Assembly (NCBI GenBank): GCA_022824225.1
Contig: JAJEAH010000028.1
Coordinates: 65,766 to 129,765 of the forward strand
Reading direction: 5' to 3'
DNA: 64,000 bases
Origin: Chloroflexota bacterium
Lineage (GTDB): Bacteria; Chloroflexota; UBA11872; VXOZ01
In this document: positions 1 through 64,000 of the stretch, piece after piece
Position numbering within the stretch: position 1 is the stretch's first letter
Layout: each line of letters begins with the position of its first letter
Translations under genes and position numbers: made by a program
Notes under the pieces: generated by a model
Told to the model about the DNA's origin: nothing
The model's input: the letters and a program-made list of their open reading frames with translations, nothing else
The model's database searches: none

Positions 1-1968
1 AAGGGCGTGGGTCTGCGGCGTGGTGTGGGTAAACCAAAAGTAGTTGATGGCAATATGTGTGATGCCGTAATCCGCCATGGCAGTCGGGTCGAGCGCGTGG
101 AGAGCGTCAAAATATGTGGGGCCTGGATAGTGAAAGTTAGTAAATGAGAACCGATCGATGTTCTTGTGGGGCGCAAAGCCGCGAAGGAGCAATGGCACTT
201 CGGGAAATCGATTGGTAAGAACACGGGCGTCTGCAGGCAGGGCGCGAAGAAATTCGCGAGCTTCCGCCCCCATAAAGAAAGTGTAGTTGCGCCCGGTAAA
301 CCAGTTCAGGTTATCGCTTTGGCGGTGGAGAGGTGAAACTGTCCAATGGTCTTCGATGCGTTGACCTAAGGTTACGGACTGGACTAAGGCGACATTGCGG
401 GCAGAAACCGACAGCGGCCAGCCAATGGTGAGGGCTGCGCAGGCGGCGAAAAGCGTCCAGCTAAGCCAACGATGGCGTTGTTGCTTTGCCCGGGCGAGGA
501 GAACTATCCCAAGCAGGAGCGATAGCGAAGTAAGGCCGAAGCCTGACCAGCGTGAAAGAGTGGAGGAGTAGTGATAGGTGACGAAGTGTGGCAGGAGCAT
601 CCCAACCGCTCCGATAGCCGCCAGCCACGTCAAGTGGGTTAGGCATCGCACACGAAGGGTCCAGTAAACTGCAACTGGCGCGGCGACGAGGGGAACGCCA
701 AAAGAGGCGAGGTAAAGGACTGCCCAGGGCGGCGAACCGGGAAAGTGCGGAGCGGACGATGCCGATAGGAAGGATAAGGGCGATAGCGAGACTTGAAATG
801 CGTCGCCGAGACCAGTACCTCCCGAGGGCGAATGTAAGAAAACGGCCGAAAGGAATCCGCCCTGGACTACGGCCAATAGGGCAGCCGGTGTTGCCGCAAG
901 CGTGAACAGACCGATATGGACGCCCTTACGTTCGTTGTGGGAGCGCCAGAGTGCGAGTGCTCCCCAGCCCAGCAGTCCGAGAGCGAACAGTGAGACCTCG
1001 ATCAGGGCTACGCTCGCGTAGAGCACGCCAGCTAACACCCAGCGGGACCGATTCCATAGCAATGGGTAAGCGGCGCTTAAAGAACGAGGCAGGTGTGAAG
1101 CCAGAAAGACGACACTCAAGAGAATGCCCCACGCGAGCAAGAAGTGGGGCTGGGCCAAGTTAAGGGGAAAGCCGTCAAATTCGGTAGGTGTACTCCAGGC
1201 GTAGGTGTCTGTGAGTAGGTCTCTTGCCGCGGCGGAACTTGGCGGAAACCACCGGAGGTGCGCGGACTCCAAAAGGTCGGTGGGACCAGGCAGACCTGCA
1301 CCGAAGGAAAAGAAGAGACCGGCGAGCAATCCAAGCCTGACGCTTTGCAGTACCTTGGCGGCTAACATGGCAGCGGCAAGGTAGGCAGTTGTGGCCGCCA
1401 TTGGGGTCAGGATGAAGAAGACGATGGCGCTGTCAAGCTGTGTGAAATGGGCCAACATGGCCGCAAGAAAGGCGCCGCCATAGTGGTACTCGGCAAACAG
1501 GTTTGGGGCGCCCGGCGCCATCACGGGGAAATTGCCGAACCGAATCGTATTGGCGAGCCAAAAGTGAAGGTAATAGTCCCAAACGGGATAGACGGCGTAG
1601 TTTACGACACCGAGAAAGAGCACTACGGCGCCGGCGCAGACGAAGAATCCGGCGTCTACCCACGAGAGCGGCCGCAAGGGCCTGTAGTGGCGCCGGCGGG
1701 CGAAAGCGCTGAGCAAGGCGAGCGCGAGGACGGCAAGCAGTCCCCACACAAATGCGCGCGGCGTGCCCAGGACATACGCCAAGAGATTGGTGACAAGGAG
1801 CGTAGCGGCGAAACCGATTGGGAAGGCGGTGGCGGCCGCGGCGAGGGGTGAGCGGAGGCCGAAGGCGAAATAGACGAGCAGGAATCCGCTCAGGCCGATA
1901 CAGGCAAGCACGGCGAAGACGCGAGCGAGGTTTGGGACGATAGCAGGATCGACGGTGATGCTCAGCAT
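1..1968 (-). CDS. Large polytopic membrane protein, paralog A. N-terminal ~656 codons are in the window and the 3' end runs off the window start. The C-terminal domain is extracytoplasmic and the function is unknown (glycosyltransferase-like membrane fold is possible).
   Basis: ATG at 1968. The N-terminus MLSITVDPAIV... is nucleotide-identical to paralog B (1900-1968 matches 5752-5820). The hand-translated window edge gives ...SAMADYGITHIAINYFWFTHTTPQTHAL, matching paralog B residues. The frame is open to position 1, so it is not in the complete-ORF track. Confidence 0.7.
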   Translation of the reverse strand, partial: MLSITVDPAIVPNLARVFAVLACIGLSGFLLVYFAFGLRSPLAAAATAFPIGFAATLLVTNLLAYVLGTPRAFVWGLLAVLALALLSAFARRRHYRPLRPLSWVDAGFFVCAGAVVLFLGVVNYAVYPVWDYYLHFWLANTIRFGNFPVMAPGAPNLFAEYHYGGAFLAAMLAHFTQLDSAIVFFILTPMAATTAYLAAAMLAAKVLQSVRLGLLAGLFFSFGAGLPGPTDLLESAHLRWFPPSSAAARDLLTDTYAWSTPTEFDGFPLNLAQPHFLLAWGILLSVVFLASHLPRSLSAAYPLLWNRSRWVLAGVLYASVALIEVSLFALGLLGWGALALWRSHNERKGVHIGLFTLAATPAALLAVVQGGFLSAVFLHSPSGGTGLGDAFQVSLSPLSFLSASSAPHFPGSPPWAVLYLASFGVPLVAAPVAVYWTLRVRCLTHLTWLAAIGAVGMLLPHFVTYHYSSTLSRWSGFGLTSLSLLLGIVLLARAKQQRHRWLSWTLFAACAALTIGWPLSVSARNVALVQSVTLGQRIEDHWTVSPLHRQSDNLNWFTGRNYTFFMGAEAREFLRALPADARVLTNRFPEVPLLLRGFAPHKNIDRFSFTNFHYPGPTYFDALHALDPTAMADYGITHIAINYFWFTHTTPQTHAL

Positions 1969-2147
1969 GGAAACGGCACTCCGGCGGCGATGCCCTCATC
2001 TCTTGCCGCGAACAGGAGAGACCGTACACCGAACAGGAAGTATGTGAGGGGCGAGCCGCTCAAAGCCATTGCGCCTAGTGCGGCGCCGGCCCGCGTCAAA
2101 TTGAGCGCCAGTGTCGAGTCAATGGTGATGTTCAAGATCGAGGACAC
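1962..2147 (-). pseudogene. 61-codon remnant resembling the N-terminus of the large membrane-protein paralogs. Likely a decayed third copy.
   Basis: Translation MSSILNITIDSTLALNLTRAGAALGAMALSGSPLTYFLFGVRSLLFAA aligns with MLSITVDPAIVPNLARVFAVLACIGLSGFLLVYFAFGLRSPLAAA of the paralogs. It is too short to be functional. Confidence 0.3.
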
Positions 2148-2610
2148 GGTGAGGCGCTAACTCCCAAATCGACTAGTTTCGAGACTCCTTGCCACGCTAC
2201 TGACGAAATGTGGCAAAGACCTGTCCCTCTGAAGCAGGCATAGTCGCCGCAGGCGTAGGCGAGCCCGACGCGTTGCGTCTCACCGCCCAAGGGGCTCCAC
2301 TTGAGACAGAGACTTGCTTGACGAATGGACATTGTTGGCTAGGCAAGCAACGGCTGGACGTCCGGACAAGAGGACACGCGCAGATGCTGTTGGAATTGCT
2401 GTGAATACTGGTTGCCAAGTTGCTTGCGGTCGCGTCCGCCTCGCACACCGTCTACTGGCCGAATACCCAATCTGCACTGTAGGCCTTGCATCACCGCCTG
2501 TCCTCTATAAGGGGATTCTCTCTCGCCGCACAGTCTTGGGACTAGCCGACCGTGGGGTCGGACCGTCTCAGTGCAAGGCATGTGCTGGAAGTGCGCGCCT
2601 GGGTCAGATG

Positions 2611-5600
2611 CTAGTCCTGGCCGGAGGCTTGGTCAAGCAGGATGAAGCGGGGCGCCGGCAGCACAGTGGGCTCCTGGCCTGGCGCAGAGGTAAGCCAGGC
2701 GACGGGGATGCTCAGCACCCGTGCGCCCGGTTTGAACATCGACACGTAAAGGACATAGGGCTCACCGGGATTGGCTGGCAAGGGCCAGCGGGTGGCGACG
2801 GACGTTGGCTCGCCATAGGCATCAACTGTGGACGCCAAGGTCTCGAGGTCCAAAGTGAAGTGAAAGGTGTCGCCGTGTGTGGGTGGCCTATCCAACATCA
2901 AGCGCCACGTGCCGACGGAGTTCTTTGAATCCCAGTGCCACCAGTGGCCGTAGATGCGGCGTTGCTTTGATAGCTCAAACACGATCTGGTTTTCCAGGGA
3001 GTTTGCGCGCTCGCCATAGAGCTCTAACTTTACGTTGATATTCCTGCCGTCGAATGCGGACAGGATGTGCAGGGCGGGGACACCGGCTTGGACATCACTG
3101 TTGTTAGGTGGCACGCGCTGGGCTCGCACCCAGATTGAGTCAGGGGAAGTTACGGTAATCTCCGCCGCGTTGGTGGCGTCCAGAGGCAGGAGTGAAGCGC
3201 CGGGCGCCAGAATGAATTCTCGCGAACCGCCGGCAGCCGCAATGTTGATGCGGGAGGGTTGGGGCGAAAGCACGGTTAGGAGAACGGAGATGGTACTAGC
3301 TGCGGTTGCGTCGGTGTGCAGACAAGCGAAATCCAGCGTGGTGGGCGTGTTCGCCTGTATGTGCCAGGCGGGAGGAACACCGGCCAGCGATGGGCTGGGG
3401 CAGACGCGTTGGTCGAGCGCGTACAGTCCGACACCGAGCAAGTGCCAAATGCGTTGGGAAGGATGGAGCCCCCAGGCGGAAGGGAAGTCTTGCGGGGTCT
3501 GTTCCCAATTGAGCCAGCGGTCGCCGGGCGGTTCGTCGATAAGGAGGGCAAAGTCGTAGCGGTCGGTGGGTTGGGGCTCCGCAATATCGATGCGGACATT
3601 GATGTGGTTGTGGATGGACCCGGCGCTGGAGATTTCGCGTTCGCGAAGAGAATAGAGGAGCGCCCAGCGGATATCCGCTGGGATTGCCGGAGAGACGTAG
3701 ATAGAGGCCCCCTGCGGCACAAGACCGGGAAGCGAACGCACCAGGTCGCCGGTGGCGGCGGGAGTCTCTGCGTAGAAGGCGGGGAGGACTTCGTAGACAT
3801 GGTGCCAAGCGAAACCCTCGTGGAGTTCTTCATCGGAATAAAGAAGGGAGAAGTAGTGGGGGTCGCGCAGAAGGGCGGAAGTCTGCGGCGTGGTGTGGAC
3901 AAACCAGAAGTGGTTGATGACGATGTGTGTGATGCCATAGTCCGCCATGGCAGACGGGTCGAGCGCGTAGAGGGCATCGAGACAGGTGGGACTTGGCAGG
4001 TGAAAGTAGGTAAATGAGAAAAGGTCCGAGTTCTTGTGGGGAACAAAGCCGCGAGTGAGGAGGGGGACTTCAGGAAACCGATTGGTAAGAATGCGGGCGG
4101 AGGCAGGTAGAGCGCGCAAGAATTCGCGAGCCTCCGCACCCATCTGAAAGGTGTTGGGCCGACCCGTGATCCAGTCGACGTGGTCGCTTTGGCGGTGAAT
4201 TGGCGAAATCGTCCAGTGGTCCTCAGTGCTCTGGCCCAAGACTATCGCTGGCGCGTTGGTAACGTGCTTCACAGAAGTGACTATCGGCCATCCGACTGTC
4301 AATGCAGCGCAAGCCAGGAAGATCGGTAGCGCGAACGCCCGACGGCGCATGTGAACGGAGAGCTTCAAGGCACCGATGCCAAGGATAAGGGAGAATGAAG
4401 TTACCCCAAAACTATGCCACCGGACCATCGTATCGAAATAGTAGATGACGAAGTGGGGGGTTACGAATGCGATAGCACCGATGGCCGCGATCCAGACGAG
4501 AGATCCAGGATCTTTAGATCGAAAGAGCCAGAATAGGAGAATTGGCGCAGCGAGAAGGGGTAGGCCGAAGAGCAACGTGTAGACGGCTAGCCAAGGAGGT
4601 TCAGTTGCGTGATGGAGGTGTGGTGGGCCAAACATATAGGGCAAGGGCACGAAACCGAAAGCGAAGCTCGTGCCTAGGCCTGAACCGCCACCGAGGGTGT
4701 TCCGTAGCGTTGCCGTAACGAAGCCCCCCTGGAATACAGCGAGAATGATCACTGGCGTCAATGCCAGGAAGAAGCATCGGAACCAGGCAGAATCGCGTTG
4801 CCTCGCCGTGTGCCACAGGACGAATGTTCCCCATCCCGCCAGGCCAAGCGCAAAGACTGAGATTTCGATGAGGGCTACACTCGCGTAGAGCGCACCCAGC
4901 AACGGCCAAAGAATTGCTTTGGGCCCCAGCCCAGTCGCCATCAGGCTTCGTGACAACAGAATCACACTTAACAAGATCGCCCATGCAATGAGAAAGTGCG
5001 GCAGGAGCAGATAGAGCGGGAACGCGATGAATGCATTGGGGACGATGCTATTCAGTGAATCCGTGAGCATGGCCTGGGCGGCAGCGGACGAAGGCGGCAA
5101 CCATCTGAGGTAGAGATCTTTCACCGGTTCGATGAGAAAGGGCAAGCCCGCGGTGAACGAGAAGAAGAGTCCTGCCACCAGGCCGAGGCGAATGCTGCCG
5201 AGCACGTGGGCAGCCAGCATCGAGGCGCAGAGATAGGCAGCCATCGCCGCCAGCGGAGCCAGTATGAAAAACACGATTGCGCTGTCGAGCTGGCCAAAGT
5301 GTGAAAGCGCTGCGGCGATGAAGTCAATGCCATAGTGGTATTCGGCGTAGAGGTCCGGCGACCCTGGAGCCATTACGGGAAAGTTCCCAAAGCGGATGGT
5401 ATTCGCGAGCCAAAAGTGAACGTTGTAATCGGAAACCGGGTAGACCGCATTGTTGAACACGCTCAGGACGAAGACAGTGATCGCCGCAACGACAAAAAGA
5501 GAACAGTCAGTCCACGACAGTGGCCCCACGGACCTAAAGGAACCCCGGCGAGCGATTGCGCTGACCAGCGCGAGGGCGAGGACAGTGAGCAGTCCCCAGG

Positions 5601-5820
5601 CAAAGGCGCGGGGCGTGCCCAGGACATACGCCAAGAGATTGGTGACAAGGAGCGTTGCGGCAAAGCCGATGGGGAAAGCGGTGGCGGCCGCGGCGAGGGG
5701 AGAGCGGAGGCCGAAGGCGAAATAGACGAGCAGGAATCCGCTCAGGCCGATACAGGCAAGCACGGCGAAGACGCGAGCGAGGTTTGGGACGATAGCAGGA
5801 TCGACGGTAATGCTCAGCAT
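2611..5820 (-). CDS. Large polytopic membrane protein, paralog B (1069 aa). About 14 predicted TM helices in the N-terminal ~550 aa, then a large non-membrane C-terminal domain.
   Basis: Intact 3210-nt ORF. Hydrophobic helices throughout the N-terminal half. Roughly 80% nucleotide identity to paralog A over the shared portion. Confidence 0.75.
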   Translation of the reverse strand: MLSITVDPAIVPNLARVFAVLACIGLSGFLLVYFAFGLRSPLAAAATAFPIGFAATLLVTNLLAYVLGTPRAFAWGLLTVLALALVSAIARRGSFRSVGPLSWTDCSLFVVAAITVFVLSVFNNAVYPVSDYNVHFWLANTIRFGNFPVMAPGSPDLYAEYHYGIDFIAAALSHFGQLDSAIVFFILAPLAAMAAYLCASMLAAHVLGSIRLGLVAGLFFSFTAGLPFLIEPVKDLYLRWLPPSSAAAQAMLTDSLNSIVPNAFIAFPLYLLLPHFLIAWAILLSVILLSRSLMATGLGPKAILWPLLGALYASVALIEISVFALGLAGWGTFVLWHTARQRDSAWFRCFFLALTPVIILAVFQGGFVTATLRNTLGGGSGLGTSFAFGFVPLPYMFGPPHLHHATEPPWLAVYTLLFGLPLLAAPILLFWLFRSKDPGSLVWIAAIGAIAFVTPHFVIYYFDTMVRWHSFGVTSFSLILGIGALKLSVHMRRRAFALPIFLACAALTVGWPIVTSVKHVTNAPAIVLGQSTEDHWTISPIHRQSDHVDWITGRPNTFQMGAEAREFLRALPASARILTNRFPEVPLLTRGFVPHKNSDLFSFTYFHLPSPTCLDALYALDPSAMADYGITHIVINHFWFVHTTPQTSALLRDPHYFSLLYSDEELHEGFAWHHVYEVLPAFYAETPAATGDLVRSLPGLVPQGASIYVSPAIPADIRWALLYSLREREISSAGSIHNHINVRIDIAEPQPTDRYDFALLIDEPPGDRWLNWEQTPQDFPSAWGLHPSQRIWHLLGVGLYALDQRVCPSPSLAGVPPAWHIQANTPTTLDFACLHTDATAASTISVLLTVLSPQPSRINIAAAGGSREFILAPGASLLPLDATNAAEITVTSPDSIWVRAQRVPPNNSDVQAGVPALHILSAFDGRNINVKLELYGERANSLENQIVFELSKQRRIYGHWWHWDSKNSVGTWRLMLDRPPTHGDTFHFTLDLETLASTVDAYGEPTSVATRWPLPANPGEPYVLYVSMFKPGARVLSIPVAWLTSAPGQEPTVLPAPRFILLDQASGQD

Positions 5821-5891
5821 AGCTGGGAAACGACGCTTCGCACGCTCGCCCCTAGGATTCCTTCAATGGCGATGGGATAAATCATTCGTTG

Positions 5892-6197
5892 TCAACGGTG
5901 ACTGCGCCACGTCGGCGCCTGCCGCGCAAAGTACCGCAAGAACGCGCGGGCCCCCGCGTGGGTGGCGTGCAGGCGAACTACCGGCGTGACCAGGCGTTCG
6001 CGCGATATCGCGTCCGTCTGGGCTGCCAGGCGGGCCGCGTGGCCTTGTCCGGTATGCAGCACGTCACGGAGCGACGCCCGTATGCGCCGCACGATACTGG
6101 TGAGCACGAGTGTCAGCAGCAAGACGAGCACCGTGCCCAGCAGTGCCTCGATGACGAGCACGAGGATGGCGATGTCCCGCCAATGCGCCAGGGTCAT
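5892..6197 (-). CDS. Small membrane protein, DUF948-like
   Basis: 101-aa ORF with a single N-terminal TM helix (HWRDIAILVLVIEALLGTVLVLLLTLVL). It resembles the paralog at 6421-6720, and the arrangement with a YtxH-like gene is typical. Confidence 0.5.
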   Translation of the reverse strand: MTLAHWRDIAILVLVIEALLGTVLVLLLTLVLTSIVRRIRASLRDVLHTGQGHAARLAAQTDAISRERLVTPVVRLHATHAGARAFLRYFARQAPTWRSHR

Positions 6198-6204
6198 GCC
6201 GCCC

Positions 6205-6402
6205 TCACTGCGTAGCTGCCTCGTAGCGAGCCATCAGTTCGTCTTCGGTCTCCTTGGCTGCCTGCGCCGCTTCCTGTTTGGCCATGTCTATCTGGCGGCG
6301 CACGCTTTCCCGGAACGATTCCCCGCTGCTGGGCGCCAGCAAGCCGCCGGCCACCACACCCAGCGAGATTCCCGCAACAAATCCAACCGCGAACCCAAGC
6401 AT
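6205..6402 (-). CDS. YtxH-like small membrane-anchored protein
   Basis: 65-aa ORF: N-terminal TM (GFAVGFVAGISLGVVAGGLLAP) followed by a charged coiled tail. This is the typical partner of DUF948 genes. Confidence 0.5.
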   Translation of the reverse strand: MLGFAVGFVAGISLGVVAGGLLAPSSGESFRESVRRQIDMAKQEAAQAAKETEDELMARYEAATQ

Positions 6403-6420
6403 GTGGGTGAGCTCCTTGTG

Positions 6421-6720
6421 CTAGTTTCTCTTCAAGCGGGCAACGGTGGCTGCCAACGTGCGGGCAAAGCGCAGTGCGCCGGCAGTTCTGCCCGCCGCCC
6501 TGGCGGAGGGCCGGACAAGGGCTTCACTGACGAATTGCGTTGTGCCCTTGACCGTGTTGCTCGTCTCAGTGAGCGATTTGAGGAGCGGCTTGATCTCTTC
6601 CTGGATTGTGCCGGCCAGCCGCACCACCGACAAGACCAGAAAGAGGACAGAAAACGCCATGAGCGCGGAAACGAGCGCAAGCACGATGACCGCTATGTCG
6701 CGAATTTCACCCAGGCTCAC
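6421..6720 (-). CDS. Small membrane protein, DUF948-like
   Basis: 99-aa ORF MSLGEIRDIAVIVLALVSALMAFSVLFLVLSVV... with an N-terminal TM and a helical tail. Paralogous to 5892-6197. Confidence 0.55.
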   Translation of the reverse strand: MSLGEIRDIAVIVLALVSALMAFSVLFLVLSVVRLAGTIQEEIKPLLKSLTETSNTVKGTTQFVSEALVRPSARAAGRTAGALRFARTLAATVARLKRN

Positions 6721-6846
6721 GGCCCCGATCCTTTCTGAGCGGACTCCAATATTGCCGCAACCACGTCATAGTTTAGTATAGGCATAGCCGGGGGGCCGCG
6801 CACGTGACAGAGGCGACGCCAGCAGCTACAGGGCTAACAGTGAAGC

Positions 6847-9303
6847 TCAATTCGCGGGCCGAGGGGACGCCAATGCTTTGCGGCCGCGGCGCAGAAATGG
6901 AATGATGCGCCGGATAGCTAGCACAATTCCCCGGCGGTGCAACCGCCAGCGCAAACGACTCCAGGCCTTGGTCACTGACTTTCTCTGCTGTTTGGTGATG
7001 CCCTCTGCGCTGTAGAGAGACTCTGCATACGTAGCGCAAATCGCCCGCACGTCGGCGTCCGGGAAGCGCTGGCTGGCAGCCGCTCGCATCTCGGTGAGCA
7101 GGCGCGTGGCGTATTCATGGGGAGTGAGGGCGGACGAGGCTGGAATGCCGGCCAATTTGCCAGCCCGCACTAGCTTGCGGTACACGTGCCGCACCATCTG
7201 GTGGGGGTTCATGCGTCGTTCCTGCACGTACCCGTAGCCGAACCAGCCCACCACGATTAAGAGAATGGCTACGAAGAACGGCCTGAGATCGGGCAGTTCC
7301 GGCACGTCGACGCCGAGAATGTTCGTGCCCGGAACGGCGCCGCCGGCCGCGGCCACGATGCCGGTAGCCAAGAGTTCTTCCTCGCCGAGTTCATCGTAGA
7401 ATTCGTCCAGTTCGGGGTTGGGCGAACCGCTGATTTCGCTCGCCAGGATACCGCGGTCGATGGGCGCTTGGTTCGGGCTCGGTTCAAAGGGAATCCAGCC
7501 CAAGCCGGCAAAGTAGACCTCAGGCCACGTGTGCGCCTGCTTCTCGGTCACGACGAACCGTCTTTCAGACACGTCATAGCGGCCAGTGGCAAACCCCACC
7601 GCCAGGCGCGCCGGCACGCCGGCGGTCCGCAGCATCACCACCATCGTGCTGGCGTAGTAGTCGGCGTAGCCGCGTTTCGCCTCGAACAGGAAGTAGTCCA
7701 CCGCGTCCTTATCCTGGGGCGGCGGCGGTATCGCAATGGAATAGGGGATGCGCCGCAGGAAGAGCTCGATTGCCAGAGCCTTCTCATATTGCGAATCTTT
7801 GCCGCGCACTACCGTCTTGGTCAGGTCCACAACGCGCTCCGGCAGCCTGGGCGTTTGCAGATAGCGGCGGATCTCGTCCGGCACGTCCCCCTGGGCATTC
7901 AGCATCTGGTCTTCGGTGGCAGTGGTAACCAGACTCTCCAGTGTATACTCCAGATCGGGCACAGCCACGCGGCGGGCGCGCAAGAGATCATAGTCCTGGA
8001 GCGAGTCTGCCGACGCAACCTGTACCCGATAGGGGATGTTGATGTTCGTTGGGAAGTCCGGGGCAAAGATGATGTCGCTCGGGCTATCCACGATGCGGAA
8101 GGAAAACGTCGCCGGGCGCCGGTAGCTCACCGGCGGCGGTGGTATGGGTTCTTCTTCAGCGCGCCGGTCCAGCAGCGTGCCGCTGGTGTTGTACCACGTA
8201 TACCCGGTATAGGCGTCAAAGGTTGCGCCCCGCCAGTAGCCGTTGAAATTGCTCTCATCCGTGGTGACGTACATACGGTAGGGTTGGCTGAAACGGCGCG
8301 GCCCGCTGAAGAGGCGGTTGTCGGAGCCCAGGATGAGCCCCACGCCGCTTGGATTCTGAATGCCGGAAAAGAGCCGCTTCGTGGTATTGTCCAGCTCGGC
8401 CCACTCGCTGCCGAAAATCGTCCAAAACGTCTCCGAAATCGGATTGCTGCCAACCCGCGGCGCCATCGTTGCCATAAACGTAAGCGCTGTTGTCAAGATG
8501 ACACTCGCAATCAAGACGTCCAGGCCAACTTCCGTGGCGTAGTCCAGCTTGCGCGATTCCCAGCGCTTCTGCAGGTTGTGCAGATTCAACCGCACCATCA
8601 AGAGCAAGGTAGCCGCCAAGAAGAGAATGAACGGCCAGCGGCCCTGTCCGGAATATGCCAGGTTGATCACCATGGCGACGCCGGGAACGAGCGCGGCCAC
8701 GAGAATGTCGTTGTGGCGGAAGAAGCCCCAGGTGGCAATGTAGCCGATGGCCCACCCCACCAGCGCGATCCAGAAGACGAACACGCCGTTGTCTTCCGAA
8801 TACGTGCCGCTGATGCCGGCCCGTGTCCAGTCCACCAGCCGCACGCCGAAGTCGCTGGCGTTGGTGACGAACGTGGCGACCGCATCGATGGGCGGGATGG
8901 GCTGAGATACGCCGCCGCCGCTGAGCAGACCGCCAATGGCCCCGAGAATCCACGTGAGCGTATTTAACACGAGCGCCAGCGCGTCCTGTGCGATGCTGTT
9001 CATGGGGGGCACTGATTCGCTCACCAGCAGGAAGCAGTAGGCAATGCCGACTACGCCGCCGAGCAGCCAGCCCAAGCGCGCGCTGGCGCGCGTGTGGGCG
9101 ACAATGAAGCCGATCACCATGCCCAGAATGGCCGTGGGGAAGATGGCGTCGGTACCGGTTGCCCAGCCTGACTGGTGGATTGCCCAGGAACTCACCAAGG
9201 ACATAGAGGCCAAGAGCAAGAGCGTGAGCCAATGCCTGAGCAAGGTAGACAGCAGGTTTGGCCGTTCTTCTTCAGTCGGGTCTGAGCTAGGATCAATTGC
9301 CAT
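6847..9303 (-). CDS. Transglutaminase-like domain membrane protein (DUF3488 / TGase / DUF4129 architecture). The predicted catalytic triad looks degenerate.
   Basis: N-terminal multi-TM region, then a TGase-core-like segment GYADYYASTMVVMLRTAGVPARLAVGF...QAHTWPEVYFAGLGWIPFEPS. I chose the start at the ATG (9303) that overlaps the DUF58 stop codon, rather than the longer upstream ORF. Confidence 0.75.
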   Translation of the reverse strand: MAIDPSSDPTEEERPNLLSTLLRHWLTLLLLASMSLVSSWAIHQSGWATGTDAIFPTAILGMVIGFIVAHTRASARLGWLLGGVVGIAYCFLLVSESVPPMNSIAQDALALVLNTLTWILGAIGGLLSGGGVSQPIPPIDAVATFVTNASDFGVRLVDWTRAGISGTYSEDNGVFVFWIALVGWAIGYIATWGFFRHNDILVAALVPGVAMVINLAYSGQGRWPFILFLAATLLLMVRLNLHNLQKRWESRKLDYATEVGLDVLIASVILTTALTFMATMAPRVGSNPISETFWTIFGSEWAELDNTTKRLFSGIQNPSGVGLILGSDNRLFSGPRRFSQPYRMYVTTDESNFNGYWRGATFDAYTGYTWYNTSGTLLDRRAEEEPIPPPPVSYRRPATFSFRIVDSPSDIIFAPDFPTNINIPYRVQVASADSLQDYDLLRARRVAVPDLEYTLESLVTTATEDQMLNAQGDVPDEIRRYLQTPRLPERVVDLTKTVVRGKDSQYEKALAIELFLRRIPYSIAIPPPPQDKDAVDYFLFEAKRGYADYYASTMVVMLRTAGVPARLAVGFATGRYDVSERRFVVTEKQAHTWPEVYFAGLGWIPFEPSPNQAPIDRGILASEISGSPNPELDEFYDELGEEELLATGIVAAAGGAVPGTNILGVDVPELPDLRPFFVAILLIVVGWFGYGYVQERRMNPHQMVRHVYRKLVRAGKLAGIPASSALTPHEYATRLLTEMRAAASQRFPDADVRAICATYAESLYSAEGITKQQRKSVTKAWSRLRWRLHRRGIVLAIRRIIPFLRRGRKALASPRPAN

Positions 9304-10618
9304 GATTTTGCTCCGCGCCAACACTATGCACACGGCCGGTTGCGGTGGTTTCCACCGTCTGGGCGCGCCTCCGGGTATCTTCGTCGCCTTTCTCAAGTGC
9401 GATGGTTCGGAATTCCTGGCCCTGCTCGATCTCGATATAGGATATGCCGGCGGAGCCAAGCGCCTGCTGCAATGGCGCGCTATCCTTGGCGCTGGCAAAC
9501 GTCTGCGGCACCATGTGCAACACGGTGGGGCGAATGCCTCGCCGTGAAACGTTGACCAAGACCGGCGCCAGATCCGGGTCGGTGCTGGGCGTAATCACGA
9601 TGAGGCTCATGCTACCCCGAATCTGAGGCGTCACTTCACCCAAGACCTGGCCCAAGTCCTCCGTGCCCTGCGCGCGCACCACCGCCAAAATCTCCATGAT
9701 GCGCCACATGTGCTGGCTGCCCTTGTTCGCGCGCAGAGCGCGCTGCTCGGCGCCGTAGGTAATGAGGCCGATGGACTTCTGCTCCCGGATCAAGCGGTAT
9801 ACCAGCGCGGCGGCCAGCTTCACGCCGTACTCCTCGGTGGATTCGTCGCCCTCGCCGGCTTGCACGGCGCCATCGAGATCCAGGACGATCCACGTGCTGC
9901 CCCCAGGCTCCAGGTCGAATTCCTTGGATTGCAAGCGGCCGCGCCGGGCAGTGGTGGGCCAGTGGATGATGTGCAGCGCGTCGCCCGGGACGAATTCGCG
10001 GACGCTGGCGGCGTCTGTGGTGAGGTGCAAGGCGCGCCGCAGCGAGCGAGATTCGCCGGTCTGCCGGCCGGTTGGCAGCGCCAGGCCCGGCACTTCGGTG
10101 ATAGGCGGATAGACGAGAAACGTGGCTTGGTCCGGCAGCACTTTCGTGGCGCGGAAGATGCCGAATGGATCGCCCGTGTAGACGCGCAAAGGCCCCAACC
10201 GGTAGAGTCCCCGCCGGGTGCACATAGCCCGGGTCTTCCACTCTCGGTGCTCACGGGGTCCCAAGCCGGTGACCATGCCGGCTTCGTAGCCCGGCACGTC
10301 GGAGTGGTCGTTTACTTCCACCCAGAGCACGGGCAGCGCGCCGGCATTGGCAACGCGGAACGTCTCGATGACCTCGTCGCCCAGGGTAGCCCACTTGGAG
10401 AGCAAATGGCGCTCAACGGAGAGGTTGCGGATGTTGCGGGTGGTCCAGAAGTAGCTCAAGCCGATCAGGCCGAGCATGGCGTAGAGGAACGAATAGAGGA
10501 CGTTGATGCCGGAAATGAGGGCAGCCACCAACATACCCGCCGTCAGCACAAAGATGAGCGGTCGCTCTAACTGAACTTGGACCGAACCTTGTTCTGCCTG
10601 ACGAGTAGCGTCTTCCAT
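9293..10618 (-). CDS. DUF58 domain protein (vWA-like; usual partner of MoxR and transglutaminase genes)
   Basis: Two N-terminal TM helices and the diagnostic DUF58 motif REFVPGDALHIIHWPTTARRGRLQSKEF. Its stop overlaps the downstream TGase start, indicating translational coupling. Confidence 0.8.
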   Translation of the reverse strand: MEDATRQAEQGSVQVQLERPLIFVLTAGMLVAALISGINVLYSFLYAMLGLIGLSYFWTTRNIRNLSVERHLLSKWATLGDEVIETFRVANAGALPVLWVEVNDHSDVPGYEAGMVTGLGPREHREWKTRAMCTRRGLYRLGPLRVYTGDPFGIFRATKVLPDQATFLVYPPITEVPGLALPTGRQTGESRSLRRALHLTTDAASVREFVPGDALHIIHWPTTARRGRLQSKEFDLEPGGSTWIVLDLDGAVQAGEGDESTEEYGVKLAAALVYRLIREQKSIGLITYGAEQRALRANKGSQHMWRIMEILAVVRAQGTEDLGQVLGEVTPQIRGSMSLIVITPSTDPDLAPVLVNVSRRGIRPTVLHMVPQTFASAKDSAPLQQALGSAGISYIEIEQGQEFRTIALEKGDEDTRRRAQTVETTATGRVHSVGAEQNHGN

Positions 10619-10901
10619 GCCGTTCCGCCCGCCTGCCTATCGTTGGCCGCCACCGCGCATTATTCTTCACTATAACCCAAACCATTCGCAGTTCGCACCG
10701 CTCGCAGTCACATAGCGCAGTTTGGCCGTCTCCTTCAGACTGCCGGTGAGCGATGTGCGCGGCTGCGCGCTTTGCCCTCGTATAGATTGGGTTGTAAGGC
10801 CTGTCCGTGTGCTACCATTTAACTGAGCGCAAAGCCCTGAGTCCGTGATGCGCACGGCTTTCGGCTTACGGATGCAATTGGTTTAGGAGGAATTCAGAAA
10901 C

Positions 10902-12164
10902 GTGGCCGTTCAAGAGACATTGACCGGACTGGATAGTCTCGCCCAGCAAGACCCGGCAATCTACGAGTGGATAGTCAAAGAGCGTCAACGCCAGGAAGAC
11001 CACCTGGAGCTTATCGCCTCCGAGAACTACACGAGCGCCGCGGTGCGTGAGGCCTGCGGCTCGATCCTAACGAACAAGTATGCGGAAGGCTATCCGGGTC
11101 GGCGCTACTACGGCGGCTGCGAGTTTGTCGATGAGATCGAGCAGTTGGCCATCGATCGCGCCAAGCGGCTTTTCGGCGCCGAGCACGCTAACGTGCAACC
11201 GTACTCCGGCTCCAATCCCAATGCCGCCGTCTACTTGGCCATGCTGGAGCCGGGCGACACGGTTATGGGCATGTCCCTGGCCCAGGGCGGGCACCTCACC
11301 CACGGGCATCCGAAGAATTTCTCCGGTCTCGTCTATAATTTCGTGCCCTATGGCGTGAATCTGGAGACGGAACGCATCGACTACGACGAGGTGGAGCGCA
11401 TTGCGCAGAATTGCCAGCCCCGCCTCATCGTCGGCGGCGCGACGGCGTATTCCCGCACCATCGATTTTGCCCGCCTGCGGCAGATAGCCGATGGTGTCGG
11501 CGCCCTGTTCATGGTGGACATGGCGCACATCGCGGGGCTGGTGGCAACCGGTCACCATCGCAGCCCGGTGCCCCACGCCCACTTCGTGACGTCATCCACC
11601 CACAAAACCCTGCGCGGCCCGCGCGGCGGGCTAATCCTGTGCCGCGAGGAATTCGCCAAGAAAGTGGACAGCGCAATCTTCCCCGGTCTGCAGGGCGGAC
11701 CCTTCATGCACATCATGGCGGGCAAGGCGGTGGCCCTGGCCGAGGCGATGACACCGGAGTTCAAGGCATACGGCGAGGCCGTCGTGGCGAATGCGCAGGT
11801 ATTGGCTACAACCCTCATGGAGAACGGCTTGCGGGTGGTATCCGGCGGCACGGAAAACCACCTGATGGTGGTGGACTTCGGCCAGGACGGGCCGTCCGGC
11901 AAGGTGGTCGAAGCGGCGCTGGCCAAGGCCAATATCACGGTGAACAAGAACACGGTACCGCGCGAAACGCGCTCGGCGTTCGTGTCGAGCGGCGTGCGCA
12001 TCGGGTCCCCCGCCGTCACCACGCGCGGCATGGGCGTGCCGGAAATGGCGCGCATCGGCCGCGGCATTGCCGAGGTTGTGCACAACCGCAGGGACGCGGC
12101 TGCGCTCGCGCGTGTACAGCAAGACGTGCTCGACCTCTGCGGCGCCTTCCCCGCACCGGTATGA
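10902..12164 (+). CDS. glyA: Serine hydroxymethyltransferase
   Basis: Full-length SHMT with hallmarks ([16 protein letters not shown]-lysine region; LIASENYTS). GTG start preceded by a TAGGAGGA ribosome-binding site. Confidence 0.95.
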
Positions 12165-12348
12165 CCGTTCTGAAGTCTGTGTGTAGGCACAGCGAACTCC
12201 CGAAAGAGTGCTCTTTAACGTTCTTTGCGGTTGTAGGTGTTGACGCTGCGCTCTCGTCGGCGTAGGGTGAGAGCAAAGAGCAACTGCGCGTTTCGAGTTC
12301 CGGTGATTGGATCGGCGGGGCCGCGCGCGGGAAGTTTCAAGGGAAACG

Positions 12349-13556
12349 CCATGCAACGTGTACTGAAAACTCTCAGCCTCTTGGCATTTGCTGTCCTCGT
12401 ATTCGCCCCGCTCACGCCGGCACTCGGCGTCCAGGCCGCGAGCAGACTTGCGCGCGGAGCGGTCATTTCCCTTGAGGATACGCCCCACCTCTGGTTTGCC
12501 GACGAAGCGGGAGTCCTGCATTGGGGCGGCGATACCCGCGCGCTTGCCGGCCGCTACATCAATTGGAATTTGTACGCAGTGGTGAGCCTCGCGGAACTCC
12601 AGGCCTTTGAGATTGGCGATCCCTGGCTTACTGCCGGACTCATCAAGGAGGGCGACCCGATCTACCTCGTCAAGTGGGAGACGGACTGGGCCGAGCCAAA
12701 GCTCCTGCACATTCAGTCCTGGAGCGATGCTGAGATCTTTGGCCTGAGCGGCAGCAACTATGGGAATTTCGTTTACGATATCCCAACGTGGGAGGCCGAA
12801 TACGGGCTTGCGGTCAGCGGACTTACGCGCTCGCCATTGGCGCCGGCCACACCGCCTGTTGATTCCACGCCACACTCAGTGCCGGGAACGCCGCTTAGTC
12901 TGGAGGCAGTGCTGCAACGCTTGGCTTCACTGACGACCGACGACGATGATGACGACGACGATGGCGACGCAACCGACACGGCAACCGCCACCGCCACGGC
13001 TACGGCAACCGGGAGCCAGACCGCCACCGCAACCGCGACGGCGACTGACGACGGTACATCTTTGACGGTGACCGCAACGGACGATACGGCGGACTATCAG
13101 AATGTGCTCACGGCTACTGCCACCGACACGGCGACGGCGACCGGCGATCAAACGGCGACAGCCACGGCCACGGCCACTGACGACGGTACATCCGTGACGG
13201 TGACCGAAACGGACGATACACCGCAGCAGCCGCAGCCACGGAATGAGCTCACGCCAACGGCTACCGACACGGCAACGGCCACGGCCACGAACGGACTGAC
13301 GGCGACGGCCACGGCCACGGCGACTGACGACGGCACCTCCGTGACCGTGACTGAAACGGACGACACGCCGGAGAATCTGGTAACGACAACGGCGACCGAT
13401 ACGGCAACCGCTACGGCCACGGGGGATCAAACGGCGACGGCCACGGCCACGGCGACCGACGACGGCACGTCCGTGACGATCACCGCGACCGATCCTACCG
13501 ACGATACCCTAACCGCTACCGACACAGACGTGAGCGGGAGTACCGATAGCGGCTAG
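12349..13556 (+). CDS. Secreted protein with a C-terminal Thr/Ala-rich tandem-repeat region
   Basis: Signal peptide MQRVLKTLSLLAFAVLVFAPLTPALGVQAAS, an ~190-aa globular region, a poly-Asp stretch, then four ~45-aa repeats (TATATATATDDGTSVTVTETDDTP...). Start chosen at the signal-peptide ATG within the longer ORF. Confidence 0.6.
12940..13540 (+). repeat. Coding tandem repeat, about 4 x ~130 nt, encoding (TA)n-DDGTSVTVTETDDTP units
   Basis: Direct nucleotide and amino-acid periodicity is visible in the sequence (gacgacggtacatc...gtgaccg... units recur). Confidence 0.8.
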
Positions 13557-13836
13557 GTAGTGTTGACGTTGCGCCGTCTTTACCGCGCCCGGGAATCCAC
13601 TTTTACGCTGCACAGACTGTCCTGCTGCGAGGGGGAGCGTGTGACCGTTCGCGCGAAGACTGTCTTCGTCACAGGCTTTGCACGTTAGGCCGCTGAGCAA
13701 AGCAACCGTGAATCCCGCACAAACGCTTGAGATTCCGCGAACGCTGTTTGACGCTTGCGCTCGGCATAGCATCAATTCTCAACAAAGCCTAGATGTAGTT
13801 GCATTGAAAAGCTCCTTGCCGTGAAACAATAGCGCC

Positions 13837-15060
13837 GTGCCCGACGTATTGGCTGCGCCTGCCCTGACGCCGCAGGTGTCTTTGCCCGACGACCCGGTCT
13901 TGGGCGATTTCCCCTACCTCTTTGATGGGGAATGGGTCTGGCGCGCGTACTGCGCGTCGTTCGGTGCGCCCGCCGAATGGCCGCACGCCCTCCGGTTTCG
14001 GCAAGTCAGCTACAATCCCGGCCGCAGCGCCGTTGCCACGTACGTGGCTGAGCGGTACTGGGAAGACTTTGCCTCCCAGGAGCAGTTCGCCGTGGAGCTT
14101 GCCCGCGACCGGCCTGCGCGCCTGTTTCGCTATCCCGACGACCGCTCCCTGCCGGGTCTGCGGGAAGTGGCCTCTGCCATACCGGCCTGCAACCTGCTCA
14201 ACCGCTATGTATTCGCGTCGACAGTACAGCGCGTGCGCGTGAGCCTCGTGCGCTACCGTCCCGCCGGCCACGCCGTCTTGCGGCACCGCGTCGGCCGCGT
14301 ACGCTTCTACGTGCGGGCGATGCGGCCCGACCGCGTGCCCCGTTTGCTCAAGGCAGGGGAGACTGCCGGCCGGACGGACTTCGTCATACCGCGGCTGGCG
14401 GGTAGCTGGGCTGAGGGCGGTATCGTCTGGCTCTCCGAAATCCCCGGCAAGAACCTGCGCCGGCTCATCCGCACGGGCCAAGAGCCGGACTTTGCGCCAA
14501 TCTTGGCAAATCTGTCACAGCTTTGGAATGTCCCCATCGCGGTTGACGACCACCGGCCGTTCTATCTGCGTGGCGCCTACCGCCGGGCGCGGCGCGTCTT
14601 TCGTCACGTGCTCCGCGACCATGACGCGCCCCGCCAGGCGCTGCGGCAAGCCAGCAATAAGCTCGAACCGTTTGTCGAGTCGTGGCGGGCCACGTCAATG
14701 GCCCACAACGACTTCTATGACGACCAACTCATTCGCATCCCCGACGGCAGGATTGCCCTGGTAGATTTCGAGGAGACCGGACTGGGAGACCCTCTGCTCG
14801 ACGTAGGAAACTTCCTGGCCCACATGCGCTGGTCGGCGCACTTTGGGGGCGATGTGGAAGCGAAGGCCAGCGGCGACTACTACGGCCGCTTTCGCGACGC
14901 GGCGTTGGCGCGTTTTGGGTGGAGCGAGCGGGAACTCAACCTGCGGGAAGCGGTCTGCATCTTCAGAGTGGGCACCAACCCCATCCGCCATCTTGCGCCG
15001 GACTGGCCGCAACGAATCGAGCAGGCATTCGCGTTGGTGAACGACGTGTTAGACCGGTAG
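13837..15060 (+). CDS. Phosphotransferase-family (APH/choline-kinase-like) protein kinase-fold enzyme
   Basis: C-terminal catalytic-loop and metal-binding motifs HNDFYDDQLI ... IALVDFEETGLGDPLLDVGNFLAHM, typical of the APH fold. The start codon is uncertain (GTG, no clear ribosome-binding site). Confidence 0.5.
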   Translation: MPDVLAAPALTPQVSLPDDPVLGDFPYLFDGEWVWRAYCASFGAPAEWPHALRFRQVSYNPGRSAVATYVAERYWEDFASQEQFAVELARDRPARLFRYPDDRSLPGLREVASAIPACNLLNRYVFASTVQRVRVSLVRYRPAGHAVLRHRVGRVRFYVRAMRPDRVPRLLKAGETAGRTDFVIPRLAGSWAEGGIVWLSEIPGKNLRRLIRTGQEPDFAPILANLSQLWNVPIAVDDHRPFYLRGAYRRARRVFRHVLRDHDAPRQALRQASNKLEPFVESWRATSMAHNDFYDDQLIRIPDGRIALVDFEETGLGDPLLDVGNFLAHMRWSAHFGGDVEAKASGDYYGRFRDAALARFGWSERELNLREAVCIFRVGTNPIRHLAPDWPQRIEQAFALVNDVLDR

Positions 15061-15091
15061 GCGAGCGCACCGGCGCGGGCCCGGCTGACCG

Positions 15092-15889
15092 TCAACCCTC
15101 GCGATGGTCTACGCGAGGTCCGTACGGCAAGTCGCGCAGGTCGTCCACTACCTCGACGATTGCCTTGCTCACCGTTTCGAGAATGCGCTCGCCTTTCCAG
15201 GCTGCGCCGAGTGTGGGGTCGCCGCCCGTGCCGTCTCGCGACATCTTGCTCAGGTGGTCCACGAACTTTACCGGCGAGCCGCCCATGAGGTCCCGGTAGT
15301 GCCACTTGGTGCGAATCCGATAGTCAGCCCGCGCTTTATCGAGCTTGACCCGCGCCGGATCGAGCGCCATATAGATCGAGGTTTCAAACTCGCCGGCGTG
15401 GTCCATGCCGCCGGGATACTCGGATTCACGCCACTGTTTCACCTCGTCCTGCGCCAAGTCCCAGTACGAAACAAGCGCACAGGCGGCGTCCGCGTGCAGT
15501 GTGGCCAGCCGCGCCGACACTTGCAGCAGCGGGTCATTGGAAGCGTGTCCGTTGACGAAGAGGATTACGGGAAAGCCGTGGTGCGCAAAGCTCACGGCAA
15601 CGTCGTAGCAGTAGTCAATGAAGTGCTGCGCTCGCACGGAGATTGTGCCGGGAAAGTCCATGTTGTGCTCGTTGAAGCCGTAGTGAATCGGCGGCGCGCA
15701 GAGGATTCTGTCTGGCGCAGCCTTCGCCGCCCGCTCGCAGACGGCCAATGCCGCCACGTTGTCCGTGTCGATGGGCAGGTGCGGGCCGTGCTGCTCGATG
15801 GCCGCCACCGGCAGCAGGATAGCCTTCATGTTCTGCGCAGCGTGGCGCACTTCAGGCCAGGTCAGCTTGGCGTAGCGCCATTCCGCCAT
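15092..15889 (-). CDS. Creatininase-family amidohydrolase
   Basis: MAEWRYAKLTWPEVRHAAQNMKAILLPVAAIEQHGPHLPIDTDN... matches the creatinine amidohydrolase family N-terminus and metal-ligand pattern. Confidence 0.85.
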   Translation of the reverse strand: MAEWRYAKLTWPEVRHAAQNMKAILLPVAAIEQHGPHLPIDTDNVAALAVCERAAKAAPDRILCAPPIHYGFNEHNMDFPGTISVRAQHFIDYCYDVAVSFAHHGFPVILFVNGHASNDPLLQVSARLATLHADAACALVSYWDLAQDEVKQWRESEYPGGMDHAGEFETSIYMALDPARVKLDKARADYRIRTKWHYRDLMGGSPVKFVDHLSKMSRDGTGGDPTLGAAWKGERILETVSKAIVEVVDDLRDLPYGPRVDHREG

Positions 15890-16034
15890 TGACTTGCCCC
15901 CAATTGCTCCTTGCGACGCTCTGTTCGGTCTCAGTATAGATGAGTTGTGACTGCCCAGCTTGCAGGTAGAAATAGAGAAAGGTACAGTCTAGGTGGGCGT
16001 GTTACACGTTTCACAAAGGTTAAGGAGCACACGA

Positions 16035-17398
16035 TGAAGGAAAAAATTCTGCGGCGGACCTTCCTCGGCGGCGCTGGCGCCACCGCGGCGGGCGCGCTGT
16101 TCGTAGCTTGCGGCCAGGCCGCCCCCATGGAAACGGCTGAGGCGCCGGCAGAGGAAGAAGCGCCGCAAGAAGAGGAAGCACAACCGGCCGCGGCGGAAGC
16201 CGTCGAGCTGGAAGTGTGGACGACCGCGCGCTGGGACCTTTCAACGGGCTTGGGCTTGGAGGTCAAGCAGGAAATCGAGGCCCTGGTAGAGGGCCTCACC
16301 GTCAAGGACCAGATTCCTGAAGGCAACCGCTTCACCATCCTGATCGCGGCGCAAGCGGCCGGCACCTCGCCTGACATCGGCCAGGTGGGCGTGTGGCAGA
16401 ACCAGCAGGTGGCGGCCGGCGGCATCGTCGACAGCCTGGAGCAGTACTACGCCCAATCGCCGGTCATCAATAAGGATGACATCTGGCCGTCGCTGCGCAT
16501 CGACATGGACCACAAGGGCCAGGTGTGGAGCATGCCCTTTGGCCCGGACGTGCGCTTCTTCTACATCCACGACAATCTCTACCTGGACGCGGGCCTCGAT
16601 CCGGAGACCCCGCCGGAAACGTGGACGGACCTGGAGGACGTGATTTCCAAGTCATTCAAGGGCGGCAATACCATCGAGCAGGTGGCCTGGGGCCCGTTGT
16701 GGGCCAACCGCCACGTCTGGATGGTGCCCATGTGGCAGCTTGGCGGCGAGAACATCAATGAAGACCGCACCAAGATCACGCTCAATACCGAGGAAGGCCG
16801 CGAGGGCATGGCGTGGCTGAAGAAGGTGCACGACATGCAGGGCGGCTACGACGCGTTGCAGCAGTTCAAGGGCGACGAGAACGCCCGTGCCCACTTCTAT
16901 GCCAGCCGGTTGGCGAACCTCTATGACACCGGCTCGATCCGGTTTGAGAGCATCGCCCAGGAAGCGCCGGACCTCGAGTATCACTGGGGTCACTGGCCCA
17001 AGCCCGCCGACGGCTTCAACCGCACCTACGGCGGTTGCCACACGTGGGTGATGCCCGTGGGCGCCACGCATAAAGCTGAGGCGTGGACGTTCATGGAGCA
17101 CTTTGGCGTTGATGACGTCAACATCCGCTGGGCCAAGCACTTCGACCGCCTCCCCATTCGCGTGGACACGTCGTACAGTGAGGCGTACCACGGCGGCGAT
17201 CCGTTCGTTATCCACCAAGTTGACGTAATGGAAGGCCGGCGCTTTGTGGTCTCGGCCCCCGGCGCCAACGAGATGCTCGGCATCATGAGCGGCGGCGTGC
17301 CGGATATGCTCACCGGCAAGACCACCATCGAGGAAGGCTTGCGGCTCACCGAGGCGCAGGCGCAGACCGTGCTCGACGAGTGGCTGGCGCGTGAGTAA
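16035..17398 (+). CDS. ABC transporter substrate-binding protein (family 1, carbohydrate/oligosaccharide type), lipoprotein
   Basis: Start at the ATG preceded by AAGGAG. Tat-like/lipoprotein leader MKEKILRRTFLGGAGATAAGALFVACGQ, an Ala/Glu/Pro linker, then a family-1 solute-binding-protein fold. Confidence 0.85.
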
Positions 17399-17595
17399 GG
17401 CAGTACGCTAAGCGGTCTCGCGCAGGCGTTGCGGCGCAGGCGCGTCCGCTCTGACGGTAGCAAGGGAGCATCCAGTACTTCGCCGTGCGGTGGGAGTGCT
17501 GGGTGCTCCGTGATTCTTTTATACGGCATGTGGAAAGAGCCGCTAGCCGGGCGCGATCAAGTCAGCACACACGAGATGTGGTGAGGAGTGAAGCC

Positions 17596-19146
17596 ATGAG
17601 CGCTATGGAATTCGACCGTAACTTGATCCGGCTGCCGCTGGACTACAAGGGCACGCCGGAACTGGCGGAGATCCGCGTGACTGTGCCCAGCATCGTGCCG
17701 CCGGACGTTCAGGGCGGAGAGTTCAAAATCGGCCTGGAGTTGCGCGACCAATGGGGCTTTCACCTGCCTAAGCAGAGCGCCCGCCTGGAACTCTCTATGG
17801 AAGGGGCGACCGGCGAAGTACCCGCAGAAGTGCCCATGCTGCCGGAGTATGACAGCCACTACGCCGTACAAGGCCGCGTCACCGAAAAGGACCGGGTCTT
17901 TCGCGTCCGGGCGCGCGACCGCGAGACCGGCATAGAGGCGCTTAGCAATCCCGCCTGGGCGCCCGGTTTCATGTACCGGGGCGATCACAAGCTCTATTGG
18001 GGCGACCTGCACTGTCACCGCTTGGAAAACCCCAGCCGCAAGCGCACAGATCCGCTCCTGTGGAGCTATGGGCCCGCTACCGTGGATGAGGTCTATCGCT
18101 TCGCCCGCGACGTGGTGAACTTGGACTTCACGGCGCTCACCGACCACGATTACGCCCTGAGCACCGACGAGTGGCGCGAGATGCAAGAGGGCGCGGAGTT
18201 CTATAACCAGCCTGAACGGTTTGTAACACTGCTTGGCTACGAGTGGTCGTGGAATCGCGGGCCGGACGCCGACTGCGGCCACCGCAACGTGATCTTCCGC
18301 CACGGCGACATGCCGCTCATTTCCAGCAATTGGAAGGGGTCCAACACGCCCCAAGACCTCTTCAACATCTTTCGCCGCCTTTCCCGCACGGGTAGGGACA
18401 TTCTCTCGATTCCCCATCACCCGGCGCGCCTGGGGAACCGCATTTGGCACAACTGGGAATCCATGGACCCGGAGTTCGAGCGCCTCATGGAGGTCTATAG
18501 TCACTGGGGCAGCAGCGAGCACGAGGGCGAGCCCTACCCGCTCAAGAGCAGAAACGAGAGCACGCAGTGGGACCACCCCCAAGCGGAGTATCCGCCCTAT
18601 GAGGCCACGGGGCACTTTCTGCAGGACGGGCTGCGCCAGGGCTTTCGCTTTGGGTTCGTGGGCGGCAGCGAAAGCCACGACGGCCGCGCTACGAGCAGCG
18701 TGCAGATTGCCCACCTGCCCATAAAGGTGACAACGTTCAACCACCATGCCGGCATGACGGGTGTGTGGGCCCGCCGCCGCGAGCGCGACACGGTCTTCAG
18801 TTCGCTCTGGCAACGCCGCGCCATCGGCACCACCGGCCAGCGCATCTTGCTCGATTTCGACGTGGACAACCAGCCCATGGGCGAAATTATCAGTGTGCAG
18901 ACGCCGCCCAAGCAGATGCGCGTGCGCGTCCATGGCACGGCGCCGCTTGCAAGAGTGGTGGTGGTCAAGAACAATCAGGACTGGCACGTGGTGGAGACGC
19001 CGGGCTGGGAGTGCGCCTTTACGTTGGATGAGATCGAGATGCCCCAAGACCGCGCCGACTGGTACTACGTGCGTGTAACGCAGGAAGACGGCGAAATGGC
19101 GTGGTCGAGTCCGATCTGGATCGAAGACGCGCGGAGAGTCTTTTAG
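17596..19146 (+). CDS. PHP-like / DUF3604-family putative metal-dependent hydrolase, paralog 1 (intact HxH motif)
   Basis: Motifs YWGDLHCH, TDHDY, GYEWSW, IPHHP, GGSESHDG, AIGTTGQRI. The C-terminal beta-rich domain ends in WSSPIWIE. Start chosen at an internal ATG after GGTGAGGAGTGAAGCC. Confidence 0.65.
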   Translation: MSAMEFDRNLIRLPLDYKGTPELAEIRVTVPSIVPPDVQGGEFKIGLELRDQWGFHLPKQSARLELSMEGATGEVPAEVPMLPEYDSHYAVQGRVTEKDRVFRVRARDRETGIEALSNPAWAPGFMYRGDHKLYWGDLHCHRLENPSRKRTDPLLWSYGPATVDEVYRFARDVVNLDFTALTDHDYALSTDEWREMQEGAEFYNQPERFVTLLGYEWSWNRGPDADCGHRNVIFRHGDMPLISSNWKGSNTPQDLFNIFRRLSRTGRDILSIPHHPARLGNRIWHNWESMDPEFERLMEVYSHWGSSEHEGEPYPLKSRNESTQWDHPQAEYPPYEATGHFLQDGLRQGFRFGFVGGSESHDGRATSSVQIAHLPIKVTTFNHHAGMTGVWARRRERDTVFSSLWQRRAIGTTGQRILLDFDVDNQPMGEIISVQTPPKQMRVRVHGTAPLARVVVVKNNQDWHVVETPGWECAFTLDEIEMPQDRADWYYVRVTQEDGEMAWSSPIWIEDARRVF

Positions 19147-19269
19147 TCCATTGACGCGGCGGAGTGCGCGCGCCCCGCGACTGCCAGCGGCGTGGCAACT
19201 CAATTCGTCACTCCTGTGGCAACCCAGTCGCCATTCCCTTAGCAACTGAGTCCGTCATTCCCGTGAAAA

Positions 19270-19430
19270 CGGGAATCCATCCTCTCCGTGTTTAGCGTGC
19301 CTGTGTGCTCTCTAGCATGGAGACGCAATCCTGCGTAGGGGCGGTTCGCGAACTGCCCCTACGCGGAATTTGCGATGGCAGGCATGGTTGCGCGTGGGAA
19401 CATTGGGGCGCGAACCGCCCCTACAGCGCG
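19270..19430. repeat. REP-like palindromic elements: the hairpin gtcattcccgtgaaaacgggaatc, and a 16-bp inverted repeat gtaggggcggttcgcg...cgcgaaccgcccctac
   Basis: Exact reverse-complement pairs. The same two hairpin families recur at 24775-24845, 26468-26492 and 30640-30690. Confidence 0.75.
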
Positions 19431-19533
19431 CAATGGACAAAAGCGCCCTGCCGCACGCTGTGATACGATACCGCAGGGCATAGTGCCAAATGCCTGGCAG
19501 TTCAAGCGGTGAAACGAAAGGTGGCGGCAAACT

Positions 19534-21348
19534 ATGGCTGCGAGCGCCAACGGACGATTTGAGGTCATTGCTGAGGGGCCGTTGCGGGTCGGGGAGACGG
19601 TGGCGTTGCAACTTCACTACACGCCGCCAAGCGGCGGACTGCACACCGGCGGCAACCTGTGGATCTTCTACGATATTCGTCAATTCGGCGACCGCAGGCA
19701 CGCGTTTGAGGCCTCAGGCGGCATCATCGTCAATGGTCCAGCGGGGACAGTCTGGGAGTCCGAGGCGCTCGTCAACGGCGGCACGGTGCGGACGTTCGAC
19801 GTTCACTCTCCGGCGCCTGAATTCCTCCACGCCGTGCACGTGAAGCTCGCAAAGGGCTCAGTGGCGGAAAACCAGAGTGTCGAGGTGCAATTACGCACTG
19901 TGGCCGAGGGCTTTCTGCTGCCGGTCAACGCCATCGACGCCTTTCGTTTCTGGCTGGTGGAAGACCCGCGGGGCGAACTCACGCTCTACCATCCCGACCG
20001 CGACAAGTACCACTACTTCCTGCCGCGCGAGGCGGAACTTTCAATACTGGAGAGCAACCCGCTCACCATCAGCGCCGCCGAGCCGGCCGCGCTGCAGGTG
20101 ACGACGCCGTCCTATTCATCGGGGCAGGCGCTGACACGGGTGGTCGTCACCGATAGATACGGCAATCCCGTTCGTGATGCGGCAGGGGCGGTCACCCTGC
20201 GTACCGGCAGCGGCGAGACAACTGCTGCGCTCAACTCATTCAGCACGGAAGACACAGTACCGGTGCAGGGCCCTGCCGATCGTGTAACGGCGGCGTATGG
20301 GGACATCGAGGCCGTGAGCAATCCGGTGCGGGTCGATGCGGATACGTCCCCGTATACCCTGTATTGGGGCGACCCCCACGGCATGCTCTTCAACCAGCGC
20401 CCCATTGTCGAGCACTTCGCCTGGGGCAAGGATGTGAACGACCTGGATTTTGCGGGCGGCCAGCTCTTCTCGTATAGCATTTGCATCGAGGAAATTTGGG
20501 ACGAACTGCAGGACGCGTGGCGGCAGTATGACTTGCCGGGCGAGTTCGTCGCGTTGCCGTCGGCGGAGTTCGCCACCGGGCCCGACGGCAGTCACCGTCA
20601 CGGCTTCTTCCCCAAGCCGGAGGGCGAGCCGCCGGTCTTCTGTGAAGACCGTCCCGCCGCCAACGATCCCAAGCTCCACGCGCGGTATCACCCCGACACC
20701 GTCTATTGCAACGACTATCAAGAATTCTACCGGGAGATGAAACGCCGGGGCGCGCTCATTCACGGCCACTTTCATACGCATTTCTACGTGCAGGAACACC
20801 TGGCTGAGATCTATCAGAAGCAGCAAACCGACGGGTTCACTGAGGAAGAGAAGATCAACCAGTTCTTGATGCGGGGCGTGAAGCTCGGCATCGTCAGCGG
20901 CAGCGATACCCACGACAACCGCCCCGCCAATCCCTACAAGGAACCGGGGCCGTCAGGGCCGGCGGGACTGACCGCCGTGTGGGCCGAACGGCTCGACCGG
21001 CCCACGCTCTTCGATGCGCTCTTCAACCGGCGCTGCTACGCCACCACCGGCGTGCGCATCATCGTGGACTTTCGTGTGAACGGCGCGTGGGTGGGATCAA
21101 CGGTGCAGGCCGATAGTTTCGCGTTCACGGCGGACGTGGTCGGCACGGCGGACATCGAGCAAATTGACCTGGTGGTGAACGGCGACACAGCCAGAAGTTA
21201 CACACCTGATCAACAGCACGTGCAATTGGAAGATGAGGTGCCGCTGCGGTTCTCTCCGGTCAGCGCCAATTACTGCTACCTCCGCGTGCGGCAGAGAGAC
21301 GGCAATCGCGCGTGGACGAGTCCAATCTGGCTGGAGCCTATGGCGTAG
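19534..21348 (+). CDS. PHP-like / DUF3604-family protein, paralog 2 (HxH degenerated to H-G-M; longer N-terminal beta domain)
   Basis: Shares YWGDPHGM, HGHFHTHFY, GIVSGSDTHDN, ATTGVRI, WTSPIWLE with paralog 1. About 75% identical to paralog 3. Confidence 0.65.
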   Translation: MAASANGRFEVIAEGPLRVGETVALQLHYTPPSGGLHTGGNLWIFYDIRQFGDRRHAFEASGGIIVNGPAGTVWESEALVNGGTVRTFDVHSPAPEFLHAVHVKLAKGSVAENQSVEVQLRTVAEGFLLPVNAIDAFRFWLVEDPRGELTLYHPDRDKYHYFLPREAELSILESNPLTISAAEPAALQVTTPSYSSGQALTRVVVTDRYGNPVRDAAGAVTLRTGSGETTAALNSFSTEDTVPVQGPADRVTAAYGDIEAVSNPVRVDADTSPYTLYWGDPHGMLFNQRPIVEHFAWGKDVNDLDFAGGQLFSYSICIEEIWDELQDAWRQYDLPGEFVALPSAEFATGPDGSHRHGFFPKPEGEPPVFCEDRPAANDPKLHARYHPDTVYCNDYQEFYREMKRRGALIHGHFHTHFYVQEHLAEIYQKQQTDGFTEEEKINQFLMRGVKLGIVSGSDTHDNRPANPYKEPGPSGPAGLTAVWAERLDRPTLFDALFNRRCYATTGVRIIVDFRVNGAWVGSTVQADSFAFTADVVGTADIEQIDLVVNGDTARSYTPDQQHVQLEDEVPLRFSPVSANYCYLRVRQRDGNRAWTSPIWLEPMA

Positions 21349-21486
21349 TCGAGTCCAATTGAGCTGAGGACACCTGCCGTGTTTTCCCGTGCGCGGACTG
21401 CCAAGAGGCATATTGTGCTCCGAGTCCTAAGTACAGTGGGACTGTATACTGGTCGCGTCTAGCTGTAGAGCCGAGGAGCATTGGCC

Positions 21487-23304
21487 ATGTCCGCGGAAGT
21501 CAATGGGCGTTTCTGGGTCAGTGTAGAAGGCCCGTTGCGCGTTGCTGAAACGGTCACGTTGGAGTTGCACTACATGCCCCCGGCAGGCGGCCTGCAGACG
21601 GGGGGAAATCTCTGGTTCTGCTTCGACATTCGCCAGCTTGACGAGTGGGTGCTCGACTTTGACCGGCCGGACGCCATTGCCGTGCAAGGTCCGGCGGAGA
21701 CGGTCTGGGAAGCCGAGGCGCTCATCGATGGCGGCGTGGTGCGGACGTTCGATATCCATGCGCCCGTGCCGGAATTTCTGCACGTGGTGCACGTGAAGTG
21801 CGTGGCCGGCGCAGTGACGGCGGCGGAGCGAGTTACGGTGCAACTGCGCACGGCTCCCGGCGGCTTCCTGCTTCCCCGCAACGCCATCGATGCTTTCCGT
21901 TTCTGGCTGGTCGAGGACCCGTCTGGCGAGCTTACTTTCTACCACCCGGAACGGGACAAGCACCACTACTTTCTGCCGCGTGACGCGGAACTCTCCTTGC
22001 TGGAGAGCAATCCGCTCGCAATCAAAGAGGCCGAACCGGCGGCGCTGCAGGTAACCTCGCCGTCTCACGCCGCGGGGCACGCGGCCACACGCGTCGTCGT
22101 CACCGATCGGTTTGGCAATCCCGTGCGCGCTGCCCAGGGCGAGGTGACGCTGCGTTCCGGCAATGGCGAGACAACGGTTGCGCTCAGTTCGTTTAGCGCC
22201 GCAGGGACCGTACCCATGCGGGGGCCCGTAGACCGCGTCACGGCGTCGTACCGGGGCGTCGAAGCCGAAAGCAACCCGGTGCGGGTGGATGAAGAATTGC
22301 CTTGCCTGTCGCTCTATTGGGGCGACCTCCACGGCATGCTCTTCAGCCAACGGCCCATCGAGGATCACTTCGCCTGGGGCAAGGACGTGAACGGTCTTGA
22401 CTTTGCCGGCGGCCAGTTGTTTTCCTACAGCATTTCCATTGCGGAAACGTGGGAGAAACTCCAGAACGCGTGGCAGCGCTATGACTTGCCCGGGGAGTTC
22501 ATTGCGCTGCCCTCGGCGGAGTTCGGCACCACCCCCGACGGCAGTCACCGTCATGCGTTCTTTCCGGAGATTGCGGGACAGCCGCCGGTCTTTTGCGAAG
22601 ATCGACCCGCGGCGCACGATCCCAAATTGCAGGCGCGCTTTCATCCCGATACGGTCTTCTGCAAAGACTACCAGGAGTTCTACCGCGAAATGAAGCGCCG
22701 GGGCGCCCTGATGCACGGTCATTTCCATACGCACTTCTACGTCCAAGAACACCTGGCGGAGATCTTTCAGAAGCAGAGAACGGACGGTGAGGTGGAAGAG
22801 GAGAAGATCAACCAGTACCTGATGCAGGGCGCGAGGCTTGGCTTCGTGAGCGGGAGCGACACCCACGACAGCCGTCCTGCCAATCCCTACCGCGAACCGG
22901 GGCCGCTGACCGGTGTGGCGGGACTTACCGGCGTGTGGGCGGAACGGCTGGACAAACCATCCCTCTTCGACGCGCTCTTCAACCGGCGCTGCTACGCGAC
23001 AAGCGGCGTGCGCATGATCGTCGACTTTCGCGTGAACGACGATTGGATGGGTTCCACGGTGCAAGGCGAACGATTCACGTTTACGGCGGACGTGGTCGGC
23101 ACGGCGGAGATCGAGCGCATCGACCTGGTAGTGAACGGCGATACGGCCCGAAGCTATGCGCCCAGGCAACAACACGCGCATGTGGAAGATGAGGTGCCGC
23201 TGCGGTTTTCGCCCAAGAACGTCCACTATTGCTACCTGCGCGTGCGGCAAGTAGACGGCAATCGCGCGTGGACGAGCCCAGTCTGGTTGGAGCCACATTC
23301 ATAG
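21487..23304 (+). CDS. PHP-like / DUF3604-family protein, paralog 3 (recent tandem duplicate of paralog 2)
   Basis: MSAEVNGRFWV... aligns with paralog 2 (MAASANGRFEV...). A GAGGAG ribosome-binding site lies 8 nt upstream of this ATG. Motifs YWGDLHGM, HGHFHTHFY, GFVSGSDTHDS. Confidence 0.65.
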   Translation: MSAEVNGRFWVSVEGPLRVAETVTLELHYMPPAGGLQTGGNLWFCFDIRQLDEWVLDFDRPDAIAVQGPAETVWEAEALIDGGVVRTFDIHAPVPEFLHVVHVKCVAGAVTAAERVTVQLRTAPGGFLLPRNAIDAFRFWLVEDPSGELTFYHPERDKHHYFLPRDAELSLLESNPLAIKEAEPAALQVTSPSHAAGHAATRVVVTDRFGNPVRAAQGEVTLRSGNGETTVALSSFSAAGTVPMRGPVDRVTASYRGVEAESNPVRVDEELPCLSLYWGDLHGMLFSQRPIEDHFAWGKDVNGLDFAGGQLFSYSISIAETWEKLQNAWQRYDLPGEFIALPSAEFGTTPDGSHRHAFFPEIAGQPPVFCEDRPAAHDPKLQARFHPDTVFCKDYQEFYREMKRRGALMHGHFHTHFYVQEHLAEIFQKQRTDGEVEEEKINQYLMQGARLGFVSGSDTHDSRPANPYREPGPLTGVAGLTGVWAERLDKPSLFDALFNRRCYATSGVRMIVDFRVNDDWMGSTVQGERFTFTADVVGTAEIERIDLVVNGDTARSYAPRQQHAHVEDEVPLRFSPKNVHYCYLRVRQVDGNRAWTSPVWLEPHS

Positions 23305-23574
23305 GCACGACGCGATGGGTCCCTTCATGGTTCGGCTAGGGCTTTACTAGGCCCACTCAGCACGAACAAATATGGGCAAGGTCAATACGGGTAAATTTGC
23401 AACAGACTGGGCAAGAACGGAATTCGAAAGGCTGACAACGAACGCGAAGAGCGCTTGGGCAGTATGGGCCGCTCCGTTTGCCCCCGCATCGGAGTACGGG
23501 GCAGGCTCTGAGCTTGCCGAATGGTGAGCTTCCGAAGGCAAGCCTTCATCGAAGTTGTTTTGGCTAGGTAGTCA

Positions 23575-24684
23575 ATGGCTGACTTTGCACGCATAACACA
23601 GTCCATGGCAGAGCAGCGACTGGATGCCCTGGTTACGCTCGGCATGCGGAACTGCGCCTATCTGGCCGGCGCCATCAGCGAGGGGCCGTGGCTCAACGAG
23701 CCGCAGGGGCTCGCGCCCTGGATGACGTGTCTCATTCCGCCGGACCGGTCATTCACGTTTGGCGGCGGGTTACGAGACACGGACATGCCGGCAGACGGGA
23801 TTTCTCCCGATCATACCCGCGCGGCGCGGCTGACGGCGCTGGCAGCGGAGATGCGGCAGCGAGGCGTCGGCAAGGCGCGTGTCGGGGTTGACATGGATTT
23901 TGCCTCGGCGAGCGATCTGCGGAGGCTTGAAGAACTCTTGCCGGATGCTACGTTCGTTTTCGCCGACCTGCTGCTCGCACAAGCACGGGCGTGCAAGACG
24001 CCGCAAGAGCTACAGTGGCTCCGCAAGGCAATAGCCGCCTCCGAGTCTGGGTATCGAGAGATGCTGCGCGAGGTGCGCGTGGGCATTTCCTTTCAAGAGC
24101 TTGTGACCGTATGGGCAAAGGCGGTGCTGGACAACGGGGCCTTGCCCATCAATACTTCACCGGTCTCGTGGATGCTGCCCCACGGCGGCACGAGCCTGCG
24201 CGATCAGCCCGACGCAGTCGTGATTCGCAGTCCCGGCGTTGTGGAAGCGGGGTTGGTGTACCGCGTCGATCTCGCCGCGATCTCCGCCGGTTTCTTTTCC
24301 GATCAGAAGTTTAATTTCTGCGTGGGCGCGCCGCGCAAAGAGAGCTTGGCCGTCTGGCAGGCGCACCGGGAGCGGCAGCTTTTCATGGAAGACTTCGTGC
24401 GTCCGGGCAAGACGAAACGCGAGGTCTTCGAGGCCTGCCAGCGCGAGTTCAAAGACACTGATAAATATGCCTGGTGGATCCACGGCGTGGGCATGGACAA
24501 GCACGAGGAACCGCTGATCGGCAGTCTGCTGCCGTCCGCCGTTGACGTGCGGCCGGAGATCACCTTTGCGGTGAACAACGTGGTCTCGCTAGAGTCCTCG
24601 TGGCTCGAGGAGGACATGTACGTATTGAAGGAGGATGGACTCGAGCGGTTGGGGACAATTCCGCAGGAAGTGGCTATTGTGTGA
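23575..24684 (+). CDS. M24-family metallopeptidase (creatinase / Xaa-Pro peptidase-like; creatinase N-terminal domain plus pita-bread domain)
   Basis: The N-terminal region resembles the creatinase/prolidase N domain. The C-terminal region carries candidate metal ligands (VDLAAIS...SDQ, HGVGMDKHE, LESSWLEE). Confidence 0.7.
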   Translation: MADFARITQSMAEQRLDALVTLGMRNCAYLAGAISEGPWLNEPQGLAPWMTCLIPPDRSFTFGGGLRDTDMPADGISPDHTRAARLTALAAEMRQRGVGKARVGVDMDFASASDLRRLEELLPDATFVFADLLLAQARACKTPQELQWLRKAIAASESGYREMLREVRVGISFQELVTVWAKAVLDNGALPINTSPVSWMLPHGGTSLRDQPDAVVIRSPGVVEAGLVYRVDLAAISAGFFSDQKFNFCVGAPRKESLAVWQAHRERQLFMEDFVRPGKTKREVFEACQREFKDTDKYAWWIHGVGMDKHEEPLIGSLLPSAVDVRPEITFAVNNVVSLESSWLEEDMYVLKEDGLERLGTIPQEVAIV

Positions 24685-24699
24685 GTGTGAAGACTGGAT

Positions 24700-24950
24700 T
24701 CCGGTGCAGGCCGGATTCACCATGCCTCGCTAGACCACATACGAGAGATGAACATGGCGGCTAGCTTCCCAACTGTCACTCCGGCGAAAGCCGGAGTCTA
24801 GGGCGCACGGCGAAGATGGATTCCGGCTTTCGCCGGAATGACAGACTGGCTGCGGTTTATTCTTAGGTCGATCATCATGGTCTTGACGGTCACGCACGAG
24901 AATGTTTGCAGCGGACGCAAGTTGCAAACCTGCGCTACCGGAGCGAAACT
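24700..24950. repeat. Left copy of a ~200-bp repeat flanking the S8-like gene (gtcactccggcgaaagccggagtc ... ttgcaaacctgcgctaccggag)
   Basis: The same two motifs occur in the same order at 26467-26594. The second motif also occurs at 44575-44600. Confidence 0.7.
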
Positions 24951-25071
24951 GCCAAAACCGTCTATTTTTAGAGCAACGGCGCAGACGTTTGGGGGACGAA
25001 TGAGCCCGGAGTGGCGTATACGACTGGTATGACTCGTAGGTCTGGAATCACGTACGGGAAAGGAAAGACCG

Positions 25072-26415
25072 ATGGCAATTACCGAGCAGAAAGAGACCGG
25101 CGTACTGCCGGAGGGCGTGCGGGAGCCGTATGACTGGGCGCTTGATCAGATGCGGGTACGGGAGGCCCATGCCGTTACGCAGGGCAGCCCTGACGTGATT
25201 GTGGCCGTGATCGATCTCGGGTATCGGTTTCACCCCGACCATGAGGGTCACCTGTGGGTAAACCCGCGGCCCACGCGGGGCGACGTGCACGGTTGGGACT
25301 TTGCCGAGGAAGACGCCACGCTCGAGTACGAAGGGTCGCGCGACGATACGGTGTACCATCGCGGGCACCACGCCTTCGTCGTCGGGGAAGTAGCGGCTAC
25401 GGCGCCCAAGTGTCCGATAATGATCCTGCGTGTGGGGTACGAGCCGCACCACCAGAAGAGTTGGCCGCGCGCCGTGCGCTATGCGGTTGACCACGGGGCC
25501 AAGGTGCTCGTGATGCCCCACGGGTACATCACGTTAGACCATACCGATGGCGTGCCCTCATTCTACAAAGGCACCGACTTCAACTATCCCTACGACAATA
25601 TCGGCCTTATCGAGGCGCTGGATTACGCCTATCAATCGGGCTGTTTAGTCATCAAGGGCACGGCGGACAACCGCGGGCGGCGGGTGGCGACCGTGAATGC
25701 CGGTTTGGATAGCGTCTTTGCCGTCGGCTCAACGAACAAACACGGCGTGGCGGCGAACATCGCGGCGTCGGCTGACTATGTGGAGGCGGCTACGCCCGGC
25801 GGGGAACGCAACACGGATGACCCGACCGAATCCATCTGGGGAACCGGCGGCGACCACGACTACATACCTTTCGAGGGCGGTTGCATGGCGTCGGCCTTTG
25901 GCGGCGGCGTGGCGGCACTGGCGTTTTCGCAATATCCGCACCTATCCAATGGCGAAATTCGCCAGATACTGCGCAATACGTCCCAGGGCAGCGGCTGGGA
26001 TCCCCTGCTCGGGCACGGCATCTTCGATGCGTACCGGGCGGTGTCGCTTGCGCCCCAGGAGCTCTCGGCAGGACTGCGCGTCGATAGCACGGCGTCGCAG
26101 GTACGCCGGGAGGACGGAAAACTTGTGGCCGACATCGTTGTAGAAAACACAGGCGTCTTCGATGTATCTCGCATGCTAACGGTTGCGTTCAACGGCGATC
26201 CGAAATCGGCGGCCGACTCAAGCGCTACCCGCGAGCAAGCGAACATTCTCATCCGGCGTCAGATTGGCCACTGCATTGCCTCTGTGCCCGGTTTGGAGCG
26301 GGTGACCGTTTCGCTTGCGCTGGAGGACGAGTCAGAGCCGGATGAGGTCTGGGTGCAGGTCAATGCCCTGGAAGTGGGCAAAGCGGGGGTCTACGACACG
26401 GCGCGGATACGCTAA
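25072..26415 (+). CDS. Subtilase (S8) family homolog without signal peptide; the catalytic Ser position appears occupied by Cys
   Basis: Asp box VAVIDLG, His box HRGHHAFVVGEVAA, and a Ser-box-like GGCMASAFGGGVAALAF that aligns to GTSMAAPHVAGVAAL. No N-terminal signal sequence. Confidence 0.6.
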   Translation: MAITEQKETGVLPEGVREPYDWALDQMRVREAHAVTQGSPDVIVAVIDLGYRFHPDHEGHLWVNPRPTRGDVHGWDFAEEDATLEYEGSRDDTVYHRGHHAFVVGEVAATAPKCPIMILRVGYEPHHQKSWPRAVRYAVDHGAKVLVMPHGYITLDHTDGVPSFYKGTDFNYPYDNIGLIEALDYAYQSGCLVIKGTADNRGRRVATVNAGLDSVFAVGSTNKHGVAANIAASADYVEAATPGGERNTDDPTESIWGTGGDHDYIPFEGGCMASAFGGGVAALAFSQYPHLSNGEIRQILRNTSQGSGWDPLLGHGIFDAYRAVSLAPQELSAGLRVDSTASQVRREDGKLVADIVVENTGVFDVSRMLTVAFNGDPKSAADSSATREQANILIRRQIGHCIASVPGLERVTVSLALEDESEPDEVWVQVNALEVGKAGVYDTARIR

Positions 26416-26464
26416 GTTTGTGAATAGCAAGGCGGTTCAGGGACTCAAAGCTAGTGGGCTCCGG

Positions 26465-26600
26465 TCCGTCACTCCGGCGAAAGCCGGAGTCCAGGGGGTG
26501 TGGGCTGCATGGACTGCTGTCCCGTATCGAGCGCGAGACCGTCTTTGCACAGCCTGATGGCGGCGGGCGCAGGCTGAAAACCTGCGCTACCGGAGTAACA
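26465..26600. repeat. Right copy of the repeat flanking the S8-like gene
   Basis: cgtcactccggcgaaagccggagtcc at 26467-26492; aaacctgcgctaccggag at 26577-26594. Confidence 0.7.
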
Positions 26601-26962
26601 CCGCCAATCCTGGCTATTCCCATGGTATTTGCAGATGCCAGGCAAATCGTTGACAGAGTTGGCAGAGAGTGCGCTAAGTTAGTTTGCATGCGCCCATAGC
26701 ACATGTCATTCCGAACGGAGCGCAGCGGAGTGAGGAATCTAGTGTGCTGGGGCCACAAACTGTGTAAGACACGGCACTAGATTCCGCGAATCCAGTTCGA
26801 CGCTGCGCTCGGAAAGGTATGTACCGTCAAGGCTAGCTGCTAGACTAGAGATCCTGTCAACGGATTGCTCAACATCTACAGTTATGACAGGGAGGATCGG
26901 CATAGCGCCTTCCTGCGTTGTGCTGGCAGAGAACAGGTACTTCAAAGGATGAATGAGGTTCT

Positions 26963-27982
26963 ATGCGCGTTACATCCGTAGACATCGTGCCGTGGAAAGA
27001 TGACGCTACGTTCGTCTATTCGGTGGTATTTGACGAAGGCACCATCGACTGTTTGGCGAATGCGTTTCCCATCGCGCAGCAGTACGAGATTCTGGGCGAC
27101 GTGGCGGTGGTTGCCGGACAACTGGGTGAGAAGCGCCACGTCGAGCGCAGTTCGCTGAACGACTACTTCCACATGGGCCCGGAGCACCTTAAGTTTCTCC
27201 TGTCCCAGGGCTGGAGCGTGAGCAATCACAGCTATTCGCACCCGCCGCTGCGCGACCCCAGTAGTATTGACTACGAACAAGAGATCGTGGAGTCCTACCA
27301 CGTGCTGGAGCGCGCCCTCGGGCAGCCGGTACCGGTCTTCTCCTCGTGGAACAGCTTTGAGGTGTATGACACCGTGCGCGCGTGGGTGGAGCGCACGCCG
27401 GGCTACCTTGCACTCACGCGCGCCTCGAACGACGCCGAACACATTAACGGCCCCGACTTTGATCCCTTCAGCATCTGGCGCAACCGTCTCTGCGAAGACG
27501 ATGAAATCGAGTATCTGCTGCCCTGGCTCTCGCGCCGTGGGTTCGAGCCGGAACGCGTGCAGGGAAAGTGGCTGGTCGACGTCACGCACCTGGTCATGTA
27601 CAAGACGCCGCAGGGGCATAAGTGCATCTCGCCCTATGCGCTGGAGGGACGCTTCGATCAGATGCGCACGCTCTTTGGCGATAGCATGTGGGCAGCAAAC
27701 CCCGATGACGTGGTGCGCTACGCCTACCTGCGCAGGCACTGTACGCCTATTGTCGAGCAGCCTTCGCAAGCGCGGGCGACGATCTCTGTGGAGTTCTCTC
27801 GGTTGCCGCCGCAGACTGCGGAGGGACAGTTGACGTTTGTGCTTGCCTTTGCCGATGACCCCGGTACGGTGGAGGTAAGAGGGCCGGATGGGGCGGTGCA
27901 GACCACGCCCGCCGGCGAACGACGGCTGCGCTTTACGTGCCGGGTGAATCCCGGAGCGGAGCTAGAGGTTACTGCCCGCTAG
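26963..27982 (+). CDS. Polysaccharide deacetylase (NodB-homology / CE4-like) family protein
   Basis: NodB-like motifs (FDEGTIDC...HSYSHPPL). Preferred over the overlapping antisense ORF 26942-27769. Confidence 0.7.
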   Translation: MRVTSVDIVPWKDDATFVYSVVFDEGTIDCLANAFPIAQQYEILGDVAVVAGQLGEKRHVERSSLNDYFHMGPEHLKFLLSQGWSVSNHSYSHPPLRDPSSIDYEQEIVESYHVLERALGQPVPVFSSWNSFEVYDTVRAWVERTPGYLALTRASNDAEHINGPDFDPFSIWRNRLCEDDEIEYLLPWLSRRGFEPERVQGKWLVDVTHLVMYKTPQGHKCISPYALEGRFDQMRTLFGDSMWAANPDDVVRYAYLRRHCTPIVEQPSQARATISVEFSRLPPQTAEGQLTFVLAFADDPGTVEVRGPDGAVQTTPAGERRLRFTCRVNPGAELEVTAR

Positions 27983-28122
27983 CGTTCGGCTCTCGGCTCG
28001 CGGGATTGTGTACCAGGGTCCTCGGTTAGAGGGCAGGCGCGCTAGATGGCCGGCAGCGACGGCTGCCGTGACATCCTGGCTCCTGGCTTCACGTCTTTCA
28101 ATGCCATGGAGGTGGTTGAGCA

Positions 28123-28986
28123 ATGCAAGAAACTCGCCGTGACGGCCTACCTGGAGTGGGGCTCCTGATTCTCTGGATGGTGCTGCTGCTTGTGGATGTT
28201 CTGGGCTTCATCGTTTTGCTTGCGGTGTTGCCTTGGCTGATCTTCTTGCCGATCATCGTATTCGCCGCGCTCATGGTGGGCGTGTTCGGCTTCTTCAAAG
28301 TCGCGCCGAATGAGGGCAAGGTGTTGCAGCTCTTTGGCGCGTATCGCGGCACGGCCCGACAGCCCGGCCTGCGCTACACGAACCCCTTCTACAGCAAAGC
28401 GCGAATCTCGCTGCGCGTGCGCAATTTCGAGACCGGACGGGTCAAGGTCAACGACCGGCAAGGCAATCCGATCGAGATCGCAGCCGTGGTCGTCTGGCAG
28501 ATGGTGGACACGGCGGAGGCCACGTTTCAGGTTGACGACTACGAGAATTACGTGCACGTGCAGAGCGAAGCCGCCGTGCGCAACCTGGCGACCGGCTATG
28601 CCTATGACGCCCATGAGGAGGGTAAGATTAGCCTGACCACCCACACGGCCGAGGTCTCCGACCAGCTCAAGTCCGAGATCCAGGAACGGCTGGCGCAAGC
28701 CGGTGTGGACGTGCGGGAAGCGCGAGTGAGCCATCTGGCGTATGCGCCGGAGATTGCCGCCGTCATGCTGCGCCGGCAGCAGGCCGATGCCGTGATCGCC
28801 GCCCGCCAGAAGATCGTCGAAGGCGCCGTGGGCATGGTGGAAAACGCGCTCGGCTTGCTGTCCGAGCGTGAGGTCATCGAATTCGATCAGGAAAGCCGGG
28901 CGGCACTGGTGAGCAATCTGCTCGTCGTTCTCACCAGCGAGAACGCCATCCAGCCGGTTGTGAATACGACGCCACCCGGTCGATAG
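28123..28986 (+). CDS. SPFH/band-7 domain membrane protein
   Basis: N-terminal TM helices followed by an SPFH-like core (VKVNDRQGNPIEIAAVVVWQMVDTAEATFQVDDYENYV...). Confidence 0.8.
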   Translation: MQETRRDGLPGVGLLILWMVLLLVDVLGFIVLLAVLPWLIFLPIIVFAALMVGVFGFFKVAPNEGKVLQLFGAYRGTARQPGLRYTNPFYSKARISLRVRNFETGRVKVNDRQGNPIEIAAVVVWQMVDTAEATFQVDDYENYVHVQSEAAVRNLATGYAYDAHEEGKISLTTHTAEVSDQLKSEIQERLAQAGVDVREARVSHLAYAPEIAAVMLRRQQADAVIAARQKIVEGAVGMVENALGLLSEREVIEFDQESRAALVSNLLVVLTSENAIQPVVNTTPPGR

Positions 28987-29221
28987 GTGTGCTTCACGCG
29001 ATGGGGAGTCGCGGGTAAGGAGACAGTTTGGGGTTCGCGCACCGTGGGCGTTGCATCCTACCGCGGACTGCTCAATCTCCGCAAGCGCTTCCCTAATCGG
29101 CAGTTCTTCTTAGGGAAGGAAACCTGCGGAAAGCCCTTCTGCCAAAGAGTGCGGTCAGTGAGTGGAGGCAAAGGGATGCAAGGACCGCCCTGCGGAAAGG
29201 GCTCCCGTTGACGCTCCGCTG

Positions 29222-30361
29222 CTACCAGTCCGTTACCGAGCCGTCATCGCGACGCAGGCGGGCGTGTTCCCAATACTGGTATGAGTAGTCCTCTGCTGCA
29301 GCGAAATCGAGCTCAATGCCGATGCCCGGCACGTCGGCCGGGTAGAGATGTCCGGCTTCCACGCGGCACTGGGTGGGAAAGATGTCCGTCATGGCCGGCG
29401 GCACCATGGAGAGTTCCTGAATGCCGAAGTTGGGTATGGACATGTCGAGTTGCACGCTGGCCGCGGTATTGACCGGTCCCAGCGGGTTATGCAGGGCCGA
29501 GTCGATGTAGTGCACCTCGCTCATGGCGGCAATCTTCTTGCCTTCCGTGATCCCGCCCACCAGGCCGAGATCGGCGCGCATGTAGTCGATCCACTCGTTC
29601 TCGATGAGTTCGCGGAACTGCCACTTGGTGATGAGCTGCTCGCCGGTGGCGATGGGAACGCTGGTCTGCCGGCGCAGGTTGCCAAATGACTGCGGATTCT
29701 CTGAACGAATCGGGTCTTCGATGAAGAAGGGGCGCAGGGGCTCTAGCGCTTTGCAGATCTGTATCGCCCACGTGGGACTGAGGCGCGTGTGCACGTCCAG
29801 GGCAATTTCGATTTCGTCACCCACGGTCTCCCGCACCGCGCGAAACACCTCGATCGTCTTGCGCACGGCCCGCGAGGGTTCCAGGATGTCGCCCGGATCG
29901 GTGGGCAGACCAAACCGCACCACCTCAAAGCCTTCGTCCACACGGGCTTGGGCGGCTTGCGCAAACGATTCCGGGCTGCCGGTGCCGCCGCCAAAGTGGG
30001 CGTAGCAGCGCACCTTTTCGCGGGTCTTGCCCCCGAGCAATTGATAGGTAGGGACCCCGAGGGCCTTGCCGAGCAAGTCCCAAAGGGCGATGTCTAGGGC
30101 CGAAATTGCCGCCGTGAGCACCGGTCCCGCCCGCCAGAAGTTGCCCCGAAAGTGGTCCTGCCAGATGTGCTCGATGCGCGCGGGGTCCTGGCCGATGAGC
30201 AGCGGGCGGTAGTGCTCCACGGCCGCTGCAACGGCTTTGTCTTTGCCGGAACAGCCGGATTCGCCAATGCCGTAGAGGCCGTTCTCTTCGGTTACGGACA
30301 CGAAGGTGTAGTTGCGCGTCCCGTTGTTGACCGTGTGGGTTTGGACATCGCTGATCCTCAT
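29222..30361 (-). CDS. Enolase-superfamily dehydratase, D-mannonate/D-galactonate dehydratase (ManD/GalD) family
   Basis: MRISDVQTHTV... N-terminal capping domain, then barrel-domain metal ligands (ALDVHTRL..., FFIEDPI..., IATGEQL). Confidence 0.8.
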   Translation of the reverse strand: MRISDVQTHTVNNGTRNYTFVSVTEENGLYGIGESGCSGKDKAVAAAVEHYRPLLIGQDPARIEHIWQDHFRGNFWRAGPVLTAAISALDIALWDLLGKALGVPTYQLLGGKTREKVRCYAHFGGGTGSPESFAQAAQARVDEGFEVVRFGLPTDPGDILEPSRAVRKTIEVFRAVRETVGDEIEIALDVHTRLSPTWAIQICKALEPLRPFFIEDPIRSENPQSFGNLRRQTSVPIATGEQLITKWQFRELIENEWIDYMRADLGLVGGITEGKKIAAMSEVHYIDSALHNPLGPVNTAASVQLDMSIPNFGIQELSMVPPAMTDIFPTQCRVEAGHLYPADVPGIGIELDFAAAEDYSYQYWEHARLRRDDGSVTDW

Positions 30362-30419
30362 GTCATGCCTCCACGTTCAGCGTGTTTCTGTATGGAGAAA
30401 CTGGCGGTTACGGACACAT

Positions 30420-30700
30420 AGCCTCTCGTGCCATGAGGCGGTGACAAGCCCCGCGCTACGGCAAGCAAGTGGCTGACACGTAAGACAGTAGCACAGGTTT
30501 GGAACCTGTGCCCACCGGACCGCAGGGGACAGCGGAGGCAAGGGCGGTCATGGAGAAAACGTCTTGTGCCCGGAGGCGGGGGACAAGCCCCCGCGCTACG
30601 GCAACCAGAAGGGGTCTTTCCGATGAGTGGTTGCGTATGGCCGGTAGGGGCGCTTCGCGAAGCGCCCCTACTTCGCGAAGCGCCCCTACATCTACAATAG
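30420..30700. repeat. Intergenic repeat cluster: two ~60-nt direct repeats ending gacaagcccc(c)gcgctacggcaa, plus a duplicated perfect palindrome aggggcgcttcgcgaagcgcccct
   Basis: atggagaaac...gacaagccccgcgctacggcaa at about 30395-30460 recurs at about 30540-30600. The palindrome occurs twice at 30640-30690. Confidence 0.75.
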
Positions 30701-31855
30701 CTCTTGCAGCCGCTCCAGGGCTTCCTGCAGCTTCGCGCGGCTGGTGGCGTAGGACATGCGCAGGTAGCCGTCGGCGAGGAACGACGATCCCGGCACGGTG
30801 GCGATGTGGGCCTCCTGCAAGAGGCGATCGGCAACTGCCATGTCCTCTTCATCCCCTTTAACTTGTGGGAAGGCGTAGAACGCGCCGCCTGGCATGGCGC
30901 AGGAATAGCCGGCGTTTCGCAGTCCCTCGACCAGCAGCGAGCGCCGCTCTCTGAACTCCGCCACCATGTCCCGCACGCAGTCCTGTGGGCCGGTCAGCGC
31001 GGCGATGGCGGCCTTCTGTGCGGCGGACGTGGGATTGCTGGTGAGCTGGGTCATCAAGTCGTTGATCGCCTTGATCACGGGTTCCGGCCCGGCCACGTAC
31101 CCCAGCCGCCAGCCGGTCATGGCATAAGTCTTGGACACGGTATTCACGGTGATGACGTGGGCTTTTTCGTCCGCGCCCAATGATGCGGGCGAGAGGTGTG
31201 CGGCGTCACCGTAGATGAAGTGCTCATACGTCTCGTCGGCGATGAGGTAGATGCCCCGGGCCGCGCACTCCCGCGCCAACGTGCGCAATTCCTCCGGGGG
31301 GGCAACTTCTCCCGTGGGATTGCACGGTGAATTGATGAGGATTGCACGGGTGTTGGCGGTAACCCGCTCCAACAAGGGCGCAGCCGTGATAGAAAATGGC
31401 GACGCCAGCGGCACCGTTACCGGCGTGCCCTGCGCCAATTTGATTTGTTCGAGAAATGTGGGCCAGGTCGGGGCGTGAACAATCACTTCGTCGCCCGGGT
31501 TGCAGATGGCAAGGAAGACGTTGCAGACCGCTTGTTTGCCCCCCACGCACGCCACGACTTCAGAGGGACTATAGGAAACGCCGTTCTCCCGGGCGAGCTT
31601 GGCGGCAATCGCCTCCTTGAGCTCGGGGATGCCGCCGGCGGGCGTATATTTGTTGAATCCGTCCTGAATAGCGCCGATGGCTGCTGCTTTGATGTGCTCA
31701 GGGGTATCGAAGTCCGGTTCACCGACGGAGAGATTGATAACGTCGATGCCCGACTGGACCATCGCCTTGGCCTTGGCGTCCATGGCCATGGTGGGGGACG
31801 GGGTCAAGGCCAAGATGCGGTCTGCTACTGCCTGCGCGGTGCCGGGGGGTGCCAC
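30692..31855 (-). CDS. Class I/II pyridoxal-phosphate aminotransferase (aspartate aminotransferase-like)
   Basis: AVADRILALTPSPTMAMDAKAKAMVQSGIDVINLSVGEPDFDTP; SKTYAMTGWRLGY PLP-lysine region. Confidence 0.9.
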   Translation of the reverse strand: MAPPGTAQAVADRILALTPSPTMAMDAKAKAMVQSGIDVINLSVGEPDFDTPEHIKAAAIGAIQDGFNKYTPAGGIPELKEAIAAKLARENGVSYSPSEVVACVGGKQAVCNVFLAICNPGDEVIVHAPTWPTFLEQIKLAQGTPVTVPLASPFSITAAPLLERVTANTRAILINSPCNPTGEVAPPEELRTLARECAARGIYLIADETYEHFIYGDAAHLSPASLGADEKAHVITVNTVSKTYAMTGWRLGYVAGPEPVIKAINDLMTQLTSNPTSAAQKAAIAALTGPQDCVRDMVAEFRERRSLLVEGLRNAGYSCAMPGGAFYAFPQVKGDEEDMAVADRLLQEAHIATVPGSSFLADGYLRMSYATSRAKLQEALERLQELL

Positions 31856-32019
31856 GAGCGGTTTGCCTCCAAATCATCACACGTAATGAGAGCTTCTCCG
31901 GTGATTATATATCCACGCGGGGGCATAGGGAAAAAACACGGTCGAACACGCCGCCCCAGAATGGACGCCAGCCAAGCGATCGCCGTCCCGCAGGGAGCCG
32001 CACGGGGAATGCCGCGCCG

Positions 32020-33084
32020 CTAGCGGGTAAACAGGATGTAGAGCACGTCGCCGTCCTGTACCACGTAGTCTCGCCCTTCCTGGCGCACCAGGCCGCGCTT
32101 GCGAGCGTCACCGTAGCCGTTGCGCGCCACCAGTTGCTCCCAGGAAATCACCTCCGCTCGGGCAAAGCCCCGCGCCATGTCGGTGTGAATTTTTCCGGCG
32201 GCGTCCTGCGCCCGCGTGCCTTGCGGTATCGCCCAGGCGCGCACTTCTTCTTCATTGATGGTAAAGAAGTGGATGAGGCCCAGCAAGGCGTGGGACTCGC
32301 GCACCACCTGCGCCGCGCCGGGTTCCTCGATGCCGATGTCCTCGCGAAAGAGCGCAGCGTCAGCGGGCGGCAGTTCGGCGCACTCCATCTCCAACTGCCC
32401 GCAGAGACCGATGAAAGACGTTAGCGGGTGGGCATAGGCGGACCGCAGCCCGGACGCCAGAGCCGCCGCGCGCGGCAACTGTGCCTCTGAGAGATTGAGC
32501 GCTACCAACGTGGGCTTCAGCGTGAGCAACTGGAACCCGCGGACCGTCTGCTCTTCTTCCCGGCTCAAGTCCAGGGCCCGCACCGGCAGCCCTTGTTCCA
32601 GTCCCTCACGCAGGCGCGACAACAGCCCCTGTTCGTGTTCCAGGTGACGCCGTTCCACGGCGGGAGCGGTGCGCAACTGCGGTCCCAGCCGGGCCAGGCG
32701 GTTCTCGATGACCTGTAGATCGGGAAGCACAAGATCGAGGCGTATGCTCTCGAGTTCTTCTTCCGGGCTTTGGGTTTCATTGAAGGCGCCGAGCACGACG
32801 AGCAGGGCGTCCGCGGTGCGCAACGTGCCCACCCAGGCGGCTTCTTTTTCGCGTCTGCCAAAGCCGGCGCCGGGGAAGTCGAGATACTGGACTTCGGTGG
32901 GGATGCAGCGCTCGGTAGCAAACAGCGTACAGAGCGCCTCCAGACGCGGGTCGCGGAGGCTTACGGTGGCGAGCGTGGGCTCCAAGCCGTGGGACTCCTG
33001 CCGGTGCTCAGCCGCGCCGGCGGCTATGGCGTGGAAGACGGTGGTCTTGCCGGCAAACGGGAGACCGACGATGCCGATCTGCAT
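32020..33084 (-). CDS. ychF: Ribosome-binding ATPase YchF (Obg-family GTPase/ATPase with C-terminal TGS domain)
   Basis: Starts MQIGIVGLPFAGKTTVFHAI (P-loop) preceded by AGGAGCGG. C-terminal TGS-like domain (...GRDYVVQDGDVLYILF). The longer upstream ORF extension was rejected. Confidence 0.9.
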   Translation of the reverse strand: MQIGIVGLPFAGKTTVFHAIAAGAAEHRQESHGLEPTLATVSLRDPRLEALCTLFATERCIPTEVQYLDFPGAGFGRREKEAAWVGTLRTADALLVVLGAFNETQSPEEELESIRLDLVLPDLQVIENRLARLGPQLRTAPAVERRHLEHEQGLLSRLREGLEQGLPVRALDLSREEEQTVRGFQLLTLKPTLVALNLSEAQLPRAAALASGLRSAYAHPLTSFIGLCGQLEMECAELPPADAALFREDIGIEEPGAAQVVRESHALLGLIHFFTINEEEVRAWAIPQGTRAQDAAGKIHTDMARGFARAEVISWEQLVARNGYGDARKRGLVRQEGRDYVVQDGDVLYILFTR

Positions 33085-33484
33085 CGCTGCGCCGCTCCTA
33101 GCTGGTTGGCGGAACACTGACGGGGGCAACGGGGCCCACGCTCCCTCACCATAGCACACGCCATGCGCACAAGAGTTAGAGCGCCGGGAGAAGCGCGGTC
33201 ACTCTCTTACGCGGTCGCGAGGCCTGTTAGCGCACGGCCGCAGCCCGGCGCCTATGGGGCATTGTATGGCGCGTGCAATGAGGTGGCAATTCGATTTGTT
33301 CCTCCGGGCTGCCTGCGCTATCATCTCTGTAACGTTCGGGCAAGTCCGCGGCGCTATCGGCGTCTAGGGCTTGGCAGCCGATGGTTGGTAGCGGCCTGAA
33401 GCCGTCTATTGTAAATGAAAGACTACGAGCGCCCTCGCCGGATTGCGGCAGGCGTGTAAGAGGTACGGGAACGGAGGCGAGAGC

Positions 33485-34246
33485 ATGTTTGGTTGGCGCG
33501 GTCGCATCGGTCTACTCGTGCCGTCGGTGAACACGGTGGTGGAGCCCGAAGGATGTGCGTTACTGCCGGAAGGGTTTTCCGTTTTCGCCACGCGCATGCG
33601 CAATTCCCGCTCGGATGCGGACGACATGGCGCAAATGTGCCAACACGTCGATCGCGGCGTGGATGAACTCCTCAGCGCCCAGGTGGACGTCATCGCCTTT
33701 GCTTGCACGGCGGGCAGTTTCTTTCAGGGAGCAGGGGGTGAAGAGTCACTGCGCGCGCGGCTGCGGGGCGGCAGCCAGGTGCGCACTGTAACCACGGCCG
33801 GCGCCGTGGCCGGCGCTTTGCGCGCGCTGGGCGCGCAGCGTGTTGCCATGGTGACGCCCTACATACCGGAGCTGAATGCGCTGGAGGTCGCGTTTCTCCA
33901 GGACTGGGGATTCGACGTGGTGAGCCAGGCGGGCATGGGCATTCTGACTGCCTTTGACATAGGTGTCGTGCCGTTGGCGGAAACCTACCGCTTTGCGCGC
34001 GACCACGTTGCCGCAACCTTGGCCCAGTCACCGGACGTGGATGCGCTTTTCATCAGTTGCACGAACCTGCGCACGCTGGACGTCATCCAGGCGCTGGAAG
34101 AAGACCTCGGCATCCCGGTTGTGACCAGCAATCAAGCCACGTACTGGCAAAGCCTGCGCACGCTGGGGCATTCTGCCCCCATTCCCGGCTACGGGCGGTT
34201 GTTCGAACTGTCTCCTGTCGCGGCGCCGCTGCCTGTGACGGTCTAG
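33485..34246 (+). CDS. Asp/Glu/hydantoin racemase-superfamily enzyme (hydantoin racemase / maleate isomerase / arylmalonate decarboxylase-like), with two conserved Cys
   Basis: MFGWRGRIGLLVPSVNTVVEPE...IAFACTAGSF...LFISCTNLRT. GGAGG ribosome-binding site before this ATG. Confidence 0.7.
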   Translation: MFGWRGRIGLLVPSVNTVVEPEGCALLPEGFSVFATRMRNSRSDADDMAQMCQHVDRGVDELLSAQVDVIAFACTAGSFFQGAGGEESLRARLRGGSQVRTVTTAGAVAGALRALGAQRVAMVTPYIPELNALEVAFLQDWGFDVVSQAGMGILTAFDIGVVPLAETYRFARDHVAATLAQSPDVDALFISCTNLRTLDVIQALEEDLGIPVVTSNQATYWQSLRTLGHSAPIPGYGRLFELSPVAAPLPVTV

Positions 34247-34249
34247 GCA

Positions 34250-36343
34250 GTGCCCGTGGATTCAGCGCTGCGCGTCGGTGTGGACATAGGGGGCACCTTC
34301 ACCGACCTTGTCTTCATGGATGCCCAGGGCCTGCGCGCGTGGACCAAGGTCTCTTCCACCACTGACGACTTTGCCCAAGGCATCGTGCAGGGCTTTGATG
34401 CCCTCGTCCGCGATACGGGGGCCGCCCATGGGGATATTCGCGAGGTCATTCACGCCACGACCATCGCGACGAACGCCATTTTGGAAGCAAAGGGCGCGCC
34501 CACGGGTCTGATTACGTCCGTGGGCTTCCGCGACGTGTTGGAAATCCGCCGCCTGCGCATGCCGCGCCTCTACGACCTGCATTGGGAACCCCCGCCGCCG
34601 CTGGTGCCGCGAGCGCTGCGGCGCGAGGTGGACGAGCGCATCGACACCCACGGTGAGGTGGTGCGGGAGTTGGATGAAGCGAGTGTGCACGCGGCCCTCG
34701 ACCACCTGCTGAACGCGGGCGTGCGCTCCATCGCCGTGTGCCTCATCAACGCGTACCGCAATGCGGAACACGAAGAGCGGATCGGCGCGCTGCTGCAGGC
34801 CGCGGCCCCGGACGTGTTCGTCTCACTCTCTTCTCGCGTCTTACCCGAAATTCGCGAGTACGAGCGCACGAGCACCACCGTCATCAACGCCTACATCGCT
34901 CCCGTCATGCGCTCGTACCTCCAACGGCTGGACGACGCGTTTGCGGAACGGCAGGTCGGCGCGCCGGTGTACATGATGCAGTCCGGCGGCGGCATGATGG
35001 GGGCTGCCAAGGCGGCGGAACAACCCATCCACGTCATCGAGTCCGGCCCCGCGGCCGGTGTAATGGGCGCACTTTCATTGGCCAACGCTATGGAGGCGGC
35101 CAACGCAATCACGCTGGACATGGGCGGCACCACGGCCAAAGCCTCGGTGATCGAAGACGGCCGCATCACGCGCACGAATGACTACGAGGTAGGCGGCGGC
35201 ATCAGCCTGAGCGCGCGTTTGCAGCGCGGCGCGGGCTATGCGCTGCGGGTGCCCGCCATCGACATAGCTGAGGTCGGCGCCGGCGGTGGCAGCGTCGCGT
35301 GGATCGATCCCGCTGGTGGGCTGCGTGTCGGACCCCATAGCGCCGGCGCCGAACCCGGCCCGGTGTGCTACGCCCAGGGCGGGTCAGAGCCGACGCTCAC
35401 GGACGCCAACGTGGCACTGGGCTACCTGAACCCGACGCACTTCTTGGGCGGTGAATTACCCATAGACGCTGCCCGCGCCCGCGCCACCTTGGAAGAGAAA
35501 CTGGCCGCGCCTCTTGGCCTCAGTGTCGAAGAGGCCGCCCTCGGCATCCATCGCATCGCGGTCTCGCACATGAGCCGCGCCGTGCGGGCGGTCACGGTGG
35601 AACGCGGGCGTTCGCCGGCGGACTTCGTGCTGTTTGCGTTTGGCGGCAGCGGCCCGCTCCATGCCGCCGAAATGGCGCGAGAGCTTGGCGTCCGGCAAGT
35701 CGTCGTGCCGCCGTTTCCGGGTTTGTTTAGCTCCCTCGGTCTCTTGTGTGTCGATGTCTCCCAACACGCCGTGCAGACCGTGCTCCTGCCGCTGGACACA
35801 GTGAGCGAAGAGGAAGTCAACCGGCAGTATGGTGAACTAGAATCTCGCTTGGCGGGCGAGCTTGGCGTTGACGGTGACGTGCGGCAACAGGGAGAGTGGC
35901 AGCGGTTTGCGGACTTGCGCTATGCTGGACAGTCCTTCGAGCTTACGATTCCCTTGCGAGAGTTACGGCCTGAGCAGATGCGCGAGGCCTTCGAGCGCGA
36001 GCACGAACGCACGTATGGGCATAAGGCCCCCGATGATCCCGTGGAGCTTGTGAACCTCCGGGTCGAGGTGACGCTGCCGCGTGAAGGAGCGCACCGTTGG
36101 GGAGGCGCGGCTGCACGGAAGAGCGCGCCGCAAGGTCCGCGAGAACGCCTGGCGTACTTTGGCGCGGCAAGCGGCGAGCGGGCAGCGCCGTTACTGACAC
36201 GGGATGAGCTAGGCACAGCCGCGCGACCCGGCCCGTTAGTCATTGAGGAGTACGACACGACCATCCTGGTACCCCCTGGGTGCAGCGCAAAACGCGATGC
36301 CTGGGATAACGTGGTGATCGATGTGGGGGAGGAACCCGCATGA
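34250..36343 (+). CDS. hyuA: Hydantoinase A / 5-oxoprolinase-like ATP-dependent hydrolase, subunit A
   Basis: N-terminal VGVDIGGTFTDLVF; full-length HyuA-family architecture. Confidence 0.85.
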   Translation: MPVDSALRVGVDIGGTFTDLVFMDAQGLRAWTKVSSTTDDFAQGIVQGFDALVRDTGAAHGDIREVIHATTIATNAILEAKGAPTGLITSVGFRDVLEIRRLRMPRLYDLHWEPPPPLVPRALRREVDERIDTHGEVVRELDEASVHAALDHLLNAGVRSIAVCLINAYRNAEHEERIGALLQAAAPDVFVSLSSRVLPEIREYERTSTTVINAYIAPVMRSYLQRLDDAFAERQVGAPVYMMQSGGGMMGAAKAAEQPIHVIESGPAAGVMGALSLANAMEAANAITLDMGGTTAKASVIEDGRITRTNDYEVGGGISLSARLQRGAGYALRVPAIDIAEVGAGGGSVAWIDPAGGLRVGPHSAGAEPGPVCYAQGGSEPTLTDANVALGYLNPTHFLGGELPIDAARARATLEEKLAAPLGLSVEEAALGIHRIAVSHMSRAVRAVTVERGRSPADFVLFAFGGSGPLHAAEMARELGVRQVVVPPFPGLFSSLGLLCVDVSQHAVQTVLLPLDTVSEEEVNRQYGELESRLAGELGVDGDVRQQGEWQRFADLRYAGQSFELTIPLRELRPEQMREAFEREHERTYGHKAPDDPVELVNLRVEVTLPREGAHRWGGAAARKSAPQGPRERLAYFGAASGERAAPLLTRDELGTAARPGPLVIEEYDTTILVPPGCSAKRDAWDNVVIDVGEEPA

Positions 36344-38061
36344 GCCGAGAGTTCGATCCGGTTGAAACGGAAATCCTCAAGAACGCGCTGGAATCGCTGG
36401 TGGATGAGATGGCGATGACGGTGCTGCGCACGGCGTATTCGAACAATCTCAAGAACAGCATGGACTTTTCCACCGCGCTCTGCCAACCCAGCGGCGAACT
36501 CATTGCCCAAGGACTCACGCTGCCGCTGCATCTCGGTTCGGTGCCCCACGCCATGGAGAGCATCTTCGCGACGTTTGGCGGCGACGTGCAGCCCGGCGAC
36601 GTCTACATGCTCAACGATCCCTACGCGGGCGGCACGCACCTGCCCGACATCTACATCTTCAAGCCTGTGTTTCTCGACGGCATCTTAGCTTGCTACTTGG
36701 TTTCTATTGCCCACCACGCCGACGTGGGCGGCATGGTGGCGGGCGGCAACGGCTGCGACGCTACCGAGATCTTCCAGGAAGGGATCCGCATCCCGCCGCT
36801 CAAGCTCTATGCCGCCGGTGAACCGAACGAGGCCGTTTTTGAGCTGATGCGGGCAAACGTGCGCGTGCCGCGGCTGGTGTTAGGCGATCTTCGCGCCCAA
36901 CTTTCGGCCTGTCACGTGGGCGAACGGCGTGTGAAGACGCTCTTTGCGCGCTACGGCCACGACGAATTACAGGCGCGATTCTCCGCACTGCTCGGCTACA
37001 CGGAACGGCTGGCGCGGCAGGCCATCGCCGACTTGCCCGATGGCGAATACGCCTTTACCGACTATCTGGACGATGACGGGTTCGATCCGGGACCGATTCC
37101 CATCGCGGTGACCGTGCGCGTGCATGGCGACGACATGACGGTGGACTTCACCGGCACGGCGCCGCAGGTGCGCGGCGGCATCAATTCGCCCATTCCCTTT
37201 ACGCGCTCGGCGGTCTACGCCTGTGTGCGCAGCTTGATGGGAGAGGAGATTCCGAATAACGAGGGCTATTTTCGACCCATCGAGGTGATTGCGCCCGAAA
37301 GTTCCGTCATAAATCCCAGTATGCCCGCGCCGGTGGCGGCCCGCGGCCTTACGGGCTACCGCACCGCCAATGCCGTCATGGGCGCCCTGGCTAAGCTGGC
37401 CCCCGAACGCATTCCGGCTTGCGAGGTTGGCGGCGACACCGGCGTCAGTATCGGCGGCTACGACGACGACGGCAATCCCTTTGTCTACCTCGAATTCCTC
37501 TTTGGCTCATGGGGAGGCAAGCCCTGGAGCGACGGGACGGATGCCATGGCGAGCATCGTGGTGAATTTCTCGAACAACCCGGTGGAAGTGGTGGAAGCCG
37601 AGTTGCCTTTGCGCATCGAACGCTACGGCTACGTGCCGGATACGGAAGGCGCCGGCACGTATCGCGGCGGCTTGGCGCTGGCGCGGGACTATCGGCTGCT
37701 GGAGCGGCGCGCGACGCTGCAACTCCGTTCGGATCGACATAAAACCGAGGCATACGGCCTGGCCGGCGGCAGGCCCGGCGCGCCCTCGCAGAACATCCTG
37801 AACCCGGACACCGAGGGCCGCGTGCTCACCAGCAAGGCGACGAAAACGATCTATCGGGACGATCTCTTTCGTCACGTGGTCTCGGGCGCCGGCGGGTGGG
37901 GCGATCCGCTGGCGCGAGACCCGGAGTTGGTCCTAGATGACGTGCGGAACGAAAAAGTGTCACGCGAACGCGCCCGGAACGTCTACGGCGTGGTGGTTAC
38001 GGATGCCGGTGAGCTCGACCGGGAGGCGACGGCACGCTGCCGTCAACCGGAAAGTCGCTGA
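36340..38061 (+). CDS. hyuB: Hydantoinase B / 5-oxoprolinase-like, subunit B
   Basis: MSREFDPVETEILKNALESLVDEMAMTVLRTAYSNNLKNSMDFSTAL. ATGA start/stop overlap with hyuA. Confidence 0.85.
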   Translation: MSREFDPVETEILKNALESLVDEMAMTVLRTAYSNNLKNSMDFSTALCQPSGELIAQGLTLPLHLGSVPHAMESIFATFGGDVQPGDVYMLNDPYAGGTHLPDIYIFKPVFLDGILACYLVSIAHHADVGGMVAGGNGCDATEIFQEGIRIPPLKLYAAGEPNEAVFELMRANVRVPRLVLGDLRAQLSACHVGERRVKTLFARYGHDELQARFSALLGYTERLARQAIADLPDGEYAFTDYLDDDGFDPGPIPIAVTVRVHGDDMTVDFTGTAPQVRGGINSPIPFTRSAVYACVRSLMGEEIPNNEGYFRPIEVIAPESSVINPSMPAPVAARGLTGYRTANAVMGALAKLAPERIPACEVGGDTGVSIGGYDDDGNPFVYLEFLFGSWGGKPWSDGTDAMASIVVNFSNNPVEVVEAELPLRIERYGYVPDTEGAGTYRGGLALARDYRLLERRATLQLRSDRHKTEAYGLAGGRPGAPSQNILNPDTEGRVLTSKATKTIYRDDLFRHVVSGAGGWGDPLARDPELVLDDVRNEKVSRERARNVYGVVVTDAGELDREATARCRQPESR

Positions 38062-38094
38062 GGTGCTGCGCCATAGAGGCCCAGTTCTCTGATT

Positions 38095-38200
38095 TCCCAA
38101 CACTTGTGCCTGCCCAACACTTGCGTCCACCCTACTTCTCTAACCACCCTACATTTGTGCCCGCCCTACACTCGTGACCACCCTACACTATGTACCCGCC
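38095..38200. repeat. Degenerate 17-bp tandem repeat, about 6 copies (ccctacacttgtgccc-like), in a convergent intergenic region
   Basis: The units begin at 38095, 38112, 38129, 38146, 38163 and 38180. Confidence 0.7.
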
Positions 38201-38222
38201 CTACAAGAAGGGTGTTGACGAG

Positions 38223-38265
38223 CGTATCCGTTCGTCCTGAGCCTGTCGAAGGACGAACGGATACG
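38223..38265. repeat. Perfect 15-bp-stem hairpin (cgtatccgttcgtcc / ggacgaacggatacg). Belongs to the ttcgacaggctcag repeat family also seen at 55650 and 44400.
   Basis: Exact inverted repeat. The loop region gagcctgtcgaa is shared with the 55643-55776 tandem unit (reverse complement). Confidence 0.7.
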
Positions 38266-38395
38266 CGCGCTTGACACCCACATAGAGCCTGCTTACAGTC
38301 GTTGTTCCCCACGACCAACGTTCGTCCCCGTATCAAGCACGGGGCAGGCTCCTAGCCTGTCAAAGGATAAACGGATACGTTCGCTAGACACCTTC

Positions 38396-39712
38396 CTAGA
38401 CTTCTGCAGTCGTGAGCGCTGGCAGACGGTCCGCGTTTGCAATCACCTTGCGAAACGCCGCGCCGACCTGCTCTACCCACGCAGGATTGGGGTCAAAGGG
38501 AGTCGTAATCCAAAACGCCGTGTCGTGAATACGTTCGCTGGCGGGCAGATGCCCCCGTTGCCGGCGCAGGCGCGAGTCCGGCGGGAGGTCCTTCCAGGGC
38601 CCGCCCACGTTGTCGAAGCCGTAGTCGGTGAACAGAGGCTCCAGGTGCATCACGCCGTAGCCGTAGGGCGTAATTTCACTCGTCATCTTGACCCCTTCCG
38701 CCACCAGTGCCCGCAGGATGCTGTTGATGGGCGCGCCAATCGTCTTCTCGTCCAGGGTCCCGGCGTAGTGCACCAGCCCGCCGCGCTCGGCCTGGGGATA
38801 CGGCTTCTGGGGATGCACGCCGGGAATGTCGCTCAGCAGGGAGTCGAGCCGGTCGAACCATGCGCGCCGTTTCCCGTTCATCTCCGGCAGCCGCCGGAAC
38901 TGCGCGCGCACCATGCCGATGGCAAGCGGATTGGCGCGGTACTTGACCCCCAGCCCCATGTTGCGCAGGTCGGCAAATTCGTCTGTTGACCAGAGCTTGC
39001 CGCAACGTCCGTACTGCCCCAGCGCCAGCATGCGGTCGTAGAGCGAGTCGTCGTCGGTCACGGCCACACCGGCCTCGATGCCGGTCATGGCCTTGCCTTT
39101 TTGCAGGCTGAAGCAGCCGATGTCGCCAAACGAGCCGACCGGCTTGCCGCGCCACGTCGCACCGTGAGCGTGTGAGGCGTCTTCTATGAGGACGATTCCC
39201 GTTTCGTCCGCGATGTCACGAAATGCGTCCATGTCCGCCGGATTGCCGTAGACGTGGGTGACGACGACGGCGCAGGTGCGGTCGGTGATCTTGCGCCGCA
39301 CGTCATCGGGATCGGCGCAGAAGGTCTCCGGGTCGGCGTCACAGAACACCGGCGTGGCGCCGCAGTGCAGGATGGGACTGATGGTCGCGTGCCACGTGAC
39401 CGAAGGCACGATTACTTCCTTGCCCGCGTGGGCGCCGGCCGCAAAGATGGCCGAGTGCAGCGTGGCGGTGCCGTTGCACATCACCAGGGCGTGTTTCGCG
39501 CCAATGAACTCGCGCCATTCTTTCTCGAACAGGTCAAGCTCGGCGTAGGCATCGCCGAAGTTGTCCATCACGCGCAGCACGTACTCCTTTTCCAAATCGG
39601 TCACGCGCTCCCAACGGTCGTCAATGGGCGCGGTCACCGCTTGCGGACCGCCTTCGATGGCGAGGGCGTCGTTGCCGGTGACTGGGGAAACTGGGCTTAG
39701 CGTCTTTGCCAT
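38396..39712 (-). CDS. DegT/DnrJ/EryC1/StrS-family PLP-dependent aminotransferase (sugar/aminocyclitol type)
   Basis: ALAIEGGPQAV...FSLQKGKAMTG (PLP lysine). Start set at MAKT after GTGAGGA. Confidence 0.8.
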   Translation of the reverse strand: MAKTLSPVSPVTGNDALAIEGGPQAVTAPIDDRWERVTDLEKEYVLRVMDNFGDAYAELDLFEKEWREFIGAKHALVMCNGTATLHSAIFAAGAHAGKEVIVPSVTWHATISPILHCGATPVFCDADPETFCADPDDVRRKITDRTCAVVVTHVYGNPADMDAFRDIADETGIVLIEDASHAHGATWRGKPVGSFGDIGCFSLQKGKAMTGIEAGVAVTDDDSLYDRMLALGQYGRCGKLWSTDEFADLRNMGLGVKYRANPLAIGMVRAQFRRLPEMNGKRRAWFDRLDSLLSDIPGVHPQKPYPQAERGGLVHYAGTLDEKTIGAPINSILRALVAEGVKMTSEITPYGYGVMHLEPLFTDYGFDNVGGPWKDLPPDSRLRRQRGHLPASERIHDTAFWITTPFDPNPAWVEQVGAAFRKVIANADRLPALTTAEV

Positions 39713-40105
39713 GGCATCCTCACTTCGCGACTGATTCATTCACGAACTCTACCCAAGCCTCTACTCAAGCAAAGTGCTTGACTATCACCATTATGCACGC
39801 CAATTTGCGGTAGTCAAGGAACAAGACCGGCTACGTGCGGCATTTCGCCTCAAAGAGTGGGGTTCGCGGGCGAGATTGCCGGCGGCGCAGAAATCTGCAA
39901 GCGCGGCACGGGAGTCTGTGGCCCGGCGCCGAAATCTTCGGCGCGGCGCCAGAATCTTCGGCGGGTTGAGCACTGGTGACAGGTCAGGGACTCAAAGCGG
40001 CGCCGCTTGCCGAAGGGGAGCTGTGGAGCGCGAGAGGGGCGCAGGTATACTCCTGTGCCCCTCTTGGCGAAGCGTGTGTTGCGCCGGTGCCATTGACAGG
40101 GAGGG

Positions 40106-41260
40106 CTAGGAAGCGGTTCGTCGCTGGCTCCACTGCCAGAGCATGAGGGCGCCAAAGCCCATAAGTGCCAGCGGCCAGGTGAAGTCCGACATGAATGAGG
40201 GTGTGATCGTATCGAATATGATGAGGCCGCCAAGGGCAACCATGGCCCCGCCGGTCCATGCGCGCCAGCGCGGACGCGGGACGAAACGGTTGCGCTGCAC
40301 CAGCAGCGCGAGGCCGATGCCCACCATGAAGAGGGCAACAACTGCCTCTTCCGGCAACCAGAAGAGGTTGAGGCTATCCGCCAGGGTGAGCAAGCTCAGC
40401 AGAATGAGGCCGCCGCCCAGCCACGTCCGCCACGCCTTGCGCGGCTCATCGCCGGTCCGATAGAAGAGCAGCAGAGCGCCCATCACCAGGAGTACGAAGG
40501 CCTCGGGAGAGAACCAAAGCCAGTCGACGTTGTCCGCCAAGACCGCGAGGCCCACGGCAATCAGTCCTACACCGAGAAACAACAGCCACCGGGGACTGGC
40601 ATTGGACTTGGCTTTGGGCGCAACGGTCTCCTGCTCTTGTTCATCCGCCAGGTCTTCATCGCTAATGCCCAGGATTTCATTCTCCAGGGCCTGCTCTTGC
40701 GCGCGCTTCGCGGCGGCGGGGTCAGTAGGCTGGGGTTCACGGTTGAAGGACTCGCGAACACGGCCGCCGATTCGTTCCACCACCGGATCAACACGATCGG
40801 CCACGTTCCGCAAGGTCTGGTCGGCCGCCGAGGACATCCGGCCGCTCTCCGGCATGACCAGCCAGAAAACCGGGTAGGCGATAAGCGTCAGCCCGCCGCT
40901 GATGAAGGTGGCAACCACCCATAGCACGCGCATGAGGGTGACGTCCATGCCAACGTATTCCGCCAGGCCGCCGCACACGCCGGCCAGCATGCGTTCGGCG
41001 CGGCTGCGGACGAGGCGGCTGCCGGCGGCATAGTCTGCCGCTTGGGACCGCTCCGGGCCTTCCGGCATGACAATCCACAACACAATGTAGGCAAAGAGCG
41101 CCATGCCGCCGGAGAAGAAGAGGGCGAGCACCCACAGCAGGCGAACAATCGTGGGGTCCCATTCGACGTATTCGGCTAGCCCGGCGCAGACCCCGGCGCA
41201 GGTGCGATCAGTACGGCTTCGCAGCAGACGCCGCACGGTTGGTTCAACGCTCTCTGCCAT
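40106..41260 (-). CDS. PspC-domain membrane protein with two tandem PspC domains and a C-terminal multi-TM region
   Basis: Two copies of the pattern R..RS..DR.LAGVCGGLAEY...D.T.vR.LWV...F.SGG..L.AY...W..MPE. Confidence 0.8.
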   Translation of the reverse strand: MAESVEPTVRRLLRSRTDRTCAGVCAGLAEYVEWDPTIVRLLWVLALFFSGGMALFAYIVLWIVMPEGPERSQAADYAAGSRLVRSRAERMLAGVCGGLAEYVGMDVTLMRVLWVVATFISGGLTLIAYPVFWLVMPESGRMSSAADQTLRNVADRVDPVVERIGGRVRESFNREPQPTDPAAAKRAQEQALENEILGISDEDLADEQEQETVAPKAKSNASPRWLLFLGVGLIAVGLAVLADNVDWLWFSPEAFVLLVMGALLLFYRTGDEPRKAWRTWLGGGLILLSLLTLADSLNLFWLPEEAVVALFMVGIGLALLVQRNRFVPRPRWRAWTGGAMVALGGLIIFDTITPSFMSDFTWPLALMGFGALMLWQWSQRRTAS

Positions 41261-41533
41261 CGCTCACTCCTCCTCGTGGCGGACAAGTGTAAACATGCTC
41301 TTTAGAATTATAGAACTTGAATTCGGATTTCGTCAAGTATTCTTAACCAGAAAATTGCAGAATACGGCCATTTTGCAGCGTTAGCGCATAGTGAGAGAGC
41401 TATGTGCGGAGCGAGGACCGTCCCAGGAAGCGGCGGACGAAGGCCTGGAAACGCGACTTCAGCCCGGTGGCGGGGATTCAGGAACGCCATCTGACGCGCT
41501 CAACCGGACGTTCACCCGCGCGCCGGCGCTTGT

Positions 41534-42463
41534 CTAGCCGCCGGCGGCGTCGTTTGCCGCGTCATTGCTCGTCTCGCCGAACAAGAGGCGCGCCTCCGCG
41601 AGAATCACCCGTACAGATTCAAGTTGCCGCTGAGGCAACGGCGTGAGGGGATGGCGAGGTTCGCCGCCGTGGAAACCGCAAAGGGCCATGGCCGCCTTCA
41701 AACCGGCGATTCCAAAACGAGTGGTAACGGCGGCGTTGGGCGCCATCAGCCGGTATTGAAGCGCCTGCGCTTCGGCCAGCGTGCCTTGTTGGTAGAGATT
41801 GAAGAGACTGACGCACGCTCTGGGCGCGACGTTGGCCAGCGCGGCGACACCCCCCGCGGCCCCCACGCAGAGCGACGTAAAGAGGAAGCTGGCCGAACCC
41901 GCCAGCACGGCGAAATCCTGCTGCCGCGTCTGCCGGATGATGTCCGTAATCTGCACGATGTTGCCGGAGCTGTCCTTCATGCCAATGACGCGGGGGTGTT
42001 CGGCCAGCGGCACGGCGACGTCGGGTCCGACGTTTACCCCGGTGTACGCCGGCATATTGTAGATGAGGATGGGCAACGCGGCCTGATCGGCAAGGACGGT
42101 AAAGAACTCCCGGTGGACGGCCGGCGTGAGCGCCGACTTGTAGTAGGCGGGCGGCAGGACCAGCGCGGCCTGGGCGCCGCACCCGGCGGCTTGTTCGATG
42201 AAGGCCAGCGCCTGCCTCGTCGACTCATACGCAACCCCCGCAATGATCTCCGCTCCCGCGGGCGCGTTCGCCGCGACTGTCTCCACTACTTGCAGTTTTT
42301 CCGTTTCGGTAAGGGTGGGCAGTTCACCGTTGGAACCAAGCGCAACAAAGCCGGTCAGCCCCGCGGGGGCGAGCTTGCGCACGTTTGCTGCCAGCAGGTC
42401 GAGCGCGAGTTCTTGGTTGACAAAGGGCGTTGCCAGCGGGGGATAGACGCCGGTCAGTTGCAT
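41534..42463 (-). CDS. Dihydrodipicolinate synthase / N-acetylneuraminate lyase (DHDPS/NAL) family class I aldolase
   Basis: MQLTGVYPPLATPF... typical DHDPS-family N-terminus. GAGGAGAA ribosome-binding site before this ATG. Confidence 0.85.
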   Translation of the reverse strand: MQLTGVYPPLATPFVNQELALDLLAANVRKLAPAGLTGFVALGSNGELPTLTETEKLQVVETVAANAPAGAEIIAGVAYESTRQALAFIEQAAGCGAQAALVLPPAYYKSALTPAVHREFFTVLADQAALPILIYNMPAYTGVNVGPDVAVPLAEHPRVIGMKDSSGNIVQITDIIRQTRQQDFAVLAGSASFLFTSLCVGAAGGVAALANVAPRACVSLFNLYQQGTLAEAQALQYRLMAPNAAVTTRFGIAGLKAAMALCGFHGGEPRHPLTPLPQRQLESVRVILAEARLLFGETSNDAANDAAGG

Positions 42464-42730
42464 GAGCGTTCTCCTCGGAACTAGGGCATTCACCGGCTAG
42501 TATAAGTCGCTCCGCGCCGCGCGACAATGCCTAAGCAAGTTTGGCTTGGGTGGTAATTGCGGTCTTCAAGAGGCTGACGCGACGCGCATCCGGCGGTCGG
42601 CTCGGCAGGGCTCGGCAGTTTTCTCAATTAGCTTTTCCGGCGTACAATGGGCAGGTAGGCGGGCCCCGCCGGCAGCGCGGGGTGACCGCAACAGACAATT
42701 GCAGACTGATGGAAATGGGAGTGGGACGCC

Positions 42731-43768
42731 GTGACAGTGAGAATAGGGTTCATTGGGGCCGGCGGACGCACCGTACGCGAGATGCGGGACCTTGTCCATA
42801 TTCCGGCAGCGGAGATTGTAGCGCTCTGCGACATTGATGAACCACGGTGCGCGGCGGCAGTGGAGTCGGTGAATGGCGCTCTGCCGGAGAGGGCGAGTCC
42901 AATCCAACCGGGGCTCTTTTCCAATCACCGGGCGATGCTCGACGCGGTGGAATTGGACGCGGTCTACATTTCGCTGCCTCCGGTCGCGCACGGACAGATT
43001 GATCACGACGTGATCGCTGCCGGCATAGCGGTATTGATCGAGAAACCCCTCGCCATCGAACTTTCCGTGGCCAAGGAGATAGCGGCCCACATTGCGGAAA
43101 CTGGCGTGGTGCATGCCGTCGGCTACCAGCGGCGGTATTCCCCTTCCGTGGGGCAAACTCGCAAGTTGCTGGCAGGTAAGACGATTGGGATGGTGATGGC
43201 CGTACGCTGGGGCCCCCTGCCGCCCCTGCCGCGCTGGATCGTGCAGGAGCAGTCCGGCGGCATGCTCATCGACCAGCACACCCACGGCGTGGACTTGATG
43301 CGGTACTTCGTGGGTGAACCGGACACCATATACGCCGCCGCCGATACGGTCTTGCTTACTGACGTGCCGGGTCTGGACATATTTGACGTGAATGCCGCCA
43401 CGGTACGCTTCAAGAACCGCGCGGTGGGATTGATTGGCAACTCGCCCGCGGCCCACGCCGCCATACCGCCCAATGTTACGCACGCTCTCCACATTCTCGC
43501 CAAGGACCTCACCGTGATGGCAGGCTTCGACAGCACAACCTACTGGCGTCCCGGCCAGCCGCCGGAAACGATCACCTCCGACCAAGATTCAAACTTCCTG
43601 CTCAATCAAACATTCGTCAACGCGGTCGCTAACAACACTCAGGACGGCATCCTGTCGTCGTATGCTGATGCGCTGCGGTCGTTTGCGTTCACCTATGCCG
43701 CACAGAAGTCGGCGGAACTGCGGCGCGAGGTGCGTCTCACCGATAATCTTGAGGTGGCGCCCTTGTGA
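42731..43768 (+). CDS. Gfo/Idh/MocA-family NAD(P)-dependent oxidoreductase, paralog 1
   Basis: IGFIGAGGRTVREM Rossmann N-terminus with EKP motif. GTG start. Confidence 0.8.
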   Translation: MTVRIGFIGAGGRTVREMRDLVHIPAAEIVALCDIDEPRCAAAVESVNGALPERASPIQPGLFSNHRAMLDAVELDAVYISLPPVAHGQIDHDVIAAGIAVLIEKPLAIELSVAKEIAAHIAETGVVHAVGYQRRYSPSVGQTRKLLAGKTIGMVMAVRWGPLPPLPRWIVQEQSGGMLIDQHTHGVDLMRYFVGEPDTIYAAADTVLLTDVPGLDIFDVNAATVRFKNRAVGLIGNSPAAHAAIPPNVTHALHILAKDLTVMAGFDSTTYWRPGQPPETITSDQDSNFLLNQTFVNAVANNTQDGILSSYADALRSFAFTYAAQKSAELRREVRLTDNLEVAPL

Positions 43769-43789
43769 GAATCAGTACGCGGGCGGGCT

Positions 43790-44900
43790 GAAACGGCGCT
43801 CAGTAGCCGGGAGTTTGCGGAGGGGAGTCCGGAAGTGGCGCAGTGCGATTTCGGAGCCCCGCCAATTTCACAAGGTACGCCTGGGACAACTTGGGAGTGT
43901 CGTGACTCTACGTAGCGTTCGGACGTCACCCAAATGCTGTCGAGTTCGTGTAGCGCGGGGGCTTGTGCCTAATGCTGTCGCACTAAGTTTTTGCCTTGGT
44001 TTGCCATGGTAGTCTCTGTTGCTAAGGCGATTGAAACTCAGTTTCGCTGTCGTAGGGGCACGACAATTCGTGCCCACAACGACAGCTTGACAACCCAAGT
44101 GGCGACTGTCTATCGCTCGCTCTCGACTTCAATGCGACACCATTTGCGGCTTTTCCCCCGCCGGAGTTGTAGCAGTAAAGTAGCGCGGGGGCTTGTCCCC
44201 CGCCGAGGTTGATGAGGTGGAGTGCCGCGGGGGCTTGTCCTCAGTGCATTCGCATCAAAGTAGTTGGCTTCAGTCTTGTCCGATCGTGCTGAGCACTTCG
44301 GCCCTTCCACAAGCTCAGCGCAGGCAGGCTCAGCACAGGCTCTGTCGATGCGCAAACGGTGCGAAGCAGGCACAGAACCGACGATATCTTGCCTGAGCCG
44401 TTCACCCTTCGACTTGGCTCAGGGCGAACGGCTCAGGCGCAAGCTTCAATGCGACTCCATTGGGGTTTTCCCCCGCCAGAGCACGCGGAACTGCGACCAC
44501 GTGAGCATGACGCGGCGGGGCGTAGACCTTTCCACTGCTAGAAACGGGTGCACAAAGGGTTGACCGCATAGAAGACGCAGGTTGCAAACCTGCGCTACCC
44601 GACAGAGGATCTCCGCTGCCGGCCACATGACCTGCGTCGCCGGCTGCAATGCCTGCGTTACTGTCCCACTCCCAGCGTTTCCGGCTACATATCTTGCGCT
44701 ACCGGCTGTGTACGGTGATGTGAGCGCCCTGTCCCTTGCCAAAGTGGCGAAAGCAACAACATTGGGTAGTAGTCAACCCCGCCTAACCCATCTCCAAGAG
44801 GGGAACCTTGCGTAACCATGTCCAGTGGGGCTATTCTTACTCCATCTCCTAGGGAGGGAAGGTCGGGGAGAGGTTTCTGCTTCTCCGGCTCTAACGGACT
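43790..44900. repeat. 1.2-kb non-coding repeat-rich spacer between the tandem Gfo/Idh/MocA paralogs: three copies of tagcgcgggggcttgtc, two copies of a 38-nt element cttcaatgcgac.ccatt.g.ggttttcccccgcc.gag, and ttgcaaacctgcgctacc
   Basis: The motifs are located at about 43955, 44185, 44225 (the 18-mer); 44128 and 44445 (the 38-mer); and 44580. There is no ORF with recognisable homology. Confidence 0.6.
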
Positions 44901-44948
44901 AGAGATACGACACGACAGCGTGGCACGTTACGAAGGGAGCAAGACACC

Positions 44949-45986
44949 GTGGCAGTGAGAATTGGCATTATCGGGGTTGGCGGACGGTCCGTGCGCGAGA
45001 TGCGGGACCTCGTCAGAATTCCGGAAGCGAAAATCGTAGGGCTCTGCGACATCGACGAGCCGCGTTGCGCGGCAGCGGTCGAGACAATCAACGGCTCCTT
45101 GCCGGAGGGCGCCGGTCCCATACAGCCGGGGCTCTTTTCCAATCACCAGGCGATGCTCGACGCGGCGGAACTGGACGCGGTGTACATCTCGCTGCCCACG
45201 TTTGCCCACGGCCAGATCGACCACGACGTGATCGCGGCCGGCAAGGCGGTCTTGATCGAAAAGCCCATTGCTCTCGAGCTTTCCGTAGCTAAGGAGATTG
45301 CGGCCCACATTGAAGAAAAAGGGATTGTGAATTCGGTCGGCTACCAGATGCGGTACGCGCCATCCGTGGGGCAGACGCGCGAGTTGCTGGACGGCGTGAC
45401 CATCGGCATGGTGATCGCCGTGCGTTGGGGCGGGCTGCCAGGCACGCCGTGGTGGCGGGTGCAGGAGCAGTCCGGCGGGATGCTCATCGAGCAGCATACG
45501 CACGGCATCGACCTGGTGCGGTACTTCGTGGGTGAGCCGGATACGATCTACGCCGCCGGTGACACCGTGTTGCTCAACGACGAACCGAATCTGACAATCT
45601 TCGATGTCAATGCGGCGACGGTGCGCTTCAAGAACCGCGCCGTGGGCATGATTGGCAACTCGCCGGCGGCCCATGCCGGCATTCCGCCAAACGTCACCAA
45701 TGTCCTGCACATTCTCGCCAAAGACCTCACCGTGACCGCGGGCTTCGATAGCACAACGGTCTGGCGCCCCGGCCAGGAAACGGAGACCATTACATCCGAT
45801 CAAGATTCGAACCTCCTGCTGAACCAGGCATTTGTAAACGCGGTCGCCAACAACACGCAGGACGGCATCCTGTCGCCGTATTCCGACTCGCTGCGGTCGT
45901 TTGCCTTCACGTATGCCGCGCAGAAGTCGGCGGAGCTGCGGCGCGAGGTGCAGCTCACTGACGACTTGGAAGTGGTGCCCCAATGA
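44949..45986 (+). CDS. Gfo/Idh/MocA-family oxidoreductase, paralog 2 (about 85% aa identity to paralog 1)
   Basis: Colinear with 42731-43768 along its whole length. Confidence 0.8.
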   Translation: MAVRIGIIGVGGRSVREMRDLVRIPEAKIVGLCDIDEPRCAAAVETINGSLPEGAGPIQPGLFSNHQAMLDAAELDAVYISLPTFAHGQIDHDVIAAGKAVLIEKPIALELSVAKEIAAHIEEKGIVNSVGYQMRYAPSVGQTRELLDGVTIGMVIAVRWGGLPGTPWWRVQEQSGGMLIEQHTHGIDLVRYFVGEPDTIYAAGDTVLLNDEPNLTIFDVNAATVRFKNRAVGMIGNSPAAHAGIPPNVTNVLHILAKDLTVTAGFDSTTVWRPGQETETITSDQDSNLLLNQAFVNAVANNTQDGILSPYSDSLRSFAFTYAAQKSAELRREVQLTDDLEVVPQ

Positions 45987-46768
45987 AGATAGGCACACGC
46001 ACGGGATCGATTGGCGCGGAGGGCGAGAACGCCCTGCCGGTGGCGGCAGAACTGGGCTTTGCGGGTGTGGAATTCTCTATCAGCGCCCGGGACCCGGCGG
46101 GGAACATCCTCGCCGAACAGGCCGGTTGGGATACGCTCAAACGGCAAGCGGCGGAGACCGGTGTGACGGTTTGTTCGTTGTGCGTCGGCAATCTGGGCGT
46201 GATGCTGACGGGCGACGGCGCTGCCCGGCGGCAGGGCATCGAAGTGGCGACCAATGCCATCGCCGCCGCAGCCTTCCTAGACGCGCGGGTGATCCTTTGC
46301 GCCATGGACGCTCCGGCGGACCAACCCTACGACGAGTCATTCGATCGCTGGGTGGATGGTTTCGGCGAGATCATGCCGGCTGCGGAACAGGCGGGCGTCG
46401 TGATGGCTCCGGAGAGCGTGGGGCGCACGCATCCGCAGTCGGCGGAGCGCTTCCAACGCTTGGTTGCGGCCGTTGATTCCCCGCAGATTGGCGTCTATTT
46501 CGACGTGGGCAACGCGCACACCCAGGGATTCGATCCCGCCGCCGACCTCCGGGACTTGGGAGACCTTGTCAGCCAAATCCATACCAAAGAACCGGACCAG
46601 ATTCCGCTTATGGGCACCGGTCCGCTAGACTGGGACGCCATCTTTGCGGCAATCGAGGCCATCGGCTACGACGGCTGGCTGGTGCTGGAGACCTCAATCG
46701 GCGACGACGCCCACGCTTCCGCAGTGTACAACCGGGAGTTTCTGGAGAAGCGGCTGGGCATAGTGTAA
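45983..46768 (+). CDS. Sugar phosphate isomerase/epimerase (xylose-isomerase-like TIM barrel)
   Basis: Conserved metal-ligand pattern (VYFDVGNAH..., LVLETS). Its ATGA start overlaps the stop of the preceding oxidoreductase. Confidence 0.8.
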   Translation: MKIGTRTGSIGAEGENALPVAAELGFAGVEFSISARDPAGNILAEQAGWDTLKRQAAETGVTVCSLCVGNLGVMLTGDGAARRQGIEVATNAIAAAAFLDARVILCAMDAPADQPYDESFDRWVDGFGEIMPAAEQAGVVMAPESVGRTHPQSAERFQRLVAAVDSPQIGVYFDVGNAHTQGFDPAADLRDLGDLVSQIHTKEPDQIPLMGTGPLDWDAIFAAIEAIGYDGWLVLETSIGDDAHASAVYNREFLEKRLGIV

Positions 46769-46796
46769 CGGCCACGCAAGGGGGCGCTCTCTGTCG

Positions 46797-46872
46797 CTCC
46801 CTCTTCTAGGCCGTTCGTGCTGAGTGGGCTTCGCGAAGCCCTTGTCGAAGTACAACGGCCTAGAAGAGGGAG
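46797..46872. terminator. Compound hairpin: 19-bp perfect inverted repeat enclosing the palindrome gggcttcgcgaagccc. Candidate bidirectional terminator between convergent genes.
   Basis: ctccctcttctaggccgtt ... aacggcctagaagagggag are exact reverse complements. Confidence 0.45.
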
Positions 46873-47011
46873 CCACTGTGTCTCCAAGCCATGCCCTTCG
46901 ACAAGCGCAGAGGCTGCCCCGTACCCCGGATGCGGGGGAGAACGGAAAGGCTTCAAGGGCGCGCGAATGCCGCTGCTAGAGAGACTGCCGCTGCTAGGGA
47001 GAAAGTCGCGG

Positions 47012-47641
47012 CTAGGGAGACTGTCGCTGCTCGTCCGGCTTGAAGATATCGGCAAGCACCGGGCTGGGGCCCCACTCTGTTGCCAGGCATTCCATGTGAA
47101 TCACGTCCCAGTATTTGCCGCCCATGAATTGGCTCTCGCGGCGTCGGCCAAACTCCTTGAAGCCCGCTTTTGTGTATGCGCCGATACCGGCAAGGTTGTA
47201 CGCAAATACGTGCAACATGACGTTGTGCAGTCCCAGCGCCGTGAAGGCATAGCCGAGCATCAGTCGCGTCGCTTCCGTGCCGTAGCCTTGGCCGCGCGCG
47301 TTGGGCTCGCCGATCGTGATGCCGAATTCGGCGGTGCGGTTGCGAAAGTCGATCTCGCTGAGGCCAGTATTGCCGATGGGGCGTGCGCTTGACAACTCGT
47401 AAAGTGTAAACGCCACCTCGGTCGCGCCGCGCGTGATAGCGCCCTCGTACCACTTTTCTTCCTGTTCCAGTGTTATCGGCATAGCCATCCCGCCCAACGT
47501 GCGCAGTGTATTGAAGTCGTTGTACCAGCGCGTGTAAAGCGGGACTAAGTCTTTGCGCAGCGGGCCGAGCGCGGTCTTCTCGCCGACAATATTATAGAGC
47601 GGCGTCTCTCTTCGTAACTCTCTTTGGGGGTTTGTCTGCAT
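47012..47641 (-). CDS. GNAT-family N-acetyltransferase (RimJ/RimL-like)
   Basis: Acetyl-CoA-binding motif region (RGQGYGTEATRLMLGYAF). Start set at MQTNPQ by homology to the neighbouring paralog. The long upstream ORF extension was rejected. Confidence 0.7.
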   Translation of the reverse strand: MQTNPQRELRRETPLYNIVGEKTALGPLRKDLVPLYTRWYNDFNTLRTLGGMAMPITLEQEEKWYEGAITRGATEVAFTLYELSSARPIGNTGLSEIDFRNRTAEFGITIGEPNARGQGYGTEATRLMLGYAFTALGLHNVMLHVFAYNLAGIGAYTKAGFKEFGRRRESQFMGGKYWDVIHMECLATEWGPSPVLADIFKPDEQRQSP

Positions 47642-47849
47642 CGTTTGATCTACCTGAGTACCCTTGAATTCCTTTTCGTCTGTGCGCCGGGACATCCCGG
47701 TGGCCGCATTCGGTCTCACTGGTACCGATTGCGCTCTGCCTGTCACGGGTTTGCCGCGCAGGCGCGAAATATCCGCGTCTGCGGGCGTGCTGAGTTGCGC
47801 GCTGTGCCTTCCCCGGTTTGGCTTGCGACAAGGCCTAGTCGAGCGCTGG

Positions 47850-48485
47850 CTATTCCTCGCGGGGCAGTCGCGGCTCGTCCGGCTTGAAGGCCCGCGCCAG
47901 GGCGGGGCCGGAGTCCCTTTCCGTGGACAGGCACTCCATGAAGATTGTGTCCCAGAGCTTGCCGCCCATGAGAACGCACTGGCGGCGGCGGCCAATTTCC
48001 CGAAAGCCGGATTCTGTGTAGACGCGGATCCCGGCAAGGTTGAACTCGAAAACTCTCAGCATCACGTTGTGCAAGCCTAGTCCGCAAAACGCATAGTCGA
48101 GGGTGAGTTGGGTGGATTCGGTGCCATAGCCCTTGCCGCGGGCGTCCGGCTCGCCTATGACCAGAGCGAATTCAGTCGTGCGGTTGCGATAGTCGATGTC
48201 GAGGAGCCCGACATTGCCGATAGGACGGGAGTTCTTCCGTTCATAGACGGTAAAAGAGGCCTGGGTCTCACTCATGGCCACCAAGCGTTCATGCTGCCGC
48301 TCATCCTGCTCCAAAGTCAGCGGCAATGGGATCGCATCCAACGTACGCAGCGTATGGAGGTTGTTGTACCAGCGCGTGTACGTGGGGACCAAATCCTTGC
48401 GCAGCGGTCCAAGCGCGACGCCCTCGCCTACGATGTTGAGGTAGGGCGCAGCGCGCGGGGGGTGCGCTTGCGGGTTCGAACTCAA
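47850..48485 (-). CDS. GNAT-family N-acetyltransferase, paralog
   Basis: About 65% identical to 47012-47641 (RGKGYGTESTQLTLDYAF). Confidence 0.7.
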   Translation of the reverse strand: MSSNPQAHPPRAAPYLNIVGEGVALGPLRKDLVPTYTRWYNNLHTLRTLDAIPLPLTLEQDERQHERLVAMSETQASFTVYERKNSRPIGNVGLLDIDYRNRTTEFALVIGEPDARGKGYGTESTQLTLDYAFCGLGLHNVMLRVFEFNLAGIRVYTESGFREIGRRRQCVLMGGKLWDTIFMECLSTERDSGPALARAFKPDEPRLPREE

Positions 48486-48843
48486 TTGACTCCAACCTGC
48501 CGGTTAACTCGGAAGCGGTGTGCTGGGCCGGTCTGTCCCGCCTCGCTGCGGCGTGATTCTTGACCAAGTCGCACTGGACTCATCGGCTTGAGGAGATTCG
48601 TACGCGTCCGGTCGATGGCACCTGCCGCGTGCCCCGCGCCCCCTGGTCTGTTGCCAATCTTACCGGCTGGGTCACAATGGCAAGGACTGACTAGGGGGAC
48701 GGCGGGTACGTGCTAGAATAGCATACGTGCGTCTGCCTGAGCGTGACTGACCGCTGGAATTGTTCTCTAATTCCCCGCCAATCCCGTGTGCGCTCCGGCT
48801 GCGGGTAACCTACGGGCACTCACAGCCCGCCGCATGAGGCGCT

Positions 48844-49905
48844 ATGGTCACGGGCTGGCGCGCTCCCAACGGATTGCAGCTACGCGAGAGTTCGCAAGCA
48901 ACAGTGTCTGCTATCGCCGTACAGAATCTTGCCAAGTATTATGAGGTCCACCAGAAAGAACCGGGACTGGTGGGGTCGCTCAAGTCGTTTGTGCTGCGCA
49001 AGACCTATGACGTGAAGGCGGTGGACGACATCTCGTTCACCATCGAGAGCGGCGAGTTGGTCGGCTTTCTCGGTCCCAACGGCGCGGGCAAGACCACTAC
49101 CCTCAAGGTGTTGGCCGGCTTGCTCTACCCGACCGGAGGCGAGGTCTCCGTGTTGGGCCACACGCCGTGGGAACGCCAGGCGACGTTTCAACGGCAATTT
49201 GCGCTGGTCATGGGGCAGAAGAACCAGCTCTGGTGGGACTTGCCGCCCATGGAAACGTTCATCCTGAACAGAGAGATCTACGAAGTGCCGGAAGCGCAGT
49301 TCCAGGAAACGCTAGACGAGTTGGTGCAGATCCTTGAATTGGAGAAGGTCGTCAACGTACAGGCGCGCAAGCTCTCCCTGGGGGAGCGCATGAAGTGCGA
49401 GTTGCTGGCCGCGCTGCTGCACCGGCCGCAGGTGCTCTTTCTGGATGAACCCACTATCGGCCTTGACGTGGTGATGCAGCAGAATATCCGCAACTTCGTG
49501 CGCGAGTACAACGCCCGCTACGGCGCTACCGTCATTCTCACGAGCCACTACATGCGCGACGTGGAAGCGCTCTGCGACCGGGTGCTCATCATCGACCACG
49601 GCCATCTTGTCTTCGACGGCGAACTGGAGACAGTCGTTCGCCGCTATGCTGACTATAAGTTCCTCACCGTAACATTCGCCACCCCGGTGGCGGAAGCTGA
49701 GTTGGCGGAGTTCGGCGCGGTGACTGCCTACCGCCCTCGCACCACCACCCTGCGCATCGCCCGCGACGCCGTGCCGCAGGTCTCTGCCCGACTGCTGCAG
49801 GACTACCCCGTGTTGGACCTTAACATCGTCGAACCCGAGGTTGACGAGGTGGTGCGTCAGTTCTTCTCCGGCGAACGGCCCGCGTATGCAGAAACTGTTT
49901 CGTAA
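48844..49905 (+). CDS. ABC transporter ATP-binding protein (ABC-2 / COG4586-like)
   Basis: Walker A GPNGAGKTT, signature LSLGERMKC, Walker B LFLDEPT. The start may be downstream, at a GTG near 48904. Confidence 0.85.
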   Translation: MVTGWRAPNGLQLRESSQATVSAIAVQNLAKYYEVHQKEPGLVGSLKSFVLRKTYDVKAVDDISFTIESGELVGFLGPNGAGKTTTLKVLAGLLYPTGGEVSVLGHTPWERQATFQRQFALVMGQKNQLWWDLPPMETFILNREIYEVPEAQFQETLDELVQILELEKVVNVQARKLSLGERMKCELLAALLHRPQVLFLDEPTIGLDVVMQQNIRNFVREYNARYGATVILTSHYMRDVEALCDRVLIIDHGHLVFDGELETVVRRYADYKFLTVTFATPVAEAELAEFGAVTAYRPRTTTLRIARDAVPQVSARLLQDYPVLDLNIVEPEVDEVVRQFFSGERPAYAETVS

Positions 49906-50698
49906 ATTACGCGCGGCCTTTCTCTTTTCATGGCAAGATGCCCTCACGTATCGCGCCGAGGGCTTTGTGTGGTTCATCAACGACGCCGTTATACCGCTCG
50001 TGATGATTGCGCTCTGGCTGGCGGCGTACCGCACCGTTGATCGGGTTGGAGCGTACGCGGTCGAGGACATGGTGCACTACTACGTCATGTTCTTGGCCCT
50101 GAGCACGATTCTGACGCCCTATCCGGAGGGGTACTCGAGCTACCTCATTCGCAATGGCACGATCTCTCTGCACCTTGTGCGGCCGTTCCCGTTCCAACTG
50201 TGGTTGCTCGCAGGTGAAATCGCTGGAAGAGGCGTCCGGCTCTTCTTTCTCATCCCGCTCATTCTATTGATTGTCCTTATTCTTGGGCCGGGCCTGCTGG
50301 AGGCTTTCGCGCTTACGTGGGAGACTGCGCCCATCCTGCTGGCGAGCATGGTACTTTCCTTTTTGCTAAGCTACTGCCTCAAGCTGTCCATCGGCCTGCT
50401 GGCGTTCTGGATAGGTCGCATTGATGGAATTGCCCAAGTGTTTATTATTGTCAAGATTTTTCTGGCCGGGAACATCATGCCTTTGGACTTGATGCCGCCG
50501 GCAGTGGAGCGACTGACGTTTTTTCTGCCGTTTCGCTACCTCTACTTCTTCCCGGTGCAGTTGCTCCAGGGCCGGCTCGACTTTCTGTCTGCGCTGGGCG
50601 GGCTCGCTATACAGGGCATGTGGTTGGTACTGGCGTACCTGCTGATGCAATGGGTGTTTGCCGCTGGGGTGCGCCGCTACGGCGCGTATGGAGGCTGA
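49886..50698 (+). CDS. ABC-2 family transporter permease (COG4587-like), copy A1
   Basis: Six TM helices; ends ...WVFAAGVRRYGAYGG. Overlaps the ATPase gene by about 20 nt. Confidence 0.75.
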   Translation: MQKLFRKLRAAFLFSWQDALTYRAEGFVWFINDAVIPLVMIALWLAAYRTVDRVGAYAVEDMVHYYVMFLALSTILTPYPEGYSSYLIRNGTISLHLVRPFPFQLWLLAGEIAGRGVRLFFLIPLILLIVLILGPGLLEAFALTWETAPILLASMVLSFLLSYCLKLSIGLLAFWIGRIDGIAQVFIIVKIFLAGNIMPLDLMPPAVERLTFFLPFRYLYFFPVQLLQGRLDFLSALGGLAIQGMWLVLAYLLMQWVFAAGVRRYGAYGG

Positions 50699-50701
50699 AT
50701 A

Positions 50702-51490
50702 ATGCAACGGTACGTGCGGCTCTACCTCGCCTTTGCAAAGAATTCCATCCTGGACTCGCTGGAATATCGGCTGAGTTTTACGGTTTGGAGCATTGCGACG
50801 GTCCTCCTCGCTGTGGTCTACGTGCTTTCGCTCCAATTCATCTTTGCCCACGTACAGACGATCGCCGGCTGGCGTATGGAGCAGATGCTGGTGCTGGCGG
50901 CCACCGTGATGATCGTAGATGGCATTGTGGAGTCGATCTTTGGCGAAAATATGAACGCGCTCTCCGGGCTCATTAATCGTGGGGAGCTTGATTTTGTGTT
51001 GAGCAAGCCGGTAAGTTCACGCTTCTACGTCTCAACGCGGCGGTTTGATTGGGACCCGTTAGTACAGGTGGGTACTGGATGCGCCGTACTGTGGTACGCG
51101 ATCGGGATGCTCGCGCAGCCGATTGCATGGCACGGCGCGCTGCTCTACGTGGGGCTGATACTGTGCGCGAGCTTGATGGCCTATTCCCTCTGGTTCATGG
51201 TCGTGTCGGTCACGTTCTGGGCCGGTAGGCTCAATAACGTGGCGAATCTCTACTACAACTTCATTGAGATCGCCCGCGTACCTACCGATGTCTTTCGCGG
51301 CTCGCTCCGCATCGGCCTGACGTTTGTGCTGCCGGTCGCTTTCATCGCCATGGTTCCCAGCCAAGCTCTCCTGGGCCTCCTCAGCCCCACCTTCACCCTC
51401 ACCGCCTTCGCCATGACCGCCGCCCTCCTCATCATTTCCCATCTCTTCTGGCGCCTGGCGTTGACGAAATACTCCAGCGCGAGTAGTTAG
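50702..51490 (+). CDS. ABC-2 family transporter permease (COG3694-like), copy B1
   Basis: MQRYVRLYLAFAKNSILDSLEYRLSF...; ends WRLALTKYSSASS. Confidence 0.75.
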   Translation: MQRYVRLYLAFAKNSILDSLEYRLSFTVWSIATVLLAVVYVLSLQFIFAHVQTIAGWRMEQMLVLAATVMIVDGIVESIFGENMNALSGLINRGELDFVLSKPVSSRFYVSTRRFDWDPLVQVGTGCAVLWYAIGMLAQPIAWHGALLYVGLILCASLMAYSLWFMVVSVTFWAGRLNNVANLYYNFIEIARVPTDVFRGSLRIGLTFVLPVAFIAMVPSQALLGLLSPTFTLTAFAMTAALLIISHLFWRLALTKYSSASS

Positions 51491-51501
51491 GCTGATTTGG
51501 C

Positions 51502-52314
51502 ATGCAAAAGCTGTATCCAAAAATACGCGCGGTGTTCCTCGCATTCTGGCAAGAGGCTTTGATGTATCGCGCGGAGAGTCTGGTCTGGTTCATCGGCGGG
51601 ACGATACTTCCGCTCGTGATGATTGCGCTCTGGCTGGCAGCCTACCGCACCGTAGACCGTATTGGCGATTACACCGTGCAGGACATGGTGAACTATTACG
51701 TCATGTTCCTGGTGTTGAACACTCTATTGACGCCGCATCTTGAATGGGCCATGGGCGACTCAATCCGCAGCGGGGCTTTCTCCATCCACCTAATACGACC
51801 GCTTCCCTATCATCTGTGGCAGCTTGCGGCGGAAATCGCGTATAAAGGCGTGCGGATTGTCTTCTTGGTGCCGATGTTGCTGCTCTTCCTGCTACTGTTT
51901 GGGCTGGAGATGCTCGGCGGCTTGGCGCTGAGATGGGAGATTGCGCCCATTCTGCTGGCCAGCATGGTCTTGTCGTTCTTGCTGAACTACTGCCTCAAGC
52001 TGTGCTTGGGTCTCTTGGCGTTCTGGGTGGGCCAGACAGCGGGCATTATCGAATCATACGCGGTAGTTACCATGTTCCTGGCCGGGAGCATCATTCCCTT
52101 GGACCTGATGCCGGCGGCAGTGGAGCGCGTGACGCACTTCCTACCATTTCGCTACCTGTACTTCTTTCAGGTGCAGTTGCTCCAGGGCAGGCTTGACCTC
52201 CTGTCTGCACTCAGTGGGCTCGCCATACAGGCGTGTTGGCTGCTGGTGTGCTACCTGTTCGTGCAGTGGGTGTTTGCCGCCGGGGTGCGCCGCTACGGCG
52301 CATATGGAGGGTAG
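51502..52314 (+). CDS. ABC-2 family transporter permease, copy A2 (about 70% identical to A1)
   Basis: MQKLYPKIRAVFLAFWQEALMYRAES...; same C-terminal motif as A1. Confidence 0.75.
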   Translation: MQKLYPKIRAVFLAFWQEALMYRAESLVWFIGGTILPLVMIALWLAAYRTVDRIGDYTVQDMVNYYVMFLVLNTLLTPHLEWAMGDSIRSGAFSIHLIRPLPYHLWQLAAEIAYKGVRIVFLVPMLLLFLLLFGLEMLGGLALRWEIAPILLASMVLSFLLNYCLKLCLGLLAFWVGQTAGIIESYAVVTMFLAGSIIPLDLMPAAVERVTHFLPFRYLYFFQVQLLQGRLDLLSALSGLAIQACWLLVCYLFVQWVFAAGVRRYGAYGG

Positions 52315-52317
52315 CCT

Positions 52318-53106
52318 ATGCAACGCTACGCGCGGCTCTACCTGGCCTTTGCCAAGAACTCTTTCCTCAATGCGCTGGAATACCGGCTAAGTTTCACGGT
52401 GTGGAGCATCGCGACCATCTGCTATACCGCGGTCTACGTGGCCTCGATCCAGATCATCTTCAACCACGTGCAGACGATTGGCGGCTGGCGGGTGGAGCAG
52501 ATGCTGGTGCTGGCAGCCACGGTGATGATTGTGGACGGCCTGGTGGAGACGGTCTTTGGGGAGAACATGAACGCGCTATCGGGACTCATCAACCGCGGCG
52601 AACTGGACTTCGTACTAACCAAGCCGGTGAGTGCGCGCTTCTACGTGTCCACCCGCCGTTTCGATTGGGACCCGTTGGTGCAGGTCGTAATCGGCTGCGG
52701 CGTGCTGTGGTACGCGCTGGGCCAGTCCGCCGAGCCGGTCACCTGGCACGGCGCGCTGCTCTACACCGCTCTGGTGCTGTGCGCCTGCCTGATGGCCTAC
52801 TCGCTCTGGTTCGCGGTGGTAGCGGCGACGTTCTTTGCCGGGCGGCTGAACAATGTCGGCTACCTCTACTACAATTTCATCGAGGTCGCCCGTGTGCCTA
52901 CCAGCGTGTTTCGCGGCGGCGTGCGCCTGGGGCTTACCTTCGTAATCCCGGTGGCCTTCATCGCCACGGTTCCCAGCCAAGCCCTATTGGGCCTGCTTTC
53001 CCCGGCTTTTGCCGCCGCCGCCTTCGCCATGACGGCGGGACTGCTCATCCTCTCGCACATATTTTGGAGACTGGCGTTGACGAAGTACTCCAGCGCGAGT
53101 AGCTAG
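52318..53106 (+). CDS. ABC-2 family transporter permease, copy B2 (about 80% identical to B1)
   Basis: MQRYARLYLAFAKNSFLNALEYRLSF...; same C-terminal motif as B1. Confidence 0.75.
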   Translation: MQRYARLYLAFAKNSFLNALEYRLSFTVWSIATICYTAVYVASIQIIFNHVQTIGGWRVEQMLVLAATVMIVDGLVETVFGENMNALSGLINRGELDFVLTKPVSARFYVSTRRFDWDPLVQVVIGCGVLWYALGQSAEPVTWHGALLYTALVLCACLMAYSLWFAVVAATFFAGRLNNVGYLYYNFIEVARVPTSVFRGGVRLGLTFVIPVAFIATVPSQALLGLLSPAFAAAAFAMTAGLLILSHIFWRLALTKYSSASS

Positions 53107-53149
53107 AGCATAGCCTTAGTTGGGAAAGAAATGTGGTAAACGCATCTGT

Positions 53150-53190
53150 TGACTTGAAGGTTCAGCGTTTGTGATATTTGGAGTGTGGCA
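53150..53190 (+). promoter_or_regulatory. Candidate sigma-70-like promoter (TTGACT, ~17 nt spacer, TGtGATATT) upstream of the low-GC gene pair
   Basis: Sequence ttgacttgaaggttcagcgtttgtgatattt lies in an AT-richer stretch directly upstream of the ORF at 53252. Confidence 0.3.
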
Positions 53191-53251
53191 GAAGGTTTTA
53201 ATACACAGGACAATGCTGAATGCGAACTGGGCTGCAGGAATCGAGACGTGC

Positions 53252-53896
53252 ATGAGCAAGCTGAACAGGAACTTCCTAAGAATTGCCGGCGTGGCCTTGG
53301 CGGCATTGTGCGTGGCTTTGCTTGCGGCGAACGCAGTTGCCCCCGAAAAGGCTACACCAATTGAGGTACTAGGGATTGCCCAAGCTCTTGTCACGATTGT
53401 TGCTATCGTCGCCGGTGGGTCATTTGCGGCCTATAAGTGGCAGGTCTTCCGAGAATCCGAGCCACACTTGACGATCACGCACGAGGTTTCATTCCGGCGA
53501 ATCGGTGAAAGCTATGTGCACATCGCTGTTACCGCAGTACTAGGGAATAACTCCAGGGTCCAAATAGAGCTCCGCGATGGATTCTTCGTTTTGCAGCAGG
53601 TGTCCCCAACATCAAAGGAAGATGTCGAGTCCCTCTATGCTGGTGTATTTCTGCAAAGGGATTACGACGACATCCAATGGCCAATTTTACATAACATACG
53701 GCGCGAATGGCACGAGAGTGAATTGATAGTGGAGCCCGGTGAAGTACATCCAGAGACGATCGAGTTCATAGTCTCAGAAGAGGTTGAATCAGTGATCATA
53801 TATACATACTTCTATAATTCAAGACACTCGCAAGGCGATCGGGCTGCCGAGGGGTGGGGCGCCACAACAGTACTTGATACAATTGAAGGGAATTGA
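53252..53896 (+). CDS. Hypothetical membrane-anchored protein in a low-GC islet
   Basis: Start at the MSKLNRNFLRIAGVALAALCVALLA signal-anchor, a second TM, then an ~170-aa soluble domain. Local GC is about 50%, against about 65% background. Confidence 0.45.
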   Translation: MSKLNRNFLRIAGVALAALCVALLAANAVAPEKATPIEVLGIAQALVTIVAIVAGGSFAAYKWQVFRESEPHLTITHEVSFRRIGESYVHIAVTAVLGNNSRVQIELRDGFFVLQQVSPTSKEDVESLYAGVFLQRDYDDIQWPILHNIRREWHESELIVEPGEVHPETIEFIVSEEVESVIIYTYFYNSRHSQGDRAAEGWGATTVLDTIEGN

Positions 53897-53921
53897 AGAG
53901 GAACTGCACAAGGAGCGCACA

Positions 53922-54089
53922 ATGGAAGGCAAACGTGAAAACAAAGCGAGAGTGGTGATAAAGAAGGGTAAAGGGCCCAAGCAGATACCTTCTGGATATA
54001 AGCCTCCGCCAAAGCCTCCGGGCGGCACTTCTCCCTCTAGTCCAAAGCCTAACTCCTCAAGAACAAGCAAACCCTCTCAATCTAGCTAG
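53922..54089 (+). CDS. Small Lys/Pro-rich hypothetical protein (about 55 aa)
   Basis: AAGGAG ribosome-binding site 7 nt upstream of the ATG. MEGKRENKARVVIKKGKGPKQIPSGYKPPPKPPGGTSPSSPKPNSS... The composition is low-complexity, so it could be non-coding. Confidence 0.3.
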   Translation: MEGKRENKARVVIKKGKGPKQIPSGYKPPPKPPGGTSPSSPKPNSSRTSKPSQSS

Positions 54090-54181
54090 CTGTAGACTCT
54101 GCGATGCAGCTCAAGACCCCATTGGGTGCGTACAACACTCACCCTCAAATCATTCGTGAGGAAGCAGAGCAAGCCAATCGG

Positions 54182-55570
54182 CTAGTCTAATTCTCCATTG
54201 AGTTCTGCCAGAAGCTTTAGGCTGACGGCAACAGTTTTGGTCTCGCTATTCGGGGCGATGGTGGCGGGCAGGCGGTAGACGGCGTGGGCGCGGTGGACTT
54301 CGTAGCCGCCGGCGGGGTAGGCGGCGTTGGTGGGAATGTAGCCCAGGCAGCCGTTGGTGTAGCCGAGGAAGATGGTGTGGGGGATTGGGGAGCGGGCTTT
54401 CACGGCGAGGCCGATTTCAACGAAAGCCTCGCCGGCAACGCCCACCAGCGCCACGTCGCCGATGCGCAGGGCTTGTACGGCGCACGCCACTTTGCCGTCC
54501 ACGAGCGGCGGCTCCAGGTAGGGAAACGTCTGGTGCGAGTGTCCCGCATCCGGGATGGGCGGCTGCTCTGTCCAGAGGTCGAGCCGGAGCGTCTCGGCCG
54601 CGGCGGCGAGCATTGGTCTTTGGCGCCTTGGCGCTGCAGTGGCTGACAAGTCGAGCAATCTCTCAGACAGGGGGGTGGCGTCGAGCGACTCGGACACGGA
54701 GGGAGCTTTGCTATCTGCGGCCCGGCTCGCCTGTTGCTTCCCTTTGCGGACCGCTTCCTGCGCACGCTGGGCCAGTTGGCCGAGGGCGTCGTGCACGCGG
54801 AGGGCCTCGGCGCCGAGCAGATTGCCTGTCAGCCCCAGCCGCGCTTCCATGTCCATGTCGGGGCCGACGGGCACGAGGTTGCCGGCCGCGCCTTGGGCGA
54901 AGAGTACCGGCGCTCCGATCTGCGGCTCAACGTGCTCACGCAGCGCGTAGACGAAGTCCGCTGAAAACGCGTGGCTGGGCGGCCGCAGCGCCACGGGATG
55001 GCACGCATAGGCGGTGACCATCGCCACCGGCGTGCCGTCAAGGCCGTCAATTCGCACCACGTGCAGGTCGGAGTCTACCGTGCCTGCCGGGGATTCCGGC
55101 GTCACGGCGTCGCCGTAGCCGTTGCGGTGGCGGCGATTGATGCTCGCCCGCACAGACCCCTTGCCGGAGCTGGCGCGGCACGGCGTGAGGTCTGCCGCCG
55201 CTTGTGCGACTGACTCGACGATGCCGTCAAGCACTGACTCGACCGCGCGCCGCAGCGAGGCCGGAGTCTCCTGGTTGAAGGTCGTGAGCGGACCCGAGTG
55301 GGCATGGGAAGTGTTGAGCAGCATGTGGCCGGGCGGGATGCCGGTGCGCTCTTCGATGCGTCGCTGTATGTACCGCACCTGCCGGTGGGGCAACGCGCAG
55401 AGGTCGCACGTGATCAGGACAACCGTCGTGCCGCCGTCTGCAAGCACCAGCGACGTGGCGTAGATGTCGTCACGCACGGCATCCGCGCCGCGTTCGCGGC
55501 CGCCGTAGCCGATGAGCGGCGTGCCGAGGGGCGGCGTTAGGGTGGTGCGGCCTACACCGGCGTAGAGCAT
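54182..55570 (-). CDS. Neutral/alkaline ceramidase-like hydrolase family protein
   Basis: The N-terminal region MLYAGVGRTTLTPPLGTPLIGYGGRERGADAVRDDIYATSLVL...NTSHAHSGP resembles the neutral-ceramidase N-terminal domain. Confidence 0.6.
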   Translation of the reverse strand: MLYAGVGRTTLTPPLGTPLIGYGGRERGADAVRDDIYATSLVLADGGTTVVLITCDLCALPHRQVRYIQRRIEERTGIPPGHMLLNTSHAHSGPLTTFNQETPASLRRAVESVLDGIVESVAQAAADLTPCRASSGKGSVRASINRRHRNGYGDAVTPESPAGTVDSDLHVVRIDGLDGTPVAMVTAYACHPVALRPPSHAFSADFVYALREHVEPQIGAPVLFAQGAAGNLVPVGPDMDMEARLGLTGNLLGAEALRVHDALGQLAQRAQEAVRKGKQQASRAADSKAPSVSESLDATPLSERLLDLSATAAPRRQRPMLAAAAETLRLDLWTEQPPIPDAGHSHQTFPYLEPPLVDGKVACAVQALRIGDVALVGVAGEAFVEIGLAVKARSPIPHTIFLGYTNGCLGYIPTNAAYPAGGYEVHRAHAVYRLPATIAPNSETKTVAVSLKLLAELNGELD

Positions 55571-55642
55571 GGTCTTGTGCTTTTCTGTTGGCTGATTTCC
55601 AGCGGGGCTTTGGCTGGGTTTGGTGGTGTCAAAGCGGTAGTG

Positions 55643-55776
55643 GTAGCGCTTCGACAGGCTCAGCGCGAACGGACTGATTTGGTGCGCTTCGACAGGCTCA
55701 GCGCGAACGGATTGGTTTGGTGTGCTTCGACAGGCTCAGCGCGAATGGGTTGATTTGGTGCGCTTCGACGAGCGCA
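55643..55776. repeat. Tandem direct repeat, 3.5 copies of a 38-39-bp unit (tgcgcttcgacaggctcagcgcgaacggattgatttgg)
   Basis: Directly visible: the units start at 55643, 55682 and 55720, with a partial fourth copy. Confidence 0.85.
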
Positions 55777-55974
55777 GTTCCGGTCCGCCGTAGGGCGCAC
55801 ACTCCTGGTTGTCGAACTGCTTTGTTTTGACGAGTTTCTTGCAATACGCGATTTCCCGCCATAACTGGGTAGAGCGCACTTTCGCGCACATCCCGAGTGA
55901 ACCTACGCTACCGTCATCTCTATGCATCGCCTCAAAATGGTTGAGCCACTGGGGCAGACTCACAGGATTGCTGA

Positions 55975-57237
55975 CTAACTCGCCGTTGCCGCAAGCGCAT
56001 CCTGGTTGGCATGGATCTTCGCCACGGCGTCCACGATGTCCTGCATGTCAGCTTGGGCGCCCAGCAACATGGGCTGGTTGAAGCGCAGGGCTTCCTGACC
56101 GCAGAGGCGTTCCACGTTCGGTAGATGCAGGTTGGCGTAATCCATGCGTTTCATCGCGGGGTGGTCGCAGGCGTCGGGACAGTGGTCCCGCAGGCGCGTG
56201 CTCGCCTCTTGGAAGAGCGGCAGTTTGTAAATGGGATCGCCATAGCCCAAAGCGCACGGAATGCCCTCGGCCCGCAGAGCTTTGGCAAAGGCTTCGCGCG
56301 AAACGGGCGCGCCGGTGCTGAATTCCTCGCTGATATAGCGCACGCCGAGACCGTGCAGTCCGTGACCGGTGACGAACGGGTCTTCCCGCGTGGGCGCGAT
56401 ACCGGGAATCTCCGCCAGGGCGTCGCGCAGGAAGGCGGCGTTCGCCTGGCGGCGGGCCTGCAGGGACGGAAAGCGTTTGAGTTGCGAGAGGATCAGCGCG
56501 GCCGTCATCCCCGTCAGCCGGTAGTTCCAGCCCAGCACCTCGTAATTGATGTGCATCAACATAAATGCCTTCTCGGCGATCTCCGGGTCGTTGGTGACGA
56601 CCGCGCCGCCCTCGCCGCCCGGCAGGTTCTTGCTGGCCTGGAAGGAGTACTCGCCAACGTCGCCAATGGTGCCGACCCGCTGCCCGTTCCACGTGCCGCC
56701 GATGCCTTGGGCGGCATCCTCGACGACGCGGAGTCCGTGCCGCGCTGCCAGCGCGTTGATGGCGGCCATGTCGCAGGGCAGGCCGGAGACGTGAACGGGC
56801 AAGAGCGCGCGGGTGCGCTCGGTGATGAGCGACTCCATGGAGGCGGGATCCACGTTTTCCGTTTCCGGGATGATGTCGGCGAACACCGGTACGCCGCCCA
56901 CCTGCAATACCGCCGTGGCCGTGGCCACATACGTATACGCGGGCACGATGACCTCGTCGCCGGGGCGCACGCCCGCGGCCTTGAGCGCAACCTCGATGCC
57001 CGCGGTGCCGCTGGCCAGGGCGATTACGTGAGCCGCGCCGGTGAATTCCCGCAGCGCTTCTTCCAAAGCCACCACCCGGTCAGTGCGCCAGCGGTTCCAC
57101 TTGCCGCTGCGCAGCACGTCGGCCACGGCGGCTATGTCTTCCTCGGTGGCGACCGGCCACGCGGGCCACGGTTGCGCCTGTATATCTCGCACCGGCGTGC
57201 CGCCGGCAACCGCGAGTTGGGCCACGGACACGGACAT
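55975..57237 (-). CDS. DegT/DnrJ/EryC1/StrS-family aminotransferase, second copy
   Basis: LAVAGGTPVR...YSFQASKNL (PLP lysine)... Confidence 0.8.
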   Translation of the reverse strand: MSVSVAQLAVAGGTPVRDIQAQPWPAWPVATEEDIAAVADVLRSGKWNRWRTDRVVALEEALREFTGAAHVIALASGTAGIEVALKAAGVRPGDEVIVPAYTYVATATAVLQVGGVPVFADIIPETENVDPASMESLITERTRALLPVHVSGLPCDMAAINALAARHGLRVVEDAAQGIGGTWNGQRVGTIGDVGEYSFQASKNLPGGEGGAVVTNDPEIAEKAFMLMHINYEVLGWNYRLTGMTAALILSQLKRFPSLQARRQANAAFLRDALAEIPGIAPTREDPFVTGHGLHGLGVRYISEEFSTGAPVSREAFAKALRAEGIPCALGYGDPIYKLPLFQEASTRLRDHCPDACDHPAMKRMDYANLHLPNVERLCGQEALRFNQPMLLGAQADMQDIVDAVAKIHANQDALAATAS

Positions 57238-57449
57238 GAGGCATTGCCTTTCTATGGCGGAGGGGCACGGCGCGCCGTGCCCCTCCGGACTTACTGAGGC
57301 TGAGAATCAGTAGCCGGTCGCCAAGACCGCCGCGCTGCATACGCGCAGGCCCGGCGCCGTCACTACGATTTTGTGCTGTGGGCCGCACCAAAGCAACAGG
57401 CCCACGCAAGTCGTACTGTTGACCTAAGCTATAGGCCTTTTCTCAAGGC

Positions 57450-58862
57450 CTAGTCGGGAATCTCTGCCTGAATCTGCTGGCGCAGTGCCCCCATAGTCTC
57501 GACAACGTCGCCTTGTCCTCGGTAGAGGGCGTCCAAGGCGGGCGTAATGATCTGGTCGAAGATTGGATTGCGCCAGTTGGGCAGCACCCGCAAGCCGTCG
57601 TACCGGCTCGCGTTTGCCAGCGAGTGGGCGTAGGCGTCCACGCGGATCTTTTCGGCAACGTCGCCGCCGTAGAGTTCGCGGGCCCAGGCCTCAAAGTGAT
57701 CGAGACGCGCCGGGGCGTTGCCGCGGCCAATCGCCCAATTGGGATGGTTGGCATGCCACTTGATCAGCTCCCAGCCTTCATCCTGCACCTGGCTCGCGCC
57801 TATCAGGCCGTTGGAGTCGAGGGCCTGCGCCGAGCCGGTGTGCATGAAGGTAGGCAGCGGCGCGTACGCAAACGGCTTGCCTTCCTGTACGCCCTGGGCG
57901 ATGGCAAACGTGCCGCCGCCGGAGGTCTGCAAGAACGCGAGCTTGCCGTTGAGGAAGTTGTTGCGGGTGTTGCCCGTGCCGAATGTGTCGTTGAGCTCGC
58001 CCGGCAAGGGCATGACCCGGTGCTTCGAGGACAGTTCGGTCAGATAGCGAATCGCGTCCACCATTTCCGGGGAATCGCAGACGACGGTCTTGAAGTCTTC
58101 CGCCACCCAGCGGGCGCCCCAGAACGGCCCCCAATTCGCGGCAATCACGCCGCGGCCGATGTTCCCGATGCCGAACGTTACCGGATTCTCGCCTTCGCGC
58201 TGGGTCGTTTTGACCAAGGCTTCCAAGAACGTCTCGGCGTTCCAACTCGGGTCGCCCCACTCCACCGGCGGATCGGAGACGCCGGCGTTTGCCAGGATCT
58301 CCTTGTTGTACGGCATCACCGGCCAGTTGCCGCCCGACTGATTCGGCAGGCCGAGGATGTTCTCCTCATACATGACCCCGTCGCGGAAGAGCTGCTCCGG
58401 ATAGATGCTGAGATCGAAGTTGTCGCGACGAACCAGCGGTCCCACGTCGATCGTGTGGCCCTGGGTGAAGACTTCGGTCTGCGAAAGCCAGAGCACGTCC
58501 GGCGGTTCGCCGGCGGCAACCAGCGTGTTGAACTTGTTGTAGTACGCGCCCTCGTTGGTAATGGTCTCGAGGTCGATGTTGGGATAGTCGTTCTCGAACG
58601 GCTCCTCGATGAGGGTATCGTAGATTTCCGCGTGGCGGGCGTTGAGGGCTACGTAGTGCTTGACCGTGACGCGTTCCGCGGGCGCAGGCGCTTCCTCAGC
58701 CTGTGCGGGAGCTTCTTCCGCGGCGGGTTGTTCCGGTTGGTCGGCCGGCGCGGTGGCCACGGTCCCACAGGCGGCCAACAGACTGGCGGCGCCGAGGGCG
58801 CCAAACCCCATGAGCATATTGCGGCGCGTGAGCGCATCGAGTGCTGAATTGCGTTTCGTCAT
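57450..58862 (-). CDS. ABC transporter substrate-binding protein (family 1), lipoprotein
   Basis: Start MTKRNSALDALTRRNMLMGFGALGAASLLAACG after GGGAGGA, then an Ala/Glu/Pro linker and a solute-binding-protein fold. Confidence 0.85.
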   Translation of the reverse strand: MTKRNSALDALTRRNMLMGFGALGAASLLAACGTVATAPADQPEQPAAEEAPAQAEEAPAPAERVTVKHYVALNARHAEIYDTLIEEPFENDYPNIDLETITNEGAYYNKFNTLVAAGEPPDVLWLSQTEVFTQGHTIDVGPLVRRDNFDLSIYPEQLFRDGVMYEENILGLPNQSGGNWPVMPYNKEILANAGVSDPPVEWGDPSWNAETFLEALVKTTQREGENPVTFGIGNIGRGVIAANWGPFWGARWVAEDFKTVVCDSPEMVDAIRYLTELSSKHRVMPLPGELNDTFGTGNTRNNFLNGKLAFLQTSGGGTFAIAQGVQEGKPFAYAPLPTFMHTGSAQALDSNGLIGASQVQDEGWELIKWHANHPNWAIGRGNAPARLDHFEAWARELYGGDVAEKIRVDAYAHSLANASRYDGLRVLPNWRNPIFDQIITPALDALYRGQGDVVETMGALRQQIQAEIPD

Positions 58863-59094
58863 GATGGGTATCCTCCCGTAGTTGGAAATCAGACAACGCT
58901 TTACCTGCACTCCCTTGGGGCCGGTTTTCAAACCTCCTTTCCAACGCTTGCAGGACGTTGCACACGGGAACAGGGCTGCGTGTGCGGCCCTGTCCCCGCT
59001 GGCCTGTCTGCGGAAAAGTGACGGATTCTCAGTTGCTGTCTGGATTTAGACCCGTCGATCCGAAAGAGGAATCGGATGCGGGCGGGTAGAAATC

Positions 59095-60504
59095 CTATTC
59101 CAACTCAGGCATCTCGCCTTCGATCTGTACCTTGAGCTGTTCTAGGGTTTCCTTGACTTCACCCTCGCCGTTGTAGAGCTTGGTCATGGCGGGGCCGACC
59201 ATGTCGTTCCAGATAGGCGTGCGCCAGTTTGGCAGCGAGAACACGGGGTCGATGGTGACCGCGTGGCCGAGGGACTCGCGATAGACCTCGACTCGCGCTT
59301 CCTCGGCGAAACCGCCGTATACGGCCTCACCCCAGGCGTCGAAGTGGTCCTGGCGCGAGGGCGCGTTGCCGCGCGTGATCGCCCAGTTCGGCGTATCGGC
59401 CTGCCACTTGATGAACTCCCAGCCCTCGTCGGGGTGTTCGGCGCCGGTAATGATGCCGTTGGGGTCAACGGCCTGACCCGAGCCGACGATGCCGAACTTT
59501 GGAATGGGCGCGAAGCCATAGGGCTTGCCGTCTTTCACCGCCTCGGCGACGGCAAAGGTCTGGCCGCCGGAGGTGCGGAAGAACGCCAGCTTGCCGTCGA
59601 AGAACAGGTCGCGGGCGTTGCCGGTGCCGAATACCTCATTCAACTGCCCCGGCTTGTCCATGACCCGATAGCGCGCCACGAGGTCCGTAATGTACTGGAT
59701 GCCCGCGATCATTTCCTCGCTGTCGCAGGTGACCGAGCGCAAGTCTTCGCTCACCCAGCTACCGGCCCACATGGGACCCCAATAGACCATCACGCCCGCG
59801 CCAATGCCATTGATGCCGAAGCGGGTGGGGTTGTCACCTTCCCACACGGCCAGTTTCTGCAGGGCCTCGAGCCAGGTCTCGGCGTTCCAACTGTCGTCGG
59901 TCCAGGTCAGCGGCGGATCGCTGATGCCCTCATTGGCCAGGATTTCCTTGTTGTAGGGCATCACCGGCCATGAACCGCCCGACTGGTTGGGCAGGCCGAG
60001 CACGTCGCCTTCCCACATGGCGAGGGTCTTCATGGCGCCCGCCGGGAAGACACTGATGTCGTAGTTGTCCCGCTTCACGTACTCCGTCACGGTGGTGAAC
60101 ACGCCGCGCAGGTATGCCTCAGGATAGGAAAACCATGAGGTATCCGGCGGCTCACCAGCGGCGACGAGGGCGTGGAGCTTATCGTAGAACGGCCCCTCGC
60201 GAAGCACCGTCTCTACCTGGATTCCGGGATTGGCGGCCTGGAACTCATCCACGACCATGGTGGGATAGAGCTCTTGCTGACGGTCGTTGAGCGCCGTGTA
60301 GTACTGGATGGTGACCGGCTCCATCTCCTGGGGCGCTTCGGTTTCGGCAGGGGCTTCTTCTTCAGCGGCCTGTTCCGAATCCATGGCGGGCGCGGTGGCC
60401 ACCGTGCCGCACGCGGCGAGTCCCAGCGCGCCTGCCGTGATGACGGAAGACTGCAACAGTTCCCGACGGGTAAGTCCGCTGAATCGCTTCCTCAAATCGT
60501 CCAT
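59095..60504 (-). CDS. ABC transporter substrate-binding protein (family 1), paralog of 57450-58862
   Basis: MDDLRKRFSGLTRRELLQSSVITAGALGLAACG...; about 55% identical to its neighbour. Confidence 0.85.
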   Translation of the reverse strand: MDDLRKRFSGLTRRELLQSSVITAGALGLAACGTVATAPAMDSEQAAEEEAPAETEAPQEMEPVTIQYYTALNDRQQELYPTMVVDEFQAANPGIQVETVLREGPFYDKLHALVAAGEPPDTSWFSYPEAYLRGVFTTVTEYVKRDNYDISVFPAGAMKTLAMWEGDVLGLPNQSGGSWPVMPYNKEILANEGISDPPLTWTDDSWNAETWLEALQKLAVWEGDNPTRFGINGIGAGVMVYWGPMWAGSWVSEDLRSVTCDSEEMIAGIQYITDLVARYRVMDKPGQLNEVFGTGNARDLFFDGKLAFFRTSGGQTFAVAEAVKDGKPYGFAPIPKFGIVGSGQAVDPNGIITGAEHPDEGWEFIKWQADTPNWAITRGNAPSRQDHFDAWGEAVYGGFAEEARVEVYRESLGHAVTIDPVFSLPNWRTPIWNDMVGPAMTKLYNGEGEVKETLEQLKVQIEGEMPELE

Positions 60505-60595
60505 AGAAGACCTCCAAGTCTTGTCGTGTGCACTGAGCAGACGTAGAATTCACCGGCGGTTGCCCAGCCATCGGTTTACCGGTGCGTCTAGGGTA

Positions 60596-61894
60596 TCAAT
60601 CGGTTAGGAAAAGTTCAACCACCGGCGTATGTACATCCGGTCTCTGAATCGGCAATTCCAGCGTGAGCAGGTCTGTTCCGCCGCTTGGATAGCGGTGGTG
60701 CTGCGTAAAGTCGAAGGTCTTGACTTCAGAGCCGTCATGCAAGAGTTGGGCATAACGCACGCGCTGGCGCAGTCCCGGCAAGTGCAGGTACTTGAGCGGC
60801 CAGGCAAAGACGTGCAGGTACAGCCGGTTGGTCTCAGGGTTGAAGGTGTAGCGGCAGTCGGTTGGCGGGACGAACGGCGCCTGGGTGCAACCGTAGATCG
60901 CGCGTGCGTGTGACCGCATCCATCCGCCAATCTCCGCCAACGTCGCTTGCGCACGGGGGTCGAACTCGCCGCGTCCGGTTGGCCCCACGTTCATGAGCAT
61001 GTTGCCGCCCTTGGAGACGCAGTCGATGAGCATCTCCACGAGCAGTTGCGGCGACTTCCAGTCCAGGTTGTCGCGGTGGTAGCCCCAGGAGCCGTTTAGG
61101 GTCTGGCAGGCTTCCCAATTCACGGGCTTGCCGTCCACGTGCAGCCAGCTTGGCGGGATGAACTGTTCGGGTGTGTGGAAGTCCTGCTCGATTTCGCTGC
61201 GGTTGTTGATGATGATGTCCGGGTTGATCTCGCGCACCATCTGGATGAGCTTCTCGCTTTGCCAGTCGTCTTTGCCCTTGCCTTTGCTCCAGCCCCAGTC
61301 GCGGTCGGAATACGAGAAGTCGAGCCAGAGCAGGTCGATGGGGCCGAACATGGTGAGGGTTTCCCGCACCTGGCCGTGGAGGTACGCCGCGTACTTGCGC
61401 ACGTCGCGGTCTTTCGCGGCCTCCCGGAACGCGAGGTCGTTCGCCTGGGGATGCACGCCGTCCACGGGAAACTCGGGGTGATGCCAGTCGATAAGCGAGT
61501 AGTAGAAGCCGACCTTGAGTCCCTCGGCGCGGAAGGCTTCGACAAAGGGCTTCAGTAGGTCGCGCTTGGCAGGGGTGTTCGTCGCTTTGTAGTCGGTGAG
61601 TTGGCTGTCCCACATGCAGAAGCCGTCGTGGTGCTTGCTGGTGAGCACCACGTAGCGCATGCCGGCCTCCCGTGCCGTGCGCGCCCACGCCGCCGGATCG
61701 TAAAGGTCGGGATCGAAGTGGTCGAAGTAGGGCTGATAGTCGGCGTCGCTAATCTCTTCGTACTTCTTCACCCATTCGTGACGTGCGGCCATGGCGTAGA
61801 TGCCCCAATGGATGAAGAGGCCGAAACGATCATGTGTCCACCAGGCCGTGTTGCCCGGCGTGGATGCCGGTTGGGGAATCGCGGAATTGCTCAT
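60596..61894 (-). CDS. Alpha-L-fucosidase (glycoside hydrolase family 29)
   Basis: HDRFGLFIHWGIYAMAA...YVVLTSKHHDGFCMWDS... GH29 catalytic-domain motifs. Confidence 0.9.
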   Translation of the reverse strand: MSNSAIPQPASTPGNTAWWTHDRFGLFIHWGIYAMAARHEWVKKYEEISDADYQPYFDHFDPDLYDPAAWARTAREAGMRYVVLTSKHHDGFCMWDSQLTDYKATNTPAKRDLLKPFVEAFRAEGLKVGFYYSLIDWHHPEFPVDGVHPQANDLAFREAAKDRDVRKYAAYLHGQVRETLTMFGPIDLLWLDFSYSDRDWGWSKGKGKDDWQSEKLIQMVREINPDIIINNRSEIEQDFHTPEQFIPPSWLHVDGKPVNWEACQTLNGSWGYHRDNLDWKSPQLLVEMLIDCVSKGGNMLMNVGPTGRGEFDPRAQATLAEIGGWMRSHARAIYGCTQAPFVPPTDCRYTFNPETNRLYLHVFAWPLKYLHLPGLRQRVRYAQLLHDGSEVKTFDFTQHHRYPSGGTDLLTLELPIQRPDVHTPVVELFLTD

Positions 61895-62155
61895 CCGTAC
61901 GTCTCCTTAGATACTGCGGGACTCCCTTGCGACAAGCCTATCACAGGTCTGGTGAAGCGCTATGGCGTGTATAGGCCGGGAATATGGAATCCTTGGAGCG
62001 TTCGCGTTACGATAGAGTCTAGCGGGCGCGGAGAGATGCGGCGCATATCTCCGCGCGTTGGGCGAAGCAGCAATGCGAGTCGCTCTTCGTATTGAGACAG
62101 AGTCAGCGAAATGTCACACGGAAGTGTCACAAGAAGGCAAGGAGTTGTAGATCCA

Positions 62156-62826
62156 TGCAACGAAGACTTGTATGTTCATTATTACTTAGTGGCGCCTCTG
62201 TAGCCGCGTTAGCGGCTTGTGGCGGCGGCTCATCGCTGATTGAGACTGATGCGAAGGAGCCGTCGACTACGCAAGAAGAGGCCAAGGCGGAGCCAACTGC
62301 AGCTCCCGCAGAAGCCCAGCCGACTGCCGAGTCCGCAAAGCAGGCAGAGGTTCTGCCGACGGCGGCGCCTGAGCTTGACTTGCCTAATCTTGGCAAAGCG
62401 CCTGAGATTACGCTCACCGGTTGGTTCAATTCAGAGCCAATCACCATGGCGAGCCTTGAGGGCAAAGCCGCGGCGATGATCGTCTTCTGGACGTACACCT
62501 GACCTGTTTGCCGTAGCGAAATCCCCAGTTTGGTGGATCTCTTCAATACCTACCACGACGACAGCTTCAAGCTGATCAGTGTGCACTTCCCCCATGCCGG
62601 TTCTTCCAGAGACATTAGCGGAATTCAAGCACGGGCTGATGAGCTTGGCGTCACCTATCCGGTGGTAGTAGACAACGATTTGGTGCTTTGGAATGCCTAT
62701 GGCACACGTACGTGGCCGGCCTTCTATGGCATCGATCGGCAGGGCAATATTCGTTTTGCAAAGTTTGGCGGCGGCAGTTTCGAGACCGTGATAGACGCTG
62801 TCAAGAAGCTCAAGGAATTCGGATAG
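62156..62826 (+). CDS. TlpA/ResA-like thioredoxin-fold thiol:disulfide oxidoreductase lipoprotein. Probable selenoprotein, with the in-frame TGA at 62500-62502 read as Sec (U-P-V-C motif).
   Basis: Lipoprotein leader MQRRLVCSLLLSGASVAALAACGG after AAGGAG. The ORF 62092-62502 ends ...AAMIVFWTYT-TGA, and the same frame continues PVCRSEIPSLVDLFNTYHDDSFKLISVHFP... to 62826. The context FWTYT-U-PVCR aligns to the FWASWCGPCR thioredoxin motif. A conserved hairpin lies 17 nt downstream of the TGA. Confidence 0.6.
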
Positions 62827-63016
62827 GTTTCACGGGCGCACAGTCCGCACTGGTCCGTTTCTAAGAGTACAGCAAAGACAGTTCGTGGCGTGCGGCAGCG
62901 GCTACGAACTGTCTTGTTGTCTAAGGTTGGGTGCCGCCGCCCATGTTGCAGCTCTTGTTCTCGCCCAGAGGTACTTGCGGAGTGGACAAGATTCGGGGGT
63001 CGCCTGCCGCTCGCGA

Positions 63017-63067
63017 CCACAAAACAAACAGTCCGTTTGCTGTGCAACGCTGCACTGCAAACGGACT
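63017..63067 (-). terminator. Rho-independent terminator: 11-bp stem agtccgtttgc/gcaaacggact followed by a U-tract on the - strand
   Basis: Perfect inverted repeat at 63030-63040 and 63057-63067. On the minus strand it is followed by GUUUGUUUUGUGG. It sits between the two convergent selenoprotein genes. Confidence 0.6.
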
Positions 63068-63101
63068 CTTAACCTACTGAAACTGTGCTTGAAACCAGGC
63101 T

Positions 63102-63764
63102 CTAGCCTGCCGCCTTGAGCTTCTCGATCGCTTCGATGATCGGGTCGAGGCCGGGGCCGACCTGCTTGAACCGGATGTTACCCTGAGTGTCGATGCCGTA
63201 GACAACCGGCCAGGCATTGTTGCCATAGGCGTTCCAAGCCGAGTGATCGTTGTCGATGGCAATCGGAAAGGCAGCGTTGAGATTCGAGGCCTGCTCGGCG
63301 ATGACGCTCACGTCCTTGGATGCGCCCAAGGCCGGAAAGTGAATAGTAATCAGCTTGAAGCTGTCATCCACGTATGTATTCTGGATATCCACCCAACTGG
63401 GGATTTCGCCGCGGCACACCGGTCAGGTGTAGGTCCAGAAAGCGATGAGGGCCGAGGCCTTGCCCTCCAAGCTCGCCAGCGTGATGGGTTCGGAGTTGAG
63501 CCACTCCGTGAGCGTGATCTCCGGCGCCTTGCCAAGATTGGGCATGTCGAGTGCCGGCGCTGCCGTTGGTTCAGCTTCAGCCTTGGCTTCGGGCTCAGCC
63601 GTCGGTTGCGCCTCAGCCGGCGCGGCCGTGGGCTCCGCCTGGGCTTCTTCCTGCGCGGCCGCCGGCTCTTCCGTTTCCATCAGCGTCGAGCCGCCGCCGC
63701 ACGCTGCCAGCGCGGCCATAGAGGCGCCGCCCAACAGCATCGTGCAAACACTTCGTCGTCGCAT
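63102..63764 (-). CDS. TlpA/ResA-like thioredoxin-fold lipoprotein, paralog. Probable selenoprotein, with the in-frame TGA at 63423-63425 read as Sec.
   Basis: Start MRRRSVCTMLLGGASMAALAACGG after GGAGGAGGG. ...ALIAFWTYT-TGA-PVCRGEIPSWVDIQNTYVDDSFKLITIHFP... The TGA is at the homologous codon, with the same flanking residues and the same downstream stem-loop as the + strand copy. Confidence 0.6.
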
Positions 63765-64000
63765 CGTGCCCTCCTCCATATCTGTAGTCACGCACTTTCC
63801 CAGCTACTTCGAACGCGCAAACGATCCGCGTCTGCTGCGCCTTGCCCACCACGTTGGCCCGTAGCCACGTTCAGCCGAACTACGGCGGCATGATCCTCAC
63901 CAGCCAGTCTAGGACGCCATTGTCATGAAACTGTGAAGGCAGATTTTCTTGCGCCTCCGTTGTTCCCTCTACTCGAATGCCATGATTTCCAACGAGAAGA

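What the first reader, a model, noticed from the sequence alone, without database searches (positions are those of the whole stretch)
1..5820. Tandem duplicated ~1070-aa polytopic membrane-protein genes, plus a 5' remnant of a third copy
Gene 2611-5820 and the partial gene <1-1968 are colinear paralogs with long stretches of nucleotide identity. For example 1900-1968 matches 5752-5820, and 1-263 matches 3880-4142 at about 80%. A 61-codon fragment at 1962-2147 resembles their N-terminus.

Each protein has ~14 TM helices followed by a ~500-aa non-membrane domain. That architecture recalls membrane glycosyltransferase or YfhO-like proteins, but I cannot assign a family.

Repeated local duplication of a 3.2-kb gene is unusual and suggests rapidly evolving envelope functions.
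Basis: seen in the sequence. Interest (0 to 1): 0.5.

Follow-up and report, generated by a model that had tools for sequence, protein, structure and literature searches.

The report
Tandem GT-C membrane glycosyltransferase paralogs
The left end of this window, from an uncultured Chloroflexota bacterium, holds two of three old tandem copies of a 1,070-residue membrane protein that is an unannotated member of the GT-C glycosyltransferase superfamily; the copies keep exchanging sequence at their ends, which makes this a modest extension of a known enzyme class, not a new kind of system.

Summary
Gene B (2611-5820, minus strand, 1069 aa) and the truncated gene A (1-1968, minus strand) are colinear paralogs with 62% amino-acid identity. 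Their first 73 residues are identical.

A is not disrupted. Its 656 residues are identical to the start of a 1076-aa database protein. A sibling strain (98% nt identity) carries three intact copies of 1069, 1076 and 1079 aa.

The duplication is old: silent sites are saturated in the central part of the genes. Newer gene-conversion tracts overlie both gene ends, and one arose after the two strains split. Related species carry 1, 2 or 3 copies at the same site.

The 61-codon fragment (1962-2147) is the 5' end of a copy-3-type gene (83% aa identity over 48 residues).

Best reading: these are extracytoplasmic glycosyltransferases that use a polyprenyl-phosphate-sugar donor and carry C-terminal beta-sandwich domains that may bind glycan. 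This resembles the mycobacterial embCAB arrangement. Donor and acceptor are unknown.

The parts
2611..5820 (-). Gene B, copy 1 of the array: 1069-aa GT-C-fold membrane protein, intact
1..1968 (-). 5' 656 codons of gene A, copy 2; the gene runs off the left end of the window
   Evidence: The frame is open from ATG 1968 to base 1. It is 62% identical to B. It is 100% identical to residues 1-656 of the 1076-aa protein P0002. The orthologous copy in sibling strain L001 is intact.
1962..2147 (-). 61-codon ORF (GTG to TGA). Its first ~48 codons (2004-2147), plus about 20 nt upstream, are the 5' end of a copy-3-type paralog. Its stop overlaps A's start codon (ATGCTGA).
   Evidence: It is 81% nt identical over 154 nt to the 5' end of L001 copy 3 and 83% aa identical over 48 residues. 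Against copy 3, pN is 0.078 and pS is 0.51. It is also present in L001, with an in-frame 3-nt deletion. It is absent from the one- and two-copy loci.
2148..2610 (-). Non-coding spacer between copy 1 and the fragment
   Evidence: It is 100% identical to L001 13211-13673 and has no match in any other locus. It has no Rfam match. The only promoter-like match here (2636-2608) overlaps the 3' end and stop codon of gene B and is no more than the shuffles give; no terminator-like site lies in the spacer.
5602..5820 (-). 5' gene-conversion tract in B; its partner in A is 1750-1968
   Evidence: The two are 95.9% nt identical. Third-codon-position identity is 97%, 80% and 70% in codons 1-30, 31-60 and 61-90, against 20-47% in the interior (codons 91-540).
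5329..5430 (-). Codons 131-164 of B: the conserved extracytoplasmic loop motif D-x3-H-x2-LA-x-TI-x2-GNFP-x3-P-x2-P-x5-YHYG, proposed as the active-site loop
   Evidence: D131, P148, P155, Y161 and H162 are conserved in at least 90% of the distant relatives. The motif aligns with the E...PP.D...YYYxG motif of DUF2298 proteins. In the model the loop follows helix 103-126 and contains helices 132-143 and 164-176.
4255..5820 (-). Codons 1-522 of B: membrane domain of about 14 helices
3751..4254 (-). Codons 523-690 of B: membrane-proximal alpha/beta domain, shared with DUF2298 proteins
2614..3750 (-). Codons 691-1069 of B: a linker region and two beta-sandwich domains, candidate glycan-binding modules specific to this lineage
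   Evidence: The strands at residues 819-1061 have mostly pLDDT 80-93. Foldseek gives weak matches to the beta-sandwich domains of GH2 glycosidases and to a putative carbohydrate-binding protein (E about 1e-2). Almost no representative outside the close family matches beyond position 770.
5892..6720 (-). Three small co-directional genes (101 aa; 65 aa YtxH-like; 99 aa) immediately upstream of the array. They are conserved neighbours whose relation to the array is unknown.
   Evidence: They are ORFs. The 65-aa protein matches Pfam YtxH at E = 1e-9. The same trio precedes the array in L001, L002 and L006.

Best explanation
The region holds copy 1 and the first 60% of copy 2 of a three-gene tandem array. 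Copy 3 lies just off the left edge of the window.

The genes encode about 1,075-aa GT-C-fold integral-membrane glycosyltransferases. They belong to an unannotated family that is a distant sister of DUF2298 / Chlor_Arch_YYY.

**Inferred mechanism**
- The membrane domain of about 14 helices binds a polyprenyl-phosphate-linked sugar at the outer face of the cytoplasmic membrane.
- The conserved loop after helix 4 (D131 ... GNFP ... YHYG), together with QGG364-366 and R467, forms the active site.
- The sugar is transferred to an extracytoplasmic acceptor. The membrane-proximal alpha/beta domain and the two C-terminal beta-sandwich domains would hold that acceptor, which is most likely an envelope polysaccharide.

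**Evolution**
- The three copies are old paralogs. They probably differ in donor or acceptor specificity, or work as hetero-oligomers as EmbA-EmbB do.
- The 61-codon fragment is a duplication or deletion scar. Either a single tandem duplication ran from just upstream of a type-I gene to codon ~50 of the following type-III gene, or an internal type-III copy was later deleted.
- Copies 1 and 2 are kept partly alike by ongoing gene conversion at their 5' and 3' ends.

**Shown:** paralogy, array structure, conversion tracts, GT-C fold, homology to DUF2298.
**Inferred:** catalytic activity, lipid-linked donor, glycan acceptor, division of labour among the copies.
For: **Array**
- Window 1-13392 is colinear with L001 at 97.9% nt identity, and L001 carries three intact copies of 1069, 1076 and 1079 aa.
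- A is 100% identical to the first 656 aa of the 1076-aa protein P0002.
- Related species have one copy (L002, L004, L005) or two (L003, L006) at the same syntenic site.

**Age and conversion**
- Silent third-position identity between copies 1 and 2 is 0.84 in codons 1-60, 0.30-0.50 in codons 121-600, 0.64-0.85 in codons 601-840 and 0.93-0.98 in codons 961-1076. Copy 3 stays at 0.32-0.65 against both other copies, with no near-identical tract.
- The last ~300 nt (alignment columns 2851-3150) are 97-100% identical between L001 copies 1 and 2, but window B is only 85-90% identical to either. That conversion therefore happened after the strains split.

**Family**
- There are 247 cluster representatives at E <= 1e-3.
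- D131, P148, P155, Y161, H162, G365 and R467 are conserved across relatives of about 20% identity.
- The family profile reaches genuine DUF2298 proteins at E = 3e-6 to 2e-4.
- hhalign gives 95.2% for the close family and 99.5%, E = 3e-22, over 562 columns for the broad family.

**Fold**
- The model has pLDDT 82.3 and pTM 0.85.
- Foldseek: STT3, AglB, DPY19 and AftA at E = 2e-6 to 6e-4.
- The poor first model gave the same families.

**Context**
- A Dpm1-like 238-aa GT2 lies divergently next to the single-copy ortholog. I read it as a candidate polyprenyl-phosphate sugar synthase.
- Distant relatives sit inside polysaccharide gene clusters: GT2, GT4, Wzx, epimerase and sulfotransferase around P0191, and GT2, methyltransferase and epimerase near P0188.
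- GT-C enzymes that carry beta-sandwich CBMs binding the acceptor glycan are documented (GT136 ORF12, EmbC, AftD; PMC11127046).
Against: - There is no biochemical evidence for this family or for DUF2298. A literature search found only passing mentions of DUF2298.
- The acidic residue at position 131 is Ser in 4 of the 29 close family members. It may therefore not be the catalytic base, or those copies may be inactive.
- The motif loop follows the fourth helix, not the first as in canonical GT-C enzymes.
- The 64-kb window contains no Dpm1-like GT2 and is not a glycan gene cluster.
- The beta-sandwich domains match carbohydrate-related domains only weakly (E about 1e-2).
Confidence: 0.65

Rival explanations
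1. Same fold and same donor chemistry, but the acceptor is protein. On this reading the enzymes are oligosaccharyl- or mannosyl-transferase-like and glycosylate S-layer or other secreted proteins of this Chloroflexota lineage.
Against: No STT3 or PMT Pfam match was found for B. There is no WWDYG-type motif after the last helix; the only similar string (HWWHWD, residues 959-964) lies in a low-confidence loop of the distal beta-sandwich. AftA and ArnT, which modify glycan or lipid, score as high as the oligosaccharyltransferases. Distant relatives sit in polysaccharide clusters.
Confidence: 0.2
2. The proteins have the GT-C fold but are not enzymes. They would be scaffold or substrate-holding subunits, as PIG-U and GAB1 are in GPI transamidase. 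Alternatively only one copy is catalytic and the others are regulatory partners.
Against: All three copies of this strain's array keep D131, the GNFP and YHYG motifs, QGG and R467. Those residues are conserved down to about 20% identity, which is the pattern expected of an active site. Genuine transferases score well above PIG-U and GAB1.
Confidence: 0.1
3. The apparent duplication is an assembly artefact, produced by a collapsed or duplicated contig end or a chimera of strains.
For: The window starts inside copy 2. The first 219 nt of the two genes are 96% identical.
Against: The copies are only 62% identical in protein and are saturated at silent sites internally. The same order, spacer and fragment are found in an independent assembly (L001). 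Multi-copy arrays occur in complete ~3.5-Mb chromosomes of related species.
Confidence: 0.01
4. The 61-codon fragment is not a dead scar. It would be a translated upstream mini-ORF encoding one transmembrane helix. It keeps the translation start of a copy-3-type gene and ends on A's start codon (ATGCTGA), coupling or tuning the translation of copy 2.
For: Against copy 3, pN/pS is 0.15 (8 non-synonymous and 21 synonymous differences over 48 codons). That is far fewer replacements than a long-dead fragment should have. The reading frame is open to a stop that overlaps A's ATG. The only indel between the two strains is in frame. Similarity to copy 3 includes about 20 nt upstream of the GTG.
Against: The evidence rests on only 48 codons. 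A recent deletion of a previously intact gene would give the same pN/pS. A has its own GGAG 10 nt upstream of its ATG (read), so coupling is not needed. The fragment is seen in only two near-identical strains.
Confidence: 0.15

Closest known systems
DUF2298 (Pfam PF10060) / Chlor_Arch_YYY domain (TIGR03662); the TIGR accession, the motif name and GT-C clan membership are from memory
   Same: Profile-profile homology covers B residues 76-681 against a whole DUF2298 protein (99.5%, E = 3e-22). The two share a loop motif: an acidic residue, then [FL]PP/NFP...P, then YYYxG/YHYG. They also share a membrane-proximal C-terminal domain. Both are found in Chloroflexota.
   Different: B does not match the Pfam or NCBIfam models even at E <= 1. 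The motif is YHYG, not YYYxG. B carries about 385 extra C-terminal residues with beta-sandwich domains. DUF2298 itself has no known function.
GT-C(A) glycosyltransferases with solved structures: AftA, STT3/AglB/PglB, ArnT, ALG9/ALG12, PMTs, AftD
   Different: Sequence identity is 6-11%, and there is no sequence-level match to any solved chain. Four helices, not one, precede the motif loop. The family-specific motifs of these enzymes (for example WWDYG of the oligosaccharyltransferases) are absent.
Mycobacterial embCAB: three tandem ~1,090-aa GT-C arabinosyltransferase paralogs with C-terminal CBMs, where EmbA-EmbB form a heterodimer. The operon layout is from my own knowledge; the CBMs are cited in PMC11127046; the EmbA-EmbB complex is PDB 7bvf.
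   Same: Three adjacent, co-oriented paralogs of nearly the same length (1069, 1076 and 1079 aa). Each has a polytopic GT-C membrane domain followed by beta-sandwich extracytoplasmic domains. This is a plausible model for division of labour or hetero-oligomers.
Three-component extracytoplasmic glycosylation systems: a polyprenyl-phosphate sugar synthase, a flippase and a GT-C enzyme (Gtr, ArnC/ArnT, GT136; PMC11127046)
   Same: The GT-C enzyme has a C-terminal beta-rich domain. A Dpm1-like GT2 lies next to the single-copy ortholog in L002, L004 and L005.
   Different: No flippase gene was identified. The GT2 is absent from the fetched sequence of the multi-copy loci: the 64-kb window, 23 kb of L001 and 23 kb of L003. 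The system is therefore not encoded as a unit here.

Membership tests
GT-C glycosyltransferase superfamily (GT-C_A fold) | Polytopic membrane domain of 7-13 or more helices whose three-dimensional structure superposes on solved GT-C enzymes | tested here: met
GT-C glycosyltransferase superfamily (GT-C_A fold) | Conserved catalytic Asp/Glu at the start of the first extracytoplasmic loop, which carries two juxtamembrane helices (feature as described in PMC11127046) | tested here: inconclusive
   D131 follows helix 103-126 and precedes the short helices 132-143 and 164-176. It is conserved in at least 90% of distant relatives and aligns with Glu in DUF2298. However, it comes after the fourth helix, and it is Ser in 4 of the 29 close members. 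The outward orientation is inferred only from the positive-inside rule (RRGSFR in the loop before helix 4).
GT-C glycosyltransferase superfamily (GT-C_A fold) | Uses a lipid-phosphate-linked sugar donor on the extracytoplasmic face | not testable with these tools
   Only indirect evidence exists: a Dpm1-like GT2 beside the ortholog in L002, and polysaccharide clusters around distant relatives.
DUF2298 (PF10060) / Chlor_Arch_YYY | Match to the family HMM above its curated threshold | tested here: not met
   Neither A nor B matches PF10060 or any NCBIfam model at E <= 1. Only 4 of 61 distant relatives give weak DUF2298 hits (best E = 6e-5).
DUF2298 (PF10060) / Chlor_Arch_YYY | Homology detectable by profile-profile comparison, together with the YYYxG loop motif | tested here: met
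   hhalign gives 95.2% (A1) and 99.5%, E = 3e-22, over 562 columns (A4) against five DUF2298 sequences. The motif is present as the variant YHYG.
Oligosaccharyltransferases STT3/AglB/PglB (GT66) | WWDYG-type motif in the soluble domain directly after the last helix, and a match to the STT3 HMM | tested here: not met
   There is no STT3 Pfam hit. No WWD motif occurs in residues 523-700 (sequence). HWWHWD at 959-964 lies in a different domain, in a loop with pLDDT below 50.
   The Pfam scan at E <= 1 returned only two sub-threshold hits to unrelated families (DUF5652, bCoV_NAB) for B and none for A.
Emb/Aft arabinosyltransferases (GT53 and relatives) | Sequence-family membership; closest structural neighbour | tested here: not met

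The most novel reading that the evidence does not exclude
The array encodes a previously undescribed GT-C family with a lineage-specific double beta-sandwich C-terminus. Its three paralogs would assemble into a hetero-oligomeric machine, in the manner of EmbA/EmbB, that builds or decorates an unknown envelope glycan or glycoprotein peculiar to this Chloroflexota lineage. Gene conversion would keep the ends of the proteins (helices 1-3 and the last beta-sandwich) matched as interfaces, while the central helices diverge in specificity. The retained 61-codon fragment would be a translated leader that tunes expression of copy 2. If DUF2298-type proteins turned out to be the missing protein-glycosylating enzymes of Chloroflexota and some Archaea, this family would give a first handle on them.
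Probability: 0.12. Interest if true: 0.6.

Novelty: new member of a known kind. Interest (0 to 1): 0.33.

Why it matters
This family has 247 cluster representatives at E <= 1e-3 but no Pfam, NCBIfam or PDB annotation. The work here places it in the GT-C superfamily, next to the equally uncharacterised DUF2298 group.

That gives a testable function for large "hypothetical" membrane proteins of uncultured Chloroflexota: extracytoplasmic glycosylation from a lipid-linked donor. It also names candidate active-site residues (D131, H162, R467).

The array is a clean natural example of old tandem paralogs undergoing mosaic gene conversion, with one event datable to after the split of two strains. It is otherwise an ordinary kind of locus, and nothing suggests a new biological principle.

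Tried and rejected
- **Pfam and NCBIfam scans of A and B:** no usable hit.
- **PDB sequence search with the family profile:** nothing, even at E <= 10.
- **Exact look-up of B and of P0002 in the contig index:** not on record. The leftward extension came from sibling strain L001 and from the identity of A to P0002 instead.
- **The afdb50 fold library:** unavailable.
- **Rfam and promoter/terminator scans of 1-7000:** nothing above chance.
- **Search for the Dpm1-like GT2 in the window, L001 and L003:** absent from the fetched sequence.
- **Pfam survey of 30 other window genes:** ordinary metabolic and transport genes, not a glycan cluster.
- **Literature:** no paper characterises DUF2298, and none links Chloroflexota with GT-C enzymes.
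- **Assembly artefact:** rejected (see rival explanations).
- **Oligosaccharyltransferase membership:** rejected because the motif is missing.
- **Recent duplication:** rejected because silent sites are saturated.
Full report
**1. What is in the sequence**

On the minus strand, 2611-5820 is an intact 1069-codon ORF, gene B. The frame that starts at ATG 1968 stays open to base 1 (656 codons), which is gene A.

BLASTP of A against B gives 62% identity over 656 residues with 6 gaps, and the first 73 residues are identical.

At nucleotide level:
- 1900-1968 against 5752-5820 is 98.6% identical.
- 1750-1968 against 5602-5820 is 95.9% identical.
Bases 1-263 pair with 3871-4133 (79.5%), not with 3880-4142. 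At that offset identity is 31%, which is no better than random offsets (mean 26%, maximum 34%).

The 61-codon ORF at 1962-2147 exists and resembles the family N-terminus.

**2. Extending the window**

Window 1-13392 is colinear with a metagenome scaffold of a sibling strain (L001) at 97.9% nt identity.

That scaffold carries three intact, co-oriented copies of 1069, 1076 and 1079 aa. They lie between a DUF58 / TgpA-transglutaminase / three-small-gene block and a pyridine-nucleotide-disulfide oxidoreductase gene.

The 656 residues of A are 100% identical to the start of P0002, a 1076-aa protein on a 170,455-nt contig. A copy-3-type protein (P0197, 1079 aa) is recorded on a contig of the same length.

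Paralog A is therefore intact, and a full third copy lies just beyond the left edge of the window.

Related Chloroflexota genomes of about 3.5 Mb carry one copy (L002, L004, L005) or two (L003, L006) at the same syntenic position.

**3. History of the array**

*The duplication is old.* Between A and B, third-codon-position identity is 97%, 80% and 70% in codons 1-30, 31-60 and 61-90. It then falls to 20-47% through codon 540, which means silent sites are saturated.

*Conversion tracts overlie it.* The table gives identity at silent third positions between full-length copies 1 and 2 of L001.

| Codons | Silent third-position identity |
|---|---|
| 1-60 | 0.84 |
| 121-600 | 0.30-0.50 |
| 601-840 | 0.64-0.85 |
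| 961-1076 | 0.93-0.98 |

Copy 3 stays at 0.32-0.65 against both other copies throughout, with no near-identical tract. By domain, copies 1 and 2 are 72-85% identical everywhere except helices 5-14, where they are 49% identical. This mosaic indicates gene conversion laid over an old duplication.

*Conversion is still happening.* Over the last ~300 nt (alignment columns 2851-3150), L001 copies 1 and 2 are 97-100% identical to each other. Window gene B is only 85-90% identical to either. This shows up as a cluster of 31 mismatches at 2751-3000 in an otherwise near-identical strain comparison. That conversion therefore happened after the two strains separated.

*Tree.* A neighbour-joining tree puts copy 3 (P0029) in a deep clade with one copy of the two-copy species (P0026, P0028). 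Copies 1 and 2 fall together. That grouping may be inflated by the conversion.

**4. The 61-codon fragment**

It is not a degenerate copy of A or B.
- It is 81% nt identical over 154 nt to the 5' end of copy 3, including about 20 nt upstream of copy 3's GTG start.
- It is 83% aa identical over 48 residues, E = 2e-19.
- Homology stops at codon ~48. About 40 unrelated nucleotides follow, and then A's ATG, which the fragment's TGA overlaps (ATGCTGA).

The simplest history is one tandem duplication whose unit ran from just upstream of a type-I gene to codon ~50 of the following type-III gene. That gives I, III-fragment, I, III, which is exactly the order seen. The alternative is a four-gene array from which an internal type-III copy was later deleted.

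Against copy 3 the fragment shows 21 synonymous and 8 non-synonymous differences (pS 0.51, pN 0.078). That is too few replacements for a long-dead fragment. Either the truncation is recent or the mini-ORF is still translated; I rate the second at about 15%. The fragment is found only in the window and in L001.

**5. What the protein is**

*Sequence searches.*
- The indexed search finds only 31 clusters, nearly all of about 1,075 aa and at least 50% identical. All lack Pfam domains and informative names (the only source name given is "hypothetical protein").
- An exhaustive HMM search finds 247 representatives at E <= 1e-3. Most are 640-680-aa proteins that cover the membrane domain. Some are 770-1,050 aa and also cover positions up to about 770.
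- Across these relatives of about 20% identity, the conserved residues are D131, P148, P155, Y161, H162, G365 and R467. The consensus is D-x3-H-x2-LA-x-TI-x2-GNFP-x3-P-x2-P-x5-YHYG, plus QGG.

*Link to DUF2298.*
- Four of 61 distant relatives give weak DUF2298 hits.
- The broad profile retrieves genuine DUF2298 proteins at E = 3e-6 to 2e-4.
- hhalign against five DUF2298 sequences gives 95.2% for the close family. For the broad family it gives 99.5%, E = 3e-22, over 562 columns, covering B residues 76-681 and the whole of a DUF2298 protein including its soluble C-terminal domain.
- The DUF2298 motif (E...LPPxD...YYYxG) is the visible counterpart of the motif here.

*Structure.*
- With the deeper alignment the AlphaFold model is confident (pLDDT 82.3, pTM 0.85).
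- Foldseek agrees.
- Residues 819-1061 form two beta-sandwiches. They resemble the beta-sandwich domains of GH2 glycosidases and a putative carbohydrate-binding protein only weakly.

**6. Mechanism: shown and inferred**

Shown: the GT-C fold, homology to DUF2298, and a conserved loop with an acidic residue after a helix that is preceded by a positively charged loop (RRGSFR).

Inferred from established GT-C biochemistry (summarised in PMC11127046):
- The enzyme takes a sugar from a polyprenyl-phosphate carrier at the outer face of the membrane.
- It transfers the sugar to an extracytoplasmic acceptor.
- The C-terminal beta-sandwich domains act like the CBMs of EmbC, AftD and GT136.

Context gives modest support. 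A Dpm1-like GT2 sits beside the single-copy ortholog. Distant relatives lie inside polysaccharide clusters that include GT2, GT4, Wzx, epimerase and sulfotransferase genes.

Cautions:
- Position 131 is Ser in four close relatives.
- The motif loop follows helix 4, not helix 1.
- The window has no donor-synthase gene and no glycan cluster.

All three copies of this strain's array keep every conserved residue, so all are probably active. Their strongest divergence is in helices 5-14. I would expect donor and acceptor specificity to be set in that region.

**7. Comparison with what is known**

At family level this is an unannotated sister of DUF2298. It fails the Pfam and NCBIfam models but passes profile-profile homology.

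At superfamily level it is a GT-C_A enzyme.

At system level the closest analogue is mycobacterial embCAB: three tandem ~1,090-aa GT-C paralogs with CBMs, two of which form a heterodimer (my own knowledge; the EmbA-EmbB complex appears).

**8. Verdict**

This is a real array of three old paralogs from a new family within a known superfamily, with ongoing gene conversion between copies and a duplication scar. It is useful as an annotation and as a small case study in evolution, but it is not a new kind of system.

Interest 0.33. Novelty: new member of a known kind.

Noticed in passing
window 48844-53106 (+): A second local duplication. An ABC ATPase gene (48844-49905) is followed by four consecutive ABC2_membrane_6 permease genes of 285, 262, 270 and 262 aa. 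Their match strength to the Pfam model alternates, which suggests a duplicated gene pair. The region 50-54 kb has the lowest GC in the window (0.56-0.57 against about 0.62) and a strong negative AT skew.
   Followed up: partly
window 5892-6720 (-); L001 9102-9929; L002 8012-8831; L006 7085-7907: Three small co-directional genes (about 99 aa; 65 aa YtxH-like; 98-101 aa) always sit immediately upstream of the GT-C array, whatever its copy number. Only 72 nt separate the last of them from gene B, so they may be co-transcribed. Two of the three have no family assignment.
   Followed up: partly
window 2148-2610 and 1-2500, compared with L001: Divergence between the window and the sibling strain is very patchy. 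There are 0-2 mismatches per 250 nt over most of 1-2500 and 3501-6000, but 20-31 per 250 nt at 2751-3000, 7001-7250 and 10501-11500. The 463-nt non-coding spacer is 100% identical. This is the pattern expected from recombination between strains and gene conversion, not from uniform drift.
   Followed up: partly
window 2935-2952 (-), residues 959-964 of gene B: The string HWWHWD lies within a conserved KQRRIYGHWWHW segment and superficially recalls the WWDYG motif of oligosaccharyltransferases. It sits in a low-confidence loop of the distal beta-sandwich, not next to the membrane domain. Probably a coincidence.
   Followed up: no
L002 21215-23228; also L003 and L005: A genuine DUF2298 gene (798 aa) lies about 8 kb downstream of the single-copy family member in related genomes. 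These bacteria therefore carry both the canonical DUF2298 protein and this divergent sister family.
   Followed up: no
L006 8001-11243 (P0022); also P0018, P0021 and P0027: One clade of paralogs has Ser-Ser in place of the conserved Asp/Glu-containing dipeptide at positions 130-131, while keeping GNFP, YHYG, QGG and R467. These may be inactive or mechanistically different copies.
   Followed up: partly
window 38396-39739 (-), 55975-57237 (-), 26963-27982 (+), 60596-61894 (-): Sugar-related genes are scattered through the window: two DegT/DnrJ/EryC1 aminotransferases, a polysaccharide deacetylase and an alpha-L-fucosidase. They are not clustered with the array.
   Followed up: no

What the first reader, a model, noticed from the sequence alone, without database searches (positions are those of the whole stretch)
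16035..23304. Solute-binding-protein gene followed by three tandem PHP/DUF3604-like metallohydrolase paralogs, two of which have lost the second His of the HxH motif
Three consecutive + strand genes (17596-19146, 19534-21348, 21487-23304) share PHP-like phosphoesterase motifs (GSESHDG/GSDTHDN, ATTG(Q/V)RI, C-terminal W(S/T)SPIW(I/L)E) and an N-terminal beta-rich domain. Paralog 1 keeps the canonical metal-binding YWGDLHCH. Paralogs 2 and 3 have YWGDPHGM and YWGDLHGM (His to Met) and a longer N-terminal domain, and they are recent duplicates of each other (conserved at the nucleotide level).

The cluster sits behind a family-1 substrate-binding-protein lipoprotein gene with no cognate permease or ATPase. 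REP-like hairpins separate paralog 1 from paralog 2. A creatininase-family gene is divergent upstream, and a creatinase-like M24 peptidase is downstream.

The arrangement suggests an uncharacterised extracytoplasmic or catabolic hydrolase system in which the degenerate copies may be regulatory or binding subunits.
Basis: partly seen in the sequence, partly recalled or inferred. Interest (0 to 1): 0.6.

Follow-up and report, generated by a model that had tools for sequence, protein, structure and literature searches.

The report
Three PHP-fold hydrolase paralogs, two subfamilies
Three neighbouring genes in an uncultured Chloroflexota genome encode metal-dependent hydrolase-like proteins of unknown function, and the two that look "broken" belong to an old, strictly conserved subfamily with a redesigned metal site, so they are probably working enzymes rather than dead copies.

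Summary
A Tat-lipoprotein solute-binding gene is followed by three DUF3604 (PHP-fold) genes. Paralog 1 has HxH; paralogs 2 and 3 have H-G-M.

The "degenerate copy" reading is not supported:
- H-G-M is invariant in 87/87 full-length members of a discrete subfamily found in at least eight phyla, down to 30% identity.
- On the nine-residue PHP ligand scheme this subfamily keeps six positions, all invariant. It replaces positions 2 and 4 with invariant Met and Phe-Ser-Tyr.
- It also has its own N-terminal beta-sandwich domain with invariant Arg/Gln/Arg/Glu.
- Both window copies are under purifying selection (dN/dS 0.07-0.18). The duplication (dS about 0.94) predates the divergence of at least eight related MAGs.

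None of the three has a signal peptide, so they are cytoplasmic.

HGM-type genes usually occur without a paralog-1-type gene. Paralog-1-type genes had an HGM-type gene nearby in all three lineages where enough flank was visible, twice behind ABC-importer genes.

Most likely these are active enzymes of two subfamilies in a catabolic island, the HGM type with two metals instead of three. The reaction is unknown. A Cys-for-Ser subtilase-like gene downstream is a notable side finding.

The parts
15092..15889 (-). Creatininase-family amidohydrolase gene, divergent from the SBP gene
   Evidence: Pfam PF02633 at 2.1e-64. It falls below the NCBIfam equivalog cutoffs for creatininase (115.9 bits against 235) and MftE (124.4 against 172). 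It is syntenic in L003-L016.
16034..17398 (+). Orphan family-1 solute-binding lipoprotein with a Tat-type signal and lipobox
   Evidence: SBP_bac_8 at 5e-16 and SBP_bac_1 at 1e-11. The N-terminus reads RRTFL...FVAC. There is no permease or ATPase in the window. The same arrangement occurs in 14 related MAG loci.
17596..19146 (+). Paralog 1: canonical (HxH) DUF3604 PHP-fold metallohydrolase, 516 aa, cytoplasmic
19327..19424 (.). REP-like palindromic repeats in the 387-nt spacer between paralogs 1 and 2
   Evidence: Inverted repeats I6 and I13. The motif has 6 matches against 1.3 expected, with a second site at 30644-30689. The fold is -61.8 kcal/mol with z = -5.1. The spacer length varies among related MAGs.
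19534..21348 (+). Paralog 2: HGM-type DUF3604, 604 aa. It has an N-terminal 'DIRQ' beta-sandwich, an Ig-like domain, a PHP barrel with a remodelled metal site, and a C-terminal beta-sandwich.
21487..23304 (+). Paralog 3: second HGM-type DUF3604, 605 aa, an old tandem duplicate of paralog 2
   Evidence: It is 73.5% identical to paralog 2, with dN 0.167 and dS 0.94. Its own orthologs (85-88% identity) are present in L003-L010, with dN/dS 0.11-0.14.
23575..24684 (+). M24 / Creatinase_N-family metallohydrolase gene
   Evidence: Peptidase_M24 at 2e-14 and Creatinase_N at 2e-8. A 53%-identical copy lies beside an S8-Cys gene in L024.
25072..26415 (+). Subtilase-like (S8) gene with Cys in place of the catalytic Ser. 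It recurs near HGM-type genes in other phyla.
   Evidence: Peptidase_S8 at 2.5e-15. In the thermitase alignment GTSMA aligns to GGCMA. Asp, His and Asn are kept in the orthologs. GGCM is present in 120/120 homologs. It lies within 10 kb of HGM genes in L024, L030, L034, L037-L040 and L045.
26963..27982 (+). Polysaccharide-deacetylase-family gene, the conserved partner of the S8-Cys gene
   Evidence: Polysacc_deac_1 at 1e-9. It is adjacent to S8-Cys genes in L049, L050 and L052.

Best explanation
The three genes encode cytoplasmic PHP-fold metalloenzymes of the DUF3604 / CehA-McbA-related superfamily. They belong to two old, distinct subfamilies.

**Paralog 1 (canonical type).** It has the HxH motif and the rest of the three-metal PHP ligand set.

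**Paralogs 2 and 3 ('HGM type').**
- The first metal site keeps three of its four ligands, with Met in place of the second His.
- The second metal site is intact.
- The third metal site is dismantled. Ligand position 4 becomes Phe within an invariant Phe-Ser-Tyr, and the loop after the first strand becomes Phe-Asn-Gln-Arg.
- They carry an extra N-terminal beta-sandwich domain with invariant Arg49, Gln50, Arg86 and Glu96.

**Inference.** The HGM type is a catalytically competent two-metal enzyme with a redesigned substrate pocket. It is not a dead binding subunit. The two window copies are an old, maintained duplication, probably with diverged specificity.

**Probable role.** The trio works in the cytoplasm on a solute, or its breakdown products, captured by the lipoprotein SBP. 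It is part of a large catabolic island rich in C-N and ester hydrolases and in sugar or amino-sugar enzymes.

**Most likely chemistry (low confidence).** Hydrolysis of an ester or amide/carbamate-type bond on an anionic, amino-sugar-like intermediate.

**Shown:** fold, family, ligand map, conservation, selection, localisation signals, gene neighbourhoods. **Inferred:** metal number, catalytic competence, substrate class.
For: **Fold and family**
- PF12228 hits all three genes.
- The AF2 models have pLDDT 93.6 and 94.3.

**Ligand map**
- Profile-profile alignment has probability 100% and E = 2.9e-71. It maps H139 to H282, H141 to M284, D183-H184-D185 to L311-F312-S313, E216 to E345, H229 to H354, H274 to H412, and E359-x-H361 to D458-x-H460.
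- The canonical profile aligns its HxH and DH motifs to the solved PHP proteins 3e0f and 3e38.
- The nine-residue, three-metal PHP scheme is taken from PMC3666897.

**Conservation and selection**
- In 87/87 full-length HGM proteins the following are invariant: H282, G283, M284, F286, R289, F312, Y314, E345, H354, R355, R373, C392, H412, H414, T415, E425, Q428, K429, D458, H460, D461, Q50, R86 and E96.
- The subfamily is discrete. Bit scores drop from 255 or more for HGM-type hits to 139 or less for HxH-type hits. It forms about a dozen of roughly 8,900 clusters at 50% identity.
- dN/dS is 0.07-0.18 for both window copies.

**Distribution and precedent**
- HGM-type genes occur without a canonical partner in most of 31 distant loci across at least eight phyla.
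- A two-metal PHP-fold enzyme can be active. PsfC is described as a dinuclear non-heme iron enzyme (bioRxiv 10.64898/2026.01.15.699783).
- Some HGM proteins carry Tat signals, which fits export in a folded, cofactor-loaded state.

**Context**
- GFO/IDH/MocA, DegT, URO-D, DAO, sulfatase, S8-Cys and deacetylase genes recur around HGM genes.
- Paralog-1-type genes lie behind ABC-importer genes in L053 and L054.
- They have an HGM-type gene nearby in L048, L032 and L054/L055.
Against: - No biochemical data exist for any DUF3604 member apart from the distant CehA/McbA carbamate hydrolases. In CehA both histidines of HxH were reported as important (PMC8292978), and the HGM type lacks the second.
- Metal stoichiometry is inferred from sequence only. 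Model coordinates could not be inspected, so the position of Met284 and of the N-terminal domain relative to the pocket is unknown.
- Ligand position 3 could not be mapped with confidence in either subfamily.
- The neighbourhoods are heterogeneous, and the recurring families (GFO/IDH/MocA, sulfatases) are very abundant in these phyla. No background frequency was computed.
- Four S8-Cys loci chosen from other phyla had no DUF3604 within 8 kb.
- Strict conservation is also compatible with a conserved non-catalytic ligand-binding role.
Confidence: 0.6

Rival explanations
1. Paralogs 2 and 3 are catalytically dead PHP domains that serve as regulatory, scaffolding or substrate-binding subunits of the active paralog 1. 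The precedent is the variant PHP domain of E. coli DNA polymerase III alpha.
For: - Two or three of the nine PHP ligand positions are lost.
- There is a precedent for inactive but structurally conserved PHP domains (PMC3666897).
- Paralog-1-type genes had an HGM-type gene on the same strand in all three independent lineages where enough upstream sequence was visible: the Chloroflexota clade, L048, and L032/L054/L055.
Against: - HGM-type genes occur without any paralog-1-type gene within 10 kb in most distant loci, so they cannot be dedicated subunits of it.
- E. coli Pol III alpha lost five of nine ligands, mostly to Arg. Here six are kept and all are invariant in 87/87 sequences.
- In L054 four genes separate the two types.
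- The two copies are kept separately under purifying selection.
Confidence: 0.12
2. The HGM type is not a hydrolase. It uses a remodelled dinuclear or mononuclear centre, possibly iron or copper with Met284 as a ligand or second-sphere residue, for oxidative or other non-hydrolytic chemistry. The analogue is the PHP-fold enzyme PsfC.
For: - PsfC is described as a dinuclear non-heme iron enzyme that converts 2-phosphonomethylmalate to 3-oxo-4-phosphonobutanoate.
- The third metal site is lost.
- Met284 and Cys392 are invariant.
- Oxidoreductase genes (GFO/IDH/MocA, DAO) are often directly adjacent.
- Some members carry Tat signals.
Against: - No residue-level comparison with PsfC was possible.
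- Most characterised PHP enzymes are hydrolases.
- Neighbouring oxidoreductase genes are common in these genomes anyway.
Confidence: 0.15
3. The gene order is incidental. The three paralogs, the SBP and the flanking hydrolase genes are unrelated functions that happen to sit together in a gene-dense catabolic island, and the paralogs act on different, unrelated substrates.
For: - REP-like elements and a 387-nt spacer separate paralog 1 from paralog 2.
- Spacer lengths vary between related MAGs, and some have only one HGM copy (L012, L013, L016).
- HGM neighbourhoods differ widely between phyla.
- The SBP has no transporter partner in the window.
Against: - The order creatininase / SBP / paralog 1 / HGM / M24 / S8-Cys / deacetylase is kept in 14 related MAG loci.
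- Paralog-1-type and HGM-type genes co-occur in three unrelated lineages.
- The S8-Cys and deacetylase genes recur near HGM genes in six phyla.
Confidence: 0.13

Closest known systems
Pfam DUF3604 (PF12228) and the NCBIfam CehA/McbA family metallohydrolase domain (NF038032). The characterised members are the carbaryl/carbofuran hydrolases CehA and McbA.
   Same: All three proteins pass the PF12228 gathering score. They share the PHP-like barrel plus a C-terminal beta-sandwich ending in W-S/T-S-P-I-W. Paralog 1 has the HxH motif, whose two histidines (H313 and H315) are reported as important in CehA (PMC8292978).
   Different: - All three fall below the NF038032 cutoff of 80 bits (72.9, 64.0, 62.3).
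- Paralogs 2 and 3 match only about 40-50 residues of the Pfam model.
- They lack the second His of HxH and the DH motif.
- They carry a subfamily-specific N-terminal domain.
- CehA and McbA are xenobiotic-degrading enzymes on mobile elements. These genes sit in a chromosomal catabolic island.
Structural-genomics PHP proteins 3e38 (two-domain PHP-like phosphoesterase) and 2anu (TM0559)
   Different: Sequence identity is only 14-16%. Their function is also unknown. They have no N-terminal beta-sandwich domains. They keep HxH, whereas the HGM type does not.
PsfC (PDB 7rty), a PHP-fold dinuclear non-heme iron enzyme of fosfomycin biosynthesis
   Different: PsfC is 244 residues with a single domain and sits in a phosphonate biosynthetic cluster. 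No phosphonate genes are seen here. The similarity is no greater for the HGM type than for the canonical paralog.
Variant (metal-free) PHP domain of E. coli DNA polymerase III alpha
   Same: It is a PHP domain that lost metal ligands yet stays structurally conserved. This is the precedent for the 'degenerate binding module' idea (PMC3666897).
   Different: Pol III alpha lost five of nine ligands, often to Arg, and is a domain inside a larger enzyme. The HGM type keeps six invariant ligands, is a free-standing protein, and its replacement residues are Met and Phe.

Membership tests
PHP (polymerase and histidinol phosphatase) superfamily | Distorted (beta/alpha)7 PHP barrel fold | tested here: met
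PHP superfamily, metal-binding type | Nine conserved ligands (H, H, D/H, H, E, H, C/H, D/N, H) for three metals (PMC3666897): paralog 1 | tested here: met
   Positions 1, 2 and 4-9 are present as H139, H141, H184, E216, H229, H274, E359 and H361. Position 3 could not be placed with confidence.
PHP superfamily, metal-binding type | Nine conserved ligands for three metals: paralogs 2 and 3 | tested here: not met
   Position 2 is Met284. Position 4 is Phe312. Position 3 is probably lost (the loop reads F-N-Q-R-P). Positions 1 and 5-9 are kept and invariant.
Pfam DUF3604 (PF12228) | Score above the gathering threshold of 20.4 bits | tested here: met
   77.8, 45.9 and 43.0 bits. For paralogs 2 and 3 the match covers only profile positions of about 375-428 out of 591.
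NCBIfam CehA/McbA family metallohydrolase (NF038032) | Score above the curated cutoff of 80 bits | tested here: not met
   72.9, 64.0 and 62.3 bits.
CehA/McbA carbamate hydrolases | Carbamate-ester hydrolase activity that depends on the HxH histidines | not testable with these tools
   The activity needs an assay. At the sequence level, paralog 1 has HxH and paralogs 2 and 3 have HxM. The requirement for the histidines comes from PMC8292978.
Binding-protein-dependent ABC importer | SBP together with cognate BPD_transp_1 permeases and an ATPase | tested here: not met
   The SBP is present. No BPD_transp_1 gene or cognate ATPase is in the 64-kb window. Partners may be encoded elsewhere in the genome.
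Creatininase (TIGR04448 equivalog) | Score above the equivalog cutoff of 235 bits | tested here: not met
   115.9 bits. The protein is a member of the Pfam Creatininase family only.
Subtilase family S8 (neighbouring gene at 25072-26415) | Asp-His-Ser catalytic triad | tested here: not met
   Asp, His and the oxyanion Asn are present, but the nucleophile is Cys (GGCM) in this protein and in 120/120 homologs. The Pfam S8 threshold itself is met.

The most novel reading that the evidence does not exclude
The HGM-type proteins are a distinct, ancient class of PHP-fold enzyme. Their remodelled His/Met-containing two-metal centre and dedicated N-terminal domain carry out a reaction not yet known for this fold, such as oxidative or sulfo-/phospho-ester chemistry. 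They do so on an unidentified amino-sugar-like compound. In this reading they work together with a natural Cys-nucleophile subtilase, a deacetylase, a GFO/IDH/MocA dehydrogenase and a DegT aminotransferase, in an undescribed catabolic pathway shared by many uncultured phyla.
Probability: 0.15. Interest if true: 0.7.

Novelty: new variant of a known kind. Interest (0 to 1): 0.4.

Why it matters
DUF3604 is a large superfamily, with about 8,900 clusters at 50% identity, and it has almost no biochemistry. Recognising a discrete subfamily with a strictly conserved, redesigned metal site gives a concrete target for enzymology:
- The signature is H-G-M, F-S-Y, H-F-H-T, Q-K-Q and the N-terminal DIRQ domain.
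- It also warns annotators against calling such proteins 'degenerate'.

The co-occurrence data give testable hypotheses about a catabolic pathway that is widespread in uncultured Chloroflexota, Latescibacterota, Gemmatimonadota, Verrucomicrobiota and others. This covers paralog-1-type with HGM-type genes, and HGM-type with the S8-Cys / deacetylase / GFO / DegT module.

No long-standing question is resolved, and the function remains unknown.

Tried and rejected
- **PDB by sequence.** Single-sequence and profile searches with paralog 2 found nothing. Paralog 1 alone gave only chance hits. Only the canonical profile reached 3e0f and 3e38.
- **Literature on DUF3604.** One irrelevant paper.
- **Riboswitch or RNA motif search over 15.0-28.5 kb.** Nothing above chance. 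The miRNA-family hits at 24764-24855 come from a long hairpin.
- **Promoter and terminator scans.** No more sites than in shuffled sequence.
- **AFDB fold search.** The library was not available.
- **Apparent 'second DUF3604' genes upstream of the HGM genes in L035 and L044.** These were clustering artefacts and were rejected after alignment.
- **Homology between the window's SBP and the lipoprotein upstream of the permeases in L054.** None was detectable, so that arrangement is analogous and not orthologous.
- **S8-Cys as an obligate partner of the HGM type.** Rejected, because 0 of 4 S8-Cys loci from other phyla had a DUF3604 within 8 kb.
- **A creatinine pathway as the cluster's function.** Considered because of the creatininase-family gene, the Creatinase_N/M24 gene, the hydantoinase genes and the DAO genes elsewhere. 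It is not supported at equivalog level, and nothing links the DUF3604 proteins to it.
- **A sponge or coral symbiont origin.** I suspected this from relatives' isolate names, but I could not verify it and do not claim it.


Full report
**1. What is in the sequence**

The ORF list confirms the following genes:

| Coordinates | Strand | Gene |
|---|---|---|
| 15092-15889 | - | divergent upstream gene |
| 16034-17398 | + | SBP (longest ORF starts at 15947) |
| 17596-19146 | + | paralog 1, 516 aa |
| 19534-21348 | + | paralog 2, 604 aa |
| 21487-23304 | + | paralog 3, 605 aa |
| 23575-24684 | + | M24-family gene |
| 25072-26415 | + | S8-like gene |
| 26963-27982 | + | deacetylase-family gene |

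Pfam identifies them as Creatininase (2e-64), SBP_bac_8/SBP_bac_1, DUF3604 three times (77.8, 45.9 and 43.0 bits against a threshold of 20.4), Peptidase_M24 with Creatinase_N, Peptidase_S8 and Polysacc_deac_1.

NCBIfam gives the CehA/McbA metallohydrolase domain for all three paralogs, each below the curated cutoff of 80 bits. The creatininase-family protein is well below the creatininase and MftE equivalog cutoffs.

Paralogs 2 and 3 are 73.5% identical to each other, and paralog 1 is about 31% identical to each.

The SBP starts MKEKILRRTFLGGAGATAAGALFVAC, a twin-arginine motif followed by a lipobox. The three paralogs have no hydrophobic N-terminus in any possible start, so only the SBP is exported.

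No BPD_transp_1 permease or cognate ATPase is in the window. The one ABC system, at 48.8-53.1 kb, is ABC-2 type, and a second orphan SBP gene lies at 59098-60504.

The 387-nt spacer between paralogs 1 and 2 carries palindromic repeats. The core motif has 6 matches in the window against 1.3 expected, with a second site at 30644-30689. The element folds at -61.8 kcal/mol with z = -5.1.

The exact proteins are on record from a 170,455-nt contig. Cluster members are named as Chloroflexota MAG proteins ('DUF3604 domain-containing protein', 'S8 family serine peptidase').

**2. H-G-M marks a subfamily and is not decay**

A search with paralog 2 returned 117 proteins.
- The first 102 all have WG[DE]xHGM. 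Their E-values are 3.5e-70 or better and identity goes down to 30%.
- Classical HxH appears only among the remaining hits, at E = 5e-35 or weaker.

An exhaustive profile search of 1.84 billion representatives found 8,908 DUF3604-like clusters.
- HGM-type proteins occupy only about the first dozen, then HxH takes over.
- Other replacements of the second His (HxQ, HxK, HxR) occur elsewhere in the superfamily.

A genome scan found HGM-type genes in MAGs of Chloroflexota, Latescibacterota, Gemmatimonadota, Bryobacterales, Opitutales, Spirochaetales, Pirellulaceae, Clostridiaceae and others.

**3. Fold and metal-ligand map**

Profile-profile alignment of the HGM family (A2) and the canonical family (A3) has probability 100% and E = 2.9e-71. 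The canonical profile aligns its HxH and DH motifs to the solved PHP proteins 3e0f and 3e38. PMC3666897 gives the PHP scheme of nine ligands (H, H, D/H, H, E, H, C/H, D/N, H) for three metals. On that scheme:

| PHP position | Paralog 1 | Paralog 2 |
|---|---|---|
| 1 | H139 | H282 |
| 2 | H141 | **M284** |
| 3 | uncertain | probably lost (loop F-N-Q-R-P) |
| 4 | H184 | **F312** |
| 5 | E216 | E345 |
| 6 | H229 | H354 |
| 7 | H274 | H412 |
| 8 | E359 | D458 |
| 9 | H361 | H460 |

From my own knowledge of YcdX and histidinol-phosphate phosphatase structures (not tested here), positions 1, 2, 5 and 8 form one site, positions 5, 6 and 7 a second, and positions 3, 4 and 9 a third. On that basis the HGM type should keep two metal sites and lose the third.

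In 87 full-length HGM proteins, all six retained ligands are 87/87 invariant. So are M284, F286, R289, F312, Y314, R355, R373, C392, H414, T415, E425, Q428, K429 and D461, and the N-terminal-domain residues Q50, R86 and E96. R49 is 86/87. That pattern is a redesigned site and not a decaying one.

The first ~165 residues of the HGM type form the 'DIRQ' beta-sandwich. Paralog 1 lacks it, but it is present even in the shorter (~520 aa) HGM forms.

**4. Selection and age of the duplication**

- Between paralogs 2 and 3, dN = 0.167 and dS = 0.94.
- Each copy has its own orthologs in L003-L010, at 83-88% identity with dN/dS of 0.07-0.14.
- L011 also carries two copies. L012, L013 and L016 carry one.

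Both copies are therefore maintained by purifying selection, and the duplication is not recent.

**5. Genomic context**

The order creatininase / SBP / paralog 1 / HGM (one or two copies) / M24 / S8 / deacetylase is syntenic in 14 related Chloroflexota MAG loci.

In 31 more distant HGM loci, the SBP and creatininase genes are absent. A paralog-1-type gene was found in only one of them (L032). The neighbours that recur are:

| Neighbour family | Loci (of the 33 clustered) |
|---|---|
| GFO/IDH/MocA oxidoreductase | 20 |
| DAO-family flavoenzyme | 10 |
| AAT/C45 | 9 |
| S8-like gene | 8 |
| Sulfatase | 7 |
| DegT aminotransferase | 7 |
| URO-D-like | 6 |

- The GFO/IDH/MocA gene is sometimes separated from the HGM gene by only 38-160 nt.
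- The AAT/C45 loci all come from Chloroflexota MAGs.
- The S8-like loci are spread over about six phyla.
- The sulfatase loci include an overlapping sulfatase-HGM-sulfatase arrangement in Latescibacterota and Gemmatimonadota.

The window itself holds MR_MLE, hydantoinase A/B, DegT (two), DHDPS, GFO/IDH/MocA (two), a xylose-isomerase-like TIM barrel and a fucosidase further downstream.

Reverse tests:
- Four S8-Cys loci from other phyla had no DUF3604 within 8 kb. They did have GFO/IDH/MocA and Polysacc_deac_1 directly adjacent. The HGM gene is therefore a frequent but optional companion of that module.
- Paralog-1-type orthologs (48-59% identity) had an HGM-type gene on the same strand in L048, L032 and L054/L055.
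- In L054/L055 the order is HGM, CN_hydrolase, lipoprotein, two BPD_transp_1 permeases, paralog-1 type, DUF202, DegT.
- In L053 two permease genes directly precede the paralog-1-type gene.
- The contigs of L053, L056 and L057 are too short upstream to judge HGM presence.
- The L054 lipoprotein has no detectable similarity to the window's SBP.

**6. Interpretation**

The evidence favours three cytoplasmic enzymes of two subfamilies. Paralog 1 is a canonical three-metal DUF3604 tied to solute uptake. Paralogs 2 and 3 are a two-metal variant with its own pocket and N-terminal domain.

PsfC shows that a dinuclear PHP-fold enzyme can be active and even non-hydrolytic. CehA and McbA show that this branch of the fold can hydrolyse carbamate esters rather than phosphoesters.

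The many invariant Arg and Lys residues, together with the sugar, amino-sugar, sulfatase and amidase context, suggest an anionic amino-sugar-like substrate. This step is inference only.

The 'dead regulatory subunit' model is weakened by three things: the independence of HGM genes from canonical partners, the invariance of the retained ligands, and purifying selection on both copies. It keeps some weight because paralog-1-type genes seem always to come with an HGM-type gene.

**7. Novelty and score**

The proteins are already annotated as DUF3604. What is new is the delineation of a discrete HGM subfamily, its ligand map, and its context. That makes it a new variant of a known kind, of moderate interest (0.4). 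The function is still unknown.

Noticed in passing
window 25072-26415 (+); also L030, L034, L037-L040, L045, L049-L052: The subtilase-like protein keeps the catalytic Asp, His and oxyanion Asn but has Cys where the nucleophilic Ser should be. GGCM is present in 120/120 homologs, none of the 12 N-termini inspected has a signal peptide, and there is a C-terminal extra domain. Its tight gene partners across phyla are a GFO/IDH/MocA oxidoreductase and a Polysacc_deac_1 protein, often with DegT and URO-D-like genes. This looks like a natural 'thiol-subtilase' family in an undescribed module.
   Followed up: partly
window 19327-19424 and 30644-30689: REP-like palindromic element with core GTAGGGGCGGTTCGCG, in two intergenic sites. 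There are 6 motif matches against 1.3 expected, and the first site folds with z = -5.1.
   Followed up: yes
window 24764-24855: A long perfect-ish hairpin between the M24 and S8 genes. It gives spurious miRNA-family hits on both strands, and its sequence differs from the REP-like element.
   Followed up: no
window 12237-13556 (+): ORF encoding a protein with an N-terminal hydrophobic segment and many tandem Thr/Ala-rich repeats (…TATATATATGDQTATATATATDDGTSVTVTETDD…).
   Followed up: no
window 1-1968 (-) and 2614-5820 (-): Two large multi-pass membrane ORFs that share an identical 40-residue N-terminus (MLSITVDPAIVPNLARVFAVLACIGLSGFLLVYFAFGLRS). The region also has unusually high AT skew (0.27-0.28).
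   Followed up: no
window 33443-38058 (+): An Amdase / Asp-Glu-racemase-family gene followed by hydantoinase/oxoprolinase A and B genes. Together with the creatininase-family and Creatinase_N genes, this hints at cyclic-amide or guanidino-compound catabolism in the island.
   Followed up: no
window 49841-53103 (+): Four tandem ABC2_membrane_6 permease genes that look like two duplicated pairs (MQRYVRLYLAFAKNS… and MQRYARLYLAFAKNS…), behind one ATPase gene.
   Followed up: no
window 42731-43765 and 44949-45983 (+): Two GFO/IDH/MocA paralogs with nearly identical N-termini, about 1.2 kb apart, followed by a xylose-isomerase-like TIM-barrel gene.
   Followed up: no
L035 9860-11563 and L044 9848-11044 (Bryobacterales): The HGM-type proteins here carry an N-terminal twin-arginine signal (SRREFLRTTTAGAVAL…). 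Some members of the subfamily are therefore exported folded, unlike the window's copies.
   Followed up: no
L002, L017, L018, L025 (Gemmatimonadota / Latescibacterota): The HGM-type gene sits between two sulfatase genes. In L002 the upstream sulfatase gene overlaps it by about 35 nt, and the downstream one follows after about 50-80 nt, which suggests one operon.
   Followed up: partly
L039 1993-3573 (-) (Spirochaetales): A third kind of DUF3604 variant near an HGM gene. It has YFGCAHTQFH in place of the HxH motif and GDNASG in place of GSxSHD, so it is a different pattern of ligand loss.
   Followed up: no
L054/L055 1043-2782: A 579-aa CN_hydrolase with two matched stretches, encoded between the HGM-type gene and the ABC-importer genes in Clostridia-type contigs. 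CN_hydrolase genes also occur in L048.
   Followed up: no

What the first reader, a model, noticed from the sequence alone, without database searches (positions are those of the whole stretch)
19270..44900. Several families of dispersed palindromic (REP-like) intergenic repeats
At least four families recur:
(1) gtcattcc(g/c)g-[cgaaag/tgaaaa]-c(c/g)ggaatgac hairpins, at 19256-19282, 24775-24798, 24816-24846 and 26467-26492.
(2) gtaggggcg-loop-cgcccctac, at 19336-19363, 19407-19431 and 30634-30690 (twice).
(3) gacaagcccccgcgctac, at 30437, 30578, 43955, 44185 and 44225.
(4) ttcgacaggctcag / ttgcaaacctgcgctacc elements, at 24918, 26575, 38235, 44400, 44580 and 55650.

They occupy most of the longer intergenic regions, often between convergent or paralogous genes. 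They may drive the local duplications seen in this window (membrane protein, PHP-like, Gfo/Idh/MocA, permeases, GNAT, SBP).
Basis: seen in the sequence. Interest (0 to 1): 0.5.

Follow-up and report, generated by a model that had tools for sequence, protein, structure and literature searches.

The report
REP-type hairpin repeats in a Chloroflexota genome
The intergenic spacers of this Chloroflexota genome fragment hold several families of short hairpin repeats of the well-known REP kind, so the finding is real and classifiable but largely ordinary.

Summary
The repeats are real, far above chance and almost entirely intergenic. They sort into known kinds.

- **GTAG-tagged REPs.** Family 2 is a "double-foot" GTAG…CTAC palindrome.
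- **CGTC-tagged REP.** Family 1 is a textbook case: CGTC/TGTC tag, 8-bp stem, GAAA loop, CCA tail. It corresponds to dRS3/NTS, and all four copies fit the published Ssn-related-motif pattern.
- **Unfiled hairpin (F4a).** The other half of family 4 is CCGTTCG-NN-CTGAGCYTGTCGAAG-NN-TGAACGG. I found no Rfam family and no paper holding this motif.
There is a second CGTC-like family (F7, 26703-26815), plus extra copies of the other families.

All families recur, dispersed, in related Chloroflexota MAGs. In eight related loci a RAYT transposase gene has family-3-type REPs beside it, inverted on both sides in six. No RAYT or Ssn gene lies in the 72 kb available from this genome.

The idea that the repeats drove the local gene duplications has no support. 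This is a new member of a known kind and of modest interest.

The parts
19253..19279 (+). F1, a CGTC-tagged REP (SRM/NTS-like): CGTC-ATTCCCGT-GAAA-ACGGGAAT-CCA. It lies 107 nt after the stop of the DUF3604 gene 17485-19146.
   Evidence: Sequence. DNA fold -7.8 kcal/mol, z -3.9. Matches the published SRM pattern. Covariance model R2: 51 bits on the + strand against 13 on the - strand.
24774..24843 (.). F1 head-to-head dimer with tags outward, REPIN-like. TGTC-ACTCCGGC-GAAA-GCCGGAGT-CTA lies at 24774-24800 (+). Its inverted partner TGTC-ATTCCGGC-GAAA-GCCGGAAT-CCA lies at 24817-24843 (-).
   Evidence: Sequence. The pair folds into one long hairpin, -30.1 kcal/mol, z -9.3. Both copies match the SRM pattern.
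26467..26493 (+). F1 CGTC-tagged REP: CGTC-ACTCCGGC-GAAA-GCCGGAGT-CCA. It lies 52 nt after the stop of the S8 peptidase gene.
26703..26815 (.). F7, a second CGTC-like family. TGTCATTCCGAACGGAGCGCAGCGGAGTGAGGAATCTAG lies at 26703-26741 (+). A degenerate inverted partner lies at 26779-26815 (-).
   Evidence: Sequence. The relatives hold 44 copies of GTCATTCCGARCG, mostly as inverted pairs 80-150 nt apart.
19335..19362 (.). F2, a 'double-foot' GTAG REP: palindrome GTAGGGGCGGTTCGCGAACTGCCCCTAC.
   Evidence: Fold -16.5 kcal/mol, z -5.9.
19405..19424 (-). F2 single-foot copy: GTAG-GGGCGG-TTCG-CGCCCC, read on the - strand.
30644..30689 (.). F2 double-foot palindrome (30644-30671) plus a tandemly repeated half-site TTCGCGAAGCGCCCCTAC (30672-30689).
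   Evidence: Tandem Repeats Finder: period 18, 2.1 copies, 100% match. Fold -26.8 kcal/mol, z -7.5.
44046..44086 (+). Degenerate F2 variant (GTAGGGGCACGA-CAAT-TCGTGCCC) inside a copy-specific outer palindrome GCTGTCG...CGACAGC.
   Evidence: GTAGGGGCACGA... is the commonest F2 variant in the relatives.
30575..30599 (-). F3 GTAG REP: GTAG-C-GCGGGGG-CTTGT-CCCCCGC-C, read on the - strand.
   Evidence: The same sequence flanks RAYT genes in relatives.
30438..30459 (-). Degenerate F3 copy.
43950..43970 (+). F3 copy with a decayed 3' arm.
44180..44204 (+). Intact F3 GTAG REP.
44222..44240 (+). Degenerate F3 copy, with GTGC in place of GTAG.
24914..24941 (-). F4b GTAG REP: ccGGTAG-CGCAGGTT-TGC-AACtTGCG, read on the - strand.
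   Evidence: (families D19/D20).
26566..26593 (-). F4b GTAG REP, with two stem mismatches.
44574..44601 (-). Intact F4b GTAG REP: GGTAG-CGCAGGTT-TGC-AACCTGCG.
   Evidence: Fold -8.9 kcal/mol, z -3.8.
30488..30513 (+). F4b-like variant: GTAG-CACAGGTT-TGG-AACCTGTG-CCCAC, with a second foot whose complement is GTGG.
38219..38269 (+). Complete F4a hairpin: CCGTTCGTC-CTGAGCCTGTCGAAG-GACGAACGG, with 9 further copy-specific base pairs outside the conserved stem.
   Evidence: Fold -23.7 kcal/mol, z -8.5. Covariance model R1: 60 bits on + against 28 on -.
38326..38392 (+). F5/F4a composite: hairpin CCCCGTATCAAGCACGGGG, then CAGGCTC, then a decayed F4a motif.
23481..23521 (+). F5/F4a composite: CCCCCGCATCGGAGTACGGGGCAGGCT-CTGAGCTTGCCGAA.
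46796..46873 (+). F4a hairpin with 15 copy-specific outer pairs and a small palindrome GGGCTTCGCGAAGCCC nested in its loop.
   Evidence: Fold -31.3 kcal/mol, z -8.2.
46890..46938 (-). F5/F4a composite, 88% identical to 23481-23521.
44295..44340 (-). Nested or duplicated F4a variant: CTGAGCCTGCCTGCGCTGAGCTTGTGGAAGGGCCGAAG.
   Evidence: The same nested form recurs in relatives.
44391..44438 (-). Complete F4a hairpin with an extended stem.
   Evidence: Fold -22.1 kcal/mol, z -7.0. Covariance model R1: 49 bits.
55641..55777 (-). Tandem array, period 38 nt and 3.4 copies, of F4a half-units CCGTTCGCG-CTGAGCCTGTCGAAG-CGC.
   Evidence: (family D13).
43769..44948 (.). A 1.18-kb mosaic spacer between two Gfo/Idh/MocA paralogues, comparable to BIME or NIME clusters. 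It holds F3 (3 copies), F2 (1), F4a (2), F4b (1) and a further 45-nt direct repeat at 44120-44165 and 44437-44480.
   Evidence: It is not a decayed RAYT locus: tblastn found no RAYT remnant and there is no synteny.

Best explanation
The window comes from an uncultured Chloroflexota genome. Its spacers are colonised by several co-resident families of REP-type elements. These are 25-50-nt hairpin-forming repeats with an unpaired 5' tag that gives them a polarity.

**GTAG families (F3, F4b, double-foot F2).** These are canonical GT[AG]G-tagged REPs. They are non-autonomous. Their single-stranded hairpin plus tag is recognised, cut and rejoined by a REP-associated tyrosine (HUH-Y1) transposase (RAYT) encoded once per genome. 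That is how copies, inverted doublets and tandem clusters arise. This step is inferred from the family, and supported here for F3 by the gene arrangement in relatives.

**CGTC families (F1, and probably F7).** F1 is the CGTC-tagged REP, also known as dRS3/NTS or the Ssn-related motif. Its known partner is a small GIY-YIG site-specific single-strand DNA nuclease, Ssn. That partnership is inferred for this genome.

**F4a/F5.** These behave the same way: intergenic, in both orientations, as doublets, arrays and nested copies, with a strand-specific fold. No known tag or partner protein applies.

Any host-level effect, such as a 3' hairpin acting on mRNA or on recombination, is secondary and untested.
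For: **Shown**
- The motifs are enriched 8- to 36-fold over shuffles and 24 of 25 are intergenic.
- GTAG sits next to 7 of 66 hairpin flanks against 0.9 expected. CGTC plus TGTC sit next to 7 against 2.3 expected.
- F3 is GTAG, 1 nt, a 7-bp stem and a 5-nt loop. F4b is GTAG, an 8-bp stem and a 3-nt loop. Both fit the operational REP definition in PMC6006769.
- F2 fits the 'double foot' type described in the same paper.
- F1 fits the CGTC-1 description: 8-bp stem starting AT or AC, 4-nt loop, CCA tail, TGTC variants and head-to-head dimers (PMC3733652). All four copies match the published SRM pattern, giving 5 hits against 0.55 simulated.
- Stems covary. For F1, 98% of cells pair and 64 cells show double changes, against 23 in shuffles. 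For F4a, 92% pair, with 64 against 26.
- A 19-mer of F3 occurs in more than 119 8-kb blocks, almost all in Chloroflexota MAGs. Twelve blocks each are spread along two complete chromosomes.
- Those blocks also carry F1 (80 copies), F2, F4a (about 75), F4b and F7.
- Six full-length RAYTs pass the NCBIfam REP_Tyr_transpos cutoff at 84-95 bits against 80. The L049 copy passes when its in-frame stop is read as W. All fail the IS200 cutoff. The best solved-structure match is E. coli TnpA-REP, 4er8.
- F3-type REPs lie beside the RAYT at all eight loci read. In six they flank it inverted on both sides, GTAG outward; in L124 and L126 only the downstream copy was found. Stem changes between lineages are compensatory. 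At L130 only the same gene order was seen.
- An Ssn-like GIY-YIG gene immediately flanked by inverted F1 copies was seen in an unrelated contig, L279. This is the arrangement reported in PMC11893778.
Against: - No RAYT and no GIY-YIG/Ssn gene lies in the window, in the 7.9 kb beyond it, or (for Ssn) in 0.9 Mb of related loci. The partner proteins are therefore unproven for this genome.
- RAYTs for F2 and F4b were not found.
- Genome-wide copy number in the source genome is unknown.
- F4a/F5 have no GTAG or CGTC tag. Their most conserved part is the loop rather than the stem, which is atypical for REPs.
- Orientation relative to neighbouring genes is biased about 2:1 for F1 and F3. That bias could reflect either replication or transcription.
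Confidence: 0.82

Rival explanations
1. The hairpins are primarily RNA elements, such as 3'-end stabilisers or terminators selected at each gene, rather than mobile DNA.
For: - All four F1 copies lie 52-133 nt downstream of a stop codon.
- Many copies lie between convergent or co-directional genes.
- F4a keeps a G·T wobble in 33 of 36 copies, which means one strand is the folding strand.
Against: - No repeat coincides with a terminator-like site, none has a T-run, and terminator-like sites are not above the shuffle expectation.
- Both orientations relative to flanking genes are common. F4a is 24 sense against 18 antisense, with 10 copies in divergent spacers. F1 is 12 against 26.
- No Rfam family matches, even at E up to 1.
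- Near-identical sequences next to unrelated genes, tandem arrays and nested copies point to copying rather than independent selection.
- A strand-specific fold is equally expected for single-stranded DNA recognition.
Confidence: 0.1
2. The repeats are recombination substrates that produced the tandem gene duplications in the window.
For: The largest repeat cluster (43769-44948) lies between two Gfo/Idh/MocA paralogues. Repeats also lie left of the DUF3604 pair and right of it.
Against: - The paralogues are only 68-89% identical at DNA level, so the duplications are old.
- No pair has the same family in direct orientation at both ends and at the junction.
- The DUF3604 2/3 junction, the ABC-2 permease pairs and the SBP pair have no family member between them.
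- In relatives the same repeats sit beside ordinary single-copy genes.
Confidence: 0.05
3. The palindromes are operator sites of a transcription factor regulon.
For: They are palindromic, intergenic and recurrent upstream of some genes.
Against: - Density in relatives is about one copy per 10 kb per family. That extrapolates to hundreds of copies per 3.5-Mb genome (my extrapolation).
- They are mostly downstream of genes.
- They carry asymmetric tags and occur as tandem arrays and nested copies.
- F3 is associated with a transposase.
Confidence: 0.03

Closest known systems
GTAG-tagged REPs and REPtrons: E. coli REP/BIME with TnpA-REP, and Pseudomonas REPINs with RAYT
   Same: - A 5' GT[AG]G tag lies 0-2 nt from a 7-12-bp GC-rich stem with a short loop.
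- Copies are intergenic singletons, inverted doublets and clusters.
- Several families coexist in one genome.
- Relatives carry a single RAYT gene with its own REP family beside it, inverted on both sides at most loci. In four genomes the gene sits in the same neighbourhood (sulfatase, AP_endonuc_2, RAYT, GFO).
   Different: - The host is an uncultured Chloroflexota lineage, and the sequences are new.
- The only Chloroflexi case in PMC3733652 is Thermomicrobium roseum GTAG-23, which is clustered at a few loci. Here the copies are dispersed.
- No RAYT was seen in this genome's available 72 kb.
'Double-foot' REPs of RAYT subclass 2.4 (Quentin et al. 2018, PMC6006769)
   Same: F2 has GTAG at the 5' end and CTAC at the 3' end of one long perfect palindrome.
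   Different: - The cognate RAYT was not identified.
- Some copies lie inside longer copy-specific palindromes.
- Half-sites are tandemly amplified at 30653-30689, and possibly in the decayed 17-nt array at 38096-38205.
CGTC-tagged REPs: Neisseria dRS3/NTS, Rickettsia RPE-6, and Ssn-related motifs (SRM) with the GIY-YIG ssDNA nuclease Ssn
   Same: - F1 has a CGTC/TGTC tag, an ATTCC/ACTCC 8-bp stem, a 4-nt loop, a CCA tail and head-to-head dimers.
- It matches the SRM search pattern.
- The commonest sequence in the relatives, CGTCATTCCCGCGAAAGCGGGAATCCAT, differs from the Neisseria NTS consensus only at the last base.
   Different: - Chloroflexi is not among the five phyla listed for CGTC repeats in 2013.
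- No ssn gene was found in the DNA available.
- The tail is extended to CCATCTTC or CCAGGGG.
Neisseria NIMEs and E. coli BIMEs (mosaic intergenic clusters)
   Same: The stretches 43769-44948, 24774-24941 and 26467-26815 interleave different repeat families in a recurring order.
   Different: The component families differ from those of NIMEs and BIMEs. No IHF, gyrase or Pol I binding motifs were tested.

Membership tests
GTAG-tagged REP | A GT[AG]G tetranucleotide lies 0-2 nt 5' of the hairpin foot. | tested here: met
   F3 is GTAG plus 1 nt. F4b is GTAG plus 0 nt. F2 has GTAG at the foot on both ends. GTAG is enriched at hairpin flanks, 7 against 0.9 expected.
GTAG-tagged REP | A fully paired basal stem of 7-20 bp with a loop of 2-5 nt. 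| tested here: met
   F3 has a 7-bp stem and a 5-nt loop. F4b has 8 bp and 3 nt. F2 has 12 bp and 4 nt.
GTAG-tagged REP | [quoted passage not shown] | tested here: inconclusive
   This is met in the window (24 of 25 matches intergenic). It is also met in related complete chromosomes (more than 119 blocks). The rest of the source genome could not be read.
GTAG-tagged REP | A cognate RAYT gene flanked by inverted copies of the same REP (a REPtron). | tested here: inconclusive
   For F3 this is met in relatives. Loci L049, L122, L123, L125, L128 and L129 have inverted F3-type REPs on both sides; L124 and L126 show only a downstream copy. L130 shows only the same gene order; its REP flanks were not examined. 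No RAYT lies in the window plus 7.9 kb. F2 and F4b were not resolved.
CGTC-tagged REP / Ssn-related motif | A CGTC (or TGTC) tag, an 8-9-bp stem starting AT, a 4-5-nt loop and a CCA-type tail. | tested here: met
   All four window copies and 80 copies in relatives fit. The description is in PMC3733652.
CGTC-tagged REP / Ssn-related motif | Matches the published SRM pattern HGTCWYN(0-2)YYVSBRHN(0-5)WNVSBRGN(0-2)RNCYNB. | tested here: met
   All four F1 copies match. The window has 5 hits against 0.55 simulated, and the relatives have 75 against 10.
CGTC-tagged REP / Ssn-related motif | A cd10448 GIY-YIG (ssn) gene in the genome, typically flanked by the motif. | tested here: inconclusive
   None was found in the window or in 0.9 Mb of relatives. 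The arrangement was seen only in an unrelated contig, L279. The protein search saturated and returned no Chloroflexota names.
CGTC-tagged REP / Ssn-related motif | Strand-specific cleavage of the single-stranded motif by Ssn. | not testable with these tools
   This needs a biochemical assay.
Intrinsic terminators | A GC-rich hairpin followed by a T-run. | tested here: not met
   No family member appears among the terminator-like sites. The tails are CCATCTTC, CCAGGGG and similar.
Rfam structured RNA families | A match to a curated covariance model. | tested here: not met
   There are no matches at gathering score across the whole window. The only match at E up to 1 is a chance miRNA hit over the F1 dimer.

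The most novel reading that the evidence does not exclude
F4a/F5 may be a third superfamily of polar single-strand hairpin repeats, distinct from the GTAG and CGTC kinds, with its own still unknown nuclease or transposase.

Its features:
- A 5' CCGTTCG foot, two covarying pairs and an almost invariant 15-nt CTGAGCYTGTCGAAG loop.
- A conserved G·T wobble.
- Frequent copy-specific outer palindromes, plus nested and arrayed forms.

The outer palindromes would mean that it inserts into the centres of existing palindromes.

The motif is widespread. It occurs in more than 120 IMG/VR stretches spanning 42-72% GC. It has no Rfam model, and the motif strings occur in none of the searched papers.
Probability: 0.3. 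Interest if true: 0.55.

Novelty: new member of a known kind. Interest (0 to 1): 0.3.

Why it matters
It matters mainly for annotation. These repeats inflate intergenic length, break assemblies and generate spurious ORFs, so naming them cleans up Chloroflexota MAG annotation.

- The work extends the CGTC/SRM repeat class to Chloroflexota.
- It gives a clean REPtron example in that phylum: a RAYT in the same gene neighbourhood in four genomes, with co-varying REPs beside it in those examined.
- The co-residence of GTAG, CGTC and F4a families in one lineage offers a natural system to ask whether different single-strand nucleases partition hairpin repeats.
- The F4a family is a lead for a still unassigned partner protein.

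Tried and rejected
1. **Rfam.** Searches at gathering score and at E up to 1 found nothing relevant.
2. **RAYT in this genome.**
   - phmmer with probe sequences and tblastn with the L049 RAYT found no RAYT in the window or in L002.
   - Look-ups of RAYT homologues returned other samples only.
3. **Mosaic 43769-44948 as a decayed REPtron.** The neighbouring genes are of the same families as at the relatives' RAYT locus. I rejected the idea because they are only 22-28% identical paralogues and there is no RAYT remnant.
4. **A protein partner for F1 or F4a among recurrent neighbours.**
   - In Chloroflexota loci the recurrent neighbours are ordinary paralogue families: SDR, DegT, amidohydrolase, aminotransferase, ABC and DHDPS.
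   - In IMG/VR loci they look like phage structural genes such as portal and capsid, by my reading of the sequences, which reflects the collection searched.
   - A weak Y1 hit in L191 (E 8.5e-4) was not followed up.
5. **F4a as an SRM of a different Ssn clade.** The GIY-YIG gene in L215 is flanked by its own GTCAYCCCGGAC... motif, not by F4a.
6. **Ssn in Chloroflexota.** The last large protein search saturated at 7990 hits and gave no Chloroflexota names.
7. **Literature search for the F4a motif strings.** No paper holds them.
8. **Orientation relative to genes.** It shows only about 2:1 biases, which is not decisive between DNA-level and RNA-level roles.

Full report
**Source and context.** The window has 56-66% GC. 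Its YchF protein (32020-33159, minus strand) has unnamed relatives at 70-77% identity. The best named matches are Chloroflexota MAG proteins (Dehalococcoidia, Chloroflexia) at about 40%. An ENA metagenome scaffold (L002) is identical to window 50596-64000 and adds 7.9 kb beyond the right end. Genes around the repeats are ordinary metabolic genes, many in tandem paralogue pairs: DUF3604 (three copies), M24 and S8 peptidases, hydantoinase A and B, Gfo/Idh/MocA (two copies), GNAT, ABC-2 permeases and SBPs.

**Checking the observation.**
- Each is far above chance: GTAGGGGCG 5 against 0.66, the family-3 18-mer 5 against 0.14, and TTCGACAGGCTCAG 7 against 0.5.
- With tolerant patterns, 24 of 25 matches are intergenic, although only 22% of the window is intergenic.
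- Eight of the 13 spacers of at least 200 nt between 19.1 and 47.1 kb carry at least one member.
- Representative copies fold as single strands much better than their shuffles, with z-scores from -3 to -9; one degenerate copy (24911-24944) reaches only -1.6.

**Re-sorting the families.**
- Family 2 is a perfect palindrome with GTAG at one end and CTAC at the other.
- These three fit the working definition of canonical REPs: GT[AG]G 0-2 nt from a 7-20-bp stem with a 2-5-nt loop. Family 2 also fits the 'double foot' type (PMC6006769).
- GTAG lies beside 7 of the 66 flanks of perfect hairpins in the window, against 0.9 expected.
- Family 1 is CGTC or TGTC, an 8-bp stem starting AT or AC, a GAAA loop and a CCA or CTA tail, once as a head-to-head dimer (24774-24843). 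This is the description of CGTC-1 REPs in PMC3733652.
- The other half of family 4 (F4a) is unrelated to F4b. It is a hairpin CCGTTCG-NN-CTGAGCYTGTCGAAG-NN-TGAACGG.

- Almost all blocks come from Chloroflexota MAGs. They include complete 3.3-3.9-Mb chromosomes in which the blocks are spread from end to end.
- These blocks were chosen only for family 3, yet they also carry F1 (80 copies in 910 kb), F2, F4a (about 75), F4b and F7 (44).
- The whole repertoire is therefore a property of the lineage rather than of this window.
- Across copies the stems change in a compensatory way. F1 has 98% of cells paired and 64 double changes, against 23 in shuffles. F4a has 92% paired, with 64 against 26.
- All families avoid coding sequence. 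They occur in both orientations relative to neighbouring genes, with at most a 2:1 bias.

**The RAYT test.** One of the 119 blocks (L049) holds a 165-codon Y1-transposase gene with one in-frame TGA.
- It scores 93 bits on the NCBIfam REP-associated tyrosine transposase model, whose cutoff is 80. Its best solved relative is E. coli TnpA-REP, 4er8.
- A family-3 REP lies on each side, inverted, with GTAG outward.
- Intact homologues were found in other assemblies. Six pass the same cutoff and fail the IS200 cutoff.
- F3-type REPs lie beside the gene at every one of these loci. At L122, L123, L125 and L128 they flank it on both sides in the same arrangement; at L124 and L126 only the downstream copy was found.
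- The stems differ between lineages by compensatory changes (GCGGGGG, GCAGGGG, GGAAGGG), while the CTTGT loop is mostly kept (CTCGT or CTTGC in a few copies).
- Four loci (L049, L122, L123, L130) share the same neighbours: sulfatase, AP_endonuc_2 and GFO.
- This is a classical REPtron.
- No RAYT lies in the window or in the extra 7.9 kb.
- The 1.18-kb mosaic between the two GFO genes is not a decayed copy of that locus.

**The CGTC family.** The 2013 survey found no dedicated enzyme for CGTC repeats and did not list Chloroflexi among their hosts.
- A 2025 paper (PMC11893778) shows that the Neisseria version (dRS3/NTS, CGTCATTCCCGCGMAVGCGGGAATCYRG) is bound and cut, as single-stranded DNA only, by SsnA. 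SsnA is a 94-residue GIY-YIG nuclease whose gene is typically flanked by the motif.
- The same paper defines a degenerate 'SRM' pattern.
- All four F1 copies match that pattern. The window has 5 hits against 0.55 simulated, and the relatives have 75 against 10.
- In an unrelated IMG/VR contig (L279) I saw the reported arrangement: a GIY-YIG ORF with inverted F1 copies immediately on each side.
- I found no such gene in the window or in 0.9 Mb of related loci. The last large protein search saturated without Chloroflexota names.
- The Ssn link is therefore an inference for this genome.

**The F4a/F5 family.**
- Its most conserved part is the 15-nt loop.
- The two pairs next to the loop covary.
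- One pair is G·T in 33 of 36 copies, so only one strand folds well. The model scores 60 bits on one strand against 28 on the other.
- Sequences just outside the conserved stem are complementary in a copy-specific way. The mean is 4.1 extra pairs against 1.5 with swapped flanks, and the longest is 17. Window examples are 38219-38269 and 46796-46873.
- There are half-unit arrays (55641-55777), nested forms, and a variant with another 5' hairpin (F5).
- The motif occurs in more than 120 IMG/VR stretches spanning 42-72% GC. It has no Rfam model, and the motif strings occur in none of the searched papers.
- No associated gene emerged.
- Insertion into existing palindromes has a precedent in T. roseum GTAG-23 (PMC3733652), but it was not demonstrated here.

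**Rivals.**
- None of the repeats coincides with a terminator-like site or has a T-run. A pure terminator reading therefore fails.
- An added RNA-level role for sense-oriented copies cannot be excluded.
- The suggestion that the repeats caused the gene duplications has no support. The paralogues are 68-89% identical, several pairs have no repeat at the junction, and no pair has same-family direct repeats at its boundaries.

**Verdict.** This is a correct observation of ordinary but richly represented REP-type repeats. They are now assigned to the GTAG, double-foot and CGTC/SRM kinds, with a demonstrated REPtron in relatives. One widespread family (F4a) remains unassigned.

Noticed in passing
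window 38096-38205: A tandem array of 6.4 copies of a 17-nt unit, CCCTACACTTGTGCCCG, at 70% match. It lies just upstream of the F4a hairpin. Each unit ends in CCCTAC, the complement of GTAGGG. It looks like decayed tandem copies of an F2 half-site, as at 30653-30689.
   Followed up: partly
window 39882-39963 and 46968-47031: Two further short intergenic tandem arrays that belong to none of the families. One has a 20-nt unit GCGGCGCCGAAATCTGCGGC in 4.1 copies. The other has an 18-nt unit TGCCGCTGCTAGGGAGAC in 3.6 copies.
   Followed up: no
window 44120-44165 and 44437-44480: A direct repeat of about 45 nt, CTTCAATGCGACNCCATT...TTTTCCCCCGCCRGAG, inside the mosaic spacer. It may be another repeat family.
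   Followed up: no
window 12931-13485: Nested tandem repeats with periods of 12, 18, 36, 132 and 147 nt inside the ORF 12237-13556. The gene encodes a repetitive protein.
   Followed up: no
window 1-5820: A tandem duplication with an offset of about 3.86 kb. 1660-1959 matches 5512-5811 at 89%, and 1-300 matches 3871-4170 at 77%. The left copy runs off the window.
   Followed up: no
window 62381-62576 and 63349-63544: A 196-nt inverted repeat at 81% identity, near several long unique hairpins (62026-62056, 62875-62915, 63030-63067).
   Followed up: no
window 40033-40064, 57258-57287 and 58965-58998: Strong unique GC-rich hairpins downstream of genes, without T-runs. An example is CGGAGGGGCACGGCGCGCCGTGCCCCTCCG. 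They are not members of the repeat families.
   Followed up: no
L049 7371-7865 (-): The RAYT gene in this related genome has a single in-frame TGA (RQV*KLGE), where homologues have W. This is either a pseudogene or a long-read assembly error.
   Followed up: partly
L011, L015, L026, L032, L055, L059, L063: The exact family-3 19-mer also occurs in MAGs labelled Deltaproteobacteria, Anaeromyxobacteraceae, Poribacteria, Nitrospirae and LCP-89. The cause could be transfer, convergence or binning contamination.
   Followed up: no
L027 6357-7042; L082 2193-2426; L120 3032-3400: In relatives the repeats form tandem arrays. One is a 284-nt composite unit holding F2, F3 and F1, repeated three times. 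Another is six F3 copies at a 43-nt period. A third is three F1 copies at a 172-nt period.
   Followed up: partly
L279 2949-3377; L215 12019-12465: Small GIY-YIG (Ssn-like) genes in IMG/VR contigs are flanked by inverted hairpin repeats. In L279 the flanks are F1 itself. In L215 they are a variant, GTCAYCCCGGACTNGTTCCGGGRT.
   Followed up: partly
L123 2672-2706 and 3470-3500: Two F4a copies in inverted orientation bracket the whole REP-RAYT-REP cluster of this relative. They are absent from the syntenic locus L122, so this is probably coincidence.
   Followed up: no
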